From the NCBI GenBank assembly GCA_022574775.1, contig JACZRI010000001.1, positions 95,631-159,630 of the forward strand: DNA of 64,000 nucleotides, written 5' to 3'. Below, piece after piece: positions 1 to 64,000 of the stretch (the first letter of the stretch is position 1; each line of letters begins with the position of its first letter). The notes beneath the pieces are model-generated. The model was not told where the DNA came from, did not search any database, and saw nothing but the letters and a program-made list of their open reading frames with translations. Both the position numbers and the translations under genes were made by a program. The stretch comes from Patescibacteria group bacterium (GTDB lineage: Bacteria; Patescibacteriota; Minisyncoccia; Minisyncoccales; RBG-13-36-15).

Positions 1-1
1 T

Positions 2-136
2 AATGCCTTGTCTGGCGGTACAATAATCAGCTTTGATAGTTTTCCCAACAGTGATACCAGTTGGGTTTGCGGCCTCAATGCCACTTTTGGTGCGACGAAT
101 TCCATGACTTGTTATGCAGTATGCAGAAGGCAGTAA
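2..136 (+). CDS. 3' end of an ORF starting upstream of the window (unknown product)
   Basis: Frame open from nt 2 to TAA at 134-136 (...NSMTCYAVCRRQ*). No motif recognised. Too short for the ORF track. Confidence 0.3.
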   Translation, partial: NALSGGTIISFDSFPNSDTSWVCGLNATFGATNSMTCYAVCRRQ

Positions 137-233
137 CTGATAAGATAAATTAAATAGGGACAGGTACTAATTACCAAGCATTTGCTAACCTTCCAAAATT
201 TCGGACACCGCATGTCCATTTCCAAGAAATAAA

Positions 234-1643
234 ATGAAAAAAATAGTTTCACTGCTTGTTTTAATAACTTTTCTTTTGTCTTTTCCATCTTTGCCAGGAG
301 AAGTTAAGGCTGGTACTGGAGATAATGTTTCTGGCTGGGCTTGGTCAGAAAACATCGGCTGGATTAGTTTTAATTCAATAAATACCGGAGGAGCGATAGA
401 TTATGGAGTGAATGTTGATTTAGGAACCGGGGATTTTTCTGGCTATGCTTGGTCAGAAAATATTGGATGGATACAATTTAATCCGGTAGGGCCTTATCCC
501 GAGACTCCAACTTGGTCTGTTTGTTTAGATTTACCAGGTGCTGGGCAGGTTTGTGATGGCGTAGGAGATAATTTAGTTTCAGGTTGGGCGAGAGCGTTGG
601 CGGCTCCTAGCGGCGGCTGGGATGGTTGGATAAAGTTAAGAGGAGCTGGACATGAAGTTTTGCTTAATACTACCTCAAATGAATTTGAGGGCTGGGCTTG
701 GGGCGGAGACCCTGAAGGGAATGCAGGCGAAGAGGTAATTGGCTGGATGAGTTTTAACTGTAAAAATGAGCAAGGGGATCCTTGCGCAATAGATTACAAA
801 GTTTTCATCGGAGCAGCTTCTGCAAACAATCCTCCTTATATATTATCTCAAGTGGTTGAATTCCAGTCTTATTGTGGAGTTGGCCCAGGTGATGGATTGG
901 TGGGTTTCAAATGGACCTACAAAGATGATGATTCTGGAACATGTAGCGGAACAGATTGCGAAACACAGTTTGATTTTCGAGTCAATGATGTCAACGATCC
1001 TAATCAGGATGGTCTAGGAGGGGCAGAAGTTGATCGAAGTGTTACCAGCCTTAGCAATCCCGATGGTACAGTCAATACTCAGTCAGTTCTAGTAGAGAGT
1101 TCTCTCTCTGGCGATAATATTATTTACAACACTACTTATTATTGGTGGGCAAGAGTTTGGGATGATCAAGGAGGTAATTCTGGTTGGGTTGCTGGGCCTA
1201 CTAATTTTACCACCGCACTTCATGCTTACCCTTGGCCTAACTTTACTTGTAACGGAGTAGATGATTGTTCAGCAGTTCCAGTTTTACCCGATGAAATAGT
1301 TGCCCTTGCAGATACATCTACTTTCTATGACGGATTTCTTGAAGCCACTAGTCGGCTTTGGACTCTTCCTCTAGAGGCAACGCTGGAATCAGGTTTTACC
1401 ACAGCCGATTCACCTATTGAGGTTACATTTGTCACAGGGAATAACCTTCCGGTTACTTTACAGGTTACCGACTCTGATGGGTTTTCTTGCTCAACTACTG
1501 AGAACCTTAATGTTGCTTCTCCTCTCCCAGAATGGAAGGAAATTGCCCCTACTGGCTGGCTTTCCTTTCCCAAATTCGTTTTTCAAAATATAGGAGTTGA
1601 TAAACTTTTAGCCAATGTTTTGGATTTCTTAAGACTCATTTAA
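234..1643 (+). CDS. Secreted Trp-rich repeat protein (GWAWSENIGWIxFN-type repeats, Ig/PKD-like C-terminal part)
   Basis: Signal-like N-terminus MKKIVSLLVLITFLLSFPSLPGEVKA. Repeats SGWAWSENIGWISFN, SGYAWSENIGWIQFN, SGWAR..GWDGWIKL, EGWAWGG..VIGWMSFN. VTLQVTDSDGFSCS resembles a PKD/Ig strand. A terminator follows. Confidence 0.7.
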   Translation: MKKIVSLLVLITFLLSFPSLPGEVKAGTGDNVSGWAWSENIGWISFNSINTGGAIDYGVNVDLGTGDFSGYAWSENIGWIQFNPVGPYPETPTWSVCLDLPGAGQVCDGVGDNLVSGWARALAAPSGGWDGWIKLRGAGHEVLLNTTSNEFEGWAWGGDPEGNAGEEVIGWMSFNCKNEQGDPCAIDYKVFIGAASANNPPYILSQVVEFQSYCGVGPGDGLVGFKWTYKDDDSGTCSGTDCETQFDFRVNDVNDPNQDGLGGAEVDRSVTSLSNPDGTVNTQSVLVESSLSGDNIIYNTTYYWWARVWDDQGGNSGWVAGPTNFTTALHAYPWPNFTCNGVDDCSAVPVLPDEIVALADTSTFYDGFLEATSRLWTLPLEATLESGFTTADSPIEVTFVTGNNLPVTLQVTDSDGFSCSTTENLNVASPLPEWKEIAPTGWLSFPKFVFQNIGVDKLLANVLDFLRLI

Positions 1644-1660
1644 TTTTCTCGATCTCTATA

Positions 1661-1696
1661 TATCAAAACCCGCCCTTTTTAGGGCGGGTTTTGATA
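1661..1696 (+). terminator. Rho-independent terminator
   Basis: tatcaaaacccgccc-ttttta-gggcgggttttgata, GC-rich stem with a T-rich 3' side, 18 nt after the stop at 1643. Confidence 0.75.
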
Positions 1697-1778
1697 CTTC
1701 ACATTCTACGTAAACAATCTTACGGGGGAATGAAACCTTACGAGGTTCAACTTCGTAAGGTTTACCAAGAAAGGAGGT

Positions 1779-1807
1779 TTGACATTTTTGAACCCTTTTG
1801 CTATTAT
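1779..1807 (+). promoter_or_regulatory. Sigma70-like promoter candidate upstream of rny
   Basis: TTGACA (1779-1784), 17-nt spacer, TATTAT (1802-1807), about 190 nt upstream of the rny ATG. Confidence 0.4.
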
Positions 1808-1849
1808 TGAATCAGTAAAATTAACTTAATCATGGGATTTTTGTATTTT

Positions 1850-1945
1850 CACCACGAATATTTTATCGCTAATACTTCAAAGATTATACGCGAATTGCCG
1901 CGAATATTTATGTTTATCGCTGTTAAAATTAGCGATTTATCGGTT
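1850..1945. repeat. Family C palindromic repeat (CGAATA units, central CTAAT)
   Basis: caccacgaatatt..tcgctaatactt..cgcgaattgccgcgaatattt. Same unit and central motif as 31235, 39121 and 43854. Confidence 0.6.
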
Positions 1946-1994
1946 GTTGGCATTAGTTTATTTATGATGAATAGCAAAATTTCTATCTTCCGAT

Positions 1995-3524
1995 ATGAAC
2001 CAAATTATTTTACTTTCAATTGGAGTAATATTTTTAGCTGTGGGAGCTATCCTGGGATATTATGCCCGCCAATCTATTGCGAGAAGGCAAATCGGAACTC
2101 TGGAAGAAAAAATTCAAAAAAGAGTTTCCGAAGCTAAAAATGAGGCTCAGTTAATCATAGCTGAGGCCACGGAAAAAGCCTCTCAGGTTTTAGGAAAAGT
2201 AAAAAAAGATATAGACCAAAGACAAGCAAGTCTGCTGAGAACTGAACAGTTATTGCTTAAAAGAGAAAATATTTTAGACAATAAATTTTCTCTTTTTGAG
2301 AAAAAAGAAAAAGAATTTCAGGAGAAAGTTCAGGCGTTAAAGAAGATTAAAAAGGACATAGAAGGATTAAAGGAGAAAGTTACAGAAAACTTAGAGAAAG
2401 TTTCCAAGTTATCCAAAGAAGAAGCAAAAAAAGAGCTTTTTGAGAATTTAAAGAAAAACTATCAAGCGGAAATTTTAGAGAAAATAAGGAGATTAGAGAA
2501 AGAAGGAACAGAACAATTTGAAAAGAAGGCGAAAGGGCTGATAGCTACTGCTATGCAGAGAGTTGCAATCAGTCAAGCCCAAGAGCTTACCACAACTACC
2601 ATTTCTCTTCCATCAGACGATATAAAAGGAAGAATTATCGGAAAAGAAGGAAGGAATATCAGGACTTTAGAAAGATTGACTGGTGTGGAAATTATTGTTG
2701 ATGATACACCGGGGGCAGTGGTTATCTCAGGTTTTGATCCAATCCGCCGCCAGATTGCGAAAATTGCTTTGGAGAAATTGATCTCTGACGGCAGAATTCA
2801 ACCCGCCAGAATTGAAGACGAGGTTTCAAAGGCTGAAGTTGAAGTTGCGAATAAAATAAAGGAAGCCGGAGAAGAGGTCGTGTACGAGACAGGATTAGTC
2901 GGCCTTCATCCGAAATTAGTTCAACTTTTAGGAAGATTAAATTTCAGGACAAGCTATGGCCAAAATGTTCTTTTACACTCTCTTGAGGTTTCCTATTTGG
3001 CAGAGGCCTTGGCTTCAGAAATTGGCGGAGACGCGCAAGTTTCAAAAAAGGCAGGGTTATTCCACGACATTGGAAAAGCAGTTGATCATCAAATTCAGGG
3101 TTCCCATGTTGTTATTGGAATGAAAATTCTGGAGAAATTTGATGTGGAGAAAGAAATAATTGACGCTATGAAATCTCACCACGAAGAGTTTCCCTACGAT
3201 ACCTTAGAATCGGTAATTGTCCAGGTGGCTGACCAAATTTCAGGTGCTCGGCCCGGAGCTCGAAAAGATACAGTTGAAAATTACTTAAAGAGGTTGGCCG
3301 ATTTAGAGGATATTGCGATTTCTTTCCCCGGCATTGACAAAGCTTGGGCTCTGCAGGCAGGAAGAGAGTTGAGAGTTTTCGTGAAGCCTGAAGACGTTGA
3401 TGATTTGACCAGCAGGCAATTAGCAAACGACATCGCAAAAAAAATTGAAGAAGAATTAAGATATCCTGGAGAAATAAAGGTGACGGTAGTGAGAGAAAGC
3501 CGAGTAATTGAATATGCGAGATAA
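1995..3524 (+). CDS. rny: Ribonuclease Y
   Basis: N-terminal TM helix, coiled-coil region, KH motif GKEGRNIRTLE, HD motif LFHDIGK. 509 aa, typical RNase Y layout. Confidence 0.95.
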   Translation: MNQIILLSIGVIFLAVGAILGYYARQSIARRQIGTLEEKIQKRVSEAKNEAQLIIAEATEKASQVLGKVKKDIDQRQASLLRTEQLLLKRENILDNKFSLFEKKEKEFQEKVQALKKIKKDIEGLKEKVTENLEKVSKLSKEEAKKELFENLKKNYQAEILEKIRRLEKEGTEQFEKKAKGLIATAMQRVAISQAQELTTTTISLPSDDIKGRIIGKEGRNIRTLERLTGVEIIVDDTPGAVVISGFDPIRRQIAKIALEKLISDGRIQPARIEDEVSKAEVEVANKIKEAGEEVVYETGLVGLHPKLVQLLGRLNFRTSYGQNVLLHSLEVSYLAEALASEIGGDAQVSKKAGLFHDIGKAVDHQIQGSHVVIGMKILEKFDVEKEIIDAMKSHHEEFPYDTLESVIVQVADQISGARPGARKDTVENYLKRLADLEDIAISFPGIDKAWALQAGRELRVFVKPEDVDDLTSRQLANDIAKKIEEELRYPGEIKVTVVRESRVIEYAR

Positions 3525-3545
3525 AGGATTATAATTATTTAAACA

Positions 3546-3577
3546 AGAATACGCCGCGTTAGAAGCGGCGTATTCTT
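3546..3577 (+). terminator. Rho-independent terminator after rny
   Basis: aagaatacgccgc-gttagaa-gcggcgtattctt followed by ttg. Confidence 0.7.
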
Positions 3578-3584
3578 TTGTTGA

Positions 3585-3655
3585 AGCGGGTGATGGGAAT
3601 CGAACCCACATAGCTAGGTTGGAAACCTAGAACTCTACCATTGAGCTACACCCGC
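3585..3655 (-). tRNA. tRNA-Gly(TCC)
   Basis: Hand-folded cloverleaf: acceptor GCGGGTG/CACCCGC, anticodon stem CTAGG/CCTAG, loop TTTCCAA, T-loop TTCGATT. Confidence 0.9.
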
Positions 3656-3662
3656 AAATAAT

Positions 3663-3733
3663 TCGGGGTACTCGGATTCGAACCGAGACTAAATCCTCCC
3701 AAAGGACTCGTGCTACCGTTACACTATACCCCG
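3663..3733 (-). tRNA. tRNA-Pro(TGG)
   Basis: Acceptor CGGGGTA/TACCCCG (C1-G72), anticodon stem AGTCC/GGATT, loop TTTGGGA, T-loop TTCGAAT. Confidence 0.9.
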
Positions 3734-3896
3734 CACCTAAATTTATATCATTTTATTTTTTCTCGGTCAACCACGTTAAAAATTCTTGATTTCTATAATT
3801 TAGTAATTGTGGTCCTGCTAAGAATGATTTAAAATAAAATTGTAAGATTATGGATTACGGCTATATTTCTAATGTAGTCAATGATATAATTAATTA

Positions 3897-4844
3897 GTGA
3901 TCATCAGAAAATTCCTTAAGCATCTGAATATCCTTGCCCAATCTCGAGAATCCGGAGTTTCCATTTGGCAATATCCACAATTTCTCTTTTTAGTAATGGG
4001 AATAATGACTATTGTTTCAATTCTTACTGCTTACGTTATTGGTATTCGGTATGTGGCAGAACCTGAAGTGGTGGTTTTAATAGTGCTTATTCTATCAGCC
4101 ATTTTGTTGGTTATTACTTTCACTATTACCCAAAGTTTTGAAAGATTGATTGAAGCCAACCGGATGAAATCAGAATTTGTGAGTATTGTTTCCCATCAAT
4201 TACGCTCTCCCCTTTCCAATTTGAAATGGGCCCTTGAGTTATTAATGTCAGGAAGGCTTGGGAAGATTGAAGCTCAACAGCTTGAGTATTTCGGAATTTT
4301 GAAAGACAGCAGTGCTCGTATGAGAGAGTTGGTTAGAGATCTTTTGATTGTTTCCAGAATTGAGCAAGGCAAACTTCCATTACAAACAGTAGAAGTTTCT
4401 TTACCTCTTTTAGTAAAAGATCTGATTTTAGAATTTACTCCCTTGGCTGAGGCCTCAAATGTTGTAATAAAATTTGAACCAGATAACAGTCTCCCTAATG
4501 TGCTCGCCGATCCTTCTAAGGTAAAGTTAGTTGTTGAGAATTTTTTAGACAACGCAATCCGCTATATTAAAGGAAACGGGGAGGTTGGAATTAAGCTTAG
4601 CAGAGAAGATAATTTTCTTCACTTTCAGATTAGAGATAATGGAGTAGGCATTCCCAAGGAGGACCAGAAGTATATTTTCAAGAAGTTTTTTCGGTCATCA
4701 AACGTTTTGAAGCGTCAAACCCAGGGGACAGGACTTGGTCTGTATATTGCAAAATCTATTATCGAAAGGTCGAAAGGGAAAATCTGGTTCAAATCAGAGG
4801 AAGATAAGGGAACTACACTTCATTTTATTTTACCAATTAAATAG
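3897..4844 (+). CDS. Sensor histidine kinase (membrane-bound, HisKA + HATPase_c)
   Basis: Two N-terminal TM helices. H-box SHQLRSPLS, N-box DNAIRY, G-boxes DNGVGI and GTGLGL. GTG start. Confidence 0.85.
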   Translation: MIIRKFLKHLNILAQSRESGVSIWQYPQFLFLVMGIMTIVSILTAYVIGIRYVAEPEVVVLIVLILSAILLVITFTITQSFERLIEANRMKSEFVSIVSHQLRSPLSNLKWALELLMSGRLGKIEAQQLEYFGILKDSSARMRELVRDLLIVSRIEQGKLPLQTVEVSLPLLVKDLILEFTPLAEASNVVIKFEPDNSLPNVLADPSKVKLVVENFLDNAIRYIKGNGEVGIKLSREDNFLHFQIRDNGVGIPKEDQKYIFKKFFRSSNVLKRQTQGTGLGLYIAKSIIERSKGKIWFKSEEDKGTTLHFILPIK

Positions 4845-4940
4845 AAGCAGACTTAACTCTGATAAGTATACTGAACTACGCTGAAAAAATCGGTGGTTCA
4901 TCAGCGTTTTCAATCATTGTATTATCAGTTTCTGCAAAAT

Positions 4941-5309
4941 ATGGAAAAAATTTTATTCATTGAGGATGAATCAGCTCTCCAAAAAACTCTTGGAGAGATA
5001 TTGCGGCAAGAAGGTTATGAGATAATTTCTGCTCTAGATGGTGAAATTGGTTTAAAGTTGGCTAACGCGAAAAAGCCTGACTTGATTTTACTTGATCTTA
5101 TCTTGCCGAAAATTCACGGTTTTGAGGTTTTGAAAAAATTAAAAGAAAATGCTGAAACAAAAGCGATTCCAGTATTGGTTTTAACAAATCTGGAGGATGT
5201 AAAAGATATTGAAAAGGTCCTTGAATTAGGAGCAACCACCTATTTGGTTAAAGAAAATTATAGCTTAGAAGAAGTGCTTGAGAAAATAAAGAAAACCCTA
5301 AACCAATAA
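4941..5309 (+). CDS. Receiver-only response regulator (CheY-like)
   Basis: MEKILFIEDE.., phospho-acceptor context DLILLDLILP, VLVLTN, no output domain. Start moved to ATG 4941 inside track ORF 4893..5309. Confidence 0.85.
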   Translation: MEKILFIEDESALQKTLGEILRQEGYEIISALDGEIGLKLANAKKPDLILLDLILPKIHGFEVLKKLKENAETKAIPVLVLTNLEDVKDIEKVLELGATTYLVKENYSLEEVLEKIKKTLNQ

Positions 5310-5410
5310 AACATTCTAACATCTAAACATATCAACATTAAAATACGCAGTTTTTGAATATTTACAGAATGTTAAAATGCTTAAATGTTTGTATGTTTAA
5401 ATGATTCATG
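5310..5410 (+). repeat. Family A periodic hairpin (AAACAT units / ATGTTTAA units) ending at the pilB start
   Basis: Left arm aacattctaacatctaaacatatcaacatta. Right arm aatgttaaaatgcttaaatgtttgtatgtttaaatgattcATG. Confidence 0.75.
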
Positions 5411-7156
5411 AAGGTTGAGCCACAACAATTTAGATCTTTTCTCTTGGATGCCGGATTGGTTACGGATAAGCAGTTTAACAAGGCCAGGAAAAGAGCAGAG
5501 AAAACCGGTGGGAAAATCGGAGATGTTCTTGTTTTTGAAGGTCTTATTACACAAGAACAATTAATTAAGATGGAAGCTTATATCCTTGGTATCCCTTTTG
5601 TGAATTTGGAAAAAGAAACTGTTTCTTCAGAAGTTTTAAAAATAATACCCGAGCCAATTGCCAGGTCAAACAATATTGTTGCATTTCGGAAAAAAGGAAG
5701 AAATCTGGAGGTTGCTATGCTGGATCCGGAAGACCTTAGAACCATTGAATTTATTAAAAAGACCGGCGCTTTGAAGATTTTACCGAGATTGACCACTCCA
5801 AAAGGTATGAAGAATGTTTTAAACCAATACCAAAAAACTTTAGAGGCTGAATTTGGAGAAATTATTAAAAAAGAGGTTAAGGGGATAAAACCAATTACAG
5901 AAGAAGAGGTTGTTGAAGGAAAAACAGAACTTAAAAAAGTGGCTGAAGAACTGCCTGTAATTCGAATTGTCGACACTCTTTTAAAGCACGCTATTTTACA
6001 GAAGGCTTCTGATATTCATATTGAACCCGGCGGGAAAGAAATTTCAGTTCGTTATAGAATAGATGGGATTTTACGGGAAGCAATGTTGCTGCCGAAATTG
6101 GTTCAATCAGGGATTGTTGCTAGAATAAAAGTCCTTTCCAAACTAAAGCTTGACGAACACCGGCTTCCGCAAGATGGCAGATTTAAGGTTGAAACGGAGG
6201 ATTACAAATATTCTATTCGGGTTTCTATCTTGCCTATTTTTGATGGAGAAAAGATTGTTATGAGATTGTTGCCAGAAACTACCAGGGCTTTCACATTGGA
6301 AGCTTTGGGGTTGCAAGGGGATGCTCTTGAAAGAACACATGATGCCTTAAGAAAACCTGTTGGAATGCTTTTGGTTACAGGTCCTACTGGTTCTGGAAAG
6401 ACAACTACCTTATATTCTATGATGGAAATCTTGAATAGCTCAAGAATAAATATTTCTACAATTGAAGATCCAGTTGAATATCGGATGCCTGGAATTAACC
6501 AGACTCAGGTTAATCCAAAAATTGGCTTAACTTTCGCTTCTGGCCTAAGGTCTTTGGTTAGGCAAGACCCGGATATTTTAATGGTCGGAGAAATTCGTGA
6601 TAAAGAAACGGCTTCTTTGGCTATTAATGCTGCTCTTACTGGCCATTTGGTTTTATCTACGCTACACACCAATACGGCGGCTGGAGCTATCCCAAGGTTA
6701 ATTGAGATGGGCGTTGAACCATTTTTAATTTCTTCAACCTTGAATTTAATTTTAGCGCAAAGATTAATCAGAAAACTTTGTCCAGAGAAGACACAATATA
6801 GTTTAAAGAAAGCAGAACTAAAAACTCTTGAGAAAAATTGCGATTTAGATGCGGTTTTAAAAATACTTAAGAAGGAAAGATTAGTTAAACCAAAAACCGG
6901 CTGGGGAAATATCAAATTTTTCAGGTCAAAATCTTCTAAAGAATGTTCAGATGGGTATAGCGGCAGAATCGGGATTTTTGAAATTATGCCTATTACTGAA
7001 ACAATCAAGGAGTTGATTGTTAAACGAGTAAGAGTTGATCAAATTGAAGATCAGGCAAAAAAAGAAGGAATGAGAACCATGGTAGAAGATGGTTTCTTGA
7101 AAGCGGTTCAAGGAGTAACTTCAATTGAAGAAGTATTGAGAGTTATCATTGAATAA
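5408..7156 (+). CDS. pilB: Type IV pilus assembly ATPase PilB (GspE family), locus 1
   Basis: GspE-N-like N-terminus, Walker A GPTGSGKTT, MVGEIRD, LSTLHTN. 582 aa. Confidence 0.9.
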   Translation: MKVEPQQFRSFLLDAGLVTDKQFNKARKRAEKTGGKIGDVLVFEGLITQEQLIKMEAYILGIPFVNLEKETVSSEVLKIIPEPIARSNNIVAFRKKGRNLEVAMLDPEDLRTIEFIKKTGALKILPRLTTPKGMKNVLNQYQKTLEAEFGEIIKKEVKGIKPITEEEVVEGKTELKKVAEELPVIRIVDTLLKHAILQKASDIHIEPGGKEISVRYRIDGILREAMLLPKLVQSGIVARIKVLSKLKLDEHRLPQDGRFKVETEDYKYSIRVSILPIFDGEKIVMRLLPETTRAFTLEALGLQGDALERTHDALRKPVGMLLVTGPTGSGKTTTLYSMMEILNSSRINISTIEDPVEYRMPGINQTQVNPKIGLTFASGLRSLVRQDPDILMVGEIRDKETASLAINAALTGHLVLSTLHTNTAAGAIPRLIEMGVEPFLISSTLNLILAQRLIRKLCPEKTQYSLKKAELKTLEKNCDLDAVLKILKKERLVKPKTGWGNIKFFRSKSSKECSDGYSGRIGIFEIMPITETIKELIVKRVRVDQIEDQAKKEGMRTMVEDGFLKAVQGVTSIEEVLRVIIE

Positions 7157-7157
7157 C

Positions 7158-7220
7158 GTGAAATATGAAGTGCGAAGAAACGAAGAATTCTTCAGATCTT
7201 CAGATCTTCAGACTTCAGGC
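7158..7220 (+). repeat. Family B hairpin repeat (GAAG-N3-4 units / CTTCAGA units)
   Basis: gtgaaatatgaagtgcgaagaaacgaagaattcttcagatcttcagatcttcagacttcaggc, with a central gaagaattcttc palindrome. Confidence 0.75.
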
Positions 7221-7228
7221 TTTGTATT

Positions 7229-8452
7229 GTGCCTCGTTACTTTTATATCGCCAAGTCTTTTGAAGGGGAGGATAAATCTGGAATTTTGGATGTCAAAAAT
7301 AAGCCAGAATTATCAAGAATCCTGCATCAGCAGGGTCTGGTTTTAGTTTCTGCCAGCATTGAAAAAGAGAAAGCAAAGAAAGGAAAACTTGTATTATCAT
7401 TGCCTTCTTTCGGAGGAGTTTCTCTGGTTGATAAAATGATGTTTACCAGAAATCTTCAGGTAATGATTTCAGCCGGTGTTACTCTTCCGAGAGGTTTAAA
7501 CATTTTATCTGTCCAGACGAAGAATCAAAAATTTAAAAAAGCGATTATTGAAATTTCAGAGGATATTTTGAAAGGAAAGAGTTTTTCTGAAAGTTTGGGA
7601 AAGTATCCAGAGATTTTTCGTGAACTTTTTGTAAGTATGATTAAGGTAGGAGAGGAAGCCGGTACTTTGGAAAGGGTCTTAAAGGATTTAACTTACCAGA
7701 TGGATAGAGAGCATAATTTGAAGTCAGAGATAAAAAGCGCAATGATTTATCCTACAGTAATTATAGCTGCCATGGCAGGCATTGGGGCTTTGATGTTGAT
7801 TATGGTTGTTCCAAAATTAGCTGAAACTTTTGAAGAATTAGAAATTCCTCTTCCTGCCACTACTCAATTTGTCATAGGGCTTGGAAATTTTTTAGTCGTT
7901 TATTGGTTCTTTCTGCCTTTTATAATCTTTTTTTTGCTTTTGCTATTTAGGGTTGCCTTAAAAACAAAAATCGGCAAGAGATCTTTTGACGGCATACTCT
8001 TGAAAATTCCTATTATCTCCCCTATTATCAAAAAAGCTAATTCGGCCCAGACTTTAAGAACATTAAGTTCTCTTATTACAGCCGGCATTCCAATTGTCCA
8101 GGCATTGGAAATTGTTTCTGGGACTTTGGGTAATTTCTATTTTAAAGAAGCTATGTTAAAAGCTGTGGAGGAAGTGAAAAAAGGGGGGAAATTTTCTGAA
8201 GCTCTAAAACCATATCAGAATATTTATCCATTAATTATGCTTCAGATGATTGAGGTTGGAGAAGAAACCGGTACTACTTCAGATATTTTGGCAAAATTAG
8301 CCGATTTTTTTGAAGAAGAAGTTACCGCAGACACTAAAAATCTATCTGCTCTAATTGAGCCGCTTTTGATGCTTTTAATCGGAGGCGCTGTTGGTTTTTT
8401 TGCGATTTCTATGATTCAGCCAATGTACTCAATGCTGGGAGCTATACGATAA
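7229..8452 (+). CDS. pilC: Type IV pilus platform protein PilC (GspF family), locus 1
   Basis: Two T2SSF-type repeats with TM segments, N-terminus xRYFYIAKSFEGE typical of PilC. 407 aa, GTG start. Confidence 0.9.
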   Translation: MPRYFYIAKSFEGEDKSGILDVKNKPELSRILHQQGLVLVSASIEKEKAKKGKLVLSLPSFGGVSLVDKMMFTRNLQVMISAGVTLPRGLNILSVQTKNQKFKKAIIEISEDILKGKSFSESLGKYPEIFRELFVSMIKVGEEAGTLERVLKDLTYQMDREHNLKSEIKSAMIYPTVIIAAMAGIGALMLIMVVPKLAETFEELEIPLPATTQFVIGLGNFLVVYWFFLPFIIFFLLLLFRVALKTKIGKRSFDGILLKIPIISPIIKKANSAQTLRTLSSLITAGIPIVQALEIVSGTLGNFYFKEAMLKAVEEVKKGGKFSEALKPYQNIYPLIMLQMIEVGEETGTTSDILAKLADFFEEEVTADTKNLSALIEPLLMLLIGGAVGFFAISMIQPMYSMLGAIR

Positions 8453-8453
8453 A

Positions 8454-9329
8454 ATGCGAAGCTTTACTTTAATAGAGATGCTGATTGTTATTGGGATAAT
8501 TGGTATTCTCGTAGCTTTTGCTTTTCCCGCCTATCGTTTTTTTCAAAAAGAATCAGATTTAACAAATTTATCTGTAGAGATTGTTAATACTATAAGGTTG
8601 GCTCAAAATAAAACCTTGGCTTCAGAGAGAGCAAGCCAATACGGTGTTTATTTTGATCAAATCACGATTCCCAATCGGTATATTCTATTTAAAGGAGGAA
8701 GTTATGGCAGCAGAGATGCTTCATTTGACGAAATTCACAAATTTTCAAGTTTCGTGGAAATTTCTGAAATGAATTTAGCAGGAGGCGTATCTGAAGTAGT
8801 TTTTAACAGAGTTTCCGGTGAAACCTTGCAGTCTGGCAATATCTTTTTGAGGTTAAAAATTGATCCCACTAAAATAAAAACTATCTATATTGAAAGCTCA
8901 GGACGGGTTGATTTAGTTTCATCTCCAACTCCATCTGATGAAGAGCGGATAAAGGATTCTCGCCATGTTCATTTTACGTATAACCAAGATGCGAGAAACG
9001 CCGCTACTTTGCATTTAATCTTTCTTAATTATCCTGCTGATAATTCTGATATTGATTTTCAGGCCAATTTGAATCCTGGGAAAACTAAATTTTACTGGGA
9101 GGGAAGTGTTTTGGTGGGGCCTGTTGGGAATAAAACCGAACAGAAACTCTTTATTCAAACTCATTCTTTAGATCTAACTGCTGCCCAATTTTCTGTTCAC
9201 CGAGATAGAAGGTACAATGATAATGCTTTGGAGATTACTCTTGATGACCAAAACCTTATTCACTATACGGCAGATGGCCAAACCACCAAGGGTAGTTCAG
9301 TTCATGTTACTGATCCTCAATGGCAATAA
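8454..9329 (+). CDS. Minor (pseudo)pilin, FimT/GspH-like, locus 1
   Basis: N-terminal prepilin methylation motif MRS-FTLIEMLIVIGIIGILVAFAFP. Starts 2 nt after the pilC stop. Confidence 0.75.
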   Translation: MRSFTLIEMLIVIGIIGILVAFAFPAYRFFQKESDLTNLSVEIVNTIRLAQNKTLASERASQYGVYFDQITIPNRYILFKGGSYGSRDASFDEIHKFSSFVEISEMNLAGGVSEVVFNRVSGETLQSGNIFLRLKIDPTKIKTIYIESSGRVDLVSSPTPSDEERIKDSRHVHFTYNQDARNAATLHLIFLNYPADNSDIDFQANLNPGKTKFYWEGSVLVGPVGNKTEQKLFIQTHSLDLTAAQFSVHRDRRYNDNALEITLDDQNLIHYTADGQTTKGSSVHVTDPQWQ

Positions 9330-9331
9330 AC

Positions 9332-9395
9332 AAAGTATGAAATACAAAGTACGAAGAAACGAAGAAAAAAAATTTTCAGAACTTCAGACTTCTTG
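9332..9395 (+). repeat. Family B hairpin repeat
   Basis: aaagtatgaaatacaaagtacgaagaaacgaagaaaaaaaattttcagaacttcagacttcttg. Contains the first ATG of the next ORF. Confidence 0.75.
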
Positions 9396-9900
9396 TTTTC
9401 GACTCGGCTCGCCAAGAGTGGCAGATTTCAGGATTCAGAAGGGGGTTTCGGTAATTGAAATTTTAGTAGTGATTTTTATTTTGGCTGTTGCTTTTGTTGG
9501 TATTTTAGGCTTAATCACTTTTTCTTTAAAAGTTTCCACTTTAACAAAAGAGACCACGCAAGCTGTGAATATAACCCAAGAAACATTTGAGGTTGTTCGT
9601 AATTTTCGAGACGGAAAGGATTGGAGTACAGACGGTCTCGGGAGTTTAGTCATGGAAGTTCCTTATCATCCAGAGAAGACAATTGATATTCCTCCTCAGT
9701 GGGCGCTCATTCAGGGAGAGGAGATAATTGATGGATTTTCAAGAAAGGTTGTTTTTAAGGAGGTTTTTCGGGATGGAAATGACGATATTGTTGAAACTGG
9801 TGGAGTATTAGATCCAGATACTAAAAAAGCCACAGTTACTGTTTCTTGGAAAGATCAAGAAGTTGAAGTAGCTACTTATTTTACTAACTGGAATCAATGA
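9337..9900 (+). CDS. Minor pilin, PilV/GspI-like, locus 1 (start uncertain)
   Basis: Prepilin-type segment QKG-VSVIEILVVIFILAVAFVGILG. ATG 9337 lies inside repeat B. In-frame GTG 9418 would give the leader MADFRIQKG. Confidence 0.65.
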   Translation: MKYKVRRNEEKKFSELQTSCFRLGSPRVADFRIQKGVSVIEILVVIFILAVAFVGILGLITFSLKVSTLTKETTQAVNITQETFEVVRNFRDGKDWSTDGLGSLVMEVPYHPEKTIDIPPQWALIQGEEIIDGFSRKVVFKEVFRDGNDDIVETGGVLDPDTKKATVTVSWKDQEVEVATYFTNWNQ

Positions 9901-10448
9901 TCAATAACCAACAATTAACGACTCATAATCAACAAAATGCCTTTACCCTATTGGAAGTTTTAATTTACATCGGAGTTTTAGTTATTATTATGTCAACTAT
10001 TTCTTCTTATCTCATTTGGTCCATCCAAAGCAGCACCAAGATTAAGGTAATGACTGAAACTTTAGATAATGCGCGAAGAGCAATGGAAACTATTGTTTAT
10101 GAAATTAGGGAGGCAGAGAGTGTATATGTTTCAACCTCTGTCTTTGATTCCCATCCTGGACAGCTGTCTTTAGAAACGACGAAATACATACCGACAGATG
10201 AGAGCAAAACTTACATTGATTTTTATGTTTCAAATGGCAGGCTTTGTCTAAAAAAAGAATCCCAAAACCCAATTTGTTTAACTTCAGACAGAGTTGAAAT
10301 TGCTAATTTATTTTTTTCTCAAATTGATACTGCCAATTTCCCTTCTATCCAGATTGACTTAAGTATTGATTACAAAAATCCAACTGGACGTTCAGAGTAT
10401 CAGTCACAGGTTAATTTGCGATCAGTTGTTTCTTTAAGATCATATTAA
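9897..10448 (+). CDS. Minor pilin, PilW/GspJ-like, locus 1
   Basis: Leader MINNQQLTTHNQQNA then FTLLEVLIYIGVLVIIMSTI. 4-nt overlap with the previous gene. Confidence 0.7.
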   Translation: MINNQQLTTHNQQNAFTLLEVLIYIGVLVIIMSTISSYLIWSIQSSTKIKVMTETLDNARRAMETIVYEIREAESVYVSTSVFDSHPGQLSLETTKYIPTDESKTYIDFYVSNGRLCLKKESQNPICLTSDRVEIANLFFSQIDTANFPSIQIDLSIDYKNPTGRSEYQSQVNLRSVVSLRSY

Positions 10449-10451
10449 AAA

Positions 10452-10515
10452 TAATCTAAACATATTAATATGTTTAGATAGCGTTAAAATGCTCAGATGC
10501 TTAAATGTTAAAAAG
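10452..10515 (+). repeat. Family A periodic hairpin
   Basis: Perfect 26-bp palindrome atctaaacatattaatatgtttagat (10454-10479), then gttaaaATGctcagatgcttaaatgttaaaaag. Confidence 0.8.
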
Positions 10516-12333
10516 TCGGAAAAGGGTTTTGTCGCCTTGTTTTTATCAGTCCTGATTTTAGCTATAATTTTTGCTCTTGGAACGAGTATCACTATTTTGA
10601 CTTTAGGCCAGCAGAGAATTGCCAGCGATATTACCAGATCTTCTCAAGCCTATTTTGCCGCTGAAGCCGGCATTGAAGACAGCCTCTTGAGAATTCAAAA
10701 CAACAAACTTTATGTTCCTGATAATACTTTAAGCGTTAATGGGGCAAGTGTGGATATTAATATTTCCGGCAGTCCAACTCAGCAAACAGTTATCTCTCAA
10801 GGTGATTTTGATAATATTTTCAGGACTGTGACTACTGTGTTAAAACTTAACACTACTGCGCCTGCTTTTTATTATGGCGCTCAAATTGGCGAAGGAGGTC
10901 TGGAAATGGAGAACAATAGTCGGATTGAGGGTGTTGGCGGTGTGGCTGGAAATGTTTATTCTAATGGGAACATTGAAGGCGATCCAGGAGCTGTAATCAC
11001 TGGAGATGTTTTTGTGGCTTCAAGCACTGATCTTAATCAGCAGTGGGCCGTGTGTAGTAGCGATCAAGTTTTTGGTCAGAATTCCCCAGTACTGGATCTA
11101 GTCCAAAGTTTCAAAATCAATCAAACAGAACGTTTGGTTCAGGTCAGTATCTATTTGAAAAAAAATGGAAACCCAAAGAATCGAACCATCAGGATTTTAA
11201 CTGATGATAATGGTTCACCCAGTGAAACAGTTTTAGCTTCAGCTACCTTAAATGCCTCTAAAGTGACTGAAAATTACGGTTGGATCAATATCGCTATTCC
11301 TAATCCACCCCTTTTAAACGCAGATACTTTTTATTGGTTGATGGTAGATACGAAAGCAGATAGCAATAAATACTGGATTTGGTGTAAAGATCAAAACGAA
11401 GGATATATCAATGGAGTAGCAAAATATAGCCATGATTGGAATGAAGATGATCCAGACTGGACTCAGATAACTGGCGATCTTAATATCAAAATCTGGATTG
11501 GGGGCGCAATCACTTCTCTGGAAAAAATAAGAGTTTTTGGCGATGCTTATGCGAACACCATCTTGGCGAGTGAGATACAAGGAGATGCGTATTATCAATT
11601 CATCGATCAAGGCTCGCTCGATTGGTTAAATAATTATTCTGGAAGTCCAGGCATTGCTTATCCTGATTTTCCAGATCCTGCGGTCAGTGACATGCCTGTT
11701 TCTGATGCAAATATTCAGGAATGGAAAGATGAAGCTGGATGCGGTCAACAGCCAGCCATTCCCCCTTGCTTGATTGAGGGGGATTATAGCCCACCTTCTG
11801 GCGCTTCAACTTTGGGTCCGGCAACAATAACTGGCGATCTCGATATGACCAATCTTCAGGTTTTAGAGATTACAGGCACCGTGTACGTCCAGGGTAATAT
11901 TGATTTTGAAGGTGGCGCAAACCTTGAATCAGGTATGAGTTGCTCTCCTGACTATGGAGAACTCAGTTGTGTTGTACTTTCCGATGGATGGATTCATATT
12001 AAAAACAATAAACTTTTCCAGGGTTCTGGTCAGCCAGAAAGTTATTTTATGCTTTTAACTACGGCTAATTGCCAGGGTGGGGATCAGACTCCAAGTTGTA
12101 CGCACCATAATGCGGCAATGGATTTGCATAATAATGCAGTCGGGGCTATATTTTATGCAGCAGACGGTCTTATTTACCTTCATAACGGGGTAATTATTTC
12201 TGAAATAGTAGCCTATAAAGTTCAGTTAAAGGAAAATGCAGTGATTCAATATGAACAAGGACTGGTTAACGCCCAATTTTCATCAGGACCTGGAGCTGCC
12301 TGGGTAATTCAAAGTTGGCAGGAGACTGAATAA
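10489..12333 (+). CDS. PilX-N-terminal-domain protein with large beta-rich C-terminal region (putative pilus tip/adhesin subunit), locus 1
   Basis: N-terminus KGFVALFLSVLILAIIFALGTSITILTLGQQRIASD..AYFAAEAGIEDSLLRI resembles the PilX N-terminal domain. 614 aa, Gly/Asn-rich. Confidence 0.65.
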   Translation: MLRCLNVKKSEKGFVALFLSVLILAIIFALGTSITILTLGQQRIASDITRSSQAYFAAEAGIEDSLLRIQNNKLYVPDNTLSVNGASVDINISGSPTQQTVISQGDFDNIFRTVTTVLKLNTTAPAFYYGAQIGEGGLEMENNSRIEGVGGVAGNVYSNGNIEGDPGAVITGDVFVASSTDLNQQWAVCSSDQVFGQNSPVLDLVQSFKINQTERLVQVSIYLKKNGNPKNRTIRILTDDNGSPSETVLASATLNASKVTENYGWINIAIPNPPLLNADTFYWLMVDTKADSNKYWIWCKDQNEGYINGVAKYSHDWNEDDPDWTQITGDLNIKIWIGGAITSLEKIRVFGDAYANTILASEIQGDAYYQFIDQGSLDWLNNYSGSPGIAYPDFPDPAVSDMPVSDANIQEWKDEAGCGQQPAIPPCLIEGDYSPPSGASTLGPATITGDLDMTNLQVLEITGTVYVQGNIDFEGGANLESGMSCSPDYGELSCVVLSDGWIHIKNNKLFQGSGQPESYFMLLTTANCQGGDQTPSCTHHNAAMDLHNNAVGAIFYAADGLIYLHNGVIISEIVAYKVQLKENAVIQYEQGLVNAQFSSGPGAAWVIQSWQETE

Positions 12334-12360
12334 ATTACTTCCGGCACTTAAGTTTTTAGT

Positions 12361-12419
12361 TGAATGTTAAAATGGTAGAATATAATGAGATGCCTAATAG
12401 CTAACTTAACATGTTTGAG
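12361..12419 (+). repeat. Family A-related units (partial) at the pilM start
   Basis: tgaatgttaaaatgg ... ctaacttaacATGtttgag. The ATG at 12411 is the pilM start. Confidence 0.45.
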
Positions 12420-13538
12420 TTTTTAACTTTAAAACCTGAAGTTTTCGGTTTGGATATTTCTGATTCATCTTTGAAAATTGCAAAATTAGAGAAAAATGGA
12501 AAGTTTTTAAGTTTGGCTTCTTTTGGAAAAACAGTCATTAAACCTGGGGTAATAGAAAAAGGGGAAGTTAAAGATGAAAAAGCTTTAACCGAAATAATTA
12601 AAGAGTCTTTACATAAGGTTTCAGGTAAAAAATTGAACGCGAGATATGTAATAGTTTCATTGCCAGAAAAAAAATCATTCTTGCAAGTAATTCAGATGCC
12701 AAAAATGAGCGAAGAAGAATTAAAAAAAGCTGTCTATTTTGAAGCTGAGAATTATATCCCTCTACCAGTTGAAGAAGTTTATTTAGATTTTCAGATTGTT
12801 GCTCCTGTATATGACCATTTGGATCATTTAGATGTTTTAATTGTGGCTTTTCCTAAAGAAACCGTAGATGCTTATATCAATTCTTTGAAAAAAGCCGGTT
12901 TGAATATTAAAGCTTTGGAAATTGAGTCTTTAGCTATTACGAGGGCATTAATTAAAAACGGATTAAGCCCACATCCTGTTCTTCTAATTGATCTGGGAGA
13001 AAATGGAACTGGTTTGATGATTTTTTCCGGTTACTCTCTAAGATTTACAAGCTTCATACCCATTTCTTCTAAACAATTTACCAAGACCATATCTGATGCT
13101 TTAGGGGTTAGTTTTCAGGAAGCTGAAACATTGAAGTTGGAACACGGTCTGTCAAAGAAGTATAAAATAAAAATGAAAAATGGGATTGAAAAAGAGATAA
13201 AACCAGGGAAGATATTTGAAGCATTACTTCCGCTTCTCACTGATTTAACCAAGCAAATTGAAAAATATTTAGGCTATTATAATACCCATGTTTTTCATGA
13301 GCATTTCCGTCAAAATGGAAAAGTTGTTGAGAAAATCCTTATTTGCGGAGGAGGAGCTAATTTTAAAGGTATCAGCCAATTTCTCTCTTTGAATCTGAAA
13401 GTTCCAACTGAACTGTCTAATCCATGGACAAATATTCTCAAAGGATCCTTGCAGGAGGTGCCAGAGTTGTCTTTTAATCAATCTCAAGCTTTCGCCTGTG
13501 CTTTGGGACTTGCTTTAAGAGGAATAAAAGGAAAATAA
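12411..13538 (+). CDS. pilM: Type IV pilus assembly protein PilM (actin-like ATPase fold), locus 1
   Basis: FGLDISDSSLKIAKLEK.. start, YFEAENYIPLP, CGGGANFKGI. 375 aa. Confidence 0.85.
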   Translation: MFEFLTLKPEVFGLDISDSSLKIAKLEKNGKFLSLASFGKTVIKPGVIEKGEVKDEKALTEIIKESLHKVSGKKLNARYVIVSLPEKKSFLQVIQMPKMSEEELKKAVYFEAENYIPLPVEEVYLDFQIVAPVYDHLDHLDVLIVAFPKETVDAYINSLKKAGLNIKALEIESLAITRALIKNGLSPHPVLLIDLGENGTGLMIFSGYSLRFTSFIPISSKQFTKTISDALGVSFQEAETLKLEHGLSKKYKIKMKNGIEKEIKPGKIFEALLPLLTDLTKQIEKYLGYYNTHVFHEHFRQNGKVVEKILICGGGANFKGISQFLSLNLKVPTELSNPWTNILKGSLQEVPELSFNQSQAFACALGLALRGIKGK

Positions 13539-13540
13539 TT

Positions 13541-14068
13541 ATGATTAACCTATTACCGTCACAGTATAAAGAAGAGTTTGCGATTGAAGAAACCAGGAGA
13601 TTAGTTATTATCTTGGGGTTTTTGTTATTTTTTTCTTTTCTTTCTTTAGTTTTAGTCCTGTTTTCTATCAGAATTTATATCTCTGGTGAACTTCAGGGAC
13701 AACAAACTCTTTTGACAGCTGAAAAGGAAAAATTCGAGGCTAAAGAAATCAGAGATTTAGAGAATAAAGTCAGAATTTTCAACCAAAGAATTTTCCTGTT
13801 GGATGAGTTCTATGACAAACAAATCGGTTTAACCGCAGTATTTAATAAGATAATAACAACTGTTCCACAGGAAATATATTTAACAAACCTTTCCTATTCA
13901 GAGAAGGCCTCTCAAGTTGTTCTTTCTGGATTCGCCCCTTCCAGAGATACTTTATTCCAGTTCAAAAGAAATTTAGAAAAAGATTTTCAAGACGTTTATT
14001 TTCCGCCAAATAGCTGGATTCCGTCAACCGATATAGAGTTTAGCGGGGTAAGTTTTCAAATTAATTAA
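13541..14068 (+). CDS. pilN: PilN-like bitopic pilus alignment protein, locus 1
   Basis: MINLLPSQYKEE start typical of PilN, single TM helix, directly after pilM. Confidence 0.7.
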   Translation: MINLLPSQYKEEFAIEETRRLVIILGFLLFFSFLSLVLVLFSIRIYISGELQGQQTLLTAEKEKFEAKEIRDLENKVRIFNQRIFLLDEFYDKQIGLTAVFNKIITTVPQEIYLTNLSYSEKASQVVLSGFAPSRDTLFQFKRNLEKDFQDVYFPPNSWIPSTDIEFSGVSFQIN

Positions 14069-14212
14069 TAATTTGGACCCTTGTTTGAAAAAAAGGAGTC
14101 AATAACCCAAAATTTGTGAAACAAATTCGGAGGTCACAATAATTACTCCGAAAAATTCAATATGTTGTTCGCCAAATGTCCTTAAATCTTGTGGCTTGCG
14201 GCTGATTCAAAT

Positions 14213-14719
14213 ATGAAAAAAATTTATTTGATAGTAAGTATCACAGTAATAATAAATCTAATCTTAATAATTTTTATAATTTTTCCTTTAATCAACAGTA
14301 TTAAAAATATTTCAAAAGATTTAGTGTCGCAAAATTCCGAAATATTTCTGCTTGAACAAAGGGAAGATAATTTAAAGAATCTCAAAAAAATTTATAATTC
14401 CAATCAGAAAAATTTGGAGAAAATAGATGCTTCCTCCGTGAATCTTAATACTCCTATAGGTTTCATTGGTTTTTTGGAAAAAATAGCCGTTGATTCTCAA
14501 GCTGGCGTTGAAATTTCTTTAACTGAAGGAAAGAGTAGTTTTGAGAATAGTCTTTTATTTAGCGTTTCCTTAGGCAGTTCATTCCCTAATTTTTTAAAAT
14601 TTTTAGAGAAATTGGAAAATGGGCCTTATTTCATTGAAGTTTCAAGCTTGAATATTAGAAGAACAATTGAAGGTGAGATTTCTGCAGTTTTAACATTTTC
14701 AGTTTTGGCAAAGGAATAA
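14213..14719 (+). CDS. PilO-like bitopic protein, locus 1
   Basis: N-terminal TM helix then a coiled-coil-like region, placed after pilN. Start moved to ATG 14213 (MKKIYLIV). Confidence 0.55.
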   Translation: MKKIYLIVSITVIINLILIIFIIFPLINSIKNISKDLVSQNSEIFLLEQREDNLKNLKKIYNSNQKNLEKIDASSVNLNTPIGFIGFLEKIAVDSQAGVEISLTEGKSSFENSLLFSVSLGSSFPNFLKFLEKLENGPYFIEVSSLNIRRTIEGEISAVLTFSVLAKE

Positions 14720-14735
14720 CTGATTATTTCATACA

Positions 14736-15074
14736 ATGTTAGCGATAAACCCTAAAATAAAATTTACCAGGATAAAAGAAATTTTAAAAAAAACTCTTTG
14801 GATTTTGGGAGAAAAGGCTTTTCTTGTTTTCCTCGTTCTTTTATTTTTTGGGATAGCCTTTAGTGTTACCTTGTTCTATCAGTCCTCAGCTTCAGCTAAG
14901 AAATCTCAACAAGGAACATTAGAAAAACCTCTTCAGTTAGATGAAGGGTTATTAGGGAAAGTTTTAGGAATACGGGAAGAGCGTGAAAAAATATTTAATG
15001 AGACAAAACAGAAACAGTATCCTGACCCTTTTTGGAGAGTAATTCCCAGTTTAGAAGAAAAGAACCTTGAATAG
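14736..15074 (+). CDS. Small N-terminally anchored protein following pilO (unknown)
   Basis: One TM helix. Same position, size and C-terminal (D/N)PF tail as 50917..51183 in locus 2. Confidence 0.5.
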   Translation: MLAINPKIKFTRIKEILKKTLWILGEKAFLVFLVLLFFGIAFSVTLFYQSSASAKKSQQGTLEKPLQLDEGLLGKVLGIREEREKIFNETKQKQYPDPFWRVIPSLEEKNLE

Positions 15075-15122
15075 ATTGATTATTTAAGGTATAATAATTT
15101 GTATAATTATCCGCAGAATTTT

Positions 15123-15194
15123 GCCCCTGTAGCTCAATGGAAAGAGCACGGGACTTCTAATCCTGGGATATAGGTTCGACTCCTGTCAGGGGCG
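15123..15194 (+). tRNA. tRNA-Arg(TCT)
   Basis: Acceptor GCCCCTG/CAGGGGC, anticodon stem CGGGA/TCCTG, loop CTTCTAA, T-loop TTCGACT. Confidence 0.9.
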
Positions 15195-15264
15195 TAAAAT
15201 GGTACGGTCGAGCGCTAAAAGCTTTAAGTGTTTTGGTTTTGCCACAGTGACGCTTATGGCTTAT

Positions 15265-15337
15265 GGTGAGCGTAGTGTAGTGGTTAGCACAAGAGTTTGT
15301 GGAACTCTTAGGGGGAGTTCGAATCTCCTCGCTCACC
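15265..15337 (+). tRNA. tRNA-His(GTG) with encoded G-1
   Basis: G-1 then acceptor GTGAGCG/CGCTCAC, discriminator C, anticodon loop TTGTGGA, T-loop TTCGAAT. Confidence 0.9.
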
Positions 15338-15345
15338 CTGGTTAT

Positions 15346-15372
15346 CCCCTGTTTGACAGGGGTTTTGTTTTG
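15346..15372 (+). terminator. Terminator after the tRNA-Arg/His pair
   Basis: cccctg-tttga-cagggg followed by ttttgttttg. Confidence 0.65.
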
Positions 15373-15489
15373 TGAGAGGAAGAGCTATAATAACCTAACT
15401 ACCAGAGGTAAAATTAATTCTTCTTTGATTTTTAATTGCCATCAGTGTTATTCTGCAGGCATTTAAATTTCACAAAGATGTGATATATT

Positions 15490-16110
15490 ATGCAAATCAA
15501 TGAACAATACGCTAAACTTGCCGATGATGCGACAATTCAAAAAACAGCAGAAGCTCTAAAAAAGAATGGTATTTCTGCGGTAGTGGTAGAAACGGAAGAA
15601 GAGGCAAAGAAAAAGGTTTTAGAATTGCTTCCCCAGGGTTCTGAGGTAATGAATATGACCTCAATGACTCTGGAAGCAATCAATGTGGTAAGTGAGCTGA
15701 ATGAGTCTGAGCATTTCAACTCAGTTCATAATAAACTGAATGCTATGGATCAGAAAACACAAGGGGCAGAGATGCGACGTCTCGGAGCAGCGCCTGAATG
15801 GGTAGTGGGAAGTGTTCACGCAGTTACCGAAGATGGACATGTGTTAGTTGCTTCTGCGAGCGGTAGCCAACTTCCTGCCTATGCTTATGCTGCAGGGCAT
15901 GTCATCTGGGTGATTGGTACGCAAAAGATTGTGAAAAACATAGAAGAAGGCATGAAGCGTATTTATGAATACAGCTTTCCCTTGGAAGATGAACGAGCGT
16001 TGAAAGCATATGGCATGCACAGTGGGGTCAATAAAATTCTCATAGTAAACAAGGAATTTGTGCCTGAAAGAATTACTGCGATTCTCGTTAAGAAAAAATT
16101 AGGATTTTAA
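15490..16110 (+). CDS. LUD-domain (LutC/YkgG-like, DUF162) protein
   Basis: AVTEDGHVLVASASGSQLPAYAYAAGHVIWVIGTQKIV resembles the LUD-domain core. 206 aa. Motif-level call only. Confidence 0.55.
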   Translation: MQINEQYAKLADDATIQKTAEALKKNGISAVVVETEEEAKKKVLELLPQGSEVMNMTSMTLEAINVVSELNESEHFNSVHNKLNAMDQKTQGAEMRRLGAAPEWVVGSVHAVTEDGHVLVASASGSQLPAYAYAAGHVIWVIGTQKIVKNIEEGMKRIYEYSFPLEDERALKAYGMHSGVNKILIVNKEFVPERITAILVKKKLGF

Positions 16111-16159
16111 GATAGTTAAAATTACAAGACCGAATTTATTTTCTCTCCTTTTTTACATT

Positions 16160-16188
16160 AAAAAACAGCTCTCAGAGCTGTTTTTTTC
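16160..16188. terminator. Bidirectional terminator between convergent genes
   Basis: aaaaaacagctc-tca-gagctgttttttt. Confidence 0.7.
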
Positions 16189-16213
16189 AATGCAACGCCA
16201 TTTCAGCTTTCAA

Positions 16214-17251
16214 TTATTTTTTCTCTTCCAGTTTTACTTTTAAGTTTATTTTCTTTTTCTCCCTTAATACTTTTAAGGAAAGTTCGTCATTTATTTTATG
16301 TTTTTGCAAAATATCTGATAAGGGATTTTTTACAGTAATTTTTTCCCCTCCTGCCTCCAAAATTATATCAAACTCTTTCAGCCCGGCCTTATCTGCGGCA
16401 GATCTTTTAAGCACTGCTCCTTCTCCTAAATTTTCCCTCATAATTAAAGCTCCATAATCCACTGGCAATTTATTCTTCTCTGAAATTTGCTTATTCAAAA
16501 TAACGTATCTTACTCCCAGAAATGGTATTTTTATTCTCCCATACTTTCTCACTTCTTCTAAATCTTTCTTGGCAGAATTGATTGGGATTGCAAAGCCTAT
16601 ATTTTGAGCCCCCATTATCATTGCAGTGTTGATGCCAATAACATTTCCTTCAATGTCAACCAAAGGACCACCTGAATTCCCGGGATTGATGGCGGCGTCT
16701 GTTTGGATTAGTCCTCTTAATCTTTCAACTTGGTGATCAACTCCGGCAAAAGCTGTGATATAGCGGCTCAAACCAGAAATAATACCTGAACTTATGGTGT
16801 CGTGGAATTCTCCTAAGGCATTACCAACGGCAACTACCGGTTGACCAAGCTCTATCTTGTTTGAATCGCCAAACTCCAAATAAGGAAGATTTTTAGCCTT
16901 TATTCTTAAAATTGCAATATCATTGATTGGATCTCTGGCTATGATTTTAGCAGGATATTTTTTTGTCGGTTCCAAGACAATGGTGTAATCAGCTTCAAGG
17001 TCTGCAACCACATGCTGGGAGGTGAGAATCAAGCCGTCAGAAGAAACGATAAATCCTGATCCTCCGCCAATTTTCGTCCTTTCTTTCTTGCCATTTTTTA
17101 ACTTTGGCATAATAACTCCTCCGCCTTCAAAAGGCATAACAAAATATCCTTCAATTTTTGGCAGGTCTTTTGAAATAACGATAGTAATTACAGCCGGACA
17201 AACTTTTTTTGCTACTTCTACGATTGGTGAACTGTTTGGCATATACACCAA
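16214..17251 (-). CDS. HtrA/DegP-family serine protease with PDZ domain
   Basis: Trypsin-like triad contexts TSQHVV, DIAIL, GNSGGPLV. C-terminal PDZ-like region. Confidence 0.9.
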   Translation of the reverse strand: MVYMPNSSPIVEVAKKVCPAVITIVISKDLPKIEGYFVMPFEGGGVIMPKLKNGKKERTKIGGGSGFIVSSDGLILTSQHVVADLEADYTIVLEPTKKYPAKIIARDPINDIAILRIKAKNLPYLEFGDSNKIELGQPVVAVGNALGEFHDTISSGIISGLSRYITAFAGVDHQVERLRGLIQTDAAINPGNSGGPLVDIEGNVIGINTAMIMGAQNIGFAIPINSAKKDLEEVRKYGRIKIPFLGVRYVILNKQISEKNKLPVDYGALIMRENLGEGAVLKRSAADKAGLKEFDIILEAGGEKITVKNPLSDILQKHKINDELSLKVLREKKKINLKVKLEEKK

Positions 17252-17420
17252 TTATAACAAGGAAGAAACTTTTGTACACAAGGTCGCTTCGCCAAGTCTG
17301 ACTTGGCTTCGCTCCTTAGAAACCCATGGTTTCTAACGTTTTTCTCGATTTCATTGAGAAAAACCTGTTTTCCTACACGGAGAAATACCCAATTTCCCCG
17401 ACCATCCTTCTGCCTTTTAC

Positions 17421-17449
17421 TTGTATAAAAGGAAAAAAATTGATAGAAT
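17421..17449 (+). promoter_or_regulatory. Weak promoter candidate for the tRNA cluster
   Basis: TTGTAT, 17 nt, TAGAAT, ending 13 nt before tRNA-Arg(CCT). Confidence 0.3.
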
Positions 17450-17461
17450 AGCTTTGAACTT

Positions 17462-17534
17462 GCCCCCGTAGTTCAACGGATCAGAACAAGAGACTCCTAA
17501 GCTCTAGATAAAGGTTCGATTCCTTTCGGGGGCA
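17462..17534 (+). tRNA. tRNA-Arg(CCT)
   Basis: Acceptor GCCCCCG/CGGGGGC, anticodon loop CTCCTAA, T-loop TTCGATT. Confidence 0.85.
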
Positions 17535-17539
17535 CTAGC

Positions 17540-17610
17540 GGGCCCATGGTATAGAGGTAACACACGTCTATGGCATAGACGAGTCCGGGGTTCAATTCCC
17601 CGTGGGTCCA
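17540..17610 (+). tRNA. tRNA-Ala(GGC)
   Basis: Acceptor GGGCCCA/TGGGTCC with G3:U70, anticodon stem CGTCT/AGACG, loop ATGGCAT, T-loop TTCAATT. Confidence 0.85.
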
Positions 17611-17630
17611 CCTATCTTGATTCCAACTAA

Positions 17631-17661
17631 ACCAGAGCACTAAACATAATTAGTGCTTGGT
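17631..17661. repeat. Family E hairpin (ACCRAGCAC / GTGCTTGGT)
   Basis: accagagcac-taaacataatta-gtgcttggt. Related copies at 37681 and 55745. Confidence 0.55.
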
Positions 17662-17742
17662 TGAACACATAACTCGTTGTGTGTTCTGATCCCGCGAAGT
17701 CAATCAATTCGAAAGGTTTACAGAATAATTCCATAAGAAACC

Positions 17743-17829
17743 GGTGGGGTGTCTGAGTGGTTTAAAGAGATGGTTTCGAAAACCATTGTAGTCAGAAGAC
17801 TACCGTGAGTTCGAATCTCACCCCCACCG
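17743..17829 (+). tRNA. tRNA-Ser(CGA)
   Basis: Acceptor GGTGGGG/CCCCACC, anticodon stem ATGGT/ACCAT, loop TTCGAAA, long variable arm, T-loop TTCGAAT. Confidence 0.9.
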
Positions 17830-17903
17830 CTAAAGAGTTTGTCCTGAACTTAGCATGGTTTAGGGCTTGAAAAATTTTGAAAAATCCTCTATAATTTGAA
17901 CAT

Positions 17904-18353
17904 ATGGAGAGCTTTTTTATTTTAGCTTTCATAATTCTTGTTTTTTTTATTTTCCTGACAGGTTTTTATCTATTCCAGCTAAAAAAAAGAGTAGATGTTT
18001 TTTTTCAGAAAGGAGATGAGAATTTTGAGAAACTTATTTCTTCTCAAATGAAAAAAATAGAAGAGCAAGAAGCAGATATCCAGACAATTAAGAAGGATAT
18101 CTCCGGGTTGGATAAAATTTCAAAGTTAAGCTTTCAAAGAATTGGATTGGTTAGATTTAACCCTTTTAAAGAAGTTGGAGGGGATCAGAGTTTTTCAGTT
18201 GTACTGCTGGATTTTAACAATAATGGATTTGTGATCACGAGTATTTATAGCAGAGATGGAAACAGGGTATATGCGAAGGCAATCAATAACGGCAAGTCCC
18301 AATACTCGCTTTCTAATGAAGAGAATGAGGCAATCAAGATGGCCATGGGCTAA
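17904..18353 (+). CDS. DUF4446-family membrane-anchored protein
   Basis: N-terminal TM helix, coiled coil, then RFNPFKEVGGDQSFSVVLLD..NGFVITSIYSRDGNRVYAK, typical of DUF4446. Confidence 0.6.
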   Translation: MESFFILAFIILVFFIFLTGFYLFQLKKRVDVFFQKGDENFEKLISSQMKKIEEQEADIQTIKKDISGLDKISKLSFQRIGLVRFNPFKEVGGDQSFSVVLLDFNNNGFVITSIYSRDGNRVYAKAINNGKSQYSLSNEENEAIKMAMG

Positions 18354-18609
18354 AATGACTAATGACAAAATCCAAATGACCAATAAAGCCCCAAACCCAA
18401 ATTACCAAAATAATATTTTAATTTCGGATTTAAGAAATTGGGATTTGCCTCATACCAATCCCTCACTTTGTTCAAGATGGTACGGGGCGAGCATCAATAA
18501 TGGGTTACTTGTTGGGATTTCATATACTTGTCCCGTACTCAAATTCGAAGAATTTGTAGTACCGGGGATTGAGAATTGGAGCTTAAGGTTTGGGATTTCA
18601 AAAAAAGTT

Positions 18610-20172
18610 ATGATTGAAGAAAAAAAAGAAAACTTAGCACGCTCGTCAACACATTTGGCGCAAGCTGATGGTGAACAGGCATCCCGTCCTCCTGTCGTAG
18701 TAGTTTTGGGCCATGTAGACCATGGCAAGAGTTCGATTTTGGAAGCTTTCAAAAAGAGTGTAAGGATAACGGAAAAAGAGGCAGGAGGAATCACTCAGCA
18801 TATCGGAGCTTATGAGATTGAACATTCTTCGGCAGGCTTAGGACAGATGAAAAAGATTACTTTTATTGATACTCCTGGGCATGAAGCCTTCTCTGCTATA
18901 AGGTCTCGCGGGGCAAAAGTTGCTGATCTTGCTGTGTTGGTAGTAGCTGCTGATGACGGGGTGAAGAATCAAACAAAAGAAGCTATTTCCCATATTAAAA
19001 AGGCTGGGATTCCTTTCATTGTAGCTTTGAATAAAACAGATAAGCCGGAAGCTGATCCTGAAAGGGTTATGAGAGAATTATCTCAACAGGAAGTTTTAGT
19101 TGAGCGGCTTGGTGGGAAGGTACCTTCTGTCAAGGTTTCAGCAAAAACTGGTCAAAAGATGGAAGAACTTTTAGATTTGATTTTACTGGTAGCTGAGATG
19201 GAGGAATTGAAGGGGAATATACACAAACCGGCAGAGGGGGTGGTGATTGAGGCCTATTTGGATAATCTAAGAGGACCTACTGCCACTTTATTGGTCGGTG
19301 ATGGAGTTCTGAAGACAGGGAACATTGTTGGCACTGATTCTGCCGTAGGCAAAATTAAAATTTTAGAAAACTTTCAAGGAGAATCAATTAATAAGGCTTT
19401 TCCTTCTATGCCGGTTGTTGCCTTGGGTTTTGATAAAGTACCTCGTATTGGAGAAAAATTTAAAATTTTCCCTGATCTTAAAACAGCTCAAAATAATACA
19501 AAAAAGGATATAAGTGAAAAAAGAGAAGGGGCGCAAGTTTTTGTCTCTGAATCAAGTAAAAAAATTTTGAGCTTAATTTTGAAAACAGATGTCTTGGGCT
19601 CTTTGGAAGCAATAGAAGAACTTTTAAAAGATATCCCTCAAAAAAAAGTAGCTGTAAGAATTTTAAAGGGAGAGGTTGGAGAAATTAACGAAACAGATCT
19701 GAAATTAGCTATGTCTGCGAAGGCTAAGGTTTTAGGTTTCCGTGTGAAAACAAATCCAAGGGCCGAAGCTTTTTCAGAGAAAGAAAAAATAAAAATTATG
19801 AATTTTGAAATAATCTATGAACTTTCCAAATGGGTTCGCCAGACGATGGAAAAAATCGTGGAACCTGAAATTATAAAGAAGGAGCTGGGAAAAATGAAGA
19901 TTCTTGTTGTTTTCCAGGGTGAGAAGAGCAAGCAGGTCATAGGAGGAAGAGTTCTGAAGGGAAAAATAAAAAAAGGGTCGGTAATTGATGTTTCCCGCAA
20001 CGAAGAAATCATTGGTAAAGGGAAATTAGTAAATCTTCAAAAAGATAAAAGAGATGTTGATGAGTGTGAGGTTCGCGATGAATGCGGCATACTATATGAA
20101 GGGTCTGGTAAGATTGAAGAGGGAGACATTCTGGTATTTTATAAAGTGGAGAGGATAAGGGGAAAACTATAA
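18610..20172 (+). CDS. infB: Translation initiation factor IF-2 (short form)
   Basis: G-domain VVVVLGHVDHGKSS, DTPGHEAF, NKTDK. Start set at ATG 18610. The track ORF from 18256 adds a repeat-derived W/C-rich extension. Confidence 0.9.
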   Translation: MIEEKKENLARSSTHLAQADGEQASRPPVVVVLGHVDHGKSSILEAFKKSVRITEKEAGGITQHIGAYEIEHSSAGLGQMKKITFIDTPGHEAFSAIRSRGAKVADLAVLVVAADDGVKNQTKEAISHIKKAGIPFIVALNKTDKPEADPERVMRELSQQEVLVERLGGKVPSVKVSAKTGQKMEELLDLILLVAEMEELKGNIHKPAEGVVIEAYLDNLRGPTATLLVGDGVLKTGNIVGTDSAVGKIKILENFQGESINKAFPSMPVVALGFDKVPRIGEKFKIFPDLKTAQNNTKKDISEKREGAQVFVSESSKKILSLILKTDVLGSLEAIEELLKDIPQKKVAVRILKGEVGEINETDLKLAMSAKAKVLGFRVKTNPRAEAFSEKEKIKIMNFEIIYELSKWVRQTMEKIVEPEIIKKELGKMKILVVFQGEKSKQVIGGRVLKGKIKKGSVIDVSRNEEIIGKGKLVNLQKDKRDVDECEVRDECGILYEGSGKIEEGDILVFYKVERIRGKL

Positions 20173-20175
20173 TCG

Positions 20176-20257
20176 TCTAAGTATCTAAATATTTTAGCAT
20201 TTAAACATTTTTCTAATTTCGATCTGTTTAGATGTTTATATGTTTGAATGTTTAAAC
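20176..20257 (+). repeat. Family A periodic hairpin between infB and rbfA
   Basis: Left arm tctaagtatctaaatattttagcatttaaacattt. Right arm ctgtttagatgtttatatgtttgaatgtttaaac. Confidence 0.75.
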
Positions 20258-20606
20258 GAGCCTTACGAAGCGTATTCAACGTATCAATCAACTTATAAAG
20301 GAGGAAATTAGTAAGATTCTTCTTAGGGAAGTTGATTTTCCTCAAAATACCTTAGTTACTGTGATGAGGGTGGAAACTTCTCCAGATTTGAGGCAGGCAA
20401 AAATTTTTATCAGCTGTATTCCCGAAAATAATAAACTAAAAGCGTTTAGAATATTACGTAAAAACCTTTCTTTAGTCCAAAGAAAAATTGGTGAGCGTCT
20501 TTCAATAAAAATAACCCCGAAAATAAAATTTATTGAAGAGAAAAAAGCTCAAGCAGTAGCAAGGGTTGAGGAGCTTTTGGAGGAGATAGATAATCAGAAT
20601 AATTGA
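20256..20606 (+). CDS. rbfA: Ribosome-binding factor A (start codon unresolved)
   Basis: KRIQRINQLIKEEISKILLREV...VTVMRVETSPDLRQAKIFIS matches the RbfA N-terminus. The frame opens at 20256 after a TAA. The first canonical in-frame start (GTG 20361) would delete the conserved helix. Confidence 0.75.
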   Translation, partial: TSLTKRIQRINQLIKEEISKILLREVDFPQNTLVTVMRVETSPDLRQAKIFISCIPENNKLKAFRILRKNLSLVQRKIGERLSIKITPKIKFIEEKKAQAVARVEELLEEIDNQNN

Positions 20607-20607
20607 T

Positions 20608-20680
20608 GGCCACGTAGCCAAGTAGCTAAGGCGACGCTCTGCAAAAGCGTTATACGCGAGTGCAAATCTCGCCGTGGCCT
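20608..20680 (+). tRNA. tRNA-Cys(GCA)
   Basis: Acceptor GGCCACG/CGTGGCC, anticodon stem ACGCT/AGCGT, loop CTGCAAA, unusual T-loop TGCAAAT. Starts 2 nt after the rbfA stop. Confidence 0.8.
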
Positions 20681-20722
20681 CAAATCAGAGTGCAAAATAA
20701 AATTTTGTGCTCCGGATATTAC

Positions 20723-20805
20723 GCCCGGGTGGCGGAATTGGTTTACGCAGCGGACTTAAAATCCGTGGCCTAAAAGGCTTGTGGGTTCGAGTCCCACCCC
20801 GGGCA
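20723..20805 (+). tRNA. tRNA-Leu(TAA)
   Basis: Acceptor GCCCGGG/CCCGGGC, anticodon loop CTTAAAA, long variable arm, T-loop TTCGAGT. Confidence 0.9.
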
Positions 20806-20806
20806 C

Positions 20807-20841
20807 TAAAAAACCCGCCCAGTTTAACTGGGCGGGTTTTT
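20807..20841. terminator. Bidirectional terminator
   Basis: aaaaaacccgccc-agtttaact-gggcgggttttt, between the tRNA-Leu and the convergent 3D-domain gene. Confidence 0.75.
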
Positions 20842-20913
20842 ATAGTGCATTAATCAAATATGGTTTTTATTTCAGGGAGTGGAGGCCGAGAAATGAAACT
20901 CTATTCGGATGCA

Positions 20914-21468
20914 TTAACTTTCTTGAATTATTTCAATATAAGTTCTCTTTGCTCCGAAGTTTTTTGCCTCCCAATAAGAAGAAAACCAGATATCAACGTG
21001 ATAATAACCTTTCCTGGAATTCATCCTGTCTTCGACCACGAAAATTTTATCTCCATAAATTTCTGGTATTCTGATTTTTGTCCCAAAAGGATATAAATTG
21101 TTTGCCACAATTCCATCTTTTACAAAGGTGCCGGAGGCAGTAATATACGGACTGTTGTCTGTTTCCCATATTGAGCTTGAATATGCCGTGATTACCATTT
21201 TTATTTCTTTAACAATATTAAGTTCAGTGCCTGTTGGTTTTGAAATTGGTAAAAGGCTGTTTCCTTGCACAACGGCAAACCCTTCATTTTCTTGGGTTTT
21301 TGGCGAAACGAAGTTAGCTTCGTTCTTCTTGGATATAAAGCTGAGAAATGGCCAAGCCCCTACTAAGCCGCCAAAAATTGTAACAATGATAAGAAGATTT
21401 ATTCCCCGTATTACCGGAGATTTTGCGATATTATGCATTTTAACCCCCTTTATTAAGGGTTTTGCCAT
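20914..21468 (-). CDS. 3D-domain (RlpA/MltA-like double-psi beta-barrel) cell-wall protein
   Basis: N-terminal TM helix. ITAYSSS..TDNSPYITASGT..GIVANN..FGTKIRIPE..FVVEDRMN...HVDIWF matches the 3D domain pattern. Confidence 0.65.
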   Translation of the reverse strand: MAKPLIKGVKMHNIAKSPVIRGINLLIIVTIFGGLVGAWPFLSFISKKNEANFVSPKTQENEGFAVVQGNSLLPISKPTGTELNIVKEIKMVITAYSSSIWETDNSPYITASGTFVKDGIVANNLYPFGTKIRIPEIYGDKIFVVEDRMNSRKGYYHVDIWFSSYWEAKNFGAKRTYIEIIQES

Positions 21469-21505
21469 AATACTTTATCCAGAAAGAGATGTCAACCCCA
21501 ATCAT

Positions 21506-22753
21506 TCAATCATTTCTTATGTATATTTTTATTCCTTTGAGCCAAAGAATGAGGGCGTATAAAAACGGGAGAACGCTCACATAGTATTTTAGGATAATAA
21601 CTTCTTTTGTTAACCAACCGAGAAATCCTTTTAATTTTAGTGGTCCTGCGTCAACAATTCCCCATTTTCCACCGAGGGGAATGACGAGTCGAGGCATCAT
21701 ACTTTTGCATTTTATAGCTTTTTTTCCATAAATGTCGTTTAAAATGTTTTTCGCCACAATCTTTCCTTGTTTGATAGCCATCCAGGCAGTAGCTGGCATT
21801 GGGGTTTGCAGTACAGAGTCGAAGCAATACAGATTATCTCCAACTCCAAAAATGTTCCTATAAGGAACAATTCTCAAGCAATCGTCCGATAATATTCTAC
21901 ATCCTTTTTCCAGCTTGATTCCATTTATTCTTTCAACGAGAGAATTTGCCTTTATCCCCGCTGTCCAAATGAAAACATCACAGTAAAGTTTTTCTCCAGT
22001 CTTTAATAGTATCGTTGAATCTTTAATCCCGGAAATCTGTTTGCCAAAAAAAAACTCTATTCCGATTTTTTTCATTCTCTTTAGCGCAGCCTTTTTTACC
22101 CAATCTGCAGCTCCCGGTAAAATTGTATCAGCAGCTTCTATTACTTTTACCTCCACTCTTTCTTTTACATGTCCCAATTCTGTTGATAGCTTTCTTAAAT
22201 AAAATACGAGTTCTGAAGCAAACTCACAGCCTGTGAAACCTCCTCCGCCTATGATAATAATAATCCGTTGAGTTGACTGTTTTCTTTCAAAAACTTCCTG
22301 CACGGCATTGCGGATATTCAACGCGTCATTGATATTCTTGAGGGGTAATGCCATTTCCTCGGCGCCTGGAATTCCAAAAAAATTAGTTTCCGACCCCAAA
22401 GCAAATACTAAATAATCAAAATCTAATGTATTTTTATTTTCTAAAATAATTTTTCTCTCTTTCAGATTGATATCATTAACAGTAGCTTGGACAAAATCGA
22501 AATACTTATTTGCCTTAAAGATTTTTTTGATATCTAAAATTGCTGTGGTATAAAGGTTTTTAAAGTCTATCCTTCTAGGGTATCTTTTCCCAAGGCTTGC
22601 TGTGGCTATTTCGTACAGTGAAGATTGGAAAATGTGATAAGGATTCTTATCCACTAAAATAATCTTAAAGTTGTCGGGAGTTTTGCCAATTAAATGTTTT
22701 GTGGCGGATATTCCGCCAAATCCAGCTCCGAGTATGACAATATTTTTAATCAT
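21506..22753 (-). CDS. ndh: Type II NADH dehydrogenase / FAD-dependent pyridine nucleotide-disulfide oxidoreductase
   Basis: Two Rossmann motifs, ILGAGFGG and IIGGGGFTGCE. 415 aa with a C-terminal hydrophobic tail. Confidence 0.8.
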   Translation of the reverse strand: MIKNIVILGAGFGGISATKHLIGKTPDNFKIILVDKNPYHIFQSSLYEIATASLGKRYPRRIDFKNLYTTAILDIKKIFKANKYFDFVQATVNDINLKERKIILENKNTLDFDYLVFALGSETNFFGIPGAEEMALPLKNINDALNIRNAVQEVFERKQSTQRIIIIIGGGGFTGCEFASELVFYLRKLSTELGHVKERVEVKVIEAADTILPGAADWVKKAALKRMKKIGIEFFFGKQISGIKDSTILLKTGEKLYCDVFIWTAGIKANSLVERINGIKLEKGCRILSDDCLRIVPYRNIFGVGDNLYCFDSVLQTPMPATAWMAIKQGKIVAKNILNDIYGKKAIKCKSMMPRLVIPLGGKWGIVDAGPLKLKGFLGWLTKEVIILKYYVSVLPFLYALILWLKGIKIYIRND

Positions 22754-22768
22754 TATCTTATTTTATCC

Positions 22769-22786
22769 CTTCGGTAGGCTCAGGGC
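22769..22786. repeat. Family F unit (TTCGRYARGCTCAGGGC)
   Basis: cttcggtaggctcagggc. Related to 34293, 46224 and 46426. Confidence 0.45.
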
Positions 22787-22830
22787 AAGCAAAAAAAACA
22801 ATCACCCAGAAAGAGCGACTGTTTTATTAG

Positions 22831-22902
22831 AGCGGGAGACGGGATTTGAACCCGCGATCTTCTCGTTGGCAACGAGACGCTCTACCACTAAGCTACTCCC
22901 GC
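22831..22902 (-). tRNA. tRNA-Gly(GCC)
   Basis: Acceptor GCGGGAG/CTCCCGC, anticodon stem TCTCG/CGAGA, loop TTGCCAA, T-loop TTCAAAT. Confidence 0.9.
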
Positions 22903-23011
22903 CTACACTTTTCTTAGCGAGCTACGGCGGGCAAGTTCCCGCAATAAGATCGCAAGACGATAAAAGCTACTTTTCAATGGTGCTTTGCGCTCCGTAGTTT
23001 TAGCGAAGGAG

Positions 23012-23083
23012 TGCCGCGGGTCGGAATCGAACCGACGACTTCTCGCTCTTCAGGCGAGAGCTCTACCCCTGAGCTACCGCGGC
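23012..23083 (-). tRNA. tRNA-Phe(GAA)
   Basis: Acceptor GCCGCGG/CCGCGGC, anticodon stem CTCGC/GCGAG, loop CTGAAGA, T-loop TTCGATT. Confidence 0.9.
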
Positions 23084-23099
23084 ATGCATTTTCAATTTA

Positions 23100-23172
23100 T
23101 GGACGGCATAGGACTCGAACCTATAACCTTCTGCGTGTAAAGCAGACACTCTAACCATTGAGCTAGCCGTCC
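23100..23172 (-). tRNA. tRNA-Val(TAC)
   Basis: Acceptor GGACGGC/GCCGTCC, anticodon stem TCTGC/GCAGA, loop TTTACAC, T-loop TTCGAGT. Confidence 0.9.
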
Positions 23173-23179
23173 ATATTTA

Positions 23180-23262
23180 TGCCCAGGGAGGGACTCGAAC
23201 CCTCACGCCCTTACGGGCATGGCTCCTCAAGCCATTGTGTAAACCAATTCCACCACCTGGGC
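23180..23262 (-). tRNA. tRNA-Leu(GAG)
   Basis: Acceptor GCCCAGG/CCTGGGC, anticodon stem ATGGC/GCCAT, loop TTGAGGA, long variable arm. Abuts the rplS stop. Confidence 0.9.
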
Positions 23263-23790
23263 TTATTTTTCTTCGAGTTCATTTTCCGATTTTTTTTCCG
23301 TTTCAGATTTCTGTTCAGGGCTTGTTTCTGCCGCCTTTTCTTTTTTAGTCTCTTCCGGTACTTTTTCTTCGGGAGCCACCTCTTTTGGTTCTTCAGGAGT
23401 TATAGCTTCTGTGAATTCTATTTTTTTCAACTTTGCCTTTTTTCCTTTTGCGGTTCTCAAATAATAAAGCTTTGCCCTTCTCACTTTTCCTCTTTTTATG
23501 ATTTCTATTTTTTCAATCGTCGGGGAATGAATCGGAAAAATTTTTTCTACTCCAATACCAGAAATCACTTTTCTTACGGTTATCGTTGCGCTTACTCCTT
23601 TTCCATGCTTTCTGGCAATAATTACTCCTTCGAAAACTTGGAGTTTTCTTCCTCCTTTTTCTTTCGAAGAAGCTTTCCCTTTTGCGATTTCTTTGATTTT
23701 TTGGTGAATCCGAACAGTATCCCCCGCTCTTATATCGGGCAAATCTTTTTTTAGGAAAGACTGTAAAAATGTTTCAATTTTTGTTGCCAT
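23263..23790 (-). CDS. rplS: Ribosomal protein L19 with a ~60-aa Lys/Glu-rich C-terminal extension
   Basis: [62 protein letters not shown], then an acidic/basic tail. Confidence 0.9.
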
Positions 23791-24556
23791 AATTTAATTT
23801 TTTTAAAACTTTTTCTAAATCCTCGGATAATTTTGATTTAAACTCTTTTTCTACTCCATCTGGCGATATTATTTTTAGGCGGCTCGCATGCAAAAAATGC
23901 CTTCGGAGATTTTTGGGTTTTTGCTGTCCTTTGAAGCCGTATAATTTGTCACCGGCTATTGGATGGCCAAGGTAAGAAAAATGGCAGCGGATTTGGTGTT
24001 TTCTCCCGGTTTTCGGGATGGCCTCAATCAATGTATATTCTTTGAATTTTTCCAGCGTCCTATATTCTGTAATCGCTTTTCTTAGACCTTTCTTTTTAGC
24101 TTCAGGAGCATTGAAAGAGAAAGCTTTTTGTTTTTTTTGATTTTTCGGAGCTCTTCCGAGCAACGTCTCAATTTTTCCTTGGCTTGGCATTAGATACCCA
24201 GTAATTAACAATAGGTATACCTTCAAAACCTTTCTCTCTTTAAATTCTTTTTGCAAGAACTTCAAACTTTCACCATTTTTTGCTACCAAAAGAATTCCTG
24301 AAGTTTCTTTATCTAAGCGGTGAACTATTCCATATCTCGGTGATTCTCCAACAGTTTTTATATAAGGAAATTCTTTTAAAAGCAAGTCAATTACTGTTTT
24401 TTCTGTAATGAGTTTTTCCCGCCTTTGGCGTCGCCTCTGGTGAACCTTGCCTTGGGCGGGAGGCTCGCCTTCTGGGGCGGCCGGGAAAACGACAATCCCT
24501 GTTGGTTTGTCTATAACGAGAATATTTTTATCTTCGTATATTATCTTTATATCCAT
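23774..24556 (-). CDS. RluA-family pseudouridine synthase (no S4 domain)
   Basis: Catalytic motif [16 protein letters not shown], also HQIRCHF. 17-nt overlap with rplS. Confidence 0.85.
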
Positions 24557-24610
24557 GTGGTGTGAACCACATCGGGTTCACACCAATCCTGAACCCTTCG
24601 TGGTTTGGGG

Positions 24611-24684
24611 TGAGCGCGATCCGACTTGAACGGATGACCTCCTGCGTGTCGAGCAGACGCTCTAACCAACTGAGCTACGCGCCC
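24611..24684 (-). tRNA. tRNA-Val(GAC), anticodon loop with C at position 33
   Basis: Acceptor GGGCGCG/CGCGCTC, anticodon stem TCTGC/GCAGG, loop TCGACAC, T-loop TTCAAGT. Confidence 0.8.
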
Positions 24685-24690
24685 ATATAG

Positions 24691-24740
24691 TGCGTACGGA
24701 TGGATATTCGAACAATTGAACCTGTGATTATATCGATAAC
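24691..24740 (-). pseudogene. tRNA 3'-half-like fragment (degenerate T arm)
   Basis: Minus strand ends ..ATCCATC-CGTACGC-A. The T-stem 3' strand is identical to tRNA-Ile(TAT). The acceptor strand pairs 6/7 with the 5' half at 24923-24958. A 10-nt insertion disrupts the T loop. Confidence 0.45.
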
Positions 24741-24815
24741 TTTCATTTAAGATTTTTATACGCAGTCACCGATATATCAATGGCTACATTATATTTATTA
24801 ACTTCATCTCTCACG

Positions 24816-24888
24816 TGGGCGCGGATGGATTTGAACCATCGACCCCCACTTTATAAGAGTGGTGCTCTAACCGCTGAGCTACGCGCCC
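24816..24888 (-). tRNA. tRNA-Ile(TAT)
   Basis: Acceptor GGGCGCG/CGCGCCC, anticodon stem CCACT/AGTGG, loop CTTATAA, T-loop TTCAAAT. Flanked by a 12-bp leader/trailer complement. Confidence 0.85.
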
Positions 24889-24922
24889 ACGTGAGAGATG
24901 TTTACCAAATGAAAGCCATTGA

Positions 24923-24958
24923 TATAAGCCGGATGCTCTACCGCTGAGCTACGTGCGC
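24923..24958 (-). pseudogene. tRNA 5'-half-like fragment ending in an anticodon-loop-like CTTATA
   Basis: Minus strand GCGCACG-TA-GCTC-AGCGGTA-GAGC-A-TCCGG-CTTATA. The D arm is near-identical to the intact tRNA-Ile(TAT). No adjacent 3' half. Confidence 0.5.
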
Positions 24959-24983
24959 AAAATTTTAGAGGACAACTCGCAAT

Positions 24984-26870
24984 CTATCTCACTTTTTTTA
25001 TTTTTAAATGAGGAAAGGCGGCTTTTCTCTTTTTTCTTGTCTTTTTATTCTCCCCTTTTATCAATTCTTCAAACTCCTCTCTCTCAATTGTTTCTTTTTC
25101 AATTAGAGTTTTGGCAATTTTATCTAAAAGTGTTCTTTTTTTTACCAATATTTTTTTAGCAGTTTTCTGGGCCTCGCCAATAAATTTAGAAACTTCTTTA
25201 TCTATCTTAGCTGCTATTTCTTCAGAGTAATTTCTTTGTTCTGAAATTTCTTTTCCTAAAAATATAAATTCCTCCTTTTCTCCAAAAGAAACTGGCCCCA
25301 AAGAGGACATTCCGTATTCTTTCACTAATTTCCTGGCAAAAAAAGAGGCCTTTTGCAGATCATTTGAAGCTCCGGTGGTAATTTCGTCAAATTTCAGTTT
25401 TTCAGCACAATACCCGCCTAAAAGTGTTGCCATTTCAGCCAAGAATTCAGATTTTCTTCTAATCCTTCTCTCTTCCGTGGGCACTTTTAAAGTGTAGCCC
25501 GCGACTGATCCACGAGCAATAATTGAAATTTTTCTAATGGGTTCTGTACCTGGAATTGAGACAGAAACCAGCGCGTGTCCTGCTTCATGAAAGGCAGCAA
25601 TTTCTTTTTCTTTTTTTGATAGAACGTGACTTTTTCTTTCTGGCCCTAATAGGACTTTTTCAATTGATTCTAACAGTTCTTCTTGGAAAACCTGTGTCTT
25701 ATTCATTTTTGCAGCCAAGATTGCAGCTTCATTCATTAAATTAGCCAAATCAGCTCCCGAGAATCCTGGAGTGCGTTCTGCGATTTCTCTTAAATTTGTA
25801 TTTGATGCCATAGGTTTTCCCCTGCAATGAATTTCCAAAATTTCTTTTCTATCACTGATGTCCGGCAAATCAAGAATTATTCTTCTGTCAAATCTTCCCG
25901 GTCGCAAAAGAGCTGGATCAAGGACATCCGGCCGGTTGGTTGCCGCGAATACTAAAGTTCCAGATTCTCTTTCAAAGCCATCCATCTCAACTAAAATTTG
26001 GTTCAATGTCTGTTCTCTTTCATCATGACCGCCTCCTATGCCCGCTCCACGAACACGACCAATAGCGTCTAATTCATCAATAAAGACTATGGATTTCCCG
26101 GCCTTTTTGGCAGTGGCGAACAAATCCCGGACTCTGCTGCTTCCTACCCCTACAAACAACTCTATGAATTCAGAACCAGAAGCTGAGAAAAAAGGAACCC
26201 CGGCTTCAGTCGCGACAGCTCTTGCCAAAAGAGTTTTTCCTGTCCCGGGTGGTCCCGTTAACAAAACTCCTCTTGGTATCTTTGCCCCTATTGCTAAATA
26301 TTTCTTCGGGTTTTTTAGAAAATCAATAATCTCTTTCAGTTCTTCTTTCGCTTCTTTTAAACCAGCTACATCCCGGAACGTGACTTTTTCTTTCGGATGG
26401 CCTTCAGCGCCAAACAATTTCGCCTTTGCCTTGGTGAAATCAAAAGCCTGCATAGCTCCTGTTTTTGCCTGGCGGAAAATCATCCAGAAAAGTAAAAGAG
26501 GAAACAGGAAGAGTAAAATTAAGAAAATCGGGCCAGACCAAACCAAGAACCCTCCTTCTTTTTTATATTCAATCTCAACTTTTCCCGGACGCATTTTTTC
26601 TGGTTCAACGCCAAGATTAAACAATACCTGAGTGAAATCTGCATCAGCCTCTTTCTGCGACTTAGCTTTTGATTCATCTTTATAAAAAATGGAAATACTG
26701 GTTCCTGCAACAGTAATTTTTTCTACCTTTTCTTTGTTAAGATCTTCTACCAATTGGCTGAGGGGGATTGTTTCAATTTTTTCAAAAGGCTGAAAAACCA
26801 AAGCAAAAAGGCTTGAGATAACAAGTAAGAATAAAATAACCAATAAGAAATTTTGGACTAATTTTTTCAT
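24984..26870 (-). CDS. ftsH: ATP-dependent zinc metalloprotease FtsH
   Basis: TM helices, Walker [17 protein letters not shown] region, zinc site HEAGHAL. 628 aa. Confidence 0.95.
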
Positions 26871-26879
26871 GATAATAAA

Positions 26880-26908
26880 ATCATACCAAGAAATTCTTTA
26901 AAAATCAA
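26880..26908 (-). promoter_or_regulatory. Promoter candidate for ftsH (near-leaderless geometry)
   Basis: Minus strand TTGATT, 17 nt, TATGAT. The -10 ends 9 nt before the ATG. No SD. Confidence 0.35.
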
Positions 26909-26934
26909 GCCTTGAACCACATTGGATTCAAGGC
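26909..26934 (-). terminator. Hairpin plus T-run upstream of ftsH
   Basis: gccttgaa-ccacattgga-ttcaaggc, followed on the minus strand by ttgattttt. A gaaccacat hairpin of similar shape occurs at 24568-24591. Confidence 0.45.
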
Positions 26935-26994
26935 GCAGTCTCGTACCGTCGCGTCTGAAGCGACTGGTTCGGGGCAAGGAGAATAACGCTTTTC

Positions 26995-27037
26995 TCTGAA
27001 AAATAAACGGCCCTGGTGAGGTATGCTCACCAGGGCC
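26995..27037 (-). terminator. Terminator of the GC-rich orphan gene
   Basis: Minus strand ggccctggtgag-catac-ctcaccagggcc then gtttattttt. Confidence 0.75.
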
Positions 27038-27070
27038 TTGTTCGCTGTTCGCTACGGGTTTCTTGTTTAT

Positions 27071-28435
27071 TTAGGTCTGGTCGTTGATCTGGGCAAGTTT
27101 TGTAGCCTGCCCGTATGCGTTCCGGAGAATCGTGCCTAGGGGATGAGGGACCCCAAAGAACTTATCTCCTTCTGGGTGTTCACCCATGCACGGCTTGAGG
27201 AGTTCCTCAAAATGCGGAGGAACCTCCACGAGCAGGATGAAAGGCTGGTCTTTTTCGTCCTGGGTGAATCGTTCAACCAGAAAGAATGGGTCAAGGACCC
27301 TGTTTACTACCTGCCCGTCTGGTGCTCTTTCTTCCCAGTCCTGTTCGAGTTGCACAAGACAGGTGCCTTTTTGCTCCTTGAGCAGGAATTGCTCAGAAGA
27401 GATTGTTGCCTTTTTGGCAAGCTCTTCCTTGAGTGCCTGGCGTTGCTGTTTTTCTTCCAGTGCCCGAAGGCCTCGTTGGATAAGGTGCCAGATGAGCTGG
27501 ATTTTCCGGTTCATCTCCGATGGAAGCGTCCTAACGAATGGGGGAGTTTCCCACTGCAGGCTTTCTGCCTTAAGGTGGACACCCAAATCCTTGGCTTCTG
27601 TGATGGCTTTCTGAATGCTGCCTGTGGCAGCTAAAGGCATTACCTTTTCGCCGTCAGATTCCATCAGCAAGGTTCCACCACCACGCCAGAAGTCAGTGGC
27701 TCCACCAGCTAACTTCACTTCTTCTGGCGGAATTCCCAAGGCGAACTTGCCTGGCTTTCCTGCGCGGAATTCCTTTGCTGTGAGCTCGCTCTGAGTGAAG
27801 AAATCTTGTGCTGTCTCGGTACGGACCTTTTTTTCCGTTTCCCAGACTCGGCTGAGGAATTTGGCGACGATCTCTTCGAGCTCGTTCGTTTCCGGTTCCC
27901 CAAAGGCAGATTCAGCAGGGACAACATAGTCTTTGCCATATGCCTTCAAGGCTGTTGCAGGAAGCTCCTGCGGGGTTTCCTGTTCATCCCCGTTTCTGTT
28001 GGGAACAGGAATTTCCTGGAGATAGCCCTGCTCCACGAGTTCTTGGAGAAGAGCTATTGCTTCTGTCCGCGAACCAAGCTCTGCAGAGAACCGATGGCTT
28101 AAAACGCCCAGCCAGCTTGCCCGACGGTATGCCGGCGTTTCACTTTGTATGTACTCGCGAAGCGTCTTTTCTACCTCTTTTATCGCTTCGACCGCCAGTT
28201 CTTGCGCTTCCCGAGAACCACTTTTCGTTTCATCGATTTTGGGCAACACAGTAGTCACCCATTCTCTGATCTGTTCAGCTCCTTCCCTGATGCGTTCAGC
28301 CACAGCCTCATCTGCGGTTAGCGCATCGGAGATTTCCGGAAGTTCTGGCAGAGATATGAAACTCGCCCTTACTTCTTTCAGTTCTCCAAAAGAGTGTAGA
28401 GTTTTTTCCCCACTCACTGTTTTTGCCTCCTTCAT
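27071..28435 (-). CDS. Hypothetical acidic 454-aa protein, compositionally atypical (about 50% G+C)
   Basis: Long ORF. Hand counts of two 60-nt samples gave 32/60 and 30/60 G+C, versus 17/60 in an ftsH sample. Six overlapping spurious track ORFs. No domain recognised. AAGGAGG directly after ATG 28435 plus in-frame GTG 28417 suggests an alternative start. Confidence 0.7.
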   Translation of the reverse strand: MKEAKTVSGEKTLHSFGELKEVRASFISLPELPEISDALTADEAVAERIREGAEQIREWVTTVLPKIDETKSGSREAQELAVEAIKEVEKTLREYIQSETPAYRRASWLGVLSHRFSAELGSRTEAIALLQELVEQGYLQEIPVPNRNGDEQETPQELPATALKAYGKDYVVPAESAFGEPETNELEEIVAKFLSRVWETEKKVRTETAQDFFTQSELTAKEFRAGKPGKFALGIPPEEVKLAGGATDFWRGGGTLLMESDGEKVMPLAATGSIQKAITEAKDLGVHLKAESLQWETPPFVRTLPSEMNRKIQLIWHLIQRGLRALEEKQQRQALKEELAKKATISSEQFLLKEQKGTCLVQLEQDWEERAPDGQVVNRVLDPFFLVERFTQDEKDQPFILLVEVPPHFEELLKPCMGEHPEGDKFFGVPHPLGTILRNAYGQATKLAQINDQT

Positions 28436-28476
28436 ACATGATAGACCCGTAGCGAATTTTCAATGTACTGTACATA

Positions 28477-28504
28477 ATTATAGCAGAATGAAAAATTTTG
28501 TCAA
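28477..28504 (-). promoter_or_regulatory. Consensus sigma70-type promoter of the orphan gene
   Basis: Minus strand TTGACA (28504-28499), 16 nt, TATAAT (28482-28477), about 40 nt upstream of the ATG. Confidence 0.55.
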
Positions 28505-28600
28505 GTCACTGCTACCAATTTATTGGTGTGGGGCTAACCCTCACATCTATCGTTGATAGGTAGTAATGGGTCAACAAGAGCTTTTAATGCTTGTACATAT

Positions 28601-28628
28601 AAAAAAGGCAGCGAGATTTCTCTCGCTG
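28601..28628 (-). terminator. Terminator after the NYN-domain gene
   Basis: Minus strand cagcgaga-gaaa-tctcgctg then cctttttt. Confidence 0.7.
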
Positions 28629-28646
28629 TTTACTTGTATATTTATA

Positions 28647-29156
28647 TTAATCGGTTTGTATTGGTTTAAGAAAAAAAGTTTTGTCTGCCAGGTTAATCAA
28701 GTCGCTTGATAGAGAGTTTGTGGAGGCTGCGACAACAATAATTTCTAGCCCTTTCTTTCTCGCTTGACGAACGAGAGGGCTGAAATCTTTGTCCCCGCTA
28801 CCCAGACAAATAAAAGACAAATCCTTCATATTGTCAATTGCCATTTTCCCAAAACGGATAAGGGTGTCATCGACTGTGTCTTCTTTTTCGCCTTTCTTGT
28901 TTTGGATTCTCGGACAGACAATTGTGTAAAAACCTAGTTCATGGTAGGTTTCTCCCCAGATGTAAGCTTGTTGGGGAGGGAGGAAGACAAAAACATCAAC
29001 AATTTCCCGATTAGCTTCAACAATTCTTCTGATAACATGATCGAATCTACTGATGATTGATGCTTCGTCTGGAGAAACGAGTTTTAAGCTTGTCACAAGA
29101 TTATCGTGATCAATAAAAAAAACACCTCTTTGCTTTTTCTTCTTGAAGAATTGCAC
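28647..29156 (-). CDS. NYN-domain (LabA/DUF88-like) putative ribonuclease
   Basis: VFFIDHDNL.., DTVDDTLI, CLGSGDKDFSPLVRQARKKGLEIIVV fit the NYN/PIN-like acidic motif pattern. GTG start preceded by AAGGAGG at 6-nt spacing. Confidence 0.7.
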   Translation of the reverse strand: MQFFKKKKQRGVFFIDHDNLVTSLKLVSPDEASIISRFDHVIRRIVEANREIVDVFVFLPPQQAYIWGETYHELGFYTIVCPRIQNKKGEKEDTVDDTLIRFGKMAIDNMKDLSFICLGSGDKDFSPLVRQARKKGLEIIVVAASTNSLSSDLINLADKTFFLKPIQTD

Positions 29157-29236
29157 GATTATCCTCCTTTTTTAAGCCAGTTCATTATATTCAGTTTTGA
29201 AAGAGCTTCGTTTATAGTTTACCGGATTATCTTTAG

Positions 29237-29265
29237 ATTATACATAAAAAATAAAATCCTGTCAA
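29237..29265 (-). promoter_or_regulatory. Consensus sigma70-type promoter of the NYN gene
   Basis: Minus strand TTGACA (29265-29260), 17 nt, TATAAT (29242-29237). The -35 lies inside the S1-gene terminator hairpin. Confidence 0.55.
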
Positions 29266-29280
29266 GTGAAACAGGATTTT
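29253..29280 (-). terminator. Terminator after the S1 gene
   Basis: Minus strand aaaatcctgt-ttcacttg-acaggatttt then atttttt. Confidence 0.7.
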
Positions 29281-29285
29281 ATCTA

Positions 29286-30470
29286 TCATTCTTGAACCAA
29301 TTTCAAGCTCATTCTATGTTCTTTCGGGTCTATTAGTAAAATTTTAAAATCGTACTTTTTGCCAATTTTTAAGTCATCCTCCATCTTATTTTGAGAACCA
29401 AACTCTGATATGTGACAGAGCCCTTGAATCTCAGAGGTTATTTGAACAAATGCTCCGAAGGGATTGAATTTAGTCACCTCGCCCTTGACGATATCTCCTT
29501 TTTTATATTTTTTCTTAATGTTTTCCCAAGGGTCTTTCTTAAGGGCTTTTAGAGAGAGGGAAACTTTTTCAGAGGCAAGGTCAATAATTTTCGCTTTAAC
29601 TTTTTGGCCTATTTTCACTATTTCAGAGGGATCTTCTATTATTTTCCAATCTAATTCAGAAATATGAATTAATCCTTCGAGAGCGGAGCTCTCGCCCGTT
29701 GGAGTTTTCTTGTTCTCCTTAGTTTTTCCGGAGGAGGAAGCAGAGGCAGGCTTATCCTTAGTGGAAGGATCCATCTTTGCCCTTTGGGCTTTGGAAGGTG
29801 AAAATTTTATAAATGCGCCAAAATCAACTAAACCTGTAATTTCTCCTTCAACTATATCTCCTATTTTGTAATTTTTTAAAATCTTTTTTATTTTATCCAC
29901 CTCTTTTATTTTTTCAGAAATGATAATTTGTTCATCCTGCGGCAAAATGTTGAGGACTTTCACCTCTAATTCCTGCCCAATAAATTTTTGAAGCTCTCTA
30001 AGGATTTTATTTGTATCTGCGCCTTCTACCTTTGGATAGTGGTCAGAGGATAGCTGGGATACCGGTAAAAAAGCGGGAATACCTGATATTTCGGACATCA
30101 GGCCTCCTTTATTTGCTTTTAAAATTTTAACCTTTATTGTTTCTCCTTTTTCTTTTTGCTGTTTTAGGGCTTCCAATGTTATTTCTTTTTCGGCTTGGGC
30201 TGTTGAAAGCTCAAGATAGCCATCTTCATTTTCTAAATCAACTATTTTAACAAAAATTTTATCTCCGATCTTCAGACTTCTAAGAATATCTTTAGAATAA
30301 AAAAATTCCTTCCCATATATTATTCCTGTTCCGCGAATGCCAATATCCAAATAAACAGCAGCCCTTTTCATTCCAACTACTGCTCCCTCAACAATTTCTC
30401 CGATTCTTGGAGGTTTAAACAAATTATTTTCTGTTTCTAAAACTTTTTTCATACCTTTCCAGTATATCAA
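29286..30470 (-). CDS. rpsA: S1 RNA-binding-domain protein (ribosomal protein S1-like, four S1 repeats) with a low-complexity insert
   Basis: Repeated G.IV.G.V......GA.V.. S1/OB motifs. About 40-aa insert KAQRAKMDPSTKDKPASASSSGKTKENKKTPTGESS between repeats 3 and 4. Confidence 0.8.
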   Translation of the reverse strand: MIYWKGMKKVLETENNLFKPPRIGEIVEGAVVGMKRAAVYLDIGIRGTGIIYGKEFFYSKDILRSLKIGDKIFVKIVDLENEDGYLELSTAQAEKEITLEALKQQKEKGETIKVKILKANKGGLMSEISGIPAFLPVSQLSSDHYPKVEGADTNKILRELQKFIGQELEVKVLNILPQDEQIIISEKIKEVDKIKKILKNYKIGDIVEGEITGLVDFGAFIKFSPSKAQRAKMDPSTKDKPASASSSGKTKENKKTPTGESSALEGLIHISELDWKIIEDPSEIVKIGQKVKAKIIDLASEKVSLSLKALKKDPWENIKKKYKKGDIVKGEVTKFNPFGAFVQITSEIQGLCHISEFGSQNKMEDDLKIGKKYDFKILLIDPKEHRMSLKLVQE

Positions 30471-30570
30471 ATATTTTTTATTTTTTCAACCCCGTAGAGA
30501 TTCCGACTCATCGGAACTTTTGCGGGGTCAAGTGTTGAGCCAAAAATAGATTTATGATAATATATAAAAT

Positions 30571-31224
30571 ATGCAGATAATTTGGTATGGTCAATCCTGT
30601 TTCCAGCTTATATTCAGCAGAAGGAAAGAGGAGAAAATAACCTTTGTTATTGATCCTTTCTCAACTGAAATTGGCCTAAGATTACCTAAAATCGAAGCCG
30701 ATGTTTTATTGGTTACTCATAGTCACAATGATCATTCAAATGTTAAAGGAATTCCAGGAGACCATTTTTTGATTAATGGGCCTGGAGAGTATGAAATAAA
30801 AGGAATTTTTATTCAAGGGATTGAATGTTTTCATGATGAATTTCAAGGGAAAGAACGCGGGAAAACCACAACATTCATTATTGAGGGAGATGAGATGAAA
30901 CTTTGTCACTTAGGGGATTTTGGCCAAAAGGAACTTACACCTGATCAATTGGAGAAGATTGGCAATGTTGATATTTTAATGATTCCGGTTGGAGGAGTTT
31001 ATACAATTTCTGCGCAGGAAGCGTCTAGAGTAATTTCCCAAATTGAACCAAAAATAGTTATTCCTATGCATTATTATATTTCAAACCTGAAAATTAAATT
31101 GGATAATCTTGATAAATTCCTTAAAGTAATGGGAGTGAAATCTACCGAAGTTTTAAATAAACTAATAATCAAAAAGGGAGATTTGTCAGAGGACGGAATG
31201 CAGATTAAGGTTTTGAATCCATAA
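30571..31224 (+). CDS. MBL-fold metallo-hydrolase (UPF0173-like)
   Basis: HSHNDH metal motif. 217 aa. A TTGAGC-17-TAATAT box ends 8 nt before the ATG. Confidence 0.8.
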   Translation: MQIIWYGQSCFQLIFSRRKEEKITFVIDPFSTEIGLRLPKIEADVLLVTHSHNDHSNVKGIPGDHFLINGPGEYEIKGIFIQGIECFHDEFQGKERGKTTTFIIEGDEMKLCHLGDFGQKELTPDQLEKIGNVDILMIPVGGVYTISAQEASRVISQIEPKIVIPMHYYISNLKIKLDNLDKFLKVMGVKSTEVLNKLIIKKGDLSEDGMQIKVLNP

Positions 31225-31234
31225 CCATTAATAA

Positions 31235-31367
31235 GGTACGAATTAAACCACGAATAATCACTAATATTATGTTCGTCGATTCAGACTCGATTTGTGCCGA
31301 TTCTTGAGGTTTTCCTTTGGCTGGCAGATATCCGTCAAGGTGTTCTGAATTCGTGAATATTCGCGAG
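31235..31367. repeat. Family C palindromic repeat
   Basis: ggtacgaattaaaccacgaataatcactaatattatgttcgtcg ... ctgaattcgtgaatattcgcgag. Confidence 0.6.
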
Positions 31368-31391
31368 AAAGTAGGGTGATAAATTTAAGCA

Positions 31392-31709
31392 ATGAGCTTC
31401 TTAAAAAAGATTCAAAACCAGCCAGAAGGAACCAGAAAAATTTTTCTCTGGATAATAATTATTATATTAGGATTTACTTTTTTATTTGTCTGGGTGCAGA
31501 GTTTAAGGCAAAGGCTGAAAGGAACTCAAGAGCAGAGTGTCTGGAAAGAGCTCAGGCCTCCCCAATTTGAAGAAAAAATAAAGAACTTGCCCAAGATTGA
31601 GGTGCCGGAGTTTCCAGAGATTAGCGAGGAAGAACTGAAAGCGCTGGAGGAAGAATTAAAGATACTGGAAGAAGAAGCGGTAAAAGTGAAAGAAACACAA
31701 GATGAATGA
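31392..31709 (+). CDS. Small membrane-anchored Glu/Lys-rich protein (unknown)
   Basis: One TM helix (IFLWIIIIILGFTFLFVWV) and a charged C-terminus. No homology recognised. Confidence 0.5.
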   Translation: MSFLKKIQNQPEGTRKIFLWIIIIILGFTFLFVWVQSLRQRLKGTQEQSVWKELRPPQFEEKIKNLPKIEVPEFPEISEEELKALEEELKILEEEAVKVKETQDE

Positions 31710-31778
31710 TTAATTTCTAATTACTAATTAATTAAAACTTTAGAAATCAGGTTAATTCGAAATTAGATATTTTTATAT

Positions 31779-34274
31779 ATGGCTTCTAATGCTAAAAAAT
31801 TGAATACGGAGATTGGTTATATCAGACCTCGTGAAATAGTTGAGGAGATGCGGGTGTCTTATATTGATTATGCGATGTCAGTAATTATTTCACGGGCATT
31901 GCCCGATGTGAGGGATGGCTTAAAACCGGTCCATCGGCGAATTTTATATACGATGCATGAAGACGGATTAACTCATGGGGCTAAATTTAGAAAATCGGCA
32001 ACGGTAGTGGGTAGCACTTTAGGTCGTTATCACCCTCATGGCGATCAGGCGGTTTACGATTCCTTAGTTCGTATGGCCCAGGATTTTTCGTTAAGGTATC
32101 CTTTAATTCAAGGCCAAGGAAATTTCGGGTCGATTGACGGGGATCCTCCAGCCAGCATGCGTTATAGTGAAGCAAAACTCTCAAAAATTGGCGAGGAAAT
32201 GCTTAAAGATATCAACAAGAATACCGTCGATTTTATTGATAATTATGACGGAACGAGAAAGGAACCGATAGTTTTGCCTTCCCCTTTCCCTCAGCTTTTA
32301 TTAAATGGCACCCTTGGAATTGCGGTAGGCATGGCTACTAATATTCCTCCCCATAATTTATCTGAAGTTGTAGATGCCGCTGTTTATCTGATTGATCATC
32401 CAAAAGCCGTAACAGAAGAACTATTCAAATTCATTAAAGGACCTGATTTTCCAACCGGTGGTCAAATTTTCAACCAGAAAGAAATTATCACTGCCTATTC
32501 GCAGGGAAAGGGGCCTGTTGTAATAAGGGGTAAGGCAGAAATTGTAGAGAGCGAGAAGCAGGATCGTCCTCAAATTGTAATTACCGAGATTCCCTTTCAG
32601 GTTCAAAAGTCTTCTTTGGTTAAGCAGTTAGCTAATTTAGCTTCAGAAAAAAAGATTGACGGGATAAAGGATATTAGAGATGAGTCAGACAGAGAGGGAT
32701 TGAGAATCGTCATTGATTTACAAAGAGATGCTTTTCCTCAAAAGGTTTTAAACAGACTTTATAAGTTCAGCGATCTTCAGAAGACTTTCCATTTAAATCT
32801 TTTGGCGCTGGTTGACGGGATTCAGCCAAGAGTTTTGAATTTAGTTGAAATTTTAAATTATTATCTTTTACACCGCAAAGAAGTCGTTTTAAGGAGAACG
32901 AAGTTTGATTGGAGTAAGGCGAAAGAGAGAGCCCATGTTTTAGAGGGGCTGCACAAATGCCTGGCGAAAATTGATTCTGTTATTAAGATTATTAAAGCTT
33001 CAGCCAACAGAGAAGATGCCCAGAAGAAGTTAATGAAGAAGTTTAAACTCACTGAAATTCAGGCAAACGCAATTTTAGATACGAAACTTTCAGCTTTGGC
33101 GAAACTTGAGCGAAAGAAGATAGAAGAGGAATTAAACGAGCTCCGTAAGAGAATAAAGGAACTGACTGTAATCCTAAAAAGCCCTCAGAAGATTAAAGAT
33201 GTTGTCAAAAAAGAGTTGAAAGAGCTGAAGGAAAATTTTGGAGACGAAAGAAGGACAAAAGTTTATATTCAAAAGATTGATGAGCTGTCCCTGGAAGATC
33301 TAATTCCGCAAGAAGAAGTAGTTTTAACTTTAACAAAAGGAGGTTATATTAAAAGAATAAATCCAGGTATCTATAAAATCCAGAAAAGAGGAGGAAGAGG
33401 GCTCTTGGGAATGAAGACGGTAGGAGATGATATTGTTGAACATTTCCTTTCGGCAGACACTCATGATAAACTTTTGTTCTTTACTGATTCTGGGAAGGTT
33501 TTTAGAACCATGGTTTATGAAATTCCAGAAGGGACGAGGGTTGCTAGAGGAAGAGGGCTTTTGAATTTTTTAGAGATTTCTCCGAAAGATAAAGTTTTGT
33601 CTCTTATTTCTCTGGGCAAGGAAGATACAGGTTTGGGGATAGAATACTTAGCGATGGTCACGAAAAATGGGATAATAAAGAAAACCGCTTTGAAAGATTT
33701 TGAGAATGTGCGAAAATCAGGTCTATTGGCAATTACGTTAAAAAAAGGAGATTCTTTAAAACAGGTTGGGAAGAGCGCGAAAGCTGATGAATTGATTCTC
33801 ATAACGAAAAAAGGCAAAAGCATCCGCTTTCAAGGAAAAGAAGTTAGAGAAATGGGAAGGCAGGCGGCAGGAGTGAAAGGAATTAGCTTGAGAAAGGATG
33901 ACGAGGTAGTGGGGATGGCGGTTATACGAAGTACGAAGTACGAAGTAGGAAGAAATAAAGAAAAAAGATCTTCAGACTTCCTTTTGGTGTTGAGTGAGAA
34001 TGGATTTGGCAAGAGAACTGCTATTAAAGAATACAGGCTGCAGTCCAGAGGTGGTTCCGGAACCAAAACTGCAAATATCAATCCAAAAACCGGTGATTTA
34101 GTTTCTGCCCATCTTTTAACAGGAGAAGAAGAAGATTTAATTGTTATTTCTCAAAGAGGCCAGGTAATAAAAAGCAAAATTGCTTCCATCCCGATTTTAG
34201 GAAGATCTACCCAGGGAGTGAAAATTATGAAATTAGAGGAAGGAGACCGCGTGGCATCTGCGGCATGTATTTAA
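31779..34274 (+). CDS. gyrA: DNA gyrase subunit A
   Basis: [27 protein letters not shown], catalytic region RYHPHGD, GyrA-box/beta-pinwheel CTD. 831 aa. Confidence 0.95.
33925..33981 (+). repeat. Family B repeat copy embedded in-frame in gyrA
   Basis: tacgaagtacgaagtacgaagtaggaagaaataaagaaaaaagatcttcagacttcc, encoding [18 protein letters not shown]. Confidence 0.75.
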
Positions 34275-34292
34275 AAAAGTTATAATGTTATT

Positions 34293-34367
34293 CTTCGACA
34301 AGCTCAGGACACTTCGACTACTTGCACTGAGCGAAGACTGAGCGAAGCGAAGGATGAGTCGAAGTGT
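34293..34367. repeat. Family F palindromic element overlapping the methyltransferase start
   Basis: cttcgacaagctcagg..., with 11-bp arms acacttcgact (34309-34319) and agtcgaagtgt (34357-34367). ATG at 34354. Confidence 0.55.
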
Positions 34368-34890
34368 GGAAGGCTTTCTCAAACCAGAAGAAATTTTAAA
34401 ACAACTTGATTTAAAAGAAGATATGATTGCTGCTGATTTTGGATCGGGCTCAGGCGGTTGGGCTCTTCCATTGGCTCAAATATTGAAAGAGGGAAAGGTT
34501 TATGCTATTGATATTTTAGAAGAACCCCTTTCTGCCTTAAAAAGCAGAGCAGCAATTTTGAAGATCTTCAATATCGCAGTTATGCGTTCTGATATAGAAA
34601 CAAAGAATGGTTCAGGATTAAAAGACAATCACTTAGACCTGGTTCTGATAACCAATCTTTTATTTGAGGCTGAAGATAAAAAAGAGGTTTTGGCAGAGGG
34701 AAAAAGAGTTTTAAAAAAAGGAGGAAAGATTTTAGTTGTTGACTGGAAAAAAGATGCCACTCTCGGCCCTAAACAAGGTAGAGTTTCAGCGCAAGAAGTG
34801 AAAGAAATAGCTGTAGGTTTAGATTTCAAATTGGAGAAAGAACTTGAAGCCGGAAGCTACCATTATGGGTTGGTGTTTACCAAGCCATAA
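34354..34890 (+). CDS. Class I SAM-dependent methyltransferase
   Basis: Motif I DFGSGSGGWA, post-I acidic residue, KKGGKILVVDW. Confidence 0.75.
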   Translation: MSRSVEGFLKPEEILKQLDLKEDMIAADFGSGSGGWALPLAQILKEGKVYAIDILEEPLSALKSRAAILKIFNIAVMRSDIETKNGSGLKDNHLDLVLITNLLFEAEDKKEVLAEGKRVLKKGGKILVVDWKKDATLGPKQGRVSAQEVKEIAVGLDFKLEKELEAGSYHYGLVFTKP

Positions 34891-34896
34891 AGAGGG

Positions 34897-34933
34897 ATAC
34901 AACTTGACGGGAACTGTTCCCGTCAAGTTGTAT
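34897..34933. repeat. REP-type palindrome (family D)
   Basis: atacaacttgacgggaac-t-gttcccgtcaagttgtat, perfect 18-bp arms. Same core as the REPs around the RAYT gene at 56.7-57.6 kb. Confidence 0.85.
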
Positions 34934-35000
34934 CTTAGTACAGCGGGGACAGTTTCCGGACTAGTTGATTTATTTTGTTAAGGTGATAAGATTAAAAAAC

Positions 35001-35330
35001 GTGAAGAAAACCCTATTTATAATTTTACTTATCTCTTTCGCTTTTCTTCACACTTCTGCTTTGGCAGTGGAGGTTCGTATTGAAAATCCTTTAAGCTCTG
35101 ATACTCTTGAAGAATTAATAGATAACATTATTAATTTCATTTTTTGGGTGGCTACTGCTTTAGCTCCTCTAATGATAGTTATTGCAGGTTTTTATTTTAT
35201 TACTGCAGGGGGGGAGCCTGCAAAGCTGCAAACAGCGAAAAACATTATTCTATATACAGTAATTGGATATAGTATCATTTTATTCAGTAAAGGATTGATT
35301 CTTGTCATAAAACAGATTTTGGGAGCTTGA
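35001..35330 (+). CDS. TrbC/VirB2-like (T4SS-type) small pilin family protein, copy 1
   Basis: Signal peptide ..FLHTSALA, then two hydrophobic helices flanking FYFITAGGEPAKLQTAKN. GTG 35001 chosen inside track ORF 34965..35330. Confidence 0.6.
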   Translation: MKKTLFIILLISFAFLHTSALAVEVRIENPLSSDTLEELIDNIINFIFWVATALAPLMIVIAGFYFITAGGEPAKLQTAKNIILYTVIGYSIILFSKGLILVIKQILGA

Positions 35331-35428
35331 ATTAAATGAAAGGATTTGCTATTATGAAAGAGTTAAGCTCTCCCTTGGGGAATAGCCAAAGGTCGAGTTT
35401 TCTCAATTGAAATAAAGGCTAACGGGAA

Positions 35429-35770
35429 ATGAAAAAAATTTTATTTATTTTGACCATAGTAAGTTTACTAATTTTACCTGTAGTCAGTTTCGCAGTAGTA
35501 TCGCCGACAGAAACAATACCTGAAATAATTACAGCACCAGGAGATATAATAGTTATAATTGATGCGATTGCTAACTGGATTTTTGTAATCTTATTAGCTG
35601 TAGCAGTGATTTTTATTTTGATTGCTGCTTTCCAGTTTTTGACTGCGGGAGGAGCTCCGGAAAGAGTTTCAGCTGCGAGAACCAATCTTCTCTATGCAGT
35701 AGTAGGAGTAGCTGTAGCTGTTTTGGCTAAGGGATTTATTGAATTAGTTAAGACTATTGCCGGAATATAA
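35429..35770 (+). CDS. TrbC/VirB2-like (T4SS-type) small pilin family protein, copy 2
   Basis: Signal peptide ..PVVSFA, then two helices flanking FQFLTAGGAPERVSAARTN. Paralog of 35001..35330. Confidence 0.65.
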   Translation: MKKILFILTIVSLLILPVVSFAVVSPTETIPEIITAPGDIIVIIDAIANWIFVILLAVAVIFILIAAFQFLTAGGAPERVSAARTNLLYAVVGVAVAVLAKGFIELVKTIAGI

Positions 35771-35846
35771 ACCTCTTTTTTAAAAGTAAGCTCGATTGGT
35801 CTTTTTATTCAGAAAGGTTAATTACGTTTGGAGTTGAAATATCTTT

Positions 35847-37331
35847 ATGCTGAAAGGTAGAATCTTTCTATGGATTATAAATTCCTGGGAATTGCTTTTC
35901 CTGGGAATTTTTAGTTTTCTAACAAGATTTTTCAATCTCTCTTTTCCTTCAAAAGTCGTATTTGACGAGGCGCATTTCGGTCTTTATGCCACAAAATATC
36001 TTTCCTACCAGTATTACTTTGATATTCATCCTCCTCTTGGGAAAATGTTATTAGGGCTTTTTGGGTTTTTAGGTAATTTGAAACCAGGTTTTTATTTTGA
36101 TCCAAATAGTCTTTACGGTGATTTTAATTTTTTGGTTCTTAGATTTCTCCCCGCCTTTTTTGGTTCTCTTTTGGTGTTGTTAATTTACTTTTTCGTGAAA
36201 GAGCTTGGTTTCTCCCGGAGAGTTGCATTTTTAGCGAGCTTTTTAGTTTTATTTGGCAATGCCTTTATTGTTCAATCTCGTTTTATTTTACTTGATATCA
36301 TTTTAGTCTTTTTTATTTTTTTATCGCTTTATCTTTTTGTTTTATCTAAAAGATTTTTATCTTTTTCGCGGAAATGGTATCTCTCCAATATCTTTTTAGC
36401 CTTAGCTTTAGGGGCTGTAATTTCCATAAAATGGACAGGCTTTGGGGCTTTAGCCATAATTTGGTTTTTAGTTATTTTTGAAGACCGACTTTTTACCAAG
36501 CCAAAGAGAGAGCTTTTAACAAAATTAGGCTTAATATTCCTTACTCCTTTTTCAGTTTATTTTTTAGTTTTTTCTCTTCATTTTTATTTACTTCCTTCAT
36601 CTTGTAGCGAAAATTGCGGAGCTATGCTTGATCGCTATCTGCAACCAGAAAAATATTTTTTTAAAGATTCATCTACAGCTCTTGCCTATGGAAATAGTCC
36701 TCCACCGGGAAATAATCTTTGGAGCAAATTTATCATGGCTAATCAGATGATGTTGGGAACTAATCTCGGATACTCTAGCACTCATTATTATCAATCAGAT
36801 TGGTGGAGTTGGCCTTTTATGGTGAGACCTATTCAGTACTTTAAGGAACCTCAAAACGGCACAACCTCTTATATCTATTTTTTTGGCAATCCAATTGTTT
36901 GGTGGTTAGGAATTGCAGGAATTATTGGTTATTTTTATTTAATAATTAAAAACTTTTTTAACAAATTTAAATTAAAAATATCCCAGTCGTTTTACTCAAA
37001 GAGTGTCCTTATTTTGATTCTTGGTTACCTTTTTTATTTTATTCCTTTTGTCACAATAGAAAGATCTATACTGATATACCATTATCTTCCAGCCCTTATT
37101 TTCTCCATAATTTTATTCTCAATCTTTTTTGAAGGAATTTTAGAAATGATTTTTGGACCTTCTTCAAAAGATAAATTCTTTTTTGCAAATAAAAAAGCTA
37201 ACCTTTTATTTATTGGGATTTTGGCTATTGTTTTTCTTAGTTTTGTTTATTTTTCTCCTTTAACCTATGGGTTTCCTTTAACAGATGAGAGCTTTCAGAA
37301 CCGAATGTGGCTTGAAACTTGGGGACTGTAA
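35847..37331 (+). CDS. PMT-family (GT39-like) dolichyl-phosphate-mannose protein mannosyltransferase homolog
   Basis: Polytopic membrane protein. Loop-1 motif VVFDEAHFGLYATKYL..YFDIHPPLGKML is typical of the PMT/GT-C fold. Confidence 0.75.
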   Translation: MLKGRIFLWIINSWELLFLGIFSFLTRFFNLSFPSKVVFDEAHFGLYATKYLSYQYYFDIHPPLGKMLLGLFGFLGNLKPGFYFDPNSLYGDFNFLVLRFLPAFFGSLLVLLIYFFVKELGFSRRVAFLASFLVLFGNAFIVQSRFILLDIILVFFIFLSLYLFVLSKRFLSFSRKWYLSNIFLALALGAVISIKWTGFGALAIIWFLVIFEDRLFTKPKRELLTKLGLIFLTPFSVYFLVFSLHFYLLPSSCSENCGAMLDRYLQPEKYFFKDSSTALAYGNSPPPGNNLWSKFIMANQMMLGTNLGYSSTHYYQSDWWSWPFMVRPIQYFKEPQNGTTSYIYFFGNPIVWWLGIAGIIGYFYLIIKNFFNKFKLKISQSFYSKSVLILILGYLFYFIPFVTIERSILIYHYLPALIFSIILFSIFFEGILEMIFGPSSKDKFFFANKKANLLFIGILAIVFLSFVYFSPLTYGFPLTDESFQNRMWLETWGL

Positions 37332-37381
37332 TGAAATTTGAGATTGACTTTTTACTTCGAAAATATTAAAGATAAATTAAC

Positions 37382-37463
37382 GCCGAGGTGGTGAAATTGG
37401 CAAACACGTCAGGTTTAGGACCTGATGCCGAAAGGTTTGTGGGTTCAACTCCCACCCTCGGCA
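37382..37463 (+). tRNA. tRNA-Leu(TAG)
   Basis: Acceptor GCCGAGG/CCTCGGC, anticodon stem TCAGG/CCTGA, loop TTTAGGA, long variable arm, T-loop TTCAACT. Confidence 0.9.
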
Positions 37464-37680
37464 TAAAAGATTTTGGTGGGGGATTCCGCAAAAAGGGTTT
37501 GGTTCCCGCCTTGATTGTAAATCGGGCGAGGCTCGCCCCGACTATAGTCGGGGCGGCAAATCCTCTCGGGAGCATAAAACTTAGTCGGGTTCCGAAAGAG
37601 TTGCAGGCCTGTCCCATATAATCACGAAGGGATTTATATGGGATTCAAACCAGAACACCGAAGACACAAAATAATGTTAT

Positions 37681-37703
37681 GTGCTTGGTGCTCGACCGAG
37701 CAC
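37681..37703. repeat. Family E hairpin (inverted arm order)
   Basis: gtgcttggt-gctcg-accgagcac. Confidence 0.5.
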
Positions 37704-37742
37704 TAAAGACCTTTAATGCTTTACCATACCAAGGACACAGTT

Positions 37743-38483
37743 TTAAATAAAAAAAGGAGTTTTTATTTTGTATCCCTGATATTCTGGGACTTTTTTTAAT
37801 AGCTCTTTTTCTTCTGTTTGAGAAACGCGAATATATTTCCAAATCAAGACTGGAGCCATAACCAATGTTAGAATTGTTGGCCAGCCAATAAACCAACCGA
37901 CAACTATCAAGATAAAGCCAAAATATTGGGGATGCCTTGATAAAGAATAAATTCCATTTGTTACAAACCTATCTTTTTTTATATTTCGATAAAGGGTTAG
38001 CCAACCAGTTATTATGAAAAATGTCCCAATAGTTATTAAAACAGTTCCATAACTCATAGCTAAATCCATTCCAAAACCAATGCCAAAGATTTTAAATTGA
38101 ATTATCTGATTAGGAAGGTTAACACCTGCAACAAAAAAATATTTTGAGGCTAAAAATATAGTTAGAGGGAAACCGTACATTTCAACGAACAGAGAAATAA
38201 AAAAAGCGCTCACTAAACCATATTCCATCCAATTTGTCTTTCTTCTAAAAGATAGGGGTATTAAAAATGCAACAAACAGCAGAATACTAAATACTACGAG
38301 GTGCCATTGTTGAATAAAAATTTGGCTGATTATATTTCCTGTAAGATAAACATAGAAGTGATGATAGAAATCATTAATATAAAGTAAAGGAATTGTTGCT
38401 ACGATAAAAAATAACAGTCGTAAAGGGAAATTTTTGTGTATCATTATTTCTTCTAATTTTTTAAAAGTTTTTCTGTGAAACAT
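37743..38483 (-). CDS. ICMT/PEMT-family membrane methyltransferase
   Basis: Polytopic. C-terminal motif NGIYSLSRHPQYFGFILIVVGW. Confidence 0.7.
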   Translation of the reverse strand: MFHRKTFKKLEEIMIHKNFPLRLLFFIVATIPLLYINDFYHHFYVYLTGNIISQIFIQQWHLVVFSILLFVAFLIPLSFRRKTNWMEYGLVSAFFISLFVEMYGFPLTIFLASKYFFVAGVNLPNQIIQFKIFGIGFGMDLAMSYGTVLITIGTFFIITGWLTLYRNIKKDRFVTNGIYSLSRHPQYFGFILIVVGWFIGWPTILTLVMAPVLIWKYIRVSQTEEKELLKKVPEYQGYKIKTPFFI

Positions 38484-38586
38484 TTTAAAATGATTTTTTC
38501 TGGTTTCTAGAAACGATTTTTAAAAATAGACCTCGCGCAAAAATAGGCGAGGCAGATGGATAGAGAAAGATATTTTGTTTTTTTTA

Positions 38587-39114
38587 TTACTTAATTTCTA
38601 CTTTTCTTTTTCTTTCTCTTTCAATTTTTGGTATTTTTAAGGTCAAAATCCCATCTTTCATTGTGGCTTTTATTCTTGAAGGATCCCCCTCTACAGGCAG
38701 GATAATCTGTCTGGAGAAAGGTCCCCAATAACATTCCTGATAAAAATAATTTTTTTCTTCAATTCCAGAAGGTTTTTCTCTATTACCTTTAATAATAACC
38801 ATATCGTTTTCAATGGAAATATCTAAATCTCCTTTTTTAACTCCTGCAATTGGGGTTTGAATAACAATATCTAAATCTGTCTGATATACGTCAATAGCTA
38901 ATTTACCTTCCGGAGTAAACCATTCCTCTTTGCCCGCAGACTTATCCGTCAAAGCTTTGGCTGGGGCGGGAGCTTTAGCGAAGGAGGGTTTTGTTTCAGA
39001 TTTTATTTCTTCAGGCTTATCTTCTTCAGCTACTTTTTGCTTTTTTTCAAGCGGCTTTTTTTCGATTGAGGTATTCTTGTCTCCACTTATTAATTTTTCA
39101 AAAAAAGAATCCAT
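38587..39114 (-). CDS. Hsp20/alpha-crystallin family small heat-shock protein
   Basis: Alpha-crystallin core AIDVYQTD..IVIQTPIAGV...F.R.I.LP...D...IKATMKDGILTLKIPK, with a low-complexity N-terminus. Confidence 0.85.
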   Translation of the reverse strand: MDSFFEKLISGDKNTSIEKKPLEKKQKVAEEDKPEEIKSETKPSFAKAPAPAKALTDKSAGKEEWFTPEGKLAIDVYQTDLDIVIQTPIAGVKKGDLDISIENDMVIIKGNREKPSGIEEKNYFYQECYWGPFSRQIILPVEGDPSRIKATMKDGILTLKIPKIERERKRKVEIK

Positions 39115-39120
39115 ATATAT

Positions 39121-39186
39121 ACTACGAATAATATCACGAATTGTTCACGAATCAATACTAATCTTTATTCGTGATAATTAGTGATT
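39121..39186. repeat. Family C palindromic repeat
   Basis: actacgaataatatcacgaattgttcacgaatcaatactaatctttattcgtgataattagtgatt. Confidence 0.65.
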
Positions 39187-39196
39187 AAATTAGTGT

Positions 39197-39922
39197 TTAA
39201 TTGGTGGTTATTTTAGACACACTTGGTAATTTTTCTAGCTTTCGAAAACTAATATGAACAAAAAGCGCCAGAGAGGCTAATATCCCAACTATCAACAGGA
39301 ATCCTGATGTTTTTCCAATAATTCTTTCATCTATCATTATTATAAGAAAGTTAAAGGCGCCATGCAAGAGAATAGCGGCTGAGAATCCAAAAATCAAAAA
39401 TTTTACTTTGGCTGTAAAGAAATATTTAGCCAGTGAATAGCCTATTGTTCCAGAAGCCAAAGCGTGCAGGAAAGTAGCTCCGATAAAACGAAAGGCAGTA
39501 ATAAATGATGCCTCTGAGATTAAAAGCTGTTTTGCAGGGAGGAATAAAACTAAGATATTTTCAACAGAAGCGAAACCAAGAGCGGCAATTATCATATACA
39601 GCATTAGGTCAATTGGCTCGTCCAGCTCGGGGTCTCTCAATACTTTTTCCCTCACTACGAAATACTTGAGTACTTCCTCAATAAGGGCCACTCCTATAAA
39701 GATGTTTAGAATATTAATCACAGCTCCCGACACGGGAATTTTTGCAGTGGCCGCAAAAAAACCTATTTCAAGAAAAATGGCAGGTATAGCAATGAGCATC
39801 CCATACAGAAAAATTTTCAAAATCATCCTGTTTGATTCAGGATGAACATCTCTTCTAAGGAATAACAGAAGCCAGATAATGCCCGGGGCTAACCCGAAAA
39901 ATAGATAGAGAAGATATATCAC
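39197..39922 (-). CDS. PrsW-family intramembrane metalloprotease
   Basis: Polytopic. ALIEEVLKYFV (EExxK) and FLHALASG / LLHGAFNF motifs. Confidence 0.65.
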   Translation of the reverse strand: MIYLLYLFFGLAPGIIWLLLFLRRDVHPESNRMILKIFLYGMLIAIPAIFLEIGFFAATAKIPVSGAVINILNIFIGVALIEEVLKYFVVREKVLRDPELDEPIDLMLYMIIAALGFASVENILVLFLPAKQLLISEASFITAFRFIGATFLHALASGTIGYSLAKYFFTAKVKFLIFGFSAAILLHGAFNFLIIMIDERIIGKTSGFLLIVGILASLALFVHISFRKLEKLPSVSKITTN

Positions 39923-39924
39923 AA

Positions 39925-39990
39925 ATGAAGTCTGAAGTCTGAAGTCTGAAGTTCTGAAGATTTCATTCTTCCTTTCTTCGTACTTCGTAC
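39925..39990 (-). repeat. Family B hairpin repeat (reverse orientation)
   Basis: Reverse complement reads aaagtatgaagtacgaagtacgaagaaaggaagaatgaaatcttcagaacttcagacttcagacttcagacttcat. Confidence 0.8.
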
Positions 39991-39998
39991 TTCATACT

Positions 39999-42098
39999 TT
40001 AACCAGCTTTAGCTGGCTGGGGCCAGGTTTCAATCATTAAAGACTTCTTCTTTTTTTTCACTGGTATTCTCTGATAAATTTCTTCCGTGATAAACGGCAC
40101 GAAAGGATGCAAGATTTTTAAAGAGTTTAGTAAAACATAGAGTAAAATCTGCTGCGTCTGAATTTTTACACTATAGTGAACGTTGTCAGATAGTTGTTTT
40201 TTTGACTTCTCGAGATAGATGTCGCAAAAATCGTGCCAGAAAAAGTCATAGATTTTATGAGCTGCTTGGCCAAAGCGAAAGCTTTCTATATCTTGATCTA
40301 TTGATTTTATTATCTTGCCTAAGGATTTTAAGATTTTTTTATCTGCCGGAGTTAGATTTTGAGCGTTAAGTTTTAGTTTTGCGCTTTGCGTCTTGTGTTT
40401 TGTATTTTCAGCTTGGAGCAATACAAATCTAGATGCGTTCCAGATTTTGTTGCAAAACTTTTTTCCCATTACCATATTATCTTCCATGAATCTAATATCT
40501 TGCCCTCTCATTACTTGGTAGAGTATTCCAAAACGAGTGGCATCTGCTCCATATTTTTCAATTAACTGTATTGGGTCCATGCCTGTCCCCAAAGACTTTG
40601 ACATCCTTTTTCCTTCTTTGGTTAAGACGATAGGGTGGATATATACTTTGCGAAAAGGTATTTTTTTCATAAACTCCATTCCGGAAAAAATCATTCTGGC
40701 TACCCATAAATTCATTATATCCCTGGCAGTACTTAAAACATCGGTGGGATAAAATTCTTTTAAATCTTTTGTTTTTTTTGGCCACCCCAGAGTAGCAAAG
40801 GGCCAGAGAGCAGCAGAAAACCAAGTGTCTAAAACGTCTGTTTCTCCTTTTAGTGGAATTCTATGGCCCCACCATAGCTGCCTGGAAATACACCAATCTC
40901 TTACGTTATCTAGCCAGGCGAAATATCCTTTTTCAAAGCTTTTTGGATAAAATTTCATTTCTCCTGTTTTAACTGGTTTTTTTGCCAATTTTGCCAATTC
41001 TTTCATTTTTAAAAACCACTGCTTGGAGAGAATTGGTTCAAGAATAGTATCGCACCTGTAACAACATGCAATGCTATGTGTGTATGGTTCAGTTTTCTCT
41101 AAGATTCCAATTTTTCTCATATCTTTCACTATTTCTTTTCTTGCATCCATAACTGTCATTCCTGCGTACTTTCCTGAAATGCTTGTCATTTTTCCGTCAT
41201 CTCCAATTACCTGTTTTTTTTCAAGACCATGTTTTTCACTCAATTCAAAATCATGCATATCATGGGCTGGCGTTACTTTCATGGCTCCCGTACCGAAACT
41301 CATGTCAACTGATTTGTCTCCGATAACTTTCATTTCAGCTTTGCCCAGCACAGTTTGAATTTTAATGGTTTTACTAATATATTTTTTGTATCTTATATCT
41401 TTTGGGTTTACTGCAACTGCAGTATCCCCCAATTTTGTTTCTGGGCGTACTGTCGCAATCGTGATGGGGCCGTATTTTATGTAATAAAGCTCTGCAGGCT
41501 CTTCTTTATATATAACTTCTAAGTCTGAAAGGCTTGTTGAACAGCGAGTGCACCAATTTATAGTTCGTTCCCCTTGGTAAATCCATCCTTTCTTGTAGTA
41601 ATGGGAGAAGACCTGATTTACTGCGATTGAGTAGTCTTTATCCATCGTAAACCTCGTCCTTGACCAGTCTAAAGAACACCCCAGTTTTTTAAACTGGCCT
41701 AAAATAGTATTCCTGTATTTTTTCTTCCACTGCCAAACTCTTTTAATAAACTTTTTCCGTCCAAGGTCAAATCTCGTTTTTCCCTCTTTTTTTAGTTCTT
41801 TTTCCACTGCATTCTGGGTGGCAATGCCAGCATGATCCAAACCTGGCAGCCATAGTGTTTTGAAGCCCTCCATTCTCTTTTTTCGAACCAGAACATCTTG
41901 GCAGGCAGCATTCAAGGCGTGACCCATATGGAGTTCTCCAGTAATATTTGGAGGTGGAATAACAATGCAGTAGCTTTTAGCTTTTAGGTTGTAGCTTTTA
42001 GGTAACTTATCGGGGTTAAAAAAACCGCTCTTTTCCCAGAGTTTATAAATTTTATCCTCTACTTCTTTCGGATTGTAGGTTTTAGATAAATTTTTCAT
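39999..42098 (-). CDS. valS: Valyl-tRNA synthetase (short, lacks the C-terminal coiled coil)
   Basis: PPPNITGELHMGHALN (HIGH region) and KMSKSLG. CP1 editing region present. 699 aa. Confidence 0.9.
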   Translation of the reverse strand: MKNLSKTYNPKEVEDKIYKLWEKSGFFNPDKLPKSYNLKAKSYCIVIPPPNITGELHMGHALNAACQDVLVRKKRMEGFKTLWLPGLDHAGIATQNAVEKELKKEGKTRFDLGRKKFIKRVWQWKKKYRNTILGQFKKLGCSLDWSRTRFTMDKDYSIAVNQVFSHYYKKGWIYQGERTINWCTRCSTSLSDLEVIYKEEPAELYYIKYGPITIATVRPETKLGDTAVAVNPKDIRYKKYISKTIKIQTVLGKAEMKVIGDKSVDMSFGTGAMKVTPAHDMHDFELSEKHGLEKKQVIGDDGKMTSISGKYAGMTVMDARKEIVKDMRKIGILEKTEPYTHSIACCYRCDTILEPILSKQWFLKMKELAKLAKKPVKTGEMKFYPKSFEKGYFAWLDNVRDWCISRQLWWGHRIPLKGETDVLDTWFSAALWPFATLGWPKKTKDLKEFYPTDVLSTARDIMNLWVARMIFSGMEFMKKIPFRKVYIHPIVLTKEGKRMSKSLGTGMDPIQLIEKYGADATRFGILYQVMRGQDIRFMEDNMVMGKKFCNKIWNASRFVLLQAENTKHKTQSAKLKLNAQNLTPADKKILKSLGKIIKSIDQDIESFRFGQAAHKIYDFFWHDFCDIYLEKSKKQLSDNVHYSVKIQTQQILLYVLLNSLKILHPFVPFITEEIYQRIPVKKKKKSLMIETWPQPAKAG

Positions 42099-42238
42099 AA
42101 TACTTCATTTTAGCACTTTTTTCCTACCCTCTCCAATTTTTTTGACTGACTTTTGCCAGATTTAAGCCTCTGATTTTTGTCCAAAAAGTTGGAGAGGGGT
42201 TGATTTTTTTCAACATTCAAGCTAAAATACTGTTAATT

Positions 42239-42310
42239 GGCCCCATCGTCTAGCGGTTAGGACAAGTGATTTTCAATCACTAAATAGGGGTTCGACTCCC
42301 CTTGGGGCCG
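42239..42310 (+). tRNA. tRNA-Glu(TTC)
   Basis: Acceptor GGCCCCA/TGGGGCC, anticodon stem AGTGA/TCACT, loop TTTTCAA, T-loop TTCGACT. Confidence 0.9.
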
Positions 42311-42311
42311 T

Positions 42312-43853
42312 ATGACAGAAGATTATTATCTCAAAATCTCTCGCGCCTCTGATTTAAAAAGCCGAAAAGAGAGACTATTATATAGATTATTGGAAATTTT
42401 CCCCGGGATGCTTTCTTGGGGAACTTTAATTTTAGTTATTTTCTTCTCTTGGAAATTCCCTGCCATCATCGCAATTTTCATCATCTTTTTTGTTTTATAC
42501 TGGTTTTTCCGCACTATTTATCTTTCTTTTCATCTAAGGGCAGGTTATCAGAGAATGCGTCAACATGAGAAAGCAGATTGGCTGAAGAAATTAAACCAAT
42601 TACAAAATAAGAGACGGCAAGAAATTCGCCATCTTATTGTTCTGCCAATGTACAGAGAGCCTTTGGAGATTGTTCGGAATAGTTTTTTATCTCTTGTAAA
42701 ATCCGATTACCCAAAAGAGAATATGATTGTTGTTCTAGCCTGTGAAGAAAAAGCCAGAGATTATTCTTTGCCGATAGCCGAAGCAATCAAGAAGGAGTTT
42801 GGCAGTAAATTTTTCAAGTTTTTGATAACATGGCATCCTCAAAATATTCCCGGAGAGATTCCTGGGAAGGGATCCAACGAGACATTCGCAGTAATGAAAG
42901 TAAAAAAGGAAACTATCGATCCTCTTAAAATACCTTATCAAAATATAATTTTTTCTTCTTTTGATATAGATACAGTGGTTTTTCCAAAATATTTTAGCTG
43001 CCTCACCTATTACTATTTAACTTCAATAAATCCTACAAGAACAAGCTATCAGCCTATTCCACTTTTTATTAATAACATCTGGGAAGCTTCTGCTTTTTCT
43101 CGTGTGTTTGCTTTCTCTGCCACTTTTTGGCATACAATGAATCAGGAAAGGCCTGAAAAACTGATTACTTTTTCATCTCATTCAATGAGTTTTAAGGCTC
43201 TTGTTGATGTCGGTTTTAAATTGCCCAATGTCGTCTCTGATGATTCCAGAATCTTTTGGCAATGCTTTCTAAAATACAATGGCGACTACCGTGTTGAGCC
43301 AATATACTATCCGGTTTCAATGGATGCTAACTGCGCAAAAACTTTTTTTAAAACTCTAATCAATATTTACAAACAGCAAAGAAGATGGGCCTATGGGATA
43401 GCTGACATTCCTTACTTCCTTTTCGGATTTTTAAAAAATAGAAAAATACCTCTTTCTAGAAAGTTATTGTTGGGGTTTGAACTGATTGAAGGGCATTGGT
43501 CTTGGGCTACGGCGTCCTTCCTGATTTTTTTCCTTGGATGGCTGCCTTTGATTTTGGGAGGACCCGAGTTTACACAAACACTTTTTTCTTATAATTTGCC
43601 GAGAATAATCAGTTTGGTTTTAACTTTATCTATGATAGGACTTATCAGCTCAGCTTATTTGAGCCTTCTTTTACTTCCTCCCAGACCTCCAAAATATAGG
43701 AGGCATAAATATCCGATTTTGTTTTTACAATGGTTTTTGCTTCCTTTGATGATGATTTTTTTTACTGCTCTACCTGCTTTAGAAGCTCAAACCAGATTGA
43801 TGCTGGGAAAATATATGGGTTTTTGGCCGACAGAAAAATTTCGTAAACAATAA
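42312..43853 (+). CDS. Membrane-embedded family 2 glycosyltransferase (processive, QxxRW type)
   Basis: N- and C-terminal TM bundles, IVLPMYREP, DIDT, QRRWAYG. Confidence 0.75.
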   Translation: MTEDYYLKISRASDLKSRKERLLYRLLEIFPGMLSWGTLILVIFFSWKFPAIIAIFIIFFVLYWFFRTIYLSFHLRAGYQRMRQHEKADWLKKLNQLQNKRRQEIRHLIVLPMYREPLEIVRNSFLSLVKSDYPKENMIVVLACEEKARDYSLPIAEAIKKEFGSKFFKFLITWHPQNIPGEIPGKGSNETFAVMKVKKETIDPLKIPYQNIIFSSFDIDTVVFPKYFSCLTYYYLTSINPTRTSYQPIPLFINNIWEASAFSRVFAFSATFWHTMNQERPEKLITFSSHSMSFKALVDVGFKLPNVVSDDSRIFWQCFLKYNGDYRVEPIYYPVSMDANCAKTFFKTLINIYKQQRRWAYGIADIPYFLFGFLKNRKIPLSRKLLLGFELIEGHWSWATASFLIFFLGWLPLILGGPEFTQTLFSYNLPRIISLVLTLSMIGLISSAYLSLLLLPPRPPKYRRHKYPILFLQWFLLPLMMIFFTALPALEAQTRLMLGKYMGFWPTEKFRKQ

Positions 43854-43923
43854 TCCGAATACCATCCGAATGCTACTAATGAATTATTTGGATTATTCGG
43901 ATGTCATTCGTAAATTCGGATTA
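43854..43923. repeat. Family C palindromic repeat
   Basis: tccgaataccatccgaatgctactaatgaattatttggattattcggatgtcattcgtaaattcggatta. Confidence 0.65.
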
Positions 43924-43926
43924 TAT

Positions 43927-46104
43927 TTACTCAAGGTGTATTTTTCTTCTATACCTTTCTAATCTCGCCCGTAAAATCGGGTATTTTTTTAATCCTGGAT
44001 CCTCTTCTAATATTTTTTGGGCTGCCAGCCGTGTTTTTTCAACTAAAAATATATCTTTCAAAGATGACATAATTAAATCAGGAATTCCCCATTGGCGTGT
44101 TCCTGAAAAATTTCCTGGGCCTCTAATCTCTAAATCCTTTTCAGCCAGTTTAAAACCGTCTTCAGAGTCCAATAAAGCCTTTAATCTTTGTTGAGTTTTT
44201 TTGGCTGTGGAGTCGGTCAACAAAAAACAGAAAGATTGAAATTTTGATCTTCCCACTCTTCCACGAAATTGATGGAGCTGGGCTAATCCAAATCTTTCTG
44301 CTCCCTCAATCATCATAATGGTGGCATTTGGGATATCAATTCCTACTTCAATAACCGAGGTGGAAACCAAGATATCTATTTTTTTATTTTTCATGTCTTT
44401 CATTATCTTTTCTTTTTCTTTTGGAGTCATTTTTCCATACAACATTCTGACTTTGAGATCTGGAAAGATATTTTTTGAGAGTTTTTCATATTCTGCTTTT
44501 ACCGTTTTAACTTCTGCCCAACTTAACTCTCCATAACTTTTCGTGTAATCTGTTTGGTTAAATCCATTATCCTGAACAGTGTTGGTGGGTTCAATGCGGG
44601 GGCAAATAACAAAAACCTGCCTTCCTTTTTTCACCTCTTTTTTAATAAAGCGATAAACTTTTTCTCTTTCTGGAGGCAAAGTCACTTTTGTAATTATTTT
44701 TTTCCTTCCTTTTGGAAGCTCTGTGATTAGAGACAGATCTAAGTCTCCGTAAAGCGTTAAAGCCAATGTTCTGGGAATGGGAGTAGCTGTCATTGATAAA
44801 AGATGTGGTATTAATTTTGTCTGTCCTTTTTTGTCCTGGCAAAGCTTAGCTCTTTGCTCTACGCCAAAACGATGCTGTTCGTCCAAAATAACCAGAGCCA
44901 ATTTCCCGAATTTTACTTTATCCTGAATTAAAGCGTGAGTTCCAATTAAAAGGTTTATTTCGCCTTTCGCCGTTTTTTCTAAGAGTTTTTTTCGAGATAC
45001 TTCCACAACATCATTCTTTAATTTTTTGGAAATGAATTTATCCTCTTTTCCTGTCAAAAGCCCGATGTTCAAGTTAAAATCTTTTAAGAGATGAGCTATC
45101 TCTCGGAAATGCTGTTTAGCTAAAATTTCAGTCGGGACCATAAATGCCGTTTGGAATCCTCCTTTCATTGTATTTAAGGCAGCCATAGTAGCTACCACTG
45201 TTTTACCAGACCCTACATCTCCTTCTAAAAGCCTATTCATCGGCCTTGGTTTTTCTAAGTCTTTCAAAATCTGCCAAGCTGATTTTTTTTGCGCATCTGT
45301 CAACTTAAAAGGCAAAGAAGCTACAAAGTTTTGGATTAACGAAAGATTCAGGGCAATTTGATACGCTTTTTTCTGGGTTAATTTTATTCTTTCCCTTAAC
45401 ATTAAAAGCCCAATAAAAAAAAGCTCTTCAAAAGAAAAACGTTCTTTCGCTTTTTTAGCTTTCTGCATTGAGTCGGGGAAATGAATTTGCCAGAGCGCAG
45501 TTCTTAAGGGAAGGAGGCGATGTGTTTTCCTGATTTTTTCTGGCAGAGTTTCCGGCATGTTGATTTCCAGCTTTGCCAAGAGAGGTTTAATGATAAACCT
45601 TAGCCATCTTGAAGATAAGCCTTCGGTTTCAGGGTAAACAGGTATGATTCTTCCCGTATGTGTCAGGTTTGTAGCAGATATCTTGTAGTCTGTAGCTTGG
45701 AACAACTTTTCGTAGATTGGGTTTGACATATAAAGCCCTTTATCGCCTATGACGGGTTTTCCAGCAAGGCAAACTAAATCTTGAGGCTTTAATGTTTGTG
45801 TCAAATAAGGTTTATTGAACCAGATTATTTTTATTGCCCCAGTCTTGTCTGAAACAATAGCCTGTGTGAGAGCCATTCTTTTTTTCCATGCTCTGCTGTT
45901 TTGAATATCTAAGATTTTTCCTTGGATACAGCAAGGTGTATTTTGTTTTACTTCAGAGATTTTAATTATATTTGAAAAATCCTCATAACGATGAGGAAAG
46001 TGGAAAAGGAAGTCTAAAACTGTTTTAATCCCTAATTTTTTTAACCTTTTTTGATAAATGGGGCCAATATTAGGGATTTTTTCAATAGGAGTGGAAAGGA
46101 GCAT
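43927..46104 (-). CDS. recG: ATP-dependent DNA helicase RecG
   Basis: Wedge/OB N-terminus, Walker A GDVGSGKTVVA, DEQHRFG, helicase C motifs QLHQFRGRVGR. Confidence 0.9.
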   Translation of the reverse strand: MLLSTPIEKIPNIGPIYQKRLKKLGIKTVLDFLFHFPHRYEDFSNIIKISEVKQNTPCCIQGKILDIQNSRAWKKRMALTQAIVSDKTGAIKIIWFNKPYLTQTLKPQDLVCLAGKPVIGDKGLYMSNPIYEKLFQATDYKISATNLTHTGRIIPVYPETEGLSSRWLRFIIKPLLAKLEINMPETLPEKIRKTHRLLPLRTALWQIHFPDSMQKAKKAKERFSFEELFFIGLLMLRERIKLTQKKAYQIALNLSLIQNFVASLPFKLTDAQKKSAWQILKDLEKPRPMNRLLEGDVGSGKTVVATMAALNTMKGGFQTAFMVPTEILAKQHFREIAHLLKDFNLNIGLLTGKEDKFISKKLKNDVVEVSRKKLLEKTAKGEINLLIGTHALIQDKVKFGKLALVILDEQHRFGVEQRAKLCQDKKGQTKLIPHLLSMTATPIPRTLALTLYGDLDLSLITELPKGRKKIITKVTLPPEREKVYRFIKKEVKKGRQVFVICPRIEPTNTVQDNGFNQTDYTKSYGELSWAEVKTVKAEYEKLSKNIFPDLKVRMLYGKMTPKEKEKIMKDMKNKKIDILVSTSVIEVGIDIPNATIMMIEGAERFGLAQLHQFRGRVGRSKFQSFCFLLTDSTAKKTQQRLKALLDSEDGFKLAEKDLEIRGPGNFSGTRQWGIPDLIMSSLKDIFLVEKTRLAAQKILEEDPGLKKYPILRARLERYRRKIHLE

Positions 46105-46108
46105 ATGG

Positions 46109-46180
46109 CGCCCTCGAGAGGAATCGAACCCCTATTTAAAGCTCCGCAAGCTCTTGTTCTATCCTTTGAACTACGAGGGC
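46109..46180 (-). tRNA. tRNA-Arg(GCG) (CCA appears encoded, 46106-46108)
   Basis: Acceptor GCCCTCG/CGAGGGC, anticodon stem AGAGC/GCTTT, loop TTGCGGA, T-loop TTCGATT. The 3' end lies 1 nt from the recG ATG. Confidence 0.85.
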
Positions 46181-46223
46181 GAATACTTTTTAAATTTATC
46201 ATGAAATTAACCTAAATTCAACC

Positions 46224-46275
46224 CATTCGGTAGTTCAGGGTTGCACTTCGTCCTGAGCTCAGTGTCGAAGGAATG
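46224..46275. repeat. Family F palindromic element
   Basis: cattcggtagttcaggg-ttgcacttcgt-cctgagctcagtgtcgaaggaatg. Confidence 0.5.
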
Positions 46276-46335
46276 CTGAATTTGTTGAAGCATTAAGTTG
46301 ACTTGAATTATTTTTAAGAGTAAAATATATCTACT

Positions 46336-46423
46336 GGAGGAGTCGCATAAAGGTTAGTGCAATGGATTGCTAATCCATCGCGGTGTAAAAAGCCGCTTGT
46401 GGGTTCGAGTCCCACCTCCTCCG
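46336..46423 (+). tRNA. tRNA-Ser(GCT)
   Basis: Acceptor GGAGGAG/CTCCTCC, anticodon stem ATGGA/TCCAT, loop TTGCTAA, long variable arm, T-loop TTCGAGT. Confidence 0.9.
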
Positions 46424-46425
46424 CC

Positions 46426-46443
46426 CTTCGATAAGCTCAGGGC
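46426..46443. repeat. Family F unit
   Basis: cttcgataagctcagggc, directly after tRNA-Ser(GCT). Confidence 0.45.
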
Positions 46444-46586
46444 TTTTGGCTTTGAGTTTGTCGAATAGATGGAATGGGACGAGAACGCATTCCCCCGTGT
46501 AGGAAAATAGGAGCTAAGTGACAAGCAGGGTAATTTTGACAATGCCAGCGCTCTTCTTGATACCATCTTAATTTATTGTAGAATCT

Positions 46587-46865
46587 ATGATTAAAATACA
46601 AGAATTGTCAACACCTGGTTGCAGCCATTGCGCTGCGGCAAAGAAAATTTTAGAAGAAGAAATCAAACCACAATTTCCCGAGGTGGAAATTGAATACATT
46701 GATATGATGACCGAACAAGGTCAGAAAATGGTACAGGACTACGGCATTATGTCTTCACCCGGCATTGTCGTTAATGGAGAGCTTTTTGCAGTCGGAGGGC
46801 TCGATAAAAATAAGTTAATAGAGAAGTTAAAAGAATTATCTTCCAAAAATGGTCAGGGAAATTAA
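46587..46865 (+). CDS. Thioredoxin-fold CxxC protein (glutaredoxin-like)
   Basis: PGCSHCAAAKK active-site context, SSPGIVVNGELF. 92 aa. Confidence 0.75.
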   Translation: MIKIQELSTPGCSHCAAAKKILEEEIKPQFPEVEIEYIDMMTEQGQKMVQDYGIMSSPGIVVNGELFAVGGLDKNKLIEKLKELSSKNGQGN

Positions 46866-47034
46866 ACAAGAACAAAAGGAATTATATCAATGCGAAGAGT
46901 GTGAATTTAAGTATGCAGAGAAAGAATGGGCAGAGAAATGCGAGGCTTGGTGTAAAGAACACAAGAGCTGCAATCTTGAAATTACAGAACACGCTATCAA
47001 AGAATCTACTTTACCAGAAAAGCAGGAAGGATAA
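46849..47034 (+). CDS. Small Cys-rich protein (possible zinc-binding)
   Basis: YQCEECEFKY..KCEAWCKEHKSC. Overlaps the previous gene by 17 nt. Confidence 0.4.
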   Translation: MVREIKQEQKELYQCEECEFKYAEKEWAEKCEAWCKEHKSCNLEITEHAIKESTLPEKQEG

Positions 47035-47225
47035 AGAATGTTGAGCAGGAGAGTAGAGTAAATTAAGGTAAAATAAATATAAACCTGTAGCAAACGATTT
47101 TTATTTATGAAAGGGTTATTCAGAAAAATAGCTTTCCAACACGCAATTCCTCAGTATCTTATTTTTGATGGGCTTGGTGGTGTATAGGCACTATATTTTT
47201 TTGGCAACATCAGGTAATTTTAGCA

Positions 47226-47453
47226 TTGATTTCTCTTGTAGTTCTTGGGTCTATTGCGCAATCACTTGTGCTGAAGAAAGACGAAGAAGCATACGCAGAG
47301 ACTTTTCTGGGAAGATTTGCTTTAAGCCATCTTACTCTTTGGAGTGGCTTTTTCAATATTCTTGGATACGCCGTTCTTATTTATGGCTTTTGGGTACATT
47401 CAGGATTTTATATACTTTTTACGGGTTCACTCGTTCTTTTAGGACATCTTTGA
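47226..47453 (+). CDS. Small hydrophobic protein, possibly the 3' part of a frameshifted gene starting at ATG 47107
   Basis: Two TM-like segments. An upstream 26-codon ORF (MKGLFRKIAFQHAIPQYLIFDGLGGV*) in another frame abuts it. A competing ORF 47165..47458 lies in the third frame. Confidence 0.3.
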   Translation: MISLVVLGSIAQSLVLKKDEEAYAETFLGRFALSHLTLWSGFFNILGYAVLIYGFWVHSGFYILFTGSLVLLGHL

Positions 47454-47729
47454 GATAAAGCTCAAGAACTCACTAATCAATAAGCTAAACTTGACTCTGC
47501 AAAATATAGTCAGTGGCGGAGAGGGTAATTAATTTAATTTATTTTTGCGTAGTTTTGGGATAAGCTTGGTATGAAGAACCGAGTAGTGGAGGTTTCAAAA
47601 AAGATTCTAACATCGTTAACTATTCTTTACAGCGAACGAAGCTACGGATGGCGAGGTCGCCTCCGTTAGATTTTGAGAATTGGTTGACTGCGCTATTGGT
47701 TAAAAAACTAGCTTGTCCCGTAAGAAAGC

Positions 47730-47816
47730 GGTGGGGTGCCTGAGTGGTTTAAAGGTATGGTCTTGAAAACCATTGTGGTCGGAAGGCCACCGTGAGTTCG
47801 AATCTCACCCCCACCG
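47730..47816 (+). tRNA. tRNA-Ser(TGA)
   Basis: Acceptor GGTGGGG/CCCCACC, anticodon stem ATGGT/ACCAT, loop CTTGAAA, long variable arm. Flanked by a 13-bp leader/trailer complement. Confidence 0.9.
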
Positions 47817-47915
47817 CTTTCTTACGGGGTCGCGAAAAACTGAAGCTCCCCAACAAAAAATCCGGATTCCGCCCGGCTTTTTTATTACACTAAGCGCTAA
47901 TCGCCAATCGCTAAA

Positions 47916-48617
47916 TTATCCTCTTGCAACAACCAAGCCCCAAACCTCTTTAGCCCCGGCAATTTTTAACACTCTTGCGCATTCTTCCATGGTTGCGCCT
48001 GTAGTATACACATCATCTACTAAAAGAATTTTTTTTCCTTTAATGTCTTCGCTGCTTTTTACTAAAAACACCCCTTTTTGGGATTCCAGCCTTTCTTTTT
48101 TTTGAAGTTCTATCTGCGGCGGAGTGTCTTTTGTTTTCAGCAAACAGTCTGCAATCAAAGGAATTTCCAAGAATTGATTGAGTTCTTTGCAAAGTTCTTC
48201 GGATTGATTAAACCCTCGCTCCCTCTTTTTCTTATTAGTTAAAGGGACAGAAGCTAATATAAAGTCTTTGCCAAATTTGAGCGGCTTTTCCAATAAATTA
48301 AAATGAGTTATAATAATAGAAATTAAGGTTTTTGCCAGTTCTTTGATCTGTGGATTGTATTTGAATCGATGAATGAGTTTTTTAGCGAAAAGATTCTGAT
48401 AAGGAAGAGCAAAATGGAGACCGTTTAGTTTTTTGCGTTGACATCTTTTACATTTCTTGACATCAGGCAGTCTTTGAGGTTTTTGGCAGAGACAAAATGT
48501 GTATTCCAGGATTTCTAAAAAAGCTAAGCAGTCTTCACACAAATAATCACCCTCTTTTTTACAGTAAAAACAAAATTTAGGAAAAAACAAATCTATAAAA
48601 AATTCCTTGATAGACAT
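47916..48617 (-). CDS. comFC: ComF-family protein (ComFC-like: double zinc ribbon + phosphoribosyltransferase domain)
   Basis: N-terminal CxxC pairs (CFYCKK..CEDC, CKRCQRK). PRTase loop ILLVDDVYTTGATM. Confidence 0.8.
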   Translation of the reverse strand: MSIKEFFIDLFFPKFCFYCKKEGDYLCEDCLAFLEILEYTFCLCQKPQRLPDVKKCKRCQRKKLNGLHFALPYQNLFAKKLIHRFKYNPQIKELAKTLISIIITHFNLLEKPLKFGKDFILASVPLTNKKKRERGFNQSEELCKELNQFLEIPLIADCLLKTKDTPPQIELQKKERLESQKGVFLVKSSEDIKGKKILLVDDVYTTGATMEECARVLKIAGAKEVWGLVVARG

Positions 48618-48640
48618 TTTTGCATTTTTAATAGTATAAT
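48611..48640 (+). promoter_or_regulatory. Promoter candidate for T4P locus 2 (pilM)
   Basis: TAGACA, 18 nt, TATAAT, 24 nt upstream of ATG 48665. Overlaps the divergent comFC start. Confidence 0.3.
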
Positions 48641-48664
48641 AAAAGTGTGAAAAAGTAAAAATTT

Positions 48665-49798
48665 ATGGTTAAATTTAAAATTCCCTTCCAAAGATTTTCA
48701 AAATTTTTTTTAAAACCAATTCCTCATTTAACTTCCACAAACTGTATAGGTATTGACGTTGGAACATCAAGCATTAAGATTGTTGAACTTTCTAAAATTG
48801 GGGCGAGGGTGAAGTTAGAGAATTATGGCGAAACATCAATTCTTACTCTTTATAAAAACCCTTTCCGGACTTTTGAAAAAAACACACTTTTGCTTTCGTC
48901 ATCAGATATTGGGAAGATTATTTCAGCTATTTTAGAGGAAGCGGCAATTCGGACGAAAACAGCCATTTTTACTATTCCAGATTTTTCTACTTTTTTTACT
49001 AATATTGAGTTGCCCCAAATGTCCAAAAAAGAGCTTCCAAATGCGGTCAACTTTGCAGCTCCTCAATACATTCCTCTTCCTCTTTCAGAAGTTGTTCTGG
49101 ACTGGCAGTTAATTGAAGGGAAAGCTGGCGGCAGATCAAAAACAAAGCTTAAAATTCTTCTTGTTGCCGTTCCGCATGAAGTTATTAACCAGTATCGGAA
49201 AATTGCTGAAATTACTAAACTGGAAACTAAATTCCTTGAGGCGGAAGCTTTTGCCCTATTGAGGTCTCTGACTAAAACTGATAAAATTACAATAGGCCTT
49301 GTGGAGATTGGCGCACAGAGCGCTACATGCAGTATTGTGGATAGTGGCGTATTGAAGAGCAGTCATAGTCTAAATATTGCCGGTAATGAGATGACTCAGT
49401 CTTTGGCTAAGACATTCAGTTTAAGTTATAAGGATGCTGAGAAATTGAAAAAGAAGCGTGGGATATCCCCTCTTTTAAAAGAAGTTCAGGAACAAGAAGA
49501 GGATAAGGCAGCCAAAGTTATTCTTTTTTCTGTGGATTCAATCTTAGTTGAGGTACAGAGAATTTTTAACAACTTTTCTAGAAGTGGAAAAAAAGAAGTT
49601 CAAAAAGTTATTTTAGCAGGAGGGTCGGCACAGCTTCCAGGGATTCGGGAATATTTTTCCTCAGTCTTAAAAAAAGAGGTAGAAATAATTAATCCGTTCG
49701 TCAACATTTTCTATCCTCCAATTTTAGAAGAAACTTTAAAAGAAATAAGTCCTGGGTACGCCATCGCTTTGGGAGCCGCCCTTAGGGGACTTGAATAG
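48665..49798 (+). CDS. pilM: Type IV pilus assembly protein PilM, locus 2
   Basis: IGIDVGTSSIKIVELSK, NFAAPQYIPLP, LAGGSAQLPGI. 377 aa. Confidence 0.8.
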   Translation: MVKFKIPFQRFSKFFLKPIPHLTSTNCIGIDVGTSSIKIVELSKIGARVKLENYGETSILTLYKNPFRTFEKNTLLLSSSDIGKIISAILEEAAIRTKTAIFTIPDFSTFFTNIELPQMSKKELPNAVNFAAPQYIPLPLSEVVLDWQLIEGKAGGRSKTKLKILLVAVPHEVINQYRKIAEITKLETKFLEAEAFALLRSLTKTDKITIGLVEIGAQSATCSIVDSGVLKSSHSLNIAGNEMTQSLAKTFSLSYKDAEKLKKKRGISPLLKEVQEQEEDKAAKVILFSVDSILVEVQRIFNNFSRSGKKEVQKVILAGGSAQLPGIREYFSSVLKKEVEIINPFVNIFYPPILEETLKEISPGYAIALGAALRGLE

Positions 49799-49805
49799 CA
49801 ACCAT

Positions 49806-49861
49806 TAAAACATCCAAACATTATGAATTTGAGTTTTGTTTAAATGTTTATATGATTTATG
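49806..49861 (+). repeat. Family A periodic hairpin ending at the start codon
   Basis: aaaacatccaaacattatg ... ttttgtttaaatgtttatatgatttATG. Confidence 0.7.
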
Positions 49862-50386
49862 GCAATTGATATTATTCCAAAACCACCGGAGGAAGAACCT
49901 ATCTGGTTAAATATCCTATTTTATATTTCAATCGGATTCTTAATTTCAGTAATTTTGATTTATTTCCTGTTGGGTCATCTTCAGAGAAACTCCGAAGAGA
50001 TTTTGGAGGGGATAGAAATTTCCCTTCAAGTTGCCCAAACTTCTGAAGAGCGAGAGTTAGAGAATAGTGTTTTGCAGTACAAGAGAAAAATTGATGATTT
50101 TGCTATTATCTTTAGTCAGCATAAAACGAATTCTGGTGTCTTTCCATTTTTCGAGGAAATCACACATCCTGAAATTCAATTTTCTTCTTTTCAGTTAGCC
50201 AAGCCTTCAGTTACGCTTTCTGGGACAGCTGAGAATTTTGTAGCCTTAGCGCAACAACTTTCTATTTTTCAAAAAAATCCTAAAGTTTCCACTGTTAATT
50301 TATCTCAGATTTCATCTGGAGAGGACGGGAATGTCGGTTTTATATTTACCCTTACCCTTCTCCCTGAAATCTTCGAGTTTAAATAG
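49859..50386 (+). CDS. PilN-like bitopic protein, locus 2
   Basis: Single TM helix after a short N-terminus. Placed between pilM and the PilO-like gene. Confidence 0.5.
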   Translation: MAIDIIPKPPEEEPIWLNILFYISIGFLISVILIYFLLGHLQRNSEEILEGIEISLQVAQTSEERELENSVLQYKRKIDDFAIIFSQHKTNSGVFPFFEEITHPEIQFSSFQLAKPSVTLSGTAENFVALAQQLSIFQKNPKVSTVNLSQISSGEDGNVGFIFTLTLLPEIFEFK

Positions 50387-50911
50387 ATGCCCAGAATTTT
50401 AATTATTACAATTAGTCTTGGTCTAGCCGTGATTCTTGGAATACTTTTTCTCTGGCCAAAATATCAAAACTTCACAAATCTTCAGGTCCAACTTAAAAAT
50501 AAAGAAACCGAGCTTAGAAATCGAAACGAATATTATCAGGATTTATTTTCTCTTTCAGAAAAATTGAAAGAATTTGAAAGTGAACTTTTGAATATTGATT
50601 CTGCCCTACCATCTGGTGTTTCCGCTGCTGCGCTCTCGTTTCATAATTACCTTCCCAAAGTAGCTTCAGAAAACGGATTGATTTTAAAAAGCATGAGTTC
50701 TTTTTCTATTTCCACCCTGTCCGGGAAAGGAAACATTCAGGTAATCTTAATACCTATTGAAGTTTCTGGTTCCTATCCCTCGCTGAAAAATTTTCTCACT
50801 GCATTGGAAAAATCAACCAGAATAATTGAAGTTACCAGTATTTCTTTTCTTTCTCCGCAAGAAGATGAATTTTTTGAATTTCAATTAAGCATTCAAACCC
50901 ATTCATATTAA
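50387..50911 (+). CDS. PilO-like bitopic protein, locus 2
   Basis: N-terminal TM helix, coiled-coil-like segment. Same size class as 14213..14719. Confidence 0.5.
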   Translation: MPRILIITISLGLAVILGILFLWPKYQNFTNLQVQLKNKETELRNRNEYYQDLFSLSEKLKEFESELLNIDSALPSGVSAAALSFHNYLPKVASENGLILKSMSSFSISTLSGKGNIQVILIPIEVSGSYPSLKNFLTALEKSTRIIEVTSISFLSPQEDEFFEFQLSIQTHSY

Positions 50912-50916
50912 GCGTT

Positions 50917-51183
50917 ATGGCAATTTTACCAATAAAAAAGAAAGACAGAAAAATCTTCAACTGGATTTTATTAATTATAGCTTTAATTCTAGTGGCTTGG
51001 TTTGGCAGAGATTTTTTCGTTAAACCTTCTTTTCTTTCTCCTTCCAGTCTGCCACAGGAAAAAAAAACGGAAATTAATTTTGAAGTATTGAAAAATCCTC
51101 TATTGCAAGACCTTCAGCCTTTTGAGGAGATCCCTTCTTTTGAAGGAGAGACTGGCAGGGAAAATCCTTTCCTACCGTATTGA
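50917..51183 (+). CDS. Small N-terminally anchored protein following pilO (unknown)
   Basis: One TM helix, ends ..GRENPFLPY. Positional counterpart of 14736..15074. Confidence 0.45.
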   Translation: MAILPIKKKDRKIFNWILLIIALILVAWFGRDFFVKPSFLSPSSLPQEKKTEINFEVLKNPLLQDLQPFEEIPSFEGETGRENPFLPY

Positions 51184-51256
51184 CATTTAAATATTTAAAC
51201 ATTTTAACAGAATTGAACCAAATGTTTAGAAGTTTAAATGTTCAAATGTTTATATG
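51184..51256 (+). repeat. Family A periodic hairpin ending at the pilB2 start codon
   Basis: catttaaatatttaaacattttaac ... aaatgtttagaagtttaaatgttcaaatgtttatATG. Confidence 0.75.
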
Positions 51257-52981
51257 AGCTTGGTTCAACAGTTGCTTAAAAAAGGAGTTATTGATAAAGA
51301 AAAAGCTACCTCTCTGGAGTTTGAAGTTAAGAGTTCTGGTAAAAAAGAGGAAGAGGTAATTTTGGATGAAAAAATAGTCAATGAGAAGTTTTTGTTTGAT
51401 CTAAAAAGCGAGAATCTGAAAATTCCTTTAAAAGAAATTGATGTAGAAGAAATTCCTCTCGCTGTTTTGGAGTTAATTCCCGAAGAGTCGGCAAGATATT
51501 ATATGATGATTCCTTTGGCGAGAACAGATAACTTTTTGGAGGTTGGAATGGTTTATCCTGAAGACTTAGCTTCTCAAGAGGCCTTGAAGTTTCTGGCTAG
51601 GCAAAGCAAATTTTCATATAAGGTTTTTCTTATTACTCTGACTACTCTTGAGAAGCTTTGGAGAAAATACCGGACTTTGAAAGGAGAGGTAACAAAAGCT
51701 CTGGAAGAATTGAAGACAGAACTGGAAGTAGAAAAGATTACAGGAGAACCAATGAAGTTGGCTGAACTCGAAAGGGTTGTTGAGGAAGCTCCTATTACAA
51801 AAATAGTGGCAGTAATGATAAAGCATGCAGTTGATGAAAAGGCTTCTGATATCCACATCGAACCTTTAAGGGAAAAGTCAAGAATTAGGTTTAGGGTAGA
51901 TGGAATTTTGCATTCCAGCCTTTTTTTACCACTTAGAATTCATCCTTCAGTGGTTGCGAGGGTGAAGATTCTTTCCGATATGCGCCTGGATGAAATGAGA
52001 GTTCCCCAAGATGGGAGGTTCTCAACGAAAATAGGGGGGAAAAATATTGATTTTCGAGTATCGACTTACCCAACTACTTTAGGTGAAAAAGTAGCTATTC
52101 GAATTTTAGACCCAAGCGAAGGGTTAAAGGATGTTGAGAAGTTAGGGCTTGTTGGCAGGAACTTAAAAGTGGTACAAGAAGCTCTTACAAAAACATACGG
52201 ATTAATTTTTATCACAGGTCCTACAGGTTGCGGAAAGACAACGACTCTTTATGCGATGTTGTCTAAACTGAACAAGGAAGCAGTGAATATTTTAACCATT
52301 GAAGATCCAGTAGAATATTTTTTGGAAGGAGTGAATCAATCGCAGATCAGACCAGATATTGGCTATGATTTTGCTTCAGGTATGCGTCATATGGTCAGGC
52401 AGGATCCTGATATTATTATGGTGGGAGAAGTTCGAGACCCAGACACGGCAGCTTTAGCCATTCATGCCACCTTAACCGGCCATGTGGTATTATCCACTTT
52501 GCATACCACTAATGCCATAGGAGTAATTCCCAGATTGATTGAAATGGGTGTTGCGCCTTATTTAATTCCTCCTACCATTAATATTGCTCTGGCACAAAGG
52601 TTAGTCAGGCTTTTATGTGTTGAATGCAAAAAGAAGGTCAGTCCAAGGAAAGAAATTAAAGATATGATTTTTAAAGAGATAGATTCTTTGCCCCCGGTTT
52701 CTAAAAAAAATATTTCAATCCCGAAACCCTTTGTCATTTATGAAGCTAAAGGTTGCAAGAAATGCAATAATCAGGGTTTTAGCGGAAGAATTGGTATTTT
52801 TGAAGTTTTGAATATGACTGATGAATTGGCAGATATTGTTATCAAGGAGCTTTCAGAGGCAAAGATTCGAGTTGAAGCTCATCGCCAAGGAATGATTAGC
52901 ATGAAACAAGACGGAATCTTTAAAGTTTTAAATGGGATAACTTCAATTGAGGAGATTTTGAGGGTGGCTGAAGAAAAATAA
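51254..52981 (+). CDS. pilB: Type IV pilus assembly ATPase PilB (GspE family), locus 2
   Basis: GspE-N region, Walker A GPTGCGKTT, MVGEVRD, LSTLHTT, C-terminal CVECKK..CKKCN zinc motif. 575 aa. Confidence 0.9.
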   Translation: MSLVQQLLKKGVIDKEKATSLEFEVKSSGKKEEEVILDEKIVNEKFLFDLKSENLKIPLKEIDVEEIPLAVLELIPEESARYYMMIPLARTDNFLEVGMVYPEDLASQEALKFLARQSKFSYKVFLITLTTLEKLWRKYRTLKGEVTKALEELKTELEVEKITGEPMKLAELERVVEEAPITKIVAVMIKHAVDEKASDIHIEPLREKSRIRFRVDGILHSSLFLPLRIHPSVVARVKILSDMRLDEMRVPQDGRFSTKIGGKNIDFRVSTYPTTLGEKVAIRILDPSEGLKDVEKLGLVGRNLKVVQEALTKTYGLIFITGPTGCGKTTTLYAMLSKLNKEAVNILTIEDPVEYFLEGVNQSQIRPDIGYDFASGMRHMVRQDPDIIMVGEVRDPDTAALAIHATLTGHVVLSTLHTTNAIGVIPRLIEMGVAPYLIPPTINIALAQRLVRLLCVECKKKVSPRKEIKDMIFKEIDSLPPVSKKNISIPKPFVIYEAKGCKKCNNQGFSGRIGIFEVLNMTDELADIVIKELSEAKIRVEAHRQGMISMKQDGIFKVLNGITSIEEILRVAEEK

Positions 52982-52989
52982 AAAATTAT

Positions 52990-53065
52990 TCAAACATTTT
53001 AACATTTAAACATTTTAACAATGCGTTAAGATATTTATATGCTTATATGCTTAGATGTTTAGATG
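52990..53065 (+). repeat. Family A periodic hairpin ending at the response-regulator start codon
   Basis: tcaaacattttaacatttaaacattttaac ... tttatatgcttatatgcttagatgtttagATG, clear 8-nt period. Confidence 0.8.
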
Positions 53066-53428
53066 AAGTCTATTTTACTAATAGAAGACGACCCTTTCTT
53101 AGTCGACCTTTACACTACCAGATTAGAGGTTGCTGGTTTTGAAATAGAAGTGGCCGTCACTGGCAAGAAAGGGTTGGAAAAATTGGAAGAAAAAATACCG
53201 GACATTCTGGTTTTAGATATAGTTTTGCCCACAATAGACGGCTGGGAAGTCCTTCAAGAGATTAGGAAAAATAAAAAATTTAGCGATTTAAAGATTATCA
53301 TTATTTCCAATCTTGATCAGAAAGGAGATATCAAGAGGGCGTTTGATTTCGGAGTTGTAAAATATTTGATTAAAGCCCGTTACACTCCAACCGAAGTAGT
53401 AGAAGAAATAAAGAAAGTATTAAAATAG
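53063..53428 (+). CDS. Receiver-only response regulator (CheY/PilH-like) inside T4P locus 2
   Basis: ILLIEDD, DILVLDIVLP, IIIISN, K in VKYLIK. 121 aa, no output domain. Confidence 0.85.
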   Translation: MKSILLIEDDPFLVDLYTTRLEVAGFEIEVAVTGKKGLEKLEEKIPDILVLDIVLPTIDGWEVLQEIRKNKKFSDLKIIIISNLDQKGDIKRAFDFGVVKYLIKARYTPTEVVEEIKKVLK

Positions 53429-53432
53429 AAAT

Positions 53433-54500
53433 ATGGATTATTCTGCCCAACTAAAAAAATTATTATCCCTGACAATTCAAGCCAATGCATCAGATTTGCA
53501 TATTTCGGTTGGCCATCCTCCGGTATTAAGAATTACCGGCAGATTGGTTCCTCTTTTTAAAGAAAAGAAAATTACTGGAGAAAATTCGCAGGGTTTAGCT
53601 TTCGCCTTGATGACAGAAGAGCAAAAATCAAGACTCTTCAAAGAAAAGGAAATTGATTTTTCATACAGTTTTGAAAATAAAGCTAGGTTTAGAATAAATA
53701 TTTTTCATCAAAGTTCAGTGATATCTATTGCATGCCGTTTCGTGCCAGCAAAAATTAAAACCATCGATGAATTGAATCTCCCTCCGCTTTTACATACTTT
53801 TGTCCGAGCTACTCAAGGATTTATTTTAATAACAGGTCCTTCCGGCCATGGGAAGTCCACTACTTTGGCAGCCATTATTGATGAGATAAATCACACCAGA
53901 ACAGATCATATAATTACAATTGAAGATCCTATTGAATATATTTTTCAGGATGACAGATCGATTATTGACCAAAGAGAGGTTTACCAAGATACCTTATCTT
54001 TTTCAAAGGCCTTAAGGTCTACTTTTCGTGAAGACCCGGATGTCATTATGGTTGGAGAGATGAGAGACCTTGAAACGATGGGCATTGCAATTACTGCCGC
54101 TGAAACCGGTCACCTGGTTTTCGCCACCCTGCATACAAATTCAGCTGGTCAAACTGTTCACAGAATAGTTGATTCTTTCCCGCCTGATCAGCAAAGCCAA
54201 GTTAGGATCCAATTATCAGCTTCATTATTGGGAGTGGTTTCTCAAAGATTAATTCCAAGAACAAGAGGCGGGTTGATTCCAGCTTGCGAAATAATGATGA
54301 ATACTCCGGCAATTTCCACTTTAATTAGAGAAAACAAAATTCATGAAATCCCTTTAGTAATTGAAACTTCAGCAGAACTGGGGATGATTTCTCTCAATCG
54401 ATCTCTGGCAGACTTGGTCAGGAACAAAGAGATTTCTTTGGATAGCGCCTTGATTTATTCTTCAAATCCGACCGAACTAAAAACCCTAGCAAAGAGATAG
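53433..54500 (+). CDS. pilT: Twitching-motility retraction ATPase PilT
   Basis: Walker A GPSGHGKST, MVGEMRD, GHLVFATLHTN. 355 aa, PilT size class. Confidence 0.9.
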   Translation: MDYSAQLKKLLSLTIQANASDLHISVGHPPVLRITGRLVPLFKEKKITGENSQGLAFALMTEEQKSRLFKEKEIDFSYSFENKARFRINIFHQSSVISIACRFVPAKIKTIDELNLPPLLHTFVRATQGFILITGPSGHGKSTTLAAIIDEINHTRTDHIITIEDPIEYIFQDDRSIIDQREVYQDTLSFSKALRSTFREDPDVIMVGEMRDLETMGIAITAAETGHLVFATLHTNSAGQTVHRIVDSFPPDQQSQVRIQLSASLLGVVSQRLIPRTRGGLIPACEIMMNTPAISTLIRENKIHEIPLVIETSAELGMISLNRSLADLVRNKEISLDSALIYSSNPTELKTLAKR

Positions 54501-54503
54501 AAA

Positions 54504-55718
54504 ATGAAGTTTAATTATCAAGCAAGAACTAAAATCGGAGATACTCAGTCAGGGATAGTTGAAGCGTCAAACGAAGAAGTAGCTTTGTCTATTTTGCAAA
54601 AGTACGGTCTTTATGTCACAACCCTAAAAGAAGTTAAGCGATCCAAGTTCTTTGCCAAAGAAATAAGAATATTCGGAGGTGTTTCCACGAAAGACAGGGT
54701 GATGTTTGCGAGGCAGCTTTCCATTATGTTTAAGGCAAAAGTCCCATTAGTGGAATCCTTGAGGGTGCTGGTTGTGCAGACTCCAAACCTTTTTTTTAGA
54801 GAAAAAATTCTAAGGATCGCTGAAGATGTAGAAGGAGGATCTCCATTTTCCAAGGCTTTATCTCGTTTTCCAGACATTTTTTCTGGTTTTTTTACTGCTA
54901 TGGTTAAATCAGGAGAAACAGCAGGGAGATTGTCCGGAGCTTTAGAGTATTTGGCTGATCATTTGGAAAAAGAACATGATTTTCGCTCTCGTGTCCAGGG
55001 AGCAATGTTATATCCTATTATGGTTATTTTTGTAATGCTGGCAGTGGTTGCTGTAATGCTTCTCTTTGTATTTCCTCAAATAGTCCAGCTCGTTGAGGAT
55101 ATGGGAGTTGAGCCGCCCTTGGTTACAAAGATACTTTTTGGATTAGTCGCTTTTTTAAAGAAATGGATAATAGTTATGATTTTGGCGGCTGTAACTGGCA
55201 TTCTTTTTCTTTTCCAATATTTGAAAACCAAAGAGGGAAAGGAACTTTCTTCCAGATTTTTTTTAAAGATACCGGTATTGAAAAATCTTTTACAAATGAT
55301 TTATCTTACCCGTTTTTCAGAAAACCTTTCTACTTTATTCGGAGCTGGAGTGCCGATTACAAAGGCCTTGGAGGTTTCGGCAGAAGTTGTGGGAAACACA
55401 GTGTACAAAAAAATTATTTTAGAAACGAGAGATGAAGTGAGAAAAGGAGAAACTATACACTCTGTTTTGCAGAAGTATCCTAATGCTTTCCCTCCGGTTT
55501 TCACCCAGATGACCTTAATTGGAGAAAAGACAGGTACCTTGGATAAGACATTGCTCCATTTGGTCAGTTTTTATCAAAGAGAAGTTGAAAGGAGTTTGGA
55601 TAGCGTTTTAGAGCTTTTGGTGCCTTTAACGATTATTTTTCTAGGGGTAATTGTCGGAGGATTGGTAGGCGTGGTAATGCTTACTCTCTATAAAGTAGTG
55701 GGTGGGTTAGGGATTTGA
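54504..55718 (+). CDS. pilC: Type IV pilus platform protein PilC (GspF family), locus 2
   Basis: MKFNYQART..G start, two T2SSF repeats, TM segments. 404 aa. Confidence 0.9.
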   Translation: MKFNYQARTKIGDTQSGIVEASNEEVALSILQKYGLYVTTLKEVKRSKFFAKEIRIFGGVSTKDRVMFARQLSIMFKAKVPLVESLRVLVVQTPNLFFREKILRIAEDVEGGSPFSKALSRFPDIFSGFFTAMVKSGETAGRLSGALEYLADHLEKEHDFRSRVQGAMLYPIMVIFVMLAVVAVMLLFVFPQIVQLVEDMGVEPPLVTKILFGLVAFLKKWIIVMILAAVTGILFLFQYLKTKEGKELSSRFFLKIPVLKNLLQMIYLTRFSENLSTLFGAGVPITKALEVSAEVVGNTVYKKIILETRDEVRKGETIHSVLQKYPNAFPPVFTQMTLIGEKTGTLDKTLLHLVSFYQREVERSLDSVLELLVPLTIIFLGVIVGGLVGVVMLTLYKVVGGLGI

Positions 55719-55744
55719 AGCACAGTAGATAACTGTGGGACTTT

Positions 55745-55774
55745 ACCGAGCACATAATACCTTATGTGCTTGGT
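55745..55774. repeat. Family E hairpin
   Basis: accgagcac-ataataccttat-gtgcttggt, 27 nt after the pilC2 stop. Confidence 0.55.
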
Positions 55775-55963
55775 TCTCGCCTCACTATCGTTCGGCTCAA
55801 AAGTTTTCCACAGCCAGCTCTCCTTAATTTCTGGATTTATAATATAATACACTAAAGGTGCTGGGTTCGAATCTCATACCCTAAAGGCTGTGTTTAAATT
55901 ATCCACAGCCATAAAAATAAAAATAATAAAGGTCGAGAAAGAATTTAAAACTAAGAATTAAAA

Positions 55964-56431
55964 ATGATTCAATTTTTCAGTAAAAAAAGAGAAGAAAAAG
56001 GTTTTACATTGATTGAGTTGTTAGTGGTAATTGCCATCATTGGAATTTTAGCTGGAATTGTATTGGTAGCTTTGGGTGGAGCACGAGCTCAGGCTAAAGA
56101 TGCCCGAATTATCGCAGGGATGACCCAGCTTCGAACCGCATCTGAACTCATTACCTCTACTGAAGGGAATTATAATACAGTAGATTGTGCAACAAGTAGT
56201 CCAGTTAATATTAAGGCACTCTGTGATGATGCAGATCTCCAAAACGGCGCAAAAGGCCCGGTAGTTATTCAGAAACCTGGTGCTCCTTCAGGGGAGTATT
56301 GCGCTGTGGTTGAATTGAATTCAGGAGACTTTTATTGTGTAGATAGTGGCTTAAACGCAGTAAAAGCTCCGACAAGTCCTCTGACTCTTACCTGTGGCGC
56401 AGGGACTCCGACTACTTATACGTGTAACTAA
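55964..56431 (+). CDS. pilA: Type IV major pilin candidate (PilA-like)
   Basis: Leader MIQFFSKKREEKG then FTLIELLVVIAIIGILAGIVLVALGG. 155 aa, six Cys. A strong terminator follows. Confidence 0.85.
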   Translation: MIQFFSKKREEKGFTLIELLVVIAIIGILAGIVLVALGGARAQAKDARIIAGMTQLRTASELITSTEGNYNTVDCATSSPVNIKALCDDADLQNGAKGPVVIQKPGAPSGEYCAVVELNSGDFYCVDSGLNAVKAPTSPLTLTCGAGTPTTYTCN

Positions 56432-56550
56432 GGAATCCAAACGATTGGTTTTCCTTCATTAAGCCCCGACTCTCGAGAGAAAGATAGCTTTGAAAGTAGA
56501 AAGATAGATATATTCCGCAAAAATAAAAATTAGCCGGTTCATTTTCAGCA

Positions 56551-56587
56551 AATCAACCCGCCTCTTCGGCGGGTTGATTTTTTTGTT
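56551..56587 (+). terminator. Strong rho-independent terminator after the pilin gene
   Basis: aatcaacccgcc-tcttc-ggcgggttgatt then ttttttg. Confidence 0.8.
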
Positions 56588-56705
56588 TCCCATTTTTAAC
56601 TTTTGGAGTATTTTTAACCCCATTTTGGATATCGTCTTAACTCCTCCAGGACTTAACTTCTTTAGAACTTAATTGCTAAAAAATATCCTTGTCAAATAAC
56701 AGAAT

Positions 56706-56738
56706 CAACTTGACGGGAACTGTTCTCGCTAGTTCCCG
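56706..56738. repeat. REP palindrome, degenerate (family D)
   Basis: caacttgacgggaactgttctcgctagttcccg. Confidence 0.6.
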
Positions 56739-56787
56739 ATAAACTTACCGAAAACAGTTTACGCTATACCTTCAAATCTGTTATAAT

Positions 56788-56818
56788 CAACTCAACGGGA
56801 ACTGTTCTCGTTAAGTTG
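56788..56818. repeat. REP palindrome, 2 mismatches (family D)
   Basis: caactcaacgggaac-t-gttctcgttaagttg, ending 4 nt before the RAYT ATG. Confidence 0.7.
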
Positions 56819-56822
56819 AACA

Positions 56823-57533
56823 ATGCCGATCAAAAGACCACAATTAGTGACCGGTGAAATCTATCATGTAGTAATGCGTGGAGTTGATAAAAGGATAATT
56901 TTTCCTCAAAAAGAGGATTATTTTCGTTTTATCCACGACCTTTTCGAATTTAATGATGAAGATGATGTAATCAGTGTATACCGTTTCCATACTAACAACT
57001 TGACGGGAACTGTTCCCGTCAAGTTGAGAAAAGAGAGAAAGAAGAGGAAACTTTTGGTAGAAATTTTGGCTTTTTGTTTAATGTCCAATCATTTTCACCT
57101 ATTATTAAGACAGATTAAAGGACAGGGAATAAGCAAATTTATGAGAAAACTTGGGGGTTATGCCACTTACATTAATAAAAAGTATGAAAGAGAAGGCCAT
57201 CTCTACCAAGGAAGATTTCGGGCAGTTCACATTAAAGATGAAACCCAGCTAAAAAATGTATTTGTATATATTCACGCCAACCCTATTGAGTTTATAGAGC
57301 CGGGATGGAAGGAGGAAGGAATAAAAAATCCCAAAGGAGCAATTAAGTTTTTAGAGAGTTATCGGTGGTCAAGTTATTTAGATTACATCGGAAAGAAAAA
57401 TTATCAATCAATAACAAATAGAGAATTATTTAATAATATTTTAGGAAACAAAGAAGGTTGCCGGGAATCTGTTGAAAATTGGATTTTATATAAAGCAGAT
57501 ATTAAAAATTTAGGTCAGGTTGTTTTAGAATAA
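56823..57533 (+). CDS. IS200/IS605-like Y1 (HUH) transposase of the RAYT type
   Basis: GEIYHVVMRGVDKRIIF, HUH motif MSNHFHLLL, GHLYQGRF, catalytic-Tyr context VFVYIHANPIE. 236 aa. Confidence 0.8.
   Translation: MPIKRPQLVTGEIYHVVMRGVDKRIIFPQKEDYFRFIHDLFEFNDEDDVISVYRFHTNNLTGTVPVKLRKERKKRKLLVEILAFCLMSNHFHLLLRQIKGQGISKFMRKLGGYATYINKKYEREGHLYQGRFRAVHIKDETQLKNVFVYIHANPIEFIEPGWKEEGIKNPKGAIKFLESYRWSSYLDYIGKKNYQSITNRELFNNILGNKEGCRESVENWILYKADIKNLGQVVLE
56996..57026. repeat. Perfect REP palindrome inside the RAYT coding sequence (in frame)
   Basis: caacttgacgggaac-t-gttcccgtcaagttg, encoding NLTGTVPVKL. Confidence 0.85.
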
Positions 57534-57560
57534 CTTGACGGGAACAGTTCCCGTCAAGTT
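57532..57560. repeat. Perfect REP palindrome (family D)
   Basis: aacttgacgggaac-a-gttcccgtcaagtt, overlapping the RAYT stop codon. Confidence 0.85.
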
Positions 57561-57576
57561 GGTTAACGGTCTTAGT

Positions 57577-57609
57577 CCAACCTGTCGAGAACAGTTCTCG
57601 ACAGGTTGG
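57577..57609. repeat. REP variant palindrome (family D)
   Basis: ccaacctgtcgagaac-a-gttctcgacaggttgg. Confidence 0.8.
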
Positions 57610-57689
57610 GGATGTTTGTTTTTGGTTTTTTAATTTTGGTTTTTTGGTGTATAATTTAATAATGTTTAGTTTTACGGCATTTTTTCTCA

Positions 57690-58460
57690 ATGTTTAAGAA
57701 AATGTCTGAAAAATTTTCTCCGAATAGAGGATTTTCATTGATTGAAATGCTAACCGTTATTGCCATAATTGGTATTTTTGCAGGGATTGTTATAGTGGTT
57801 GTTGGCTCTGCCAGGAAACAGGCAAAAGAGGCCAGAATCAGCAGTGATTTGGTACAGCTTCAAAACCAGGCAGAAATTCTTTACTTGGATGATGGAAATT
57901 ATAGTAATGTAAGATGTACAACAACCGGTTCTCCGGAAGTTCAAGCTCTTTGCGATGATGTAAGCGATCAAGGAAGCTTAATGACTATTCGACCTTCCCT
58001 TTATACATACTGTGCTTATGCCGTTTTTCCATTTTCCATAAAGGGTTACTGTGTTGACTCTGCAGGTTTTTCAGATAAATTGGCTTTTCCTTCGCTTTCC
58101 TGTGATTTTATTCCTTTCTGTGAATATAGGGATTGTCCCGACTTTAATGCTAATGGAGTGGTGGAATGCAGTAATGATCCAGATCCTGAAGAAGCATCGA
58201 ATTGCCCCTTCCAGAGCCGGGGCGTCCCTGGTAGTGATCTGTATTGTATCTTTGAATGTCATGGGCTTTCCTCAAGTAATCTTCCTTCAGAGTGTGGTGT
58301 TGACCCTTGTCCTCCTCGTGGTGATGCTGGTAATCCTGGTCGTTGTGGAGAGGACAATGAGATATGCTTGGCAATATATGATATTAATGAGGATGGAGTT
58401 GTAGATTTACCTAATGATATATTGGGTGTGATATTATTGCTTGGTACGGTGTGTGAATAG
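57690..58460 (+). CDS. Type IV pilin paralog with Cys-rich C-terminal extension carrying dockerin/EF-hand-like loops
   Basis: Leader ..SPNRG then FSLIEMLTVIAIIGIFAGIVIVVVG. Shares ALCDD and YC.DS motifs with 55964..56431. The tail carries DFNANGVVECSND and DINEDGVVDLPNDILGVILLLG. Confidence 0.75.
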   Translation: MFKKMSEKFSPNRGFSLIEMLTVIAIIGIFAGIVIVVVGSARKQAKEARISSDLVQLQNQAEILYLDDGNYSNVRCTTTGSPEVQALCDDVSDQGSLMTIRPSLYTYCAYAVFPFSIKGYCVDSAGFSDKLAFPSLSCDFIPFCEYRDCPDFNANGVVECSNDPDPEEASNCPFQSRGVPGSDLYCIFECHGLSSSNLPSECGVDPCPPRGDAGNPGRCGEDNEICLAIYDINEDGVVDLPNDILGVILLLGTVCE

Positions 58461-58477
58461 TCCGATCTGGTTTTGCA

Positions 58478-58514
58478 AACTTACAGGGATTCAAAATCCC
58501 TGTAAGTTATTTTT
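58478..58514 (+). terminator. Terminator after the second pilin gene
   Basis: aacttacaggga-ttcaaaa-tccctgtaagtt then attttt. Confidence 0.7.
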
Positions 58515-58534
58515 AAAGTCAGGTATAATAAAAA

Positions 58535-59341
58535 ATGGCAATTTTTTATTTTATTGTATTTATATTAGGCCTATCGGTGGGCTCTTTTTTGAATTCAGTA
58601 ATTTATCGGCTAAAAAGCGGAGACAGCTTTCTTTTTAAAAGATCTTATTGTCCCCGCTGTAAACACGCTTTAACTTGGCAAGATTTAATTCCCCTTTTGA
58701 ATTTTATCATTCTGGGAGGTAAGTGCCGTTATTGCCATCAGCGGATATCGTTCCAGTATCCAGCAGTGGAACTTGCAACAGGGATTTTATTTGTTTCCGT
58801 TTTTCTTCATACTTTTAATTCTTTCCAAATTGACAATACTGCCATGACAATGTTGTTAGGTTTTTACTATTCAGCGGCAATTTGTTTTTTAATAATCATT
58901 TTTGTTTACGATTTAAAACATTTCATAATTCCGGACAAAATAATTTATCCGGCCATATTAGCATCTGGCATTTGGTATCTGGCATCTGGCATTTTTTTTA
59001 ATCTCTATACAAAATATGAAATACTAAATGCTGTATTCTCGGGTCTTGGAGCTGCTGCTTTTTTTCTTGCGATTATCTTGATTTCCCGCGGTAAATGGAT
59101 GGGATTGGGCGATCCAAAATTAGCTTTTTTTATGGGATTTTTTCTTGGCTTCCCCAATATTTTAGTCGCCCTCTTTTTTGCTTTCTTCATCGGAGCTATA
59201 ATAGGAATAGGGTTGATAGTTTTTAAGAAGAAAGCGCTTAAAAGTGAAGTTCCGTTCGGGCCCTTTTTAGTGACAGGAACGCTTATTGCGTTTTTCTGGG
59301 GAGAAACTATTATTAGCCGGTATCTAAATTTATTTTTGTAA
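58535..59341 (+). CDS. pilD: Prepilin peptidase PilD (A24 family)
   Basis: N-terminal CPRC...CRYC zinc motif, polytopic. Aspartyl motif contexts VYDLKHFIIPD and MGLGDPKL. Confidence 0.9.
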   Translation: MAIFYFIVFILGLSVGSFLNSVIYRLKSGDSFLFKRSYCPRCKHALTWQDLIPLLNFIILGGKCRYCHQRISFQYPAVELATGILFVSVFLHTFNSFQIDNTAMTMLLGFYYSAAICFLIIIFVYDLKHFIIPDKIIYPAILASGIWYLASGIFFNLYTKYEILNAVFSGLGAAAFFLAIILISRGKWMGLGDPKLAFFMGFFLGFPNILVALFFAFFIGAIIGIGLIVFKKKALKSEVPFGPFLVTGTLIAFFWGETIISRYLNLFL

Positions 59342-59349
59342 AAATCATC

Positions 59350-59420
59350 AAAATACCTAAACATCTAAATGATTAAGTTTCAATTTTGTTAAAATGTTAA
59401 AATACTTAAATGTTAAAATG
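59350..59420 (+). repeat. Family A periodic hairpin
   Basis: aaaatacctaaacatctaaatgatt ... ttttgttaaaATGttaaaatacttaaatgttaaaATG. Confidence 0.75.
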
Positions 59421-59984
59421 AAAAAGAAAGGTTTTACCATCATTGAACTGCTCGTCGTCATAAGTATTATCGCTATTCTGTCAGGAATAGTTTTGATTGA
59501 TTACCGGTCCGGCCAACAAGCATTTGCTCTTCAGAGGACAGCTTCCAAATTAGCCCAAGACATCAGAAGGGCTCAGGAAATGGCAATGTCAGCGGGTGAG
59601 TGTACTTTCTGCGACCTCTCATGTAGTCCAAATGGGGTTCCGTCTGGGTATATGGTAGTGTTTACTAGTAATCCAAATTACAGTATATTTGCTGATGACG
59701 GTGATAAAGTTTTCGATTCTGGTGACTGTAACATTCTTGGGAATCCTATACCATTTGAGAAGGGTATTGTGATTGATGCTCTTTCTTCAGATTTAACTTT
59801 TGAGCCTTTTCTGTCAATCACTTTTACTCCTCCTGACCCTATTGTTACTATTTGTCATGGATCAGCCTCCTGCAGTGTTTCTTCCGGGTGGATTCGGCTT
59901 TGTATAGAGGGAAGTGATTGCTTAGATCCGTCAAATACAAAAACCATCAACATTAATACAGTTGGCCGAATTGAGATAGACTGA
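59394..59984 (+). CDS. Minor pilin, FimT/GspH-like, locus 2 (alternative start ATG 59418)
   Basis: ..KKKG then FTIIELLVVISIIAILSGIVLIDY. The first 8 codons (MLKYLNVK) come from the family A repeat. Confidence 0.75.
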   Translation: MLKYLNVKMKKKGFTIIELLVVISIIAILSGIVLIDYRSGQQAFALQRTASKLAQDIRRAQEMAMSAGECTFCDLSCSPNGVPSGYMVVFTSNPNYSIFADDGDKVFDSGDCNILGNPIPFEKGIVIDALSSDLTFEPFLSITFTPPDPIVTICHGSASCSVSSGWIRLCIEGSDCLDPSNTKTININTVGRIEID

Positions 59985-59989
59985 CCAGG

Positions 59990-60043
59990 CATATAAACAT
60001 ATAGACATATTTTTAAATGCTAAAATACTTAAATGTTAAGGTG
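59990..60043 (+). repeat. Family A periodic hairpin
   Basis: catataaacatatagacatat ... tttttaaATGctaaaatacttaaatgttaagGTG. Confidence 0.7.
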
Positions 60044-60541
60044 AAGAAGGGTTTTACTCTTCTTGAGGTCACCATCGCTATTTTTATACTGCTGGTTGGA
60101 GTAACGGCAGGTTCAGTCTTAATTGCCAGAACAGTTAGCCAGATGAGTGTTTTTTCTTCCAAACTGATAGCTGCCTATTTAACCCAGGAGGGAATAGAGA
60201 TTATAAGAAATATCAGGGATACGAATTGGCTGCAAGGAGGGGCTTGGGATGAAGGACTTACTGGATGTTTTTTTACAGGGTGTGAAGCAGATTATACTGC
60301 TACGACCGTAGAAAATCCTCCAGGTGCCACAGCTTATTTTGAGACCTTTGCCAATAATTTTTTAAAAATTGATATCAGTGGTTTCTATAATTATACTTCT
60401 GGTACAGATACCAAATACAAAAGAAAAATTACGATTGTATCCGGGGCAGATATTTTAACAGTTACCGTGGAGACTACCTGGTCAGAGAAAGGAAAAGATT
60501 ATTCTCATATTGCCCAGGAAATTTTGTATAACTGGAAATAA
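60017..60541 (+). CDS. Minor pilin, PilV/GspI-like, locus 2 (alternative start GTG 60041)
   Basis: ..VKKG then FTLLEVTIAIFILLVGVTAGSVLI. The first 8 codons (MLKYLNVK) come from the family A repeat. Confidence 0.7.
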   Translation: MLKYLNVKVKKGFTLLEVTIAIFILLVGVTAGSVLIARTVSQMSVFSSKLIAAYLTQEGIEIIRNIRDTNWLQGGAWDEGLTGCFFTGCEADYTATTVENPPGATAYFETFANNFLKIDISGFYNYTSGTDTKYKRKITIVSGADILTVTVETTWSEKGKDYSHIAQEILYNWK

Positions 60542-60557
60542 ATAGCCAATAATTTAA

Positions 60558-61109
60558 ATGAATAAAAACAAAGCTTTTAGCTTAATTGAAATGCTAGTCG
60601 CAGTAACAGTTTTTACATTGATTATGGGGTCAGCTGCCGGTCTTTTTATTGCAGGTATTCGCTCCCAAGCCAAAGCATTAGTTTTCAATAAACTTATAGA
60701 CGAGACGGGTTTTGTGATGGAAAAGATGAGCAGGGCTTTACGAATGGCAAAAAAAGACTTATCTGCTAGCTGTACCCAAAGTTGTCCGGGTTGTAACTAT
60801 GCTCCTCTTCCTTCTCTGGGAGATTCGACGATCAGTTTTATAAATTCTCAGGATGAATGCATGGCGTTTTATGGAGGCTCATTCGTAGGCCCACTTTTAT
60901 ACCAAGATCCTGGATTCAACGAGCTCATCTCAACTGATTTTGAAGTTACCTCTGTTGTATTTGATCTTTCTGGTGAATCTCAAAGTGAGATACCTAATCT
61001 TCAACCCAGAGTAACCATTTTGCTGAAAATTAAAAATGCCAACGCGGCAAAACCAGAAATGACAATCCAGACCACCATTTCCCAGCGAAACTTAGACGTT
61101 CAACAATAA
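60558..61109 (+). CDS. Minor pilin, PilW/GspJ-like, locus 2
   Basis: MNKNKA then FSLIEMLVAVTVFTLIMGSAAGLF. Confidence 0.7.
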   Translation: MNKNKAFSLIEMLVAVTVFTLIMGSAAGLFIAGIRSQAKALVFNKLIDETGFVMEKMSRALRMAKKDLSASCTQSCPGCNYAPLPSLGDSTISFINSQDECMAFYGGSFVGPLLYQDPGFNELISTDFEVTSVVFDLSGESQSEIPNLQPRVTILLKIKNANAAKPEMTIQTTISQRNLDVQQ

Positions 61110-61111
61110 TA

Positions 61112-61213
61112 AAAGTACGAAGTATGAAGTACGAAGAAATAAAAAAGATAAAGAAATTCGAAGTACGAAGTACGAAGAAAAGAAATTTTTCTAATCTTTA
61201 TACTTCATACTTC
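61112..61213 (+). repeat. Family B hairpin repeat (duplicated left arm)
   Basis: aaagtacgaagtATGaagtacgaagaaat...ttcgaagtacgaagtacgaagaaaag...ctttatacttcatacttcc. Confidence 0.8.
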
Positions 61214-62206
61214 CCGCTAAAGGCGAGGCTCGCCAAAGGCGGCAGACTTCAAAGGGGTGTCGCTATTTATTTAGCTGTAATTGTGATGTTCGTTTTGCTT
61301 GGCATTGGTTTGGGATTGAGCACTCTTTTGGTCGGCAAGATAAAATCAATAGAGAGAGTAGGCAATTCGGTTACTGCTTTTTATGCTGCGGACACCGGCA
61401 TTGAAAGGGAACTGTTTGAAGTCAGGATTTTTCCAGGAACGGCAAAGACACTAGGCGCAAGCTATTCTGGTTTTCTTGATATAGACGGTGGAGGGGCTCC
61501 GACAGCAGGAGTTTGTCCTGATGCTTTAGAGCCATCATATCTTGGTGATGCGTGCTATAAAGTTACTATTACTTCTGATTCTCCATACACAGTAGAATCT
61601 ATTGGTATCTATAAAGGAGTGCGAAGAGCGGTTGAGGTTAATTGGTCTCTTGCTGGGCCTCCTGTTGATCCCTGCAAAACGCCAGCCGAATATACGGTAT
61701 TTGTAAGCAGTGTTGGGTATACCGGTGGTGAACTTGGGCCAAGCGGTGGTGTTACTGATGGCTTATGCCAGAGCTTGGCTGAAAACGCGACTCCTCCTCT
61801 TCCGGGTCAATATACAGCTTGGGTTTCTTTTAGTGGCACTGACGAGCCCCGCGATCCACCGAGAGGACTTAGTGTTTGCGCAGCAGAGGGGGCAAATAGC
61901 GCAAGCTGGCATTTGCCAGACGGTACTCTGATCGCAAATGACTGGGTTGACCTAACTGACGGCACTATAGCCGCAGCAATCAGTCAAGACGAAATCAGCG
62001 GTACTGTTTTAATAGCTACATGGACGGGTACAGATGAGTTCGGGAGCTTCTTAACCCCAAACTGTGTGTCGTGGACTAGTAGTGGATCCAGTGATTCTGG
62101 CTGGTTTGGGTTCACGAACCAGACTGACTTAAAATGGACGAAATGGACCTCGGGAGCCTCGTGCGACAATCCTTTGCGTATCTACTGTTTCCAGCACAGC
62201 GAATAG
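61124..62206 (+). CDS. PilX-like minor pilin fused to a Cys-containing C-terminal domain of possible endostatin/DUF1554 (C-type-lectin-fold) type
   Basis: RG-VAIYLAVIVMFVLLGIGLGLSTLL..AFYAADTGIERELF (PilX-N-like). The C-terminus runs TVFVSS..TGGELG..DGLCQ..YTAWVS...ATWTGTD..G....CVSWTS......CDNPLRIYCFQ. The only in-frame start lies in repeat B. Confidence 0.65.
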   Translation: MKYEEIKKIKKFEVRSTKKRNFSNLYTSYFPLKARLAKGGRLQRGVAIYLAVIVMFVLLGIGLGLSTLLVGKIKSIERVGNSVTAFYAADTGIERELFEVRIFPGTAKTLGASYSGFLDIDGGGAPTAGVCPDALEPSYLGDACYKVTITSDSPYTVESIGIYKGVRRAVEVNWSLAGPPVDPCKTPAEYTVFVSSVGYTGGELGPSGGVTDGLCQSLAENATPPLPGQYTAWVSFSGTDEPRDPPRGLSVCAAEGANSASWHLPDGTLIANDWVDLTDGTIAAAISQDEISGTVLIATWTGTDEFGSFLTPNCVSWTSSGSSDSGWFGFTNQTDLKWTKWTSGASCDNPLRIYCFQHSE

Positions 62207-62283
62207 CAGGAATTGACTATCTTTCATTATTATAATACAGCCCTGTAAGGTTTTTTAGTAAGAAGATGTTTTTATGGATGATA

Positions 62284-62317
62284 AAAAAATCGGAAGTTCA
62301 CCCTCCGATTTTTTTGA
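62284..62317 (+). terminator. Terminator closing T4P locus 2
   Basis: aaaaaaatcgga-agttcaccc-tccgattttttt. Confidence 0.7.
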
Positions 62318-62342
62318 TTATAATTACATCTCTGGCTATAAT
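62314..62342 (+). promoter_or_regulatory. Promoter candidate for ligA
   Basis: TTGATT, 17 nt, TATAAT, then taaggaagggt before ATG 62354. Confidence 0.45.
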
Positions 62343-62353
62343 TAAGGAAGGGT

Positions 62354-64000
62354 ATGACGAGATTTGAAGCCAAAAAAAGAATTGAAAAACTGAAAAATCT
62401 TATCAATCATCATCGTTATCTTTATCACGTCCTGGACCGCCAAGAGATTTCAGATGCCGCCTTAGATTCCTTGAAAAAGGAACTTTTTGATTTGGAGCGA
62501 AAATACCCTGAATTTATTACTCTTGATTCTCCCAGCCAAAGGGTTGGAGGGAAACCTTTGGAAAAATTTGAAAAAATAAGACATCCCCGGCCAATGTTAT
62601 CTTTTAACGATGCCTTCTCGGAAAATGATGTTAAAGACTGGTTAGAGAGAATTGGGAAGCTATTAAACGAAGAAGAAAAAAAGAAAATAGATTTTTTTTG
62701 CGAGCTTAAAATTGACGGTTTGGCTATTGAACTAACTTATAAAAATGGGATTTTGAAAACGGGATCTACGAGAGGAGATGGGATAATCGGCGAAGACGTC
62801 ACCCAAAATCTCAAGACAATTGAAGCTATTCCCTTAAAACTACGCGCCCCACACCACTTTTTAAAAGAAGAAAGAAAGATATTTAATCTGACAAGATTGG
62901 AAAAAAGTGGTGGGGGGTTGGTTGTTCGTGGAGAGTTATTTCTTTCAAAGAAAGGATTTGAGAGATTAAACAAAGAGCGGCAAAAGAAAGGATTGCCTCT
63001 TTATGCCAATCCGAGAAATGTGGCGGCAGGGTCTATTCGGCAATTGGATCCTAAAATAACAGCCAAGAGACACCTTGACTTTTTTGCCTACGATTTAATT
63101 ACTGATTTTGGTCAAGAAACTCATAAACAAGAGCACGAGATTTTAAAAACTTTTGGTTTTAAGATTAATCCCCATAATAAATATTGCAAAGATCTGGCAG
63201 AGGTTTTTGAATTTCATAAATTATGGCAAAAAGAGAGAGCAAAATTGGATTATGAAATTGATGGAATAGTCGTGATTGTGAATTCAAATAAAATTTTCGA
63301 GAAATTAGGAATAGTAGGCAAAACTCCAAGAGGCTCAATAGCATTCAAATTTGCCTTAAAACAAGCCACTACTAAAGTTGAAGACATCAAAATTCAAATT
63401 GGGAGGACGGGAGCTTTAACCCCAGTTGCTTACTTAAAATCTGTGAAAGTTTCAGGAGTGATTATTTCAAGAGCCACCTTGCACAATGAAGATGAAATCA
63501 AAAAATTGGGAGTGAAAATTGGCGACACTGTTATCGTAGGTCGAGCTGGAGATGTTATTCCAGATATAATCAAGGTTTTGCCAGAATTACGGACAGGTAA
63601 AGAGAGGGTATTTCATATGCCCAAAAAGTGCCCGGCGTGTGGAACAAAGGTGGGAAAAATTGAAGGAGAGGTTATATCACGTTGTGAAAATCCCAAATGT
63701 TTTGCCCAACAAAAAAAATATTTTTACCATTTTTTTTCAAAAGGAGCTTTTGATATTATTGGCTTAGGACCGAAAATTGTGGACCGTTTAATTGAAAAAG
63801 CTTTAATTTCAGATTCTGCTGACCTTTTTGAGTTAAAGGAAGGAGATTTGATTCTTTTAGAAAGATTTGCCGAGAAATCAGCCCAAAATTTAATTAAGGC
63901 AATTCAATCCCGAAAAAAAATTACTTTAGCAAGATTTATTTATGCTTTAGGAATTCGGAACGTGGGAGAGAAAACAGCTTTTGATTTAGCTAAAAGCTTT
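62354..64000 (+). CDS. ligA: NAD-dependent DNA ligase LigA (3' end beyond the window)
   Basis: MTRFEAKKRIEKLKNLINHHRYLYHVLD.., adenylation motif CELKIDGLA, OB and zinc-finger region (CPACG). Frame open to nt 64000. Absent from the ORF track because no stop lies in the window. Confidence 0.9.
   Translation, partial: MTRFEAKKRIEKLKNLINHHRYLYHVLDRQEISDAALDSLKKELFDLERKYPEFITLDSPSQRVGGKPLEKFEKIRHPRPMLSFNDAFSENDVKDWLERIGKLLNEEEKKKIDFFCELKIDGLAIELTYKNGILKTGSTRGDGIIGEDVTQNLKTIEAIPLKLRAPHHFLKEERKIFNLTRLEKSGGGLVVRGELFLSKKGFERLNKERQKKGLPLYANPRNVAAGSIRQLDPKITAKRHLDFFAYDLITDFGQETHKQEHEILKTFGFKINPHNKYCKDLAEVFEFHKLWQKERAKLDYEIDGIVVIVNSNKIFEKLGIVGKTPRGSIAFKFALKQATTKVEDIKIQIGRTGALTPVAYLKSVKVSGVIISRATLHNEDEIKKLGVKIGDTVIVGRAGDVIPDIIKVLPELRTGKERVFHMPKKCPACGTKVGKIEGEVISRCENPKCFAQQKKYFYHFFSKGAFDIIGLGPKIVDRLIEKALISDSADLFELKEGDLILLERFAEKSAQNLIKAIQSRKKITLARFIYALGIRNVGEKTAFDLAKSF

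Follow-up and report, generated by a model that had tools for sequence, protein, structure and literature searches.

The window, as we call the whole stretch of 64,000 nt analysed here, derives from a CPR/Patescibacteria genome, a reduced one as an earlier note on this DNA had supposed, and includes type IV pilus genes as well as gyrA, infB, rbfA, leuS and recG. Inverted arrays of short tandem units are present where that note had described them (Table 1). By eye, about 16 such elements occupy 2% of the DNA. Not all of them are intergenic: B2 lies inside gyrA, and B5 inside the 5' end of an ORF. A heptamer array is also found within the prepilin-peptidase coding sequence.

Table 1. Tandem-unit elements, hairpins, terminators and the transposase gene, by position in the window (left arm / right arm).
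Feature	Position	Strand	Units or structure	Context
Terminator	1661-1696		GC-rich, T-run	
C1	1845-1940		diverged: CCACGAAT, CGCTAAT, CGCGAAT x2 / ATTAGCG	upstream of RNase Y gene
A1	5305-5407		AACATnnT x4 / AATGnTnA x5	fills gap between response-regulator gene and pilB-like gene
B1	7157-7228		heterogeneous GAAG units / TCTTCAGA x3.9 (95% identity)	between pilB-like gene and pilC
A2	10449-10488		minimal palindrome TCTAAACATAT-TA-ATATGTTTAGA, one unit per arm	between pseudopilin genes
A3	20173-20262			between infB and rbfA; ends at in-frame TAA just before rbfA reading frame
Terminator	20809-20841		GC-rich, T-run	
C2	31225-31391		4 units, long loop, 2 units	
Extra family (absent from earlier note)	31711-31771		TAATTnC x3 / GAAATTA	upstream of gyrA
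B2	33920-33985	+	translated	in frame within gyrA
REP hairpin, RAYT type	34896-34934			
C3	39115-39196		CACGAAT/ACTAAT x4, ATTCGTG/ATTAGTG x3, period ~11	between PrsW-protease and hsp20 genes
B3	39923-39998		TGAAGTC x4.7 / CTTCGTA x3.4	between leuS and PrsW-protease gene
C4 (C-like)	43854-43926		CCGAAT / ATTCGG	between convergent genes, ORF 42312-43853 and recG
A4	49799-49858			pilM-pilN gap
A5	51178-51253			directly upstream of pilB
A6	52982-53062		AAACATTT x4 / TATGCTTA-type	between pilB and response-regulator gene
Terminator	56560-56590		GC-rich, T-run	
REP hairpins	56700-56822		GC-rich, CTTGACGGGAAC-GTTCCCGTCAAG type	flank RAYT-like gene
Y1 transposase gene	56823-57533	+	IS200-like, RAYT-like	
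REP hairpins	57534-57609		GC-rich, CTTGACGGGAAC-GTTCCCGTCAAG type	flank RAYT-like gene
A7	59342-59420			upstream of pilin gene
B5	61110-61213	+	arrays 61113-61136 and 61159-61177 / 61186-61213	5' end of ORF 61124-62206
GC-rich hairpin, 30 nt	61214-61243	+	CCGCTAAAGGCGAGGCTCGCCAAAGGCGGC	in-frame insertion just after B5
Terminator	62290-62315		GC-rich, T-run	

Family A is built on the word AAACATnT with a period of 8, and its copies have 1-5 units per arm. In A6, the juxtaposition of a AAACATTT left arm and a TATGCTTA-type right arm produces a systematic A.C mismatch in each unit. The pilin gene following A7 likely has its true start at the ATG at ~59418 (MKKKGFTIIEL). Family B is built on the word GAAGTnn with a period of 7 (7-8 across copies). 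B2 occupies a loop of the GyrA C-terminal domain, the length of which varies in all relatives. The duplicated left arm previously described for B5 is confirmed, with two arrays facing a single right arm. B5 is translated as the N-terminal extension of its ORF (MKYEEIKKIKKFEVRSTKKRNFSNLYTSYF) and is conserved in the related locus L085, from which the 30-nt hairpin is missing. Family C consists of a 7-nt core, CAC(G/T)AAT, and linkers of 0-6 nt, giving a spacing of 10-12 nt (TRF period 11). The earlier description of all three families as arms of 7-8-nt tandem units is therefore accurate for families A and B but not for family C.

A search for pairs of periodic arms (period 6-9) with complementarity in 2 or more registers detects 8 loci in the window; in 40 shuffles within blocks of 60 nt, the mean is 0.03 and the maximum 1. 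The architecture is non-random. Chains of 3 or more pairing registers, 6-9 nt apart and seeded with 6-mers, occur 8 times, versus 1.8 +/- 1.5 in shuffles. The elements are true repeat families and not chance. Per 100 kb, the window has ~12 detectable loci, other CPR loci have 2.1 and non-CPR loci 0.6. One design is shared by unrelated word families, as first proposed, and reaches further than proposed, with at least 8 additional word families in related Patescibacteria loci. An overstatement was that almost every gap of >60 bp contains an element: by our reading of the gaps, about 13 of ~38 carry a tandem-unit element, and ~9 more have a simple REP-like hairpin (types D, E and F). The remainder have only tRNAs, promoters or ordinary GC-rich terminators.

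Copy counts refer to these 64 kb and to fragments rather than to a whole genome. Family C is widespread: exact 17-mer matches in 104 metagenome stretches yield ~51 real elements, of which 27 are distinct, and the contigs that carry them range from 29 to 56% GC. Each of the 27 lies between genes, nearly always close to an ORF end. The number of units per arm varies from 2 to 4, and the cores are conserved while the linkers are not. Two heptads, a terminal CCAC...GTGG and mirrored spacing are constant despite the range in contig GC. Elements occur at non-orthologous sites in many genomes. A subfamily-specific loop hairpin is common to family C copies at different loci in different genomes; that of C2, TTCGTCGAtTCAGACTCGATT, is found in an L085 copy in a different gap. 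One family C copy has another element nested in its loop.

The earlier note presented the elements as hairpins that can pair in several registers; that such pairing is the essence of the design is not supported. Arms are only ~65-89% complementary. The lengths of the family C linkers mirror each other between arms (Spearman 0.84, n=26), yet linker complementarity is not above the between-copy control (0.49 versus 0.44), and the central base of the heptad is anti-matched (19 matches of 92 in the spacing-consistent register). What is conserved is the word and its mirror-symmetric spacing, not base-pairing. As single strands the elements are often weakly stable, and several barely exceed shuffles in folding or do not exceed them at all (z-scores for DNA of -0.14 for A6, -1.7 for A1, -2.7 for A5, -2.85 for B3 and -2.8 for C3). 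These results bear on a role at the RNA level, in which intercistronic hairpins serve in weak termination, RNase processing or 3' stabilisation and set protein ratios within operons, a role filled elsewhere by REP/BIME elements and by stem-loops in selective RNA processing and stabilisation (PMC4423207). Most copies do lie between co-directional operon genes, where they span the interval from stop to start codon, and they fold at -9 to -32 kcal/mol with RNA parameters. Most close relatives also have an element, of whichever family, in the gap before pilB and in the one that separates pilB from the response-regulator gene. In addition, Shine-Dalgarno sequences are rare (6 of 51 genes), so intercistronic structure could matter. 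However, folding is not better on the sense strand: of 14 scorable elements, 10 are more stable as antisense. The elements are oriented at random with respect to genes (6:5), their linkers lack compensatory pairing, and the core centres show systematic mismatches. The elements have no U-tract, although ordinary T-run terminators exist elsewhere in this genome, and more distant relatives lack such an element. Together with the poor folding of some copies, this makes an RNA-level role very unlikely.

Relatives have the same architecture with other words, and their orthologous gaps are empty or occupied by the same or a different family. Between pilB and the response-regulator gene, the window has family A, L085 has family C, L086 a C-like element (first ~30 nt only) and L003 CTGGTAG units; this gap is empty in the more distant L004 and L006-L012. 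Within the pil operon, two of three family A elements of the window are replaced by family C in L085, and in a further gap there is another family. The pilM-pilN gap of L085 has a 136-nt family C element in place of A4; the A7 site has another family in L085 (AGCTAA/TTAACAAT) and family A with a different unit number in L003. In L084, a family A element takes the place of B3 in the leuS/PrsW-protease gap and a C-like element lies between hsp20 and the PrsW-protease gene; in L083 the latter two genes abut with no gap. Turnover of this kind is present even in L085, which differs from the window at only 12.4% of 842 four-fold sites. Gain, loss and replacement at orthologous gaps proceed at least about as fast as synonymous sites saturate.

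Arrays of short sites are also typical of operators, and the words might be bound by small DNA-binding or nucleoid proteins of the host that adjust the expression or the DNA topology of, for example, the type IV pilus operons. Ribbon-helix-helix proteins recognise adjoining units of 7-8 bp, both direct and inverted (heptads WATCACW for the omega repressor, 8-bp metboxes for MetJ, 8-bp-spaced boxes for ParG), and in omega, MetJ and ParG arrays many protomers bind cooperatively to the several short sites of an operator. Left-arm C units often have the sequence AATCAC(T/G), which we take to be close to the omega heptad. Retention of words and mirror spacing without base-pairing and the absence of both strand and orientation bias would suit such operators, as would the location of 6 of 7 family A copies in pilus gene clusters (~36% of the window) and the occurrence of one family on both sides of pilB in three genomes. 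On the other hand, a given gap has different word families or none in close relatives, which is at odds with a conserved regulon; family C adjoins unrelated genes in 27 contexts; some copies lie inside coding sequence; and A5, identical to its L085 orthologue at 66 of 70 positions, is not significantly above the neutral expectation of 87.6%. Unlike operators, the elements do not keep their positions. We know of no cognate protein, and consider host operators quite unlikely.

Growth and shrinkage by unit slippage, also put forward earlier, is seen in part: unit number differs between copies of a family and between A7 and its L003 counterpart, but is the same in both of the closest orthologous pairs (A5 and B5 with their L085 counterparts). 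Slippage could even account for the elements as a whole, if it builds arrays in AT-rich spacers, intrastrand template switching supplies the inverted partner, and recombination between copies spreads the words, with no dedicated enzyme or function. Among bacterial repeats whose units have several bases, heptamers are reported to be the most frequent, which is attributed to polymerase slippage (PMC4679880). Such an origin would be consistent with near-perfect arrays in one arm that its partner does not mirror (B2 left 0.95, B3 right 0.94, L016 0.92/0.93, versus 0.65-0.79 between arms), with the heptamer array in the prepilin-peptidase gene, with the microhomology AAACA common to A and C junctions in replaced gaps, and with the sporadic presence of the build in unrelated phyla (a few Nitrospirota and Desulfobacterota loci). 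Local slippage cannot, however, repeatedly yield the constant features of family C across contigs of 29-56% GC, and neither the copies that share a loop hairpin at different loci in different genomes nor the lineage-specific density is in its favor. We therefore regard a purely mutational origin as unlikely.

The best explanation, with a probability of about 0.5, treats families A, B, C and their many relatives as foldback/MITE-type dispersed repeats that are small (40-170 nt), non-coding and non-autonomous. Their appearance is that of miniature mobile elements, of a sort not previously described for Patescibacteria, rather than of ordinary terminators or chance repeats. Each end would be an array of 1-5 recognition words (a 5-7-nt core plus a variable linker), the two ends being inverted, and the words would bind a trans-acting protein, most likely a transposase or recombinase, with several protomers per end as at the ends of Mu, Tn7, IS607, hAT and Foldback elements. 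Arrays might grow by tandem duplication (slippage or unequal exchange), with element-level selection for more binding sites leading to the same build in every family. Multi-register folding of the single strand would then follow from two inverted arrays lying side by side and would not be the selected function. Copies may persist only where they are harmless, in short spacers between co-directional genes, a variable GyrA surface loop or an N-terminal tail; the two B copies in frame within coding sequence support the foldback/MITE assignment. Simple recent transposition does not explain the replacements, since paralogous family C copies are only 70-85% identical, below the 87.6% neutral identity of the two genomes between which replacement occurred. 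The 7-8 bp unit spacing is tighter than in known transposase-binding sites and transposon ends, which counts against the assignment.

In foldback elements, the terminal inverted repeats consist of tandem subrepeats that provide extra transposase-binding sites, and this build is thought to have arisen independently in several transposon lineages through elongation of the terminal repeats (PMC4079207). Like Foldback (FB) and foldback-like MITEs (Drosophila FB, Galileo, Tetris), the elements have inverted ends of tandem subrepeats in copy-variable number, a single strand that can fold back, and mostly non-autonomous copies. Foldback elements, however, are eukaryotic, span hundreds to thousands of bases with 10-220-bp subrepeats, make target-site duplications and belong to known transposase superfamilies, whereas those described here are bacterial, 40-170 nt long and composed of 7-11-nt units. 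The ends of hAT and IS607 have multiple subterminal repeats, which resemble the present arrays in offering several short direct and inverted sites per end for cooperative binding by multiple protomers (PMC6188088).

Bacterial MITEs and REP/REPIN/BIME sequences are likewise short, intergenic, dispersed, palindromic, present in many copies, variably present between relatives and tolerated between operon genes, and the window has one RAYT-like gene. Unlike at typical MITEs, no target-site duplication was seen at the elements; in ~1.1 Mb of CPR-type loci no array pair flanks a transposase gene, and an autonomous parent insertion sequence was likewise not found. REPs, which are GC-rich hairpins of 20-40 nt bearing a GTAG or CGTC tag (PMC3733652), flank their RAYT, and only the E-type hairpins of the window match this description; families A-C, in contrast, are AT-rich, lack the tag, consist of tandem words and do not adjoin the RAYT-like gene. 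Rickettsia palindromic elements (RPEs) are palindromic repeats of reduced genomes, ~100-150 nt long and without tandem-word arms, that can lie in frame in genes and be translated, as B2 and B5 are. Their sequences are unrelated to those described here, which have tandem-word arms and are mostly intergenic. The cyanobacterial STRR and Beggiatoaceae TAACTGA repeats are intergenic tandem 7-nt units in 2-6 copies, often ending at a start codon without a Shine-Dalgarno sequence (PMC4679880). Each single arm resembles such an array; STRR/TAACTGA arrays, however, are direct only (one inverted case in 170 sets) with one word per genome, whereas here each array is paired with an inverted one and several word families occur side by side.

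The RAYT-like gene is the only transposase gene in the window, and its own REP hairpins differ from families A-C. It is absent from the orthologous site of L085, which still has tandem-unit elements.

The inverted arrays of tandem units described in the earlier note are real: Tandem Repeats Finder, an inverted-repeat search and inspection of the gaps by eye recover period-7 and period-8 arrays with their inverted partners at the reported positions. Their periodicity was also checked against shuffled sequence. A detector demanding two arms of period 6-9, at most 60 nt apart and complementary in at least two registers (pairing offsets between the arms), finds 8 loci in the window vs 0.03 (maximum 1) in 40 local shuffles, and chains of at least three registers spaced 6-9 nt number 8 in the window vs 1.8 ± 1.5 in shuffles. 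Only detectors that demand periodic registers or periodic arms discriminate the window from shuffles; a permissive register count gives no difference (198 vs 183), exact-word and strict-period detectors are too strict, and a regex census of the families is too strict for use across locus sets. Tandem 7-8-nt units were claimed for all three families, and are contiguous in family A (8 bp) and family B (7 bp), but family C instead has a 7-nt core, CAC(G/T)AAT, with linkers of 0-6 nt and a period of ~10-12. The arms can pair in that they are complementary in at least two registers at the 8 loci; the degree of complementarity is, however, moderate, and in folding some elements do not surpass shuffles (DNA folding z-scores of -0.14 for A6, -1.7 for A1, -2.7 for A5, -2.85 for B3 and -2.8 for C3). 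Identity within arms vs between arms is 0.76 vs 0.75 (8/19), a comparison that is undecided overall and clear in single cases only.

The 64 kb hold ~16 copies, each 40-170 nt long and without an ORF, which make up ~2% of the stretch. At least four word families co-exist in the window, and a tandem-unit family beyond those of the note was added to the list (Table). That almost every gap holds such an element was too strong a statement, since ~22 of the ~38 gaps of at least 60 nt contain a dispersed repeat of any kind, ~13 of them being tandem-unit elements. Most elements are intergenic as described, but B2 and B5 lie within coding sequence. Growth and shrinkage by whole units agrees with the 1-5 units per arm, whose number differs between copies and orthologues, but A5 (upstream of pilB) and B5 have orthologues with unchanged unit numbers in the close relative L085.

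Comparison of orthologous gaps reveals rapid turnover of the elements. L085 is 87.6% identical to the window at 842 four-fold sites, and its A5 matches at 66/70 positions, no clear excess over the neutral expectation. In place of A4 (pilM-pilN gap) and A6 (gap between pilB and a response regulator gene) L085 has family C, and in place of A7 (upstream of a pilin gene) it has another family. The gap following pilB, which is only a few bases long in L004 and L006-L012, is occupied by family A in the window, by family C in L085, by CTGGTAG/AACTACTA units in L003, and by a C-like element in L086, where the sequence covers its first ~30 nt only. The hsp20/PrsW gap carries family C in both the window and L084, while in L083 the genes abut without a gap, and the PrsW/leuS gap carries family B in the window vs family A in L084. 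Paralogous family C copies share 70-85% identity; a loop hairpin is common to C2 of the window and the L085 copy after pilB although their gaps differ, and one L085 family C copy has a REP-like hairpin nested in its loop. Word families turn over within 12% synonymous divergence and replace one another in the same operon gaps. Insertion polymorphism, together with subfamily features shared at non-orthologous sites, shows that the elements are mobile, or at least that copies spread. In practice, they break assemblies, shift gene-start calls and serve as strain-level markers. As a separate observation, pilB (or the pilB-pilC block) is flanked on either side by elements of one word family in three genomes, the family differing between genomes, and their inner arms, turned towards the gene block, are mutually complementary.

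Turnover also bears on the possibility that these are arrays of host operators or nucleoid-protein sites. Such arrays would account for the conserved words and the symmetry, and the contiguous 7-8-bp direct and inverted units of ribbon-helix-helix operators (omega, MetJ) are matched by family A (8 bp), family B (7 bp) and those family C copies that have contiguous heptads. However, ribbon-helix-helix operators sit at conserved regulon promoters, whereas here relatives have no element, or one with different words, in the corresponding gap; host arrays also leave unexplained why single gaps turn over, why the neighbouring genes are unrelated and why some copies lie in coding sequence.

The elements are most likely dispersed non-autonomous foldback/MITE-like repeats, the ends of which are arrays of putative recognition words. 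Like MITEs, families A-C are short, non-coding and dispersed in many copies (in metagenomes, 27 distinct ones for family C), with the inverted arrays taking the place of terminal inverted repeats. No direct repeat indicative of a target-site duplication is visible in the flanks of the 27 family C copies or in the polymorphic gaps, a comparison made without an exactly empty allele from a very close relative. When 1.1 Mb of loci were searched for a parent insertion sequence, in the form of a transposase gene enclosed by inverted arrays 0.3-6 kb apart, only neighbouring elements came up, and no partner protein for the words was found in this analysis. Foldback transposons have a eukaryotic transposase superfamily (Mutator or P) and a target duplication; the likeness to them is one of build only, namely inverted ends made of tandem subrepeats in variable number. 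We regard the elements as miniature mobile inverted repeats with a foldback build. CPR/Patescibacteria genomes are usually regarded as streamlined and repeat-poor, and a full-text search of a paper library found no description of REP-, MITE-, foldback-like or other dispersed repeats in Patescibacteria, nor of such repeats or this build in CPR or other bacteria. Two further candidates were rejected. DNA uptake sequences, which would be over-represented throughout a genome and in coding DNA as well, are not indicated, the words TAAACAT, CGAAGTA and CACGAAT occurring 11, 2 and 1 times outside the elements where composition predicts 22.4, 8.0 and 8.0 for the whole window. Integron attC sites, characterized by R''-L''/L'-R' boxes with GTTRRRY, a cassette context and an integrase, are likewise not indicated, with no GTTRRRY box seen by eye in the arms and with syntenic housekeeping and pilus genes as neighbours.

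Family C was followed further by a metagenome scan with the 17-mer CACGAATAATCACTAAT, which returned 104 stretches, about half of them chance matches in coding DNA and ~51 real elements (27 distinct) on contigs of 29-56% GC. The 17-mer has no real copies in viral contigs, and the family C consensus has no meaningful match among annotated plasmids and phages. The build is C[CAC(T/G)AAT] x2-4, a loop of 0-60 nt, [ATT(C/A)GTG] x2-4 and then G, with termini CCAC(T/G)AAT ... ATT(C/A)GTGG. All 27 distinct copies are intergenic, nearly all within ~30 nt of the end of a flanking ORF and mostly between co-directional genes, with a ratio of orientations relative to the genes of 6:5. In an alignment of the 12 compact copies, conservation of 80% or more is confined to the cores, while the linkers vary; linker lengths nevertheless mirror each other between arms (Spearman 0.84, n=26). 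The consensus copy has a strong single-strand fold (z -8.1 and -7.2), in a staggered register.

The idea of RNA hairpins for processing or termination fits the operon-internal position but is contradicted by the strand-neutral folding, random orientation, weak stems and absence of compensatory change. A structured RNA element was also rejected: linker complementarity within copies shows no excess over the between-copy control (0.49 vs 0.44), the central base of the heptad pairs with its partner in 19/92 cases in the spacing-consistent register (55-61% one unit off), the antisense strand is the more stable in 10/14 elements, and no Rfam family matches. Intrinsic terminators were rejected as well, since the elements have AT-rich, interrupted stems with no T-run and lie mostly inside operons, and canonical terminators occur elsewhere in the window. 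Pure slippage with template switching could produce such arrays as a by-product, and this would account for single-arm expansions and for the sporadic cases in other phyla; it does not explain a family kept on contigs of 29-56% GC.

For the foldback/MITE-like repeats, we suggest that the words are putative protein-binding sites, that the arrays may grow by tandem duplication, and that the common build may be convergent because more sites per end would help an element. Multi-register pairing would then be a geometric by-product of two inverted word arrays. Support for these steps comes from the conservation of words and spacing without pairing, from some arms that are near-perfect arrays not mirrored by the opposite arm, and from published precedent for arrayed transposon ends in foldback, hAT and IS607 elements (PMC4079207, PMC6188088). 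If the arrays are recognition sites, they point to a mobilizing or binding protein widespread in groundwater CPR, given the GC range of the contigs with family C. A more specific proposal, which we consider unlikely at roughly one chance in four, is that they form an undescribed prokaryotic foldback class in Patescibacteria with 7-8-bp module arrays, mirror-symmetric spacing and a deliberately mismatched centre, in which a putative enzyme other than the RAYT recognizes the staggered single-strand fold or the dyad-symmetric duplex and moves or copies the elements. Were this true, the elements would be a main force behind intergenic turnover in these minimal genomes and would at times give rise to new protein segments.

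Other loci show this build with different words. In L004, TAGATAnT/ATCTAAnA occupies the position immediately upstream of pilB that is taken by family A in the window. Further pairs are ATGAATA/TTCATAA and ACGAATT/AATTCGT (L007), TTTGTAAT/ATTACAAA (L009), ATACGAAA/TTTCGTAC (L015), TAATAAGAC/GTCCTATAT (L016), TTCACGAA/ATTCGTG (L019, 52% GC), AAATCTCA/TGAGATTT (L005), TAGCTTCT/AGAAAGCTA (L086), and AATCCAAA/TTTGGATT and ATGAAAA/TTTTCAT (L084); the AATCCAAA word was seen again in an unrelated metagenome contig. Per 100 kb, detectable elements number ~12 in the window, as against 2.1 for other CPR pilB loci and 0.6 for loci outside the CPR. Nitrospirota and Desulfobacterota loci provide a few clear single cases, including ATGGGTGA/ACTCATAT after rho (L055), GGTTGAGT/TCAACGAC downstream of a pilB-like gene, and AAGTAAG/CTTACTT in a gap where two genes converge, which is the setting of the L071 case. 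In viral contigs the family A array pattern matches many unrelated AT-rich arrays, including those of giant viruses, and is uninformative for the CPR families. One group of viral contigs shares inverted arrays of CATATGAA x4 and TTCATATG x3, which in their phage context could be an operator or origin. Another side observation concerns L021, a 5.2-kb Paceibacteria contig with pilB, which has a perfect 25-nt inverted repeat near both ends; a small transposon, a circular element and an assembly artefact are all conceivable.

Coordinates of the features discussed
Feature	Locus	Position
Extra tandem-unit family	window	31711-31771
Non-CPR example (after rho)	L055	13992-14059
Non-CPR example	L066	3269-3351
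Non-CPR example (convergent genes)	L071	19597-19657
Non-CPR example	L054	16262-16330
Non-CPR example	L059	3283-3383
Viral inverted arrays	L099	8913-8988
Viral inverted arrays	L136	1930-2005
Viral inverted arrays	L163	3243-3310
25-nt inverted repeat	L021	89-113, 5067-5091
Pair flanking pilB or pilB-pilC	window	51224-51256 / 52993-53020
Pair flanking pilB or pilB-pilC	L004	9965-9997 / 14495-14518
Pair flanking pilB or pilB-pilC	L005	4526-4549 / 8470-8498
ORF beginning in B5	window	61124-62206
Repeat-encoded N-terminal extension site	window	61124-61243
Repeat-encoded N-terminal extension site	L085	18965-19060
Repeat-encoded N-terminal extension site	L003	18146-18275
30-nt GC-rich hairpin	window	61214-61243
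rbfA frame	window	20240-20610
Prepilin-peptidase heptamer array	window	58961-58992
Prepilin-peptidase heptamer array	L003	16030-16060
Prepilin-peptidase heptamer array	L085	16763-16796
pilD with 18-residue insertion	L085	16291-17142
Prepilin peptidase with 11-residue insertion	L008	15740-16645
Gene with TAtAAT-like box (examples)	window	58535, 30571
RAYT-like gene	window	56823-57533
Gap orthologous to RAYT site	L085	13580-13775
Family F gap	window	55719-55963
Family F gap	L085	12852-13105
AAAGGTCGAG or AAAGGTCGAA motif	window	55930-55963
AAAGGTCGAG or AAAGGTCGAA motif	L085	13060-13105
AAAGGTCGAG or AAAGGTCGAA motif	L084	12633-12715
AAAGGTCGAG or AAAGGTCGAA motif	L083	12158-12180

Parts of GyrA and of a pilus-cluster protein are translated from the elements, and such in-frame presence in protein genes resembles that of the Rickettsia palindromic element. 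B2 spans 60 nt of gyrA in frame and falls in a C-terminal-domain loop, the length of which differs in all 18 relatives aligned; apparent "split genes" of gyrA in relatives were rejected as elements, being assembly gaps or frameshifts. B5, in the N-terminus, provides the start codon and ~30 codons of its ORF and is kept in frame in L085; the window alone has, in addition, a 30-nt GC-rich hairpin as an in-frame insertion. The L003 counterpart begins just before the membrane helix, with another element upstream, and the ancestral ATG seen there (MQRGIALY) is CTT in the window.

Several observations concern other coding sequences. The rbfA frame (TSLTKRIQRINQLIKEEISK...) directly follows A3 (infB/rbfA gap) and lacks any ATG, GTG or TTG codon from the in-frame TAA up to the conserved N-terminus; an ATG inside A3 is the closest one but is in another frame, and a non-canonical start, a frameshift or a sequencing error is possible. 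A heptamer array (GCATCTG or GTATCTG, 4-5 copies) inside the prepilin-peptidase gene encodes SGIWYLAS-type residues of a membrane segment. It was ruled out as an insertion, since in alignment it falls on an ordinary membrane segment whose length is constant, and the tandem array thus formed in coding DNA without a change in protein length. The L085 prepilin peptidase PilD has an 18-residue insertion (PPKSPQKFLRNLGELTGL) in its N-terminal zinc-finger region, and that of L008 has an 11-residue insertion near the same site; these may be further in-frame repeat insertions.

The window has 34-46% GC and contains two type IV pilus clusters in addition to rny, infB, gyrA, leuS, recG, an ftsH-like gene and an S1 protein gene; it carries 20 tRNA genes, and an Rfam scan of it detects no family other than tRNA. 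The nearest genomes by PilB comparison are Patescibacteria MAGs (L003 at 83%, L004 and L007 at 69%), followed by Nealsonbacteria and Minisyncoccales. Two other assemblies (L001, L002) are 99.99-100% identical to part of the window and so offer no variation to compare. Within 20 nt upstream of 51 gene starts, a Shine-Dalgarno-like motif is found in 6 genes only. A TAtAAT-like box lies at most 20 nt upstream of the start codon in 6 genes, in several of them ending 5-10 nt from the start, which hints at leaderless or Shine-Dalgarno-independent initiation.

The RAYT-like Y1 transposase gene matches PF01797 and scores 50 bits against NF047646, below the cut-off of 80. It is flanked by a REP family of CTTGACGGGAAC-type hairpins, and not by families A-C. 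REP/REPIN sequences are GC-rich imperfect palindromes of 20-40 nt with a GTAG or CGTC end, whereas the word arrays of families A-C are AT-rich and lack this tag, and only the E-type hairpins resemble REPs. In L085 the orthologous gap lacks the RAYT and most of the REP hairpins around it but retains one REP copy, and L085, without a RAYT at that site, still carries families A, C and others. Family F, a GC-rich hairpin (ACCGAGCAC...GTGCTTGG), is another mobile hairpin family; in the window it lies at the 5' end of its gap, in L085 at the 3' end, with clean indels. Finally, pilin-like genes in four genomes are preceded by the motif AAAGGTCGAG or AAAGGTCGAA, which lies ~25-30 nt before the ATG (start read in the window and L085), and also adjoins some family C copies (L228, L303).

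Follow-up and report, generated by a model that had tools for sequence, protein, structure and literature searches.

The window analysed here is a 64-kb stretch of DNA (64,000 nucleotides), and the locus under study lies on its minus strand, where one tRNA gene sits inside another (Table 1). Read onward from the ftsH stop codon, the order is a tRNA-Ile 5′ half, 35 nt, a complete tRNA-Ile(UAU), 86 nt (24815-24730), a 3′ half, 5 nt and tRNA-Val(GAC). The insert spans 24923-24730 (194 nt), and splits the outer tRNA-Ile(UAU) after anticodon base T36; its sole ORF is a 55-aa frame running antisense to the tRNA. The outer 5′ half, 24958-24924, reads GCGCACG-TA-GCTC-AGCGGTA-GAGC-A-TCCGG-CTTAT, that is, the acceptor 5′ strand, an intact D arm, the anticodon-stem 5′ strand TCCGG and the loop CTTAT up to T36, and is identical to the inner gene at 29 of 36 positions. 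The inner gene is called by ARAGORN as tRNA-Ile(tat) at 24815-24888 and matched by Rfam RF00005 at 24816-24888 (75.7 bits, E = 8e-15), the top score among the 20 tRNAs of the window, and we take it to be the functional gene. The outer 3′ half, 24729-24691, and its inner counterpart are identical at 26 of 37 positions. All neighbouring genes are bacterial (FtsH, an RluA-type pseudouridine synthase, L19, IF-2, S1), and the nearest FtsH relatives belong to Patescibacteria of the Parcubacteria/Paceibacteria group, labelled Nealsonbacteria, Staskawiczbacteria or Minisyncoccales.

Table 1. Features of the nested tRNA-Ile locus and its two neighbours, in window positions
Feature	Position	Strand	Basis
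Outer (resident, disrupted) tRNA-Ile(UAU), 5′ half	24924-24958	-	sequence; direct repeats D1 and D3 with the inner gene; ancestral position
Left arm (L) of the insert, 35 nt	24889-24923	-	inverted repeats I1 and I4 (100% complementary); MFE fold
Inner intact tRNA-Ile(UAU)	24816-24888	-	ARAGORN; Rfam RF00005; perfect cloverleaf
Right arm (R)	24773-24816	-	I1 (19 bp) and I4 (13 bp) perfect; homologous to R of L003
Hairpin P3	24729-24776	-	I8; TATATCGGTGACT, 22-nt loop, AGTTATCGATATA; two G.U pairs
Alternative partner of the left junction	24728-24748	-	I2: pairs with 24907-24927
Outer tRNA-Ile 3′ half, decayed	24691-24729	-	alignment to the orthologous intact half in L003
tRNA-Val(GAC), downstream neighbour	24611-24684	-	ARAGORN; Rfam; synteny
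ftsH, upstream neighbour	24984-26870	-	Pfam Peptidase_M41 and AAA

The flanks of the inner gene are strongly structured. Its acceptor stem is lengthened by a 19-bp perfect inverted repeat (24882-24900 / 24805-24823), and a second perfect repeat of 13 bp (24914-24926 / 24773-24785) forms a distal helix, P1. The left arm holds the 5′ strands of both P1 (24914-24926, anticodon bases included) and the acceptor-stem extension P2 (24889-24900), while the right arm carries, in order, the P2 3′ strand (24805-24816, with the discriminator A73), a 19-nt spacer and the P1 3′ strand AGCCATTGATATA (24773-24785). Right before the outer 3′ half stands P3, a 13-nt hairpin that overlaps the palindrome GATATATC (24771-24778). 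The I2 helix (21 nt, 86% paired) spans both junctions with a 2-nt stagger and is present in the MFE structure. The insert closes with TAT at 24732-24730, and TAT also stands at 24926-24924. The 277-nt region as a whole has a folding energy of -100.2 kcal/mol, whereas shuffled versions reach -65.5 ± 4.4 (z = -7.9). A promoter and terminator scan of the locus gave no signal above shuffles, and Rfam scans at gathering and permissive thresholds returned the two tRNAs alone, with ribozyme and intron families not found.

Much of this had been recognised in a sequence-only reading of the same DNA. The perfect repeats it listed, 13 bp at 24914-24926 / 24773-24785 and 12 bp at 24889-24900 / 24805-24816, are exact, the latter being part of the 19-bp repeat; its description of a complete tRNA with its own extended stem, seated within a paralogous tRNA-Ile(UAU) at its anticodon loop, is borne out by ARAGORN, by Rfam and by the 19-bp helix. 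The outer 5′ half with its TAT anticodon is likewise real, but the break falls after T36 and not after position 37, given the AT duplication in relatives. The piece described as resembling a 3′ half does pair at 6 of 7 acceptor-stem positions and has the match to the inner 3′ half given above; the 10-nt insertion proposed for its T arm is better explained by substitution decay and a 2-nt insertion, from the alignment with a related locus (L003). Nor is the site the canonical intron position, as had been suggested: it lies at 36/37 with an AT duplication, not at the archaeal/eukaryal 37/38.

To place the two genes in their history, we compared 80 related loci retrieved via ftsH. A tRNA-Ile(tat) fills the slot beside ftsH in about 60 of them, and the order ftsH, tRNA-Ile(tat), tRNA-Val(gac), rluA, L19 is likewise found in about 60; synteny of tRNA-Val was counted in about 45 relatives. 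Because this gene order is conserved in relatives, the outer halves represent the ancestral tRNA-Ile slot, and the inner gene with its flanks is the addition. The spacing agrees: the gap from tRNA-Ile to tRNA-Val is usually 1-7 nt in relatives, and the outer 3′ end in the window lies 5 nt from tRNA-Val. A tRNA-Ile with a UAU anticodon is unusual in bacteria generally, and was flagged as such from the letters; it is, however, the norm in this clade, as those ~60 of 80 loci show.

With the insert removed in silico, the outer gene of the window keeps 6 of 7 acceptor-stem pairs, 3 of 5 in the anticodon stem (its 3′ strand TCACA is unpaired with the TCCGG partner) and 3 of 5 in the T stem, and its T loop has 9 nt. 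ARAGORN at default settings finds 0 genes in this excised outer tRNA and calls one solely at a relaxed threshold. The outer gene of the window is a dead relic, not a spliceable exon pair. The L003 locus, whose FtsH is 79% identical to that of the window, retains a half-collapsed version in which the right arm, the hairpin and the 3′ half remain. Since all three align whole-length with their window counterparts, the insertion predates the split between the two lineages. In L003 the 3′ half is still a good half-tRNA, whereas that of the window has acquired substitutions and a 2-nt insertion (GGTTCAATTG in the window aligned with GGGTCGATGG of the orthologous intact 3′ half). P3 covaries between the two (U:A to C:G, G.U to G:C), and in the window the two main helices are perfect though the outer tRNA has decayed. 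The suggestion of an insertion scar thus holds, in that the outer gene stands where the ancestral tRNA-Ile stood, 5 nt before tRNA-Val, is degenerate and yields no default ARAGORN call.

The arrangement is not confined to this locus. We searched for a tRNA-Ile 5′ half that ends in YTTAT and has the 5′ part of another tRNA-Ile 6-36 nt further on, hereafter a nest, and found 116 matching metagenome stretches, 99 of them non-redundant; the same pattern had zero matches in viral contigs. The metagenome set was chosen by a pattern that demands nests in the same orientation. In the unbiased set of ~62 related genomes, 5-6 carry nests, all in one orientation. These include single nests (L046 and L074), a nest whose outer halves are identical to the inner gene (L048) and a double nest in which each left arm pairs with its own right arm (L077); the half-collapsed L003 and a tRNA-Val nest (L067) come from this set as well. 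Other isoacceptors can thus be hosts, too: the analogous nest of L067 is in tRNA-Val(UAC), and there is a tRNA(CAU) nest (L104), the latter being the single such case by the same test among ~480 other tRNA genes at the same loci, and a second tRNA(CAU) nest is likely in L115. Recurrence of the same architecture in 116 independent metagenome stretches rules out chance similarity of the fragments, which the sequence-only reading had named as a way in which its description might fail. The comparison with relatives that it had proposed shows nests recurring, with outer halves in the ancestral slot, and in place of the single old accident it had considered we find a recurrent cassette family.

Members share one layout: 5′ half, left arm, complete tRNA, complementary right arm, small hairpin and 3′ half. 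The junctions follow the scheme CTT[AT] / insert...[AT] / AAAG, in which AT is duplicated around the palindromic loop TTATAA (positions 33-38); the insert in relatives usually begins with G, and 49 of 61 inserts end in TAT or CAT. The small hairpin between right arm and 3′ half is nearly always present. A recognisable 3′ half is kept in 65 of 95 nests, while in the other 30 none resembling the inner one lies within 420 nt. In-silico excision gives a callable tRNA-Ile in 52 of those 65, at 73-100% identity to the inner gene; the outer gene is thus unrestorable in about 45% of nests (the 30 without a 3′ half plus 13 of the other 65). tRNA-Val(GAC) lies downstream in 34 of 99 nests, and two 5′ halves occur in 7 of 99. 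One subfamily carries the palindromic internal site GATATATC between R and P3. Nest configuration also differs between contigs with 99% identical flanks: the count of left levels varies, and the right side may be kept or missing. These variants fit unequal recombination between the repeated halves, and some could reflect assembler collapse of short repeats. The cassette family, whose members lie at tRNA-Ile(UAU) genes across this clade, is recurrent and apparently dynamic. As a separate observation, P3 in the window repeats the base of the left arm at 7 of 10 bases, and likewise in some relatives; the idea that P3 is a duplicate of the left-arm base family-wide (4.23 vs 4.0 matches of 8, p = 0.12) was dropped.

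Although arm sequences are hypervariable between loci, they are complementary within each locus, the left arm pairing full-length with the sequence immediately 3′ of the inner tRNA. Mean duplex energies for L:R are -15.3 kcal/mol for cognate arms and -8.4 kcal/mol for arms swapped between loci (p = 3e-13). Mismatches in the arms, read on the tRNA strand across the family, are G.U in 32 cases and A.C in 14, and when the sense and antisense strands are compared as two-strand cofolds the sense strand folds better in 36 of 53 (p = 0.004). This strand bias suggests RNA-level selection on the helices, and none on the outer tRNA; the G.U excess could stem from strand-biased mutation instead of selection. 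By analogy with known processing stems, the arms are probably a processing stalk for the inner tRNA.

A further family-level pattern concerns the similarity between inner and outer genes. Their anticodon stems are 90% identical within a locus, compared with 44-46% between loci, and their acceptor stems 71% compared with 58-65%; position by position, identity declines with distance from the junction. Such a gradient is co-conversion-like, as short conversion tracts around a break would leave it and plain foreign insertion would not. The signature is not visible in the window itself, where the anticodon stems CCACT (inner) and TCCGG (outer) differ.

Our best explanation, which we hold with moderate confidence, is a selfish cassette without an ORF of its own that breaks the resident tRNA-Ile gene, supplies its own copy of that gene and probably spreads by break-initiated gene conversion. 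The whole nested unit would be transcribed, and the left and right arms would pair to give the 19-bp continuation of the acceptor stem and the 13-bp distal helix, a stalk that could stop the duplicated halves from pairing wrongly with the inner tRNA. As in the processing stems of rRNA, an RNase III-like endonuclease might then cut the double-stranded stalk, after which RNase P and 3′ trimming would finish the inner tRNA, which would decode AUA. The host would be unable simply to delete the cassette, because the cassette holds what is apparently the sole working copy of the gene. At the DNA level, a double-strand break in the anticodon loop of an uninterrupted tRNA-Ile gene would be mended from the filled allele in a homing-like manner, which is the least certain part of the proposal, with sequence beside the break co-converted during repair. 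Unequal recombination between the repeated halves would enlarge or collapse the nests.

The nuclease would have to act in trans; one candidate group is the small GIY-YIG nucleases, whose cuts leave 2-nt 3′ ends. The 64-kb window holds no homologue of these, nor of HTH-225, an uncharacterised HTH family of ~225 aa. In relatives, small GIY-YIG ORFs lie directly upstream of same-strand tRNA genes in ~10 of 14 cases and HTH-225 ORFs in 14 of 19; a GIY-YIG ORF lies inside the tRNA-Ile nest of L104, and in L096 and L122 an orphan 5′ half is followed by an ORF (GIY-YIG / HTH-225) and then by a complete tRNA. Any link between these candidate nucleases and the TTATAA site is putative. The window has 31 TTATAA sites, of which one, the tRNA site, is occupied and 30 are empty, so that target choice must extend well beyond the hexamer; a second copy of the arms was not found within the window. 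Two difficulties attach to the homing step. The inner tRNA retains the target, and a homing nuclease should therefore cut the donor too, which is awkward for a stable drive; the same intact target may be the source of double nests. The homing model also leaves the founding event, in which a whole tRNA with palindromic arms entered the loop, unexplained.

Several observations invite another reading, in which the insert is a protein-dependent bacterial tRNA intron. A double-strand-specific endonuclease would cut across the helix that connects the two junctions, leaving a 2-nt 3′ stagger, the insert would be excised from the outer pre-tRNA and the exons ligated, and one transcript would yield both the outer and the inner tRNA-Ile. 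A single helix (the 21-nt I2 in the window) does contain both junctions, with the 2-nt 3′ offset of an RNase III-like cut, the helices show a sense-strand bias, the 52 of 65 relatives that give a callable tRNA-Ile on excision are compatible with it, and the anticodon-loop site is shared with known tRNA introns. We consider it very unlikely all the same. The outer exons of the window form no tRNA (anticodon stem 3/5, T stem 3/5, no ARAGORN call), nests without a restorable outer gene make up ~45% of the family, and on manual reading the junction-bridging helix is just 4-6 bp in many members. A spliceable intron would moreover permit a tRNA-Ile interrupted by a hairpin without a replacement tRNA, and a search for such genes found none. 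We know of no bacterial enzyme system for cutting and ligating a tRNA insert of this kind. A corollary, that RNA-level splicing lets each nest level give a mature tRNA-Ile and makes nests one-promoter gene amplifiers, appears to us equally improbable; a true RNA intron has perhaps a slim chance of applying to members with intact outer halves, and is inapplicable to the decayed copy of the window.

The cassette might also have arrived by cut-and-paste as a miniature DNA transposon, or by site-specific integration of a small circle through a serine recombinase, with AT as the target duplication at TTATAA. This is unlikely, though several features speak for it: the inverted terminal sequences I2 (21 nt, 86%) and I4 (13 nt, 100%), the AT or TAT duplicated at both junctions, the palindromic target with its 2-bp stagger and, in one subfamily, the palindromic internal site GATATATC between R and P3. 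A 2-bp stagger is typical of serine recombinases and some transposases. What tells against it is that the arms, being hypervariable between loci, offer no conserved end for a transposase to bind, that 1 of 31 TTATAA sites is occupied in a window with no second copy, and that eight neighbouring ORFs were scanned without a recombinase or transposase domain turning up, GIY-YIG and HTH-225 likewise being absent from the window. Simple insertion would leave the anticodon stems of target and cargo unrelated, yet they are 90% identical, and every case in the unbiased genome set has the same orientation. A purely local accident (a one-off duplication, a replication-slippage scar or an assembly artefact, functionless and immobile) would agree with the outer copy being a pseudogene and with the tendency of short repeats to mislead assemblers, as seen in the public contig L002, which starts at window position 24876, inside the inner tRNA. 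It is scarcely credible, however, given an identical contig from an independent sample (L001), the same architecture with diverged sequences in 116 metagenome stretches and several genome bins, an orthologous insertion in a relative whose FtsH is just 79% identical, and helices that stayed perfect while the outer tRNA decayed.

Established classes of element were compared with the insert as well. The unusual-intron and permuted-gene options of the sequence-only reading found no support: no bulge-helix-bulge (BHB) motif and no group I core were seen, and the halves stand in 5′-3′ order. In particular, a group I intron was rejected on the lack of an Rfam hit (cmscan of 24550-25050 at E up to 10; the window at the gathering threshold) and on an insert that ends in T rather than G, although the 5′ exon does end in U, as group I introns require. 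For a BHB intron, neither the fold nor inspection by eye showed two 3-nt bulges 4 bp apart; AT is duplicated at the 36/37 break, P1 begins right there and the outer exons are dead. An integrase island does not suit an insert of 194 nt that has no integrase ORF and keeps both target halves around a complete tRNA, and a split or permuted tRNA does not suit halves in 5′-3′ order 194 nt apart, with a degenerate outer gene and an intact copy between them. A typical MITE would have the inverted repeats and the target duplication found here, but a single copy was seen in 64 kb and its ends are unconserved. Models of the IS200/IS605, Helitron and integron-attC types were set aside: there is no left-end hairpin, the arms are unconserved and no matching enzyme gene was seen. 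Of the hallmarks of a SegB-like cassette, the co-conversion gradient is present at family level, and a nuclease gene in or beside the segment is absent from the window but present in some relatives.

In searchable full-text literature, the coverage of which is incomplete so that an earlier account is possible, we found no description of nested bacterial tRNA genes, and the layout is apparently undescribed so far. The general kind, a selfish insertion into a tRNA gene that compensates its own damage, is already known; what is unusual here is an element that is ORF-less and palindromic, carries a whole tRNA and nests within itself. Self-splicing group I introns occupy the anticodon loops of bacterial tRNAs (tRNA-Leu UAA, tRNA-Ile CAU and others). 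They resemble the cassette in being inserted in that loop directly 3′ of a U and in being often mobile via a homing endonuclease, and differ in that the cassette has no core and no 3′ terminal G, rescue coming from a replacement gene and not from splicing. In rRNA operons, processing stalks are cleaved by RNase III. As there, a long helix forms from the flanks of a structured RNA, with variable sequence and conserved pairing; the stalk of the cassette, in contrast, serves a single tRNA, and its cleavage is putative. A processing stalk of the RNase III type is, to our knowledge, not known for any single bacterial tRNA.

Integrase-borne elements insert into tRNA genes and make good the loss with a 3′ part that they carry, leaving an attL/attR layout, which the half-collapsed L003 locus superficially resembles. 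Like the cassette, such elements (for an archaeal example, see PMC3293823) target the anticodon-loop region, compensate the damage with tRNA sequence and leave orphan fragments, but they are kilobases long, encode an integrase and duplicate the 3′ portion alone, whereas the 194-nt cassette brings a whole tRNA. Archaeal tRNA introns, split tRNAs and transposing introns of the BHB/EndA type (PMC4090602, PMC10714607) share with it a break beside the anticodon, complementary flanks and mobile intron-like sequences; here, however, the host is a bacterium, the break falls between positions 36 and 37 and carries an AT duplication, no BHB is seen, the exons are decaying and a full tRNA lies inside. 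A close parallel in mode of spread is SegB, the free-standing GIY-YIG homing endonuclease of phage T4, which cuts in tRNA gene sequence to leave 2-nt 3′ ends and homes the tRNA region (PMC2330249), and which drives accordion-like segmental amplification (PMC13096335). In the tRNA clusters of phages T4 and T6, as proposed for the cassette, a selfish break in a tRNA gene leads to conversion or replacement via recombinational repair (PMC2330249, PMC13096335). Accordion-like expansion and collapse is a further likeness, as are the GIY-YIG ORFs that adjoin tRNA genes in relatives, one of them within a nest. The differences are that SegB recognises the T-psi-C stem-loop while the target of the cassette is the anticodon loop, that SegB gives tandem amplification or replacement of a region while the cassette gives gene-in-gene nesting, and that a phage system is being compared with an ORF-less cassette in a cellular Patescibacterium, with no such nuclease in the window.

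If the replacement cassette is what we propose, it would represent a compact route by which a selfish element takes over a gene that is essential and single-copy, destroying the resident copy while delivering a replacement. A hairpin-shaped cassette of 130-200 nt would thereby become indispensable to its host without an intron ribozyme, an intein or an integrase, and the association of homing endonucleases with tRNA genes would extend from T-even phages to cellular Patescibacteria. The nests would also be a natural case of nested, self-similar RNA genes, and their more than 100 variable, structurally conserved flanking helices would be a resource on tRNA processing in mostly uncultured organisms. 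Were the splicing reading true instead, Bacteria would gain their first example of tRNA introns removed by proteins, and the intron would itself be a tRNA; the family makes that idea directly testable with metatranscriptome data. A practical point concerns annotation: intron-mode tRNA finders join unrelated halves at nests (the intron mode of ARAGORN gave mostly chimeras of neighbouring tRNAs, which we did not use as evidence), and assemblers break there.

Nesting of one tRNA gene within another is tied strongly, though not exclusively, to tRNA-Ile(UAU), as we found analogues in tRNA-Val(UAC) and tRNA(CAU) genes among the related loci and contigs (L numbers; Table). The former lies within a diverged outer tRNA, with an arm helix of 12 bp, while both tRNA(CAU) genes, in L104 and L115, are preceded by an orphan 5′ half situated 19–22 nt upstream. 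At the window nest itself, the public contig L002, assembled independently for this organism, starts within the inner tRNA-Ile, at the equivalent of window position 24876; the duplicated half-tRNA sequences thus upset short-read assembly at this locus.

Immediately 5′ of same-strand tRNA genes, relatives carry small ORFs (about 80–130 aa) with a GIY-YIG domain (L028, L029, L063, L091, L096, L104, L115, L122, L139 and L156), the downstream genes being those for tRNA-Gly, Ile, Val, Ser, Met, Trp, Cys and Ala. In L122 the order is a tRNA-Cys 5′ half (33 nt identical), the GIY-YIG ORF and the full tRNA-Cys, and in L104 a tRNA-Ile nest encloses such an ORF.

A second family beside tRNA genes, here termed HTH-225, comprises proteins of approximately 225–235 aa that have a transposase-type HTH at the N terminus, followed by a C-terminal alpha/beta domain that is uncharacterised (carriers include L006, L009, L037, L038, L041, L045, L050, L057, L065, L068, L096 and L153, among others). 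For 14 of the 19 copies, the ORF stops −22 to +49 nt from where a tRNA gene on the same strand begins (Val-GAC, Ile-UAU, Gly-GCC or Met-CAU), and in L096 it is preceded by an orphan tRNA-Val 5′ half that stops directly after the anticodon. The AlphaFold model is confident and had no match in PDB or BFVD. This family may represent a new homing nuclease associated with tRNA genes.

Separately, a conserved structured element of about 130–190 nt is found 3′ of tRNA-Val genes in relatives, with the pattern GCGAGAACC...CCGAAyyGCG...GGCAATG(T)CCTTCGGGCAA and no match in Rfam. Its terminal part duplicates the 3′ end of the tRNA itself, from the T loop on (TTCGAGTCC...CCCA), and covaries with a segment on the 5′ side. 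The T-loop breakpoint recalls the recognition sites of SegB-type enzymes, SegB being a free-standing GIY-YIG homing endonuclease of phage T4/T6 tRNA gene clusters.

In the window, the interval separating tRNA-Val(GAC) from the rluA-type gene contains a hairpin with no T run, formed by a 16-nt inverted repeat (81%) and an 11-nt one (100%) that overlap. On the other side of the nest, the 454-aa ORF immediately upstream of ftsH had no Pfam match, and no TilS domain was seen in it. In many bacteria tilS adjoins ftsH, and the lack of such a domain here would fit the usage of a UAU tRNA-Ile.

Relic tRNA fragments were also observed in which the D loop and T loop hold extra GC-rich palindromic hairpins (CCCCGCC...GGCGGGG, GGGACAAGTCCC). 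In L029, a unit of GIY-YIG ORF and tRNA-Ile is flanked on both sides by a repeated tRNA 5′ fragment with a D-loop hairpin insertion.

Table. Positions of the features discussed, in the window and in related loci
Feature	Locus	Coordinates	Strand
Nest, tRNA-Val(UAC)	L067	4984-5175	
Nest-like tRNA(CAU) gene	L104	about 4712-4840	minus
Nest-like tRNA(CAU) gene	L115	about 9333-9560	minus
HTH-225 family ORF (example)	L096	3024-3704	minus
tRNA-Val-associated element (two tandem copies)	L014	3941-4216	
tRNA-Val-associated element	L028	2366-2545	
tRNA-Val-associated element	L039	5048-5190	
tRNA-Val-associated element	L040	7231-7395	
Hairpin	window	24558-24605	
454-aa ORF	window	27071-28435	minus
Relic tRNA fragments	L104	9915-10445	
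Relic tRNA fragments	L029	4850-4945 and 5297-5390

Follow-up and report, generated by a model that had tools for sequence, protein, structure and literature searches.

The gyrA gene of a tiny-genome Patescibacteria group bacterium carries, in frame, a near full-length and true member of a dispersed hairpin repeat family, here called family B, whose other copies in the window (the whole 64,000-nucleotide stretch of DNA that was analyzed) lie between genes. Comparison with related sequences indicates that the loop encoded by this copy is in a derived state, in which family-B sequence appears to have overwritten an older loop rather than having been cleanly inserted into an empty site. On balance, we favor an account in which a repeat that normally resides in operon spacers recently overwrote a hypervariable turn of GyrA, probably by templated copying, with the encoded peptide being a passenger.

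Family B and its in-frame copy in gyrA

Family-B copies share a plan consisting of a left arm of (GAAGTAY)3-4, an A-rich centre, and a right arm of either (CTTCAGA)2-4 or (ATACTTC)n, for a total of about 60–70 nt. The heptamers are of the type GAAG+N3, and the number of units per arm differs between copies, whose profile matches are 57–70 nt long. The initial annotation had regarded the element as a palindrome of the type known from Rickettsia palindromic elements (RPEs); it is instead a hairpin composed of arrays of a 7-nt unit. Six family-B copies were located in the 64-kb window, and one of the six is inside a coding sequence:

31779..34274, + strand: gyrA coding sequence, 831 aa, host of the in-frame repeat copy (uninterrupted reading frame and homologs)
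33925..33981, + strand: in-frame family-B copy in gyrA, 57 nt, codons 716 (partial) to 734
7157..7223, + strand: intergenic family-B copy (nhmmer E=1.2e-18)
9331..9399, + strand: intergenic family-B copy (nhmmer E=8.9e-19)
39934..40000, - strand: intergenic family-B copy (nhmmer E=4.6e-20)
61112..61150, + strand: half copy with the left arm only, (AAGTACG)x3.4 plus A-rich centre (nhmmer E=1.7e-4)
61153..61214, + strand: intergenic family-B copy (nhmmer E=3.7e-14)

We used only the four intergenic copies, and not the gyrA copy, to make an nhmmer profile (~71 positions), which matched gyrA at 33927-33982 (E=6.1e-10, 35.3 bits, model positions 2-65). This result bears out the initial annotation, which had placed a family-B copy at 33925-33981; the bases and peptide quoted for that interval are found there. 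The gyrA segment is 75% identical over 56 nt to the copy at 39941-39996. A 20-mer from the left arm, with up to 3 mismatches allowed, had 7 matches in the window versus 0 in 100 shuffles, and a 15-mer from the right arm had 5 matches where 0.13 were expected. Period-7 arrays were also reported by TRF at 33925-33952, 39926-39959, 39976-39999, 61113-61136, and 61159-61177, with a unit common to the loci. An Rfam scan of the window at the gathering score returned tRNAs only and no match to family B. A match to part of the right arm at 30264-30281, antisense within an S1-domain gene (E=0.05), was taken as chance, and the 4-nt palindrome found in each heptamer (GTAC, AGCT, AATT, or TTAA) was rejected as meaningful because ~40% of random heptamers contain one.

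Within gyrA, the copy consists of (TACGAAG)x4 as its left arm (33925-33952), an A-rich centre (33953-33966), and a shortened right arm, GATCTTCAGACTTC (33967-33981). Because this right arm is short, the RNA hairpin of the gyrA copy is weak (-11.5 kcal/mol, z=-1.1), and it is weaker than those of the intergenic copies. The copy can be read without a stop codon in one frame only, which is the frame in use, and the gyrA reading frame runs through it uninterrupted, as had been claimed. An independent ENA assembly (L210), separated from the window by 3 SNPs across 9,536 nt, contains the identical 57 nt, so the segment is not an assembly artefact.

The closest homologs of the 831-aa product are Patescibacteria proteins named DNA gyrase subunit A, and a model of its C-terminal domain (CTD) matches the fold of GyrA CTD structures (TM 0.86 to 9ggq_A). 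In this predicted structure, the translated segment forms an 18-residue loop at a turn between two strands of the CTD beta-pinwheel, just before the ENGFGKRT strand, in keeping with the location given by the initial annotation. The model has a mean pLDDT of 84.7; insert residues 221-229 fall below 50 and lie between strands 210-216 and 234-239 (flanking strands 710-716 and 734-739 in full-length GyrA numbering). The mapping that had been suggested therefore places the insert in a low-pLDDT turn between confidently predicted strands, a predicted surface site that fits the host fold. At precisely this loop, the window protein exceeds solved GyrA CTDs by 13 residues, as seen in a 13-aa gap in the comparison with Mtb GyrA.

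Intergenic copies follow stop codons

All of the intergenic copies are in the sense orientation, 0-3 nt after the upstream stop codon, in four short spacers of co-directional genes. The copy at 7157..7223 (RNA fold of -18.2 kcal/mol) occupies the whole spacer from a PilB-like gene (stop 7154-7156) to a PilC-like gene (GTG 7229), and that at 9331..9399 starts 2-3 nt past the stop (9327-9329) of a pilin-like gene and is upstream of the next pilin-like gene. The copy at 39934..40000 is situated between a ValRS-like gene (stop 40001-39999, overlapping the first unit) and a PrsW-like gene (GTG 39922). It forms the best hairpin among the copies (-21.6 kcal/mol, z=-4.7), and the orthologous ValRS-PrsW spacer is empty in L084, L085, and L004. 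An exact-protein look-up of the PrsW-like protein of the window, made to find strain variants of this copy, gave no record. The half copy begins 2 nt past the stop codon at 61107-61109, while the copy at 61153..61214 has an (ATACTTC)n right arm that is complementary to its left arm throughout (-20.0 kcal/mol, z=-5.2). The copies at 9331..9399 and 61153..61214 precede paralogous pilin-like genes and may share an origin by segmental duplication.

For two of the four full intergenic copies, the predicted fold is no more stable than that of shuffled sequences. In the forward orientation each copy has one or two open frames, and in the reverse orientation none of the three frames is open in three of the five full-length copies. 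A terminator scan flagged neither the gyrA copy nor the 39934-40000 copy, and the tails of the other family-B copies, inspected by eye, are without T runs. The intergenic copies are thus not canonical (intrinsic) terminators. Judging from their position, they may act as operon-internal RNA stem-loops that protect mRNA ends in a REP-like manner or decouple neighboring genes.

A hypervariable loop rewritten by heptamer arrays

In the 120 closest GyrA homologs, the loop at this site is expanded and hypervariable (8-30 aa, 88 distinct loops), compared with about 5 aa in phyla outside the CPR. No peptide is conserved among the 88 distinct loops, and the loops of most relatives are net positive. The loop is the most divergent stretch of gyrA, and a protein that is 96.5% identical to the window GyrA (P0003) has a different one. 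At least 4 identities at an offset of 7 aa (21 nt) were counted in 17 loops, as against 8 at any of seven other offsets tested. In several relatives, the loop consists of a heptamer-like array with its own unit:

gyrA loop array, L085: (AAAGCTC)n
gyrA loop array, L087: (AAAATTC)x4.7
gyrA loop array, L086: (AAGTTAA)n
gyrA loop array, L208: (AAARCTA)n
gyrA loop array, L011: (AAAAACAG)n

The array of L086 has a GC-rich palindrome nested within it. In L087, an rluA-like gene also contains an in-frame (AAAATTC)n array, at its 5' end. For L085, L086, and L011, a search of 10 kb to each side of the loop turned up no further copy of the respective unit, so the claim that a loop matches a repeat family of its own genome is carried by the window and L087. 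A scan of a genome collection with GyrA, in a set biased by the search pattern KDDEVVGM, yielded no further family-B loops. Throughout the clade, arrays of 7-8-nt units have repeatedly rewritten this loop, which is expanded and unconstrained.

The gyrA copy replaced an older loop

The overall DNA identity between gyrA of the window and that of its relative L001 is 93.8%, dropping to 57-67% over 33909-34028. The loop of this 94%-identical relative is 15 aa long, 9 nt shorter than that of the window, and has CGAAAAGCA...TAT in common with the loop of the outgroup L004. The resemblance between the L001 and L004 loops indicates that the window copy replaced an older loop, and did so recently. The family-B copy is absent from distant GyrA proteins, in support of the initial annotation, which had described an insertion. 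However, there was no insert of ~57 nt into a short loop, since the 120 closest homologs already have the expanded loop and that of L001 is only slightly shorter. The difference between L002, another carrier of the element, and L208 is likewise a replacement (90 nt versus 36 nt).

The same element is present at the same gyrA codon in L002 and L003, the nearest relatives of both being without it. The window and L002 have the same left junction, ATA|CGAAGTACGAAG; their copies agree over 33 of the 35 leftmost nucleotides, and TAAAGAAAAAA is common to both centres. The initial annotation had proposed that the peptide would be ancestral sequence if it were conserved in distant GyrAs lacking the repeat family. 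Unexpectedly, it does occur, with the same DNA and at the same codon, in the P0012 and P0040 GyrAs (76% and 74% aa identity to the window), but the element is absent from much closer relatives of P0012 (89.5%) and P0040 (84.3%), which argues that it is recurrent or transferred and not ancestral.

The patch that diverges from L001 extends ~70 nt past the element (19 differences in 120 nt). When the 120 nt downstream were polarized by outgroups, 11 changes were derived in L001 and 6 in the window, giving a mixed signal as to which lineage is recombinant. Identity of the downstream flank of the window is 101/120 to L001, 93/120 to L002, and 80/120 to L003. This extended patch, with flank changes derived in both lineages, is as compatible with recombination with a foreign gyrA allele as with intragenomic conversion.

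Heptamer arrays in other genes

GAAGTAY arrays were found in frame in genes on other metagenome contigs, namely those for RecG, UvrA, PrmC (twice), and GrpE (once), and the RecG and UvrA arrays correspond to insertions of 14 aa and about 30 aa relative to solved structures. In the window, further heptamer arrays within coding sequences are present in the ValRS-like gene and in ORF 58535-59341. Arrays of the GAAG+N3 type were found in contigs with a GC content of 0.31-0.69. A synthetic translation of the element, used as a protein query, retrieved only 17 ORFs, all of them short (45-76 aa) and unannotated; no long host protein was among the hits.

Origin of the gyrA copy

In the account that we favor, family-B sequence would recently have overwritten an older, lysine-rich GyrA loop and lengthened it by 9 nt. 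The copy may have survived because its length is a multiple of three, it has one stop-free frame, and its right arm is short. We infer that the mechanism of writing lies among ectopic conversion, insertion, and slippage. The probable route would be copying from a family-B copy elsewhere in the genome, by template switching or ectopic gene conversion, possibly seeded by the GAAG/A-rich remains of a previous element at this gyrA site. Copying of this kind would account for the same left junction in separate lineages and for at least two genomes having loop units that are found again at other places of that genome. For the gyrA copy, neither a donor nor a conversion tract was identified. The encoded peptide is predicted to be a surface loop, disordered and with a net positive charge, that is tolerated by gyrase; at the protein level it would be a passenger, at most making the DNA-wrapping domain slightly more positively charged.

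Transposition like that of an RPE or MITE, with a non-autonomous element moved in trans and the same loop hit independently through target preference, is an unlikely origin. It would be in line with the dispersal of the family, the presence or absence of the element in the orthologous ValRS-PrsW spacer, the in-frame copies in RecG, UvrA, PrmC, and GrpE, and the junction that the window has in common with L002. However, no copy has a target-site duplication or terminal inverted repeats separate from the arrays, the unit number of the arms changes from copy to copy, and L001, the closest relative, has a different loop and not an empty site; the comparison of L002 with L208 also shows replacement and not insertion. 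We consider it distinctly improbable that the segment arose in situ as a hypermutable heptamer array that is lengthened, shortened, and homogenized by replication slippage, its likeness to the intergenic copies reflecting a common GAAG+N3 mutational bias. The gyrA copy keeps the three-part order of left array, GAAGAAATAAA..AAAAGAT centre, and CTTCAGAC right arm over 64 of the ~71 profile positions, and since this architecture is common to the gyrA and intergenic copies, slippage of one unit is insufficient to explain it. In addition, the same composite sequence is found in three lineages, and slippage by a single unit would be a frameshift in an essential gene. These points are set against the distinct homogeneous arrays at the same site in different lineages, the enrichment of 7-aa periodicity among the loops, the arrays in the ValRS-like gene and ORF 58535-59341, the wide range of GC content over which GAAG+N3 arrays occur, and the status of heptanucleotide repeats as the most abundant long SSR class in most prokaryotic genomes (PMC4679880).

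The divergence from L001 that runs past the element into conserved coding sequence, together with a likeness between the window and L002 that exceeds the heptamers, could also reflect a lateral gyrA patch, in which recombination with a diverged, element-bearing allele replaced ~130 nt (33920-34050) and the three family-B loops have one origin. We think this improbable to much the same degree as in-situ slippage: the downstream flank of the window is no closer than expected to those of L002 and L003, derived flank changes are more numerous in L001 than in the window, and there is no known donor. As for an ancestral, functionally conserved GyrA loop that resembles the intergenic repeat by chance, the net positive charge at the site in most relatives would suit it. 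Nevertheless, the strength of the repeat-profile match, the different loop of P0003, the position of the site in the most divergent part of the gene, and the 88 distinct loops without a conserved peptide make such a coincidence extremely improbable.

To our knowledge, in-frame peptides derived from repeats in essential genes are textbook material only for Rickettsia. The Patescibacteria case reaches the same outcome with a much smaller element whose 7-nt unit is not a multiple of three, and shows this to be a more general route from selfish or slippage-prone DNA to protein. With 7-base repeats of different kinds having rewritten the same GyrA loop in related lineages, it provides an instance of repeat DNA making new protein sequence as well as a natural series on repeat spread (one site, many lineages, different units), for which before/after gyrA pairs are available at 94% and 82% DNA identity. 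Lineage-specific protein "insertions" in these bacteria may often stem from repeats instead of representing functional innovations. In practical terms, the loop should be masked in gyrA-based phylogeny, and it is a potential strain marker. More speculatively, it is conceivable, albeit doubtful, that Patescibacteria and possibly many phyla harbor undescribed, self-propagating tiny repeats, hairpins of GAAG+N3-type heptamers that are copied into gene-end spacers and unconstrained loops of essential proteins by conversion, template switching, or a dedicated enzyme, and that have repeatedly rewritten the GyrA loop as well as loops of RecG, UvrA, PrmC, GrpE, and ValRS. If so, minimal genomes would steadily gain lineage-specific coding sequence from them.

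Comparison with known repeat systems

In-frame palindromic repeats such as RPEs are the closest functional analogy, as the initial annotation had proposed, and family B appears to work like them while being set apart from the RPEs by their published descriptions. RPEs are ~100-150 bp long, have copies both between genes and in frame within unrelated housekeeping genes, and are tolerated in surface loops (PMC10969869). Both kinds of element are dispersed and hairpin-capable, with intergenic and in-frame copies that create new peptide segments in surface loops. However, RPEs have a long stem, belong to Rickettsia, encode a conserved peptide, and occupy scattered sites, whereas family B is a 57-70-nt element of Patescibacteria that is made of 7-nt unit arrays of variable number and replaces an earlier loop at a recurrent gyrA hot spot.

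By its building blocks, with at least two tandem units of one heptamer at several loci of the window, family B is closest to the dispersed heptanucleotide repeats. Cyanobacterial STRR sequences are dispersed heptanucleotide tandem repeats. The same is true of the TAACTGA repeats of Beggiatoaceae and cyanobacteria, the origin of which is unexplained (PMC4679880). As in those systems, a single 7-nt unit recurs in runs of 2-6 at many loci within one genome, mostly in intergenic positions near gene ends, with few copies in ORFs and with stop codons constraining the orientation. In contrast to both, the arrays of family B are paired into hairpins (left array, A-rich centre, inverted right array), follow stop codons rather than preceding start codons, and are found in frame in the essential GyrA and, on related contigs, in RecG, UvrA, PrmC, and GrpE.

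The REP/BIME (REPIN) sequences of Proteobacteria are likewise multicopy, short, imperfect palindromes in the 3' spacers of co-directional operon genes, and their position suggests an RNA stem-loop role; the four spacers with sense copies just past the stop codon conform to this pattern, the gyrA copy being the exception. REPs are extragenic by definition. Family B differs in having translated copies, arms that are heptamer arrays, and no GTAG-type head, as GTAC or GTAG is found inside every unit. Family B also differs from MITEs in that no window copy is flanked by direct repeats and that the arms are arrays internal to the element, with a unit number that varies. In Nostoc, small dispersed repeats (SDR) reportedly occur within tandem arrays of heptamers (Elhai et al. 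2008, Genome Res 18:1484). The GC-rich palindrome nested in the L086 array looks similar to these very small repeats, although the phylum and the sequences are different.

An intact gyrA carries a family B repeat in frame

The gyrA reading frame (31779..34274, + strand) is uninterrupted and encodes an 831-residue product whose top database matches are Patescibacteria DNA gyrase subunit A. Codons 716–734 read through the segment tacgaagtacgaagtacgaagtaggaagaaataaagaaaaaagatcttcagacttc, within which a period-7 array of 4.0 copies was called independently by TRF at 33925-33952. Because an independent ENA assembly (L210), with 3 SNPs relative to the window in 9,536 nt, carries the identical segment, it is not an assembly artefact. 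A profile HMM built from the four intergenic family B copies only matched the segment at E=6.1e-10 (model positions 2–65). The segment is thus a member of the family B repeat, and the proposal in the initial annotation that a family B copy lies in frame within an intact gyrA was confirmed. Upstream of the gene, an imperfect TAATTAC array (2.9 units, TRF; 31711-31730) directly follows the stop codon of a small ORF.

Family B copies in the window
7157-7223, +, full copy, intergenic
9331-9399, +, full copy, intergenic
33925-33981, +, in-frame segment of gyrA
39934-40000, -, full copy, intergenic
61112-61150, half copy, left arm only
61153-61214, +, full copy, intergenic; right array of fully complementary ATACTTC units

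All copies have the same order of parts: a GAAGTAY-type heptamer array, GAAGAAA with an A-rich centre, and a CTTCAGA array (ATACTTC in the 61153 copy). The left-arm 20-mer gave 7 matches at ≤3 mismatches (0 in 100 shuffles), and the right-arm 15-mer gave 5 (0.13 expected).

Intergenic copies resemble REP elements in position

The intergenic copies all lie in sense orientation in short spacers of co-directional genes, starting 0–3 nt past the upstream stop (TAA, then AGTAYGAAG) and ending 8–20 nt short of the next start. As RNA, two of them fold far better than shuffled sequences (-21.6 kcal/mol, z=-4.7; -20.0 kcal/mol, z=-5.2), while the other two do not. The gyrA copy, whose right arm has two units only, folds weakly (-11.5 kcal/mol, z=-1.1). 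A terminator scan covering it and the 39934-40000 copy flagged neither, and no Rfam family matches the repeat. From their REP-like position, we infer a role for the intergenic copies as RNA stem-loops within operons. Read forward, every family B copy is free of stops in one or two frames; read in reverse, three of the five full-length copies are open in no frame. This agrees with the forward orientation of all translated copies that were seen.

The orthologous ValRS-PrsW spacer is empty in three related loci (L084, L085 and the outgroup L004), and in a fourth (L086) it is occupied by another array element (16277-16485), in which palindromes are flanked by (AAATTAG)2. Gain or loss of family B copies therefore takes place within the time that separates these lineages. 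The copies at 9331 and 61153 precede paralogous pilin-like genes, whose 5' ends (9400-9431 and 61216-61258) are homologous (GGCTCGCCAA.AG.GGCAGA.TTCA); a segmental duplication may thus have spread these two copies. The window also has six copies of a perfect 32-nt palindrome, ACAACTTGACGGGAACTGTTCCCGTCAAGTTG (34899-34930 and 56705-57608). The one that directly follows the methyltransferase gene 3' of gyrA has a terminator-like score, and the other five are clustered near pilin genes.

The segment replaces an older, variable loop

The AlphaFold2 model of the C-terminal domain (CTD; mean pLDDT 84.7, pTM 0.85) matches GyrA CTD beta-pinwheels (TM 0.86 to E. coli gyrase 9ggq_A). Element-encoded CTD residues 217–233 are predicted to form a turn between strands 210–216 (VVGMAVI) and 234–239 (FLLVLS); pLDDT is below 50 for residues 221–229, the loop has a net charge of +3, and equivalent turns in other CTD repeats have 3–10 residues. 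The segment occupies a disordered surface turn in the model, and the encoded peptide is probably a tolerated passenger.

The window GyrA has 13 extra residues at this loop relative to solved CTDs, and the GyrAs of Bacillus, Nitrospirae and other non-CPR bacteria have ~5 residues in the turn. In the 120 closest homologs (72–100% identity), it is expanded throughout and hypervariable, with 88 distinct, mostly lysine-rich sequences of 8–30 residues. The nearest relative, L001 (96.5% amino acid identity outside the loop; 93.8% DNA identity over gyrA), has the loop RAQKATNKERKAKEY, just 9 nt shorter. DNA identity between the two falls to 0.57–0.67 across 33909-34028, compared with 0.85–1.0 elsewhere. 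Since the L001 loop shares AAG-SCA, AATAAARAR, CGAAAAGCA and TAT with outgroup L004, and these are missing from the window, the window state is derived. Family B sequence overwrote an older loop after the window and L001 split. The earlier description of an in-frame insertion holds as to the family and the frame, but the copy replaced an older loop at a turn already expanded in relatives. An ancestral conserved loop is excluded.

Two other gyrA loci, L002 and L003 (GyrA 76% and 74% identical to that of the window), have a family B element at the same codon; the L002 junction reads ATA followed by CGAAGTACGAAGGACGAAGTACGAAGAAA...ACTTCAGACTT. Each has a much closer relative that lacks it (P0043 at 89.5% and P0018 at 84.3% GyrA identity, respectively). 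The same element thus recurs at one gyrA codon in three separated lineages. L002 and L208 (82% DNA identity) again differ by a replacement, 90 nt of family B versus 36 nt of (AAARCTA)n, with flanks conserved to both junctions. Other lineages have different, homogeneous heptamer arrays at this site:

L085: (AAAGCTC)n, read as KAQSSKL
L087: (AAAATTC)x4.7, read as KIQNSKF
L086, 12143-12222: (AAGTTAA)n, with the GC-rich palindrome CCCGAGATCGGCTCGGG nested in frame
L011: (AAAAACAG)n

Of the 88 distinct loops, 17 had at least four identities at a 7-residue offset (equal to 21 nt or three heptamers), compared with 8 at any of seven other offsets tested. In L087, another (AAAATTC)n array 6 kb from gyrA (6037-6066, -) is read in frame as the first codons (MEFKIQNLK) of an rluA-like pseudouridine synthase gene. 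No second copy of the gyrA loop array was found within 10 kb on either side in L085, L086 or L011. At the protein level, homologs P0079, P0091 and P0094 have central loop inserts resembling that of L086; P0021 and P0024 (1219–1232 residues) contain an intein domain (PF14890).

Origin of the gyrA copy

The gyrA copy most likely arose from another family B copy by template switching or ectopic conversion, with remnants of an earlier element at the site seeding the copying. Classical transposition into gyrA is an alternative, but unlike MITEs, family B has neither MITE ends nor target duplications. In-situ slippage of a heptamer array is another. A third alternative is lateral transfer of a gyrA patch. 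Divergence from L001 does reach ~70 nt of conserved coding sequence directly 3' of the element (33982-34050; 19 differences in 120 nt versus ~6% elsewhere), where the mostly synonymous differences include changes derived in the window and in the L001 lineage. The cluster could mark a recombination tract or reflect mutation associated with an indel.

In its working, family B is like the Rickettsia palindromic elements (RPEs; properties, including size, from PMC10969869), a dispersed hairpin repeat turned into coding sequence at surface sites. It falls outside their size criterion and was not assigned to them. Its make-up is closest to that of the heptanucleotide repeats dispersed in Beggiatoaceae and cyanobacteria, for example TAACTGA, which lie mostly between genes and occasionally within ORFs; heptanucleotide units are reported to be the commonest class of long simple repeats in the majority of prokaryotic genomes (PMC4679880). 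Our literature search turned up no account of such elements from Patescibacteria. What is noteworthy is that one GyrA loop has recurrently been rewritten by repeats with a unit length that three does not divide.

Related arrays elsewhere in the window and in metagenomes

A metagenome scan with GAAGTAYGAAGTAYGAAG identified at least 120 loci. Among the matches listed, about a quarter had an inverted array downstream, host contigs of GAAG+N3 hairpins (L088-L207) ranged from 31% to 69% GC, and many high-GC contigs had perfectly complementary heptamer arms. These hairpins are not confined to Patescibacteria, given this GC span, which suggests a cross-phylum class. In low-GC contigs among the matches listed, the array lies forward and in frame within long ORFs, and the same arrays are translated in other housekeeping genes:

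RecG, L100 (same metagenome as L002): 14-residue insertion relative to solved structures
UvrA, L179: ~30-residue insertion relative to solved structures
PrmC/HemK, L165 and L091: same site in both
GrpE, L183

Further in-frame arrays occur in the window:

40376-40402, -, (GCAAAAC)n, variable region of the ValRS-like gene (39999..42098)
41971-42001, -, (AAAGCTA)n, same gene, encoding KSYNLKAKSY directly ahead of the PPPN motif; +3 residues versus L004, L085 and L086
58961-58992, +, (GCATCTG)x4.6, read as LASGIWYLASGIF, hydrophobic segment of ORF 58535..59341

Octamer array families (TTAAAATG / ACATTTAA and their inverses), some hairpin-paired, were also observed at 5364-5409, 10484-10521, 20181-20256, 51183-51251, 52988-53065, 59389-59426 and 60012-60049. 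Several lie just 5' of type IV pilus genes, and they may be regulatory or constitute another array-hairpin family.
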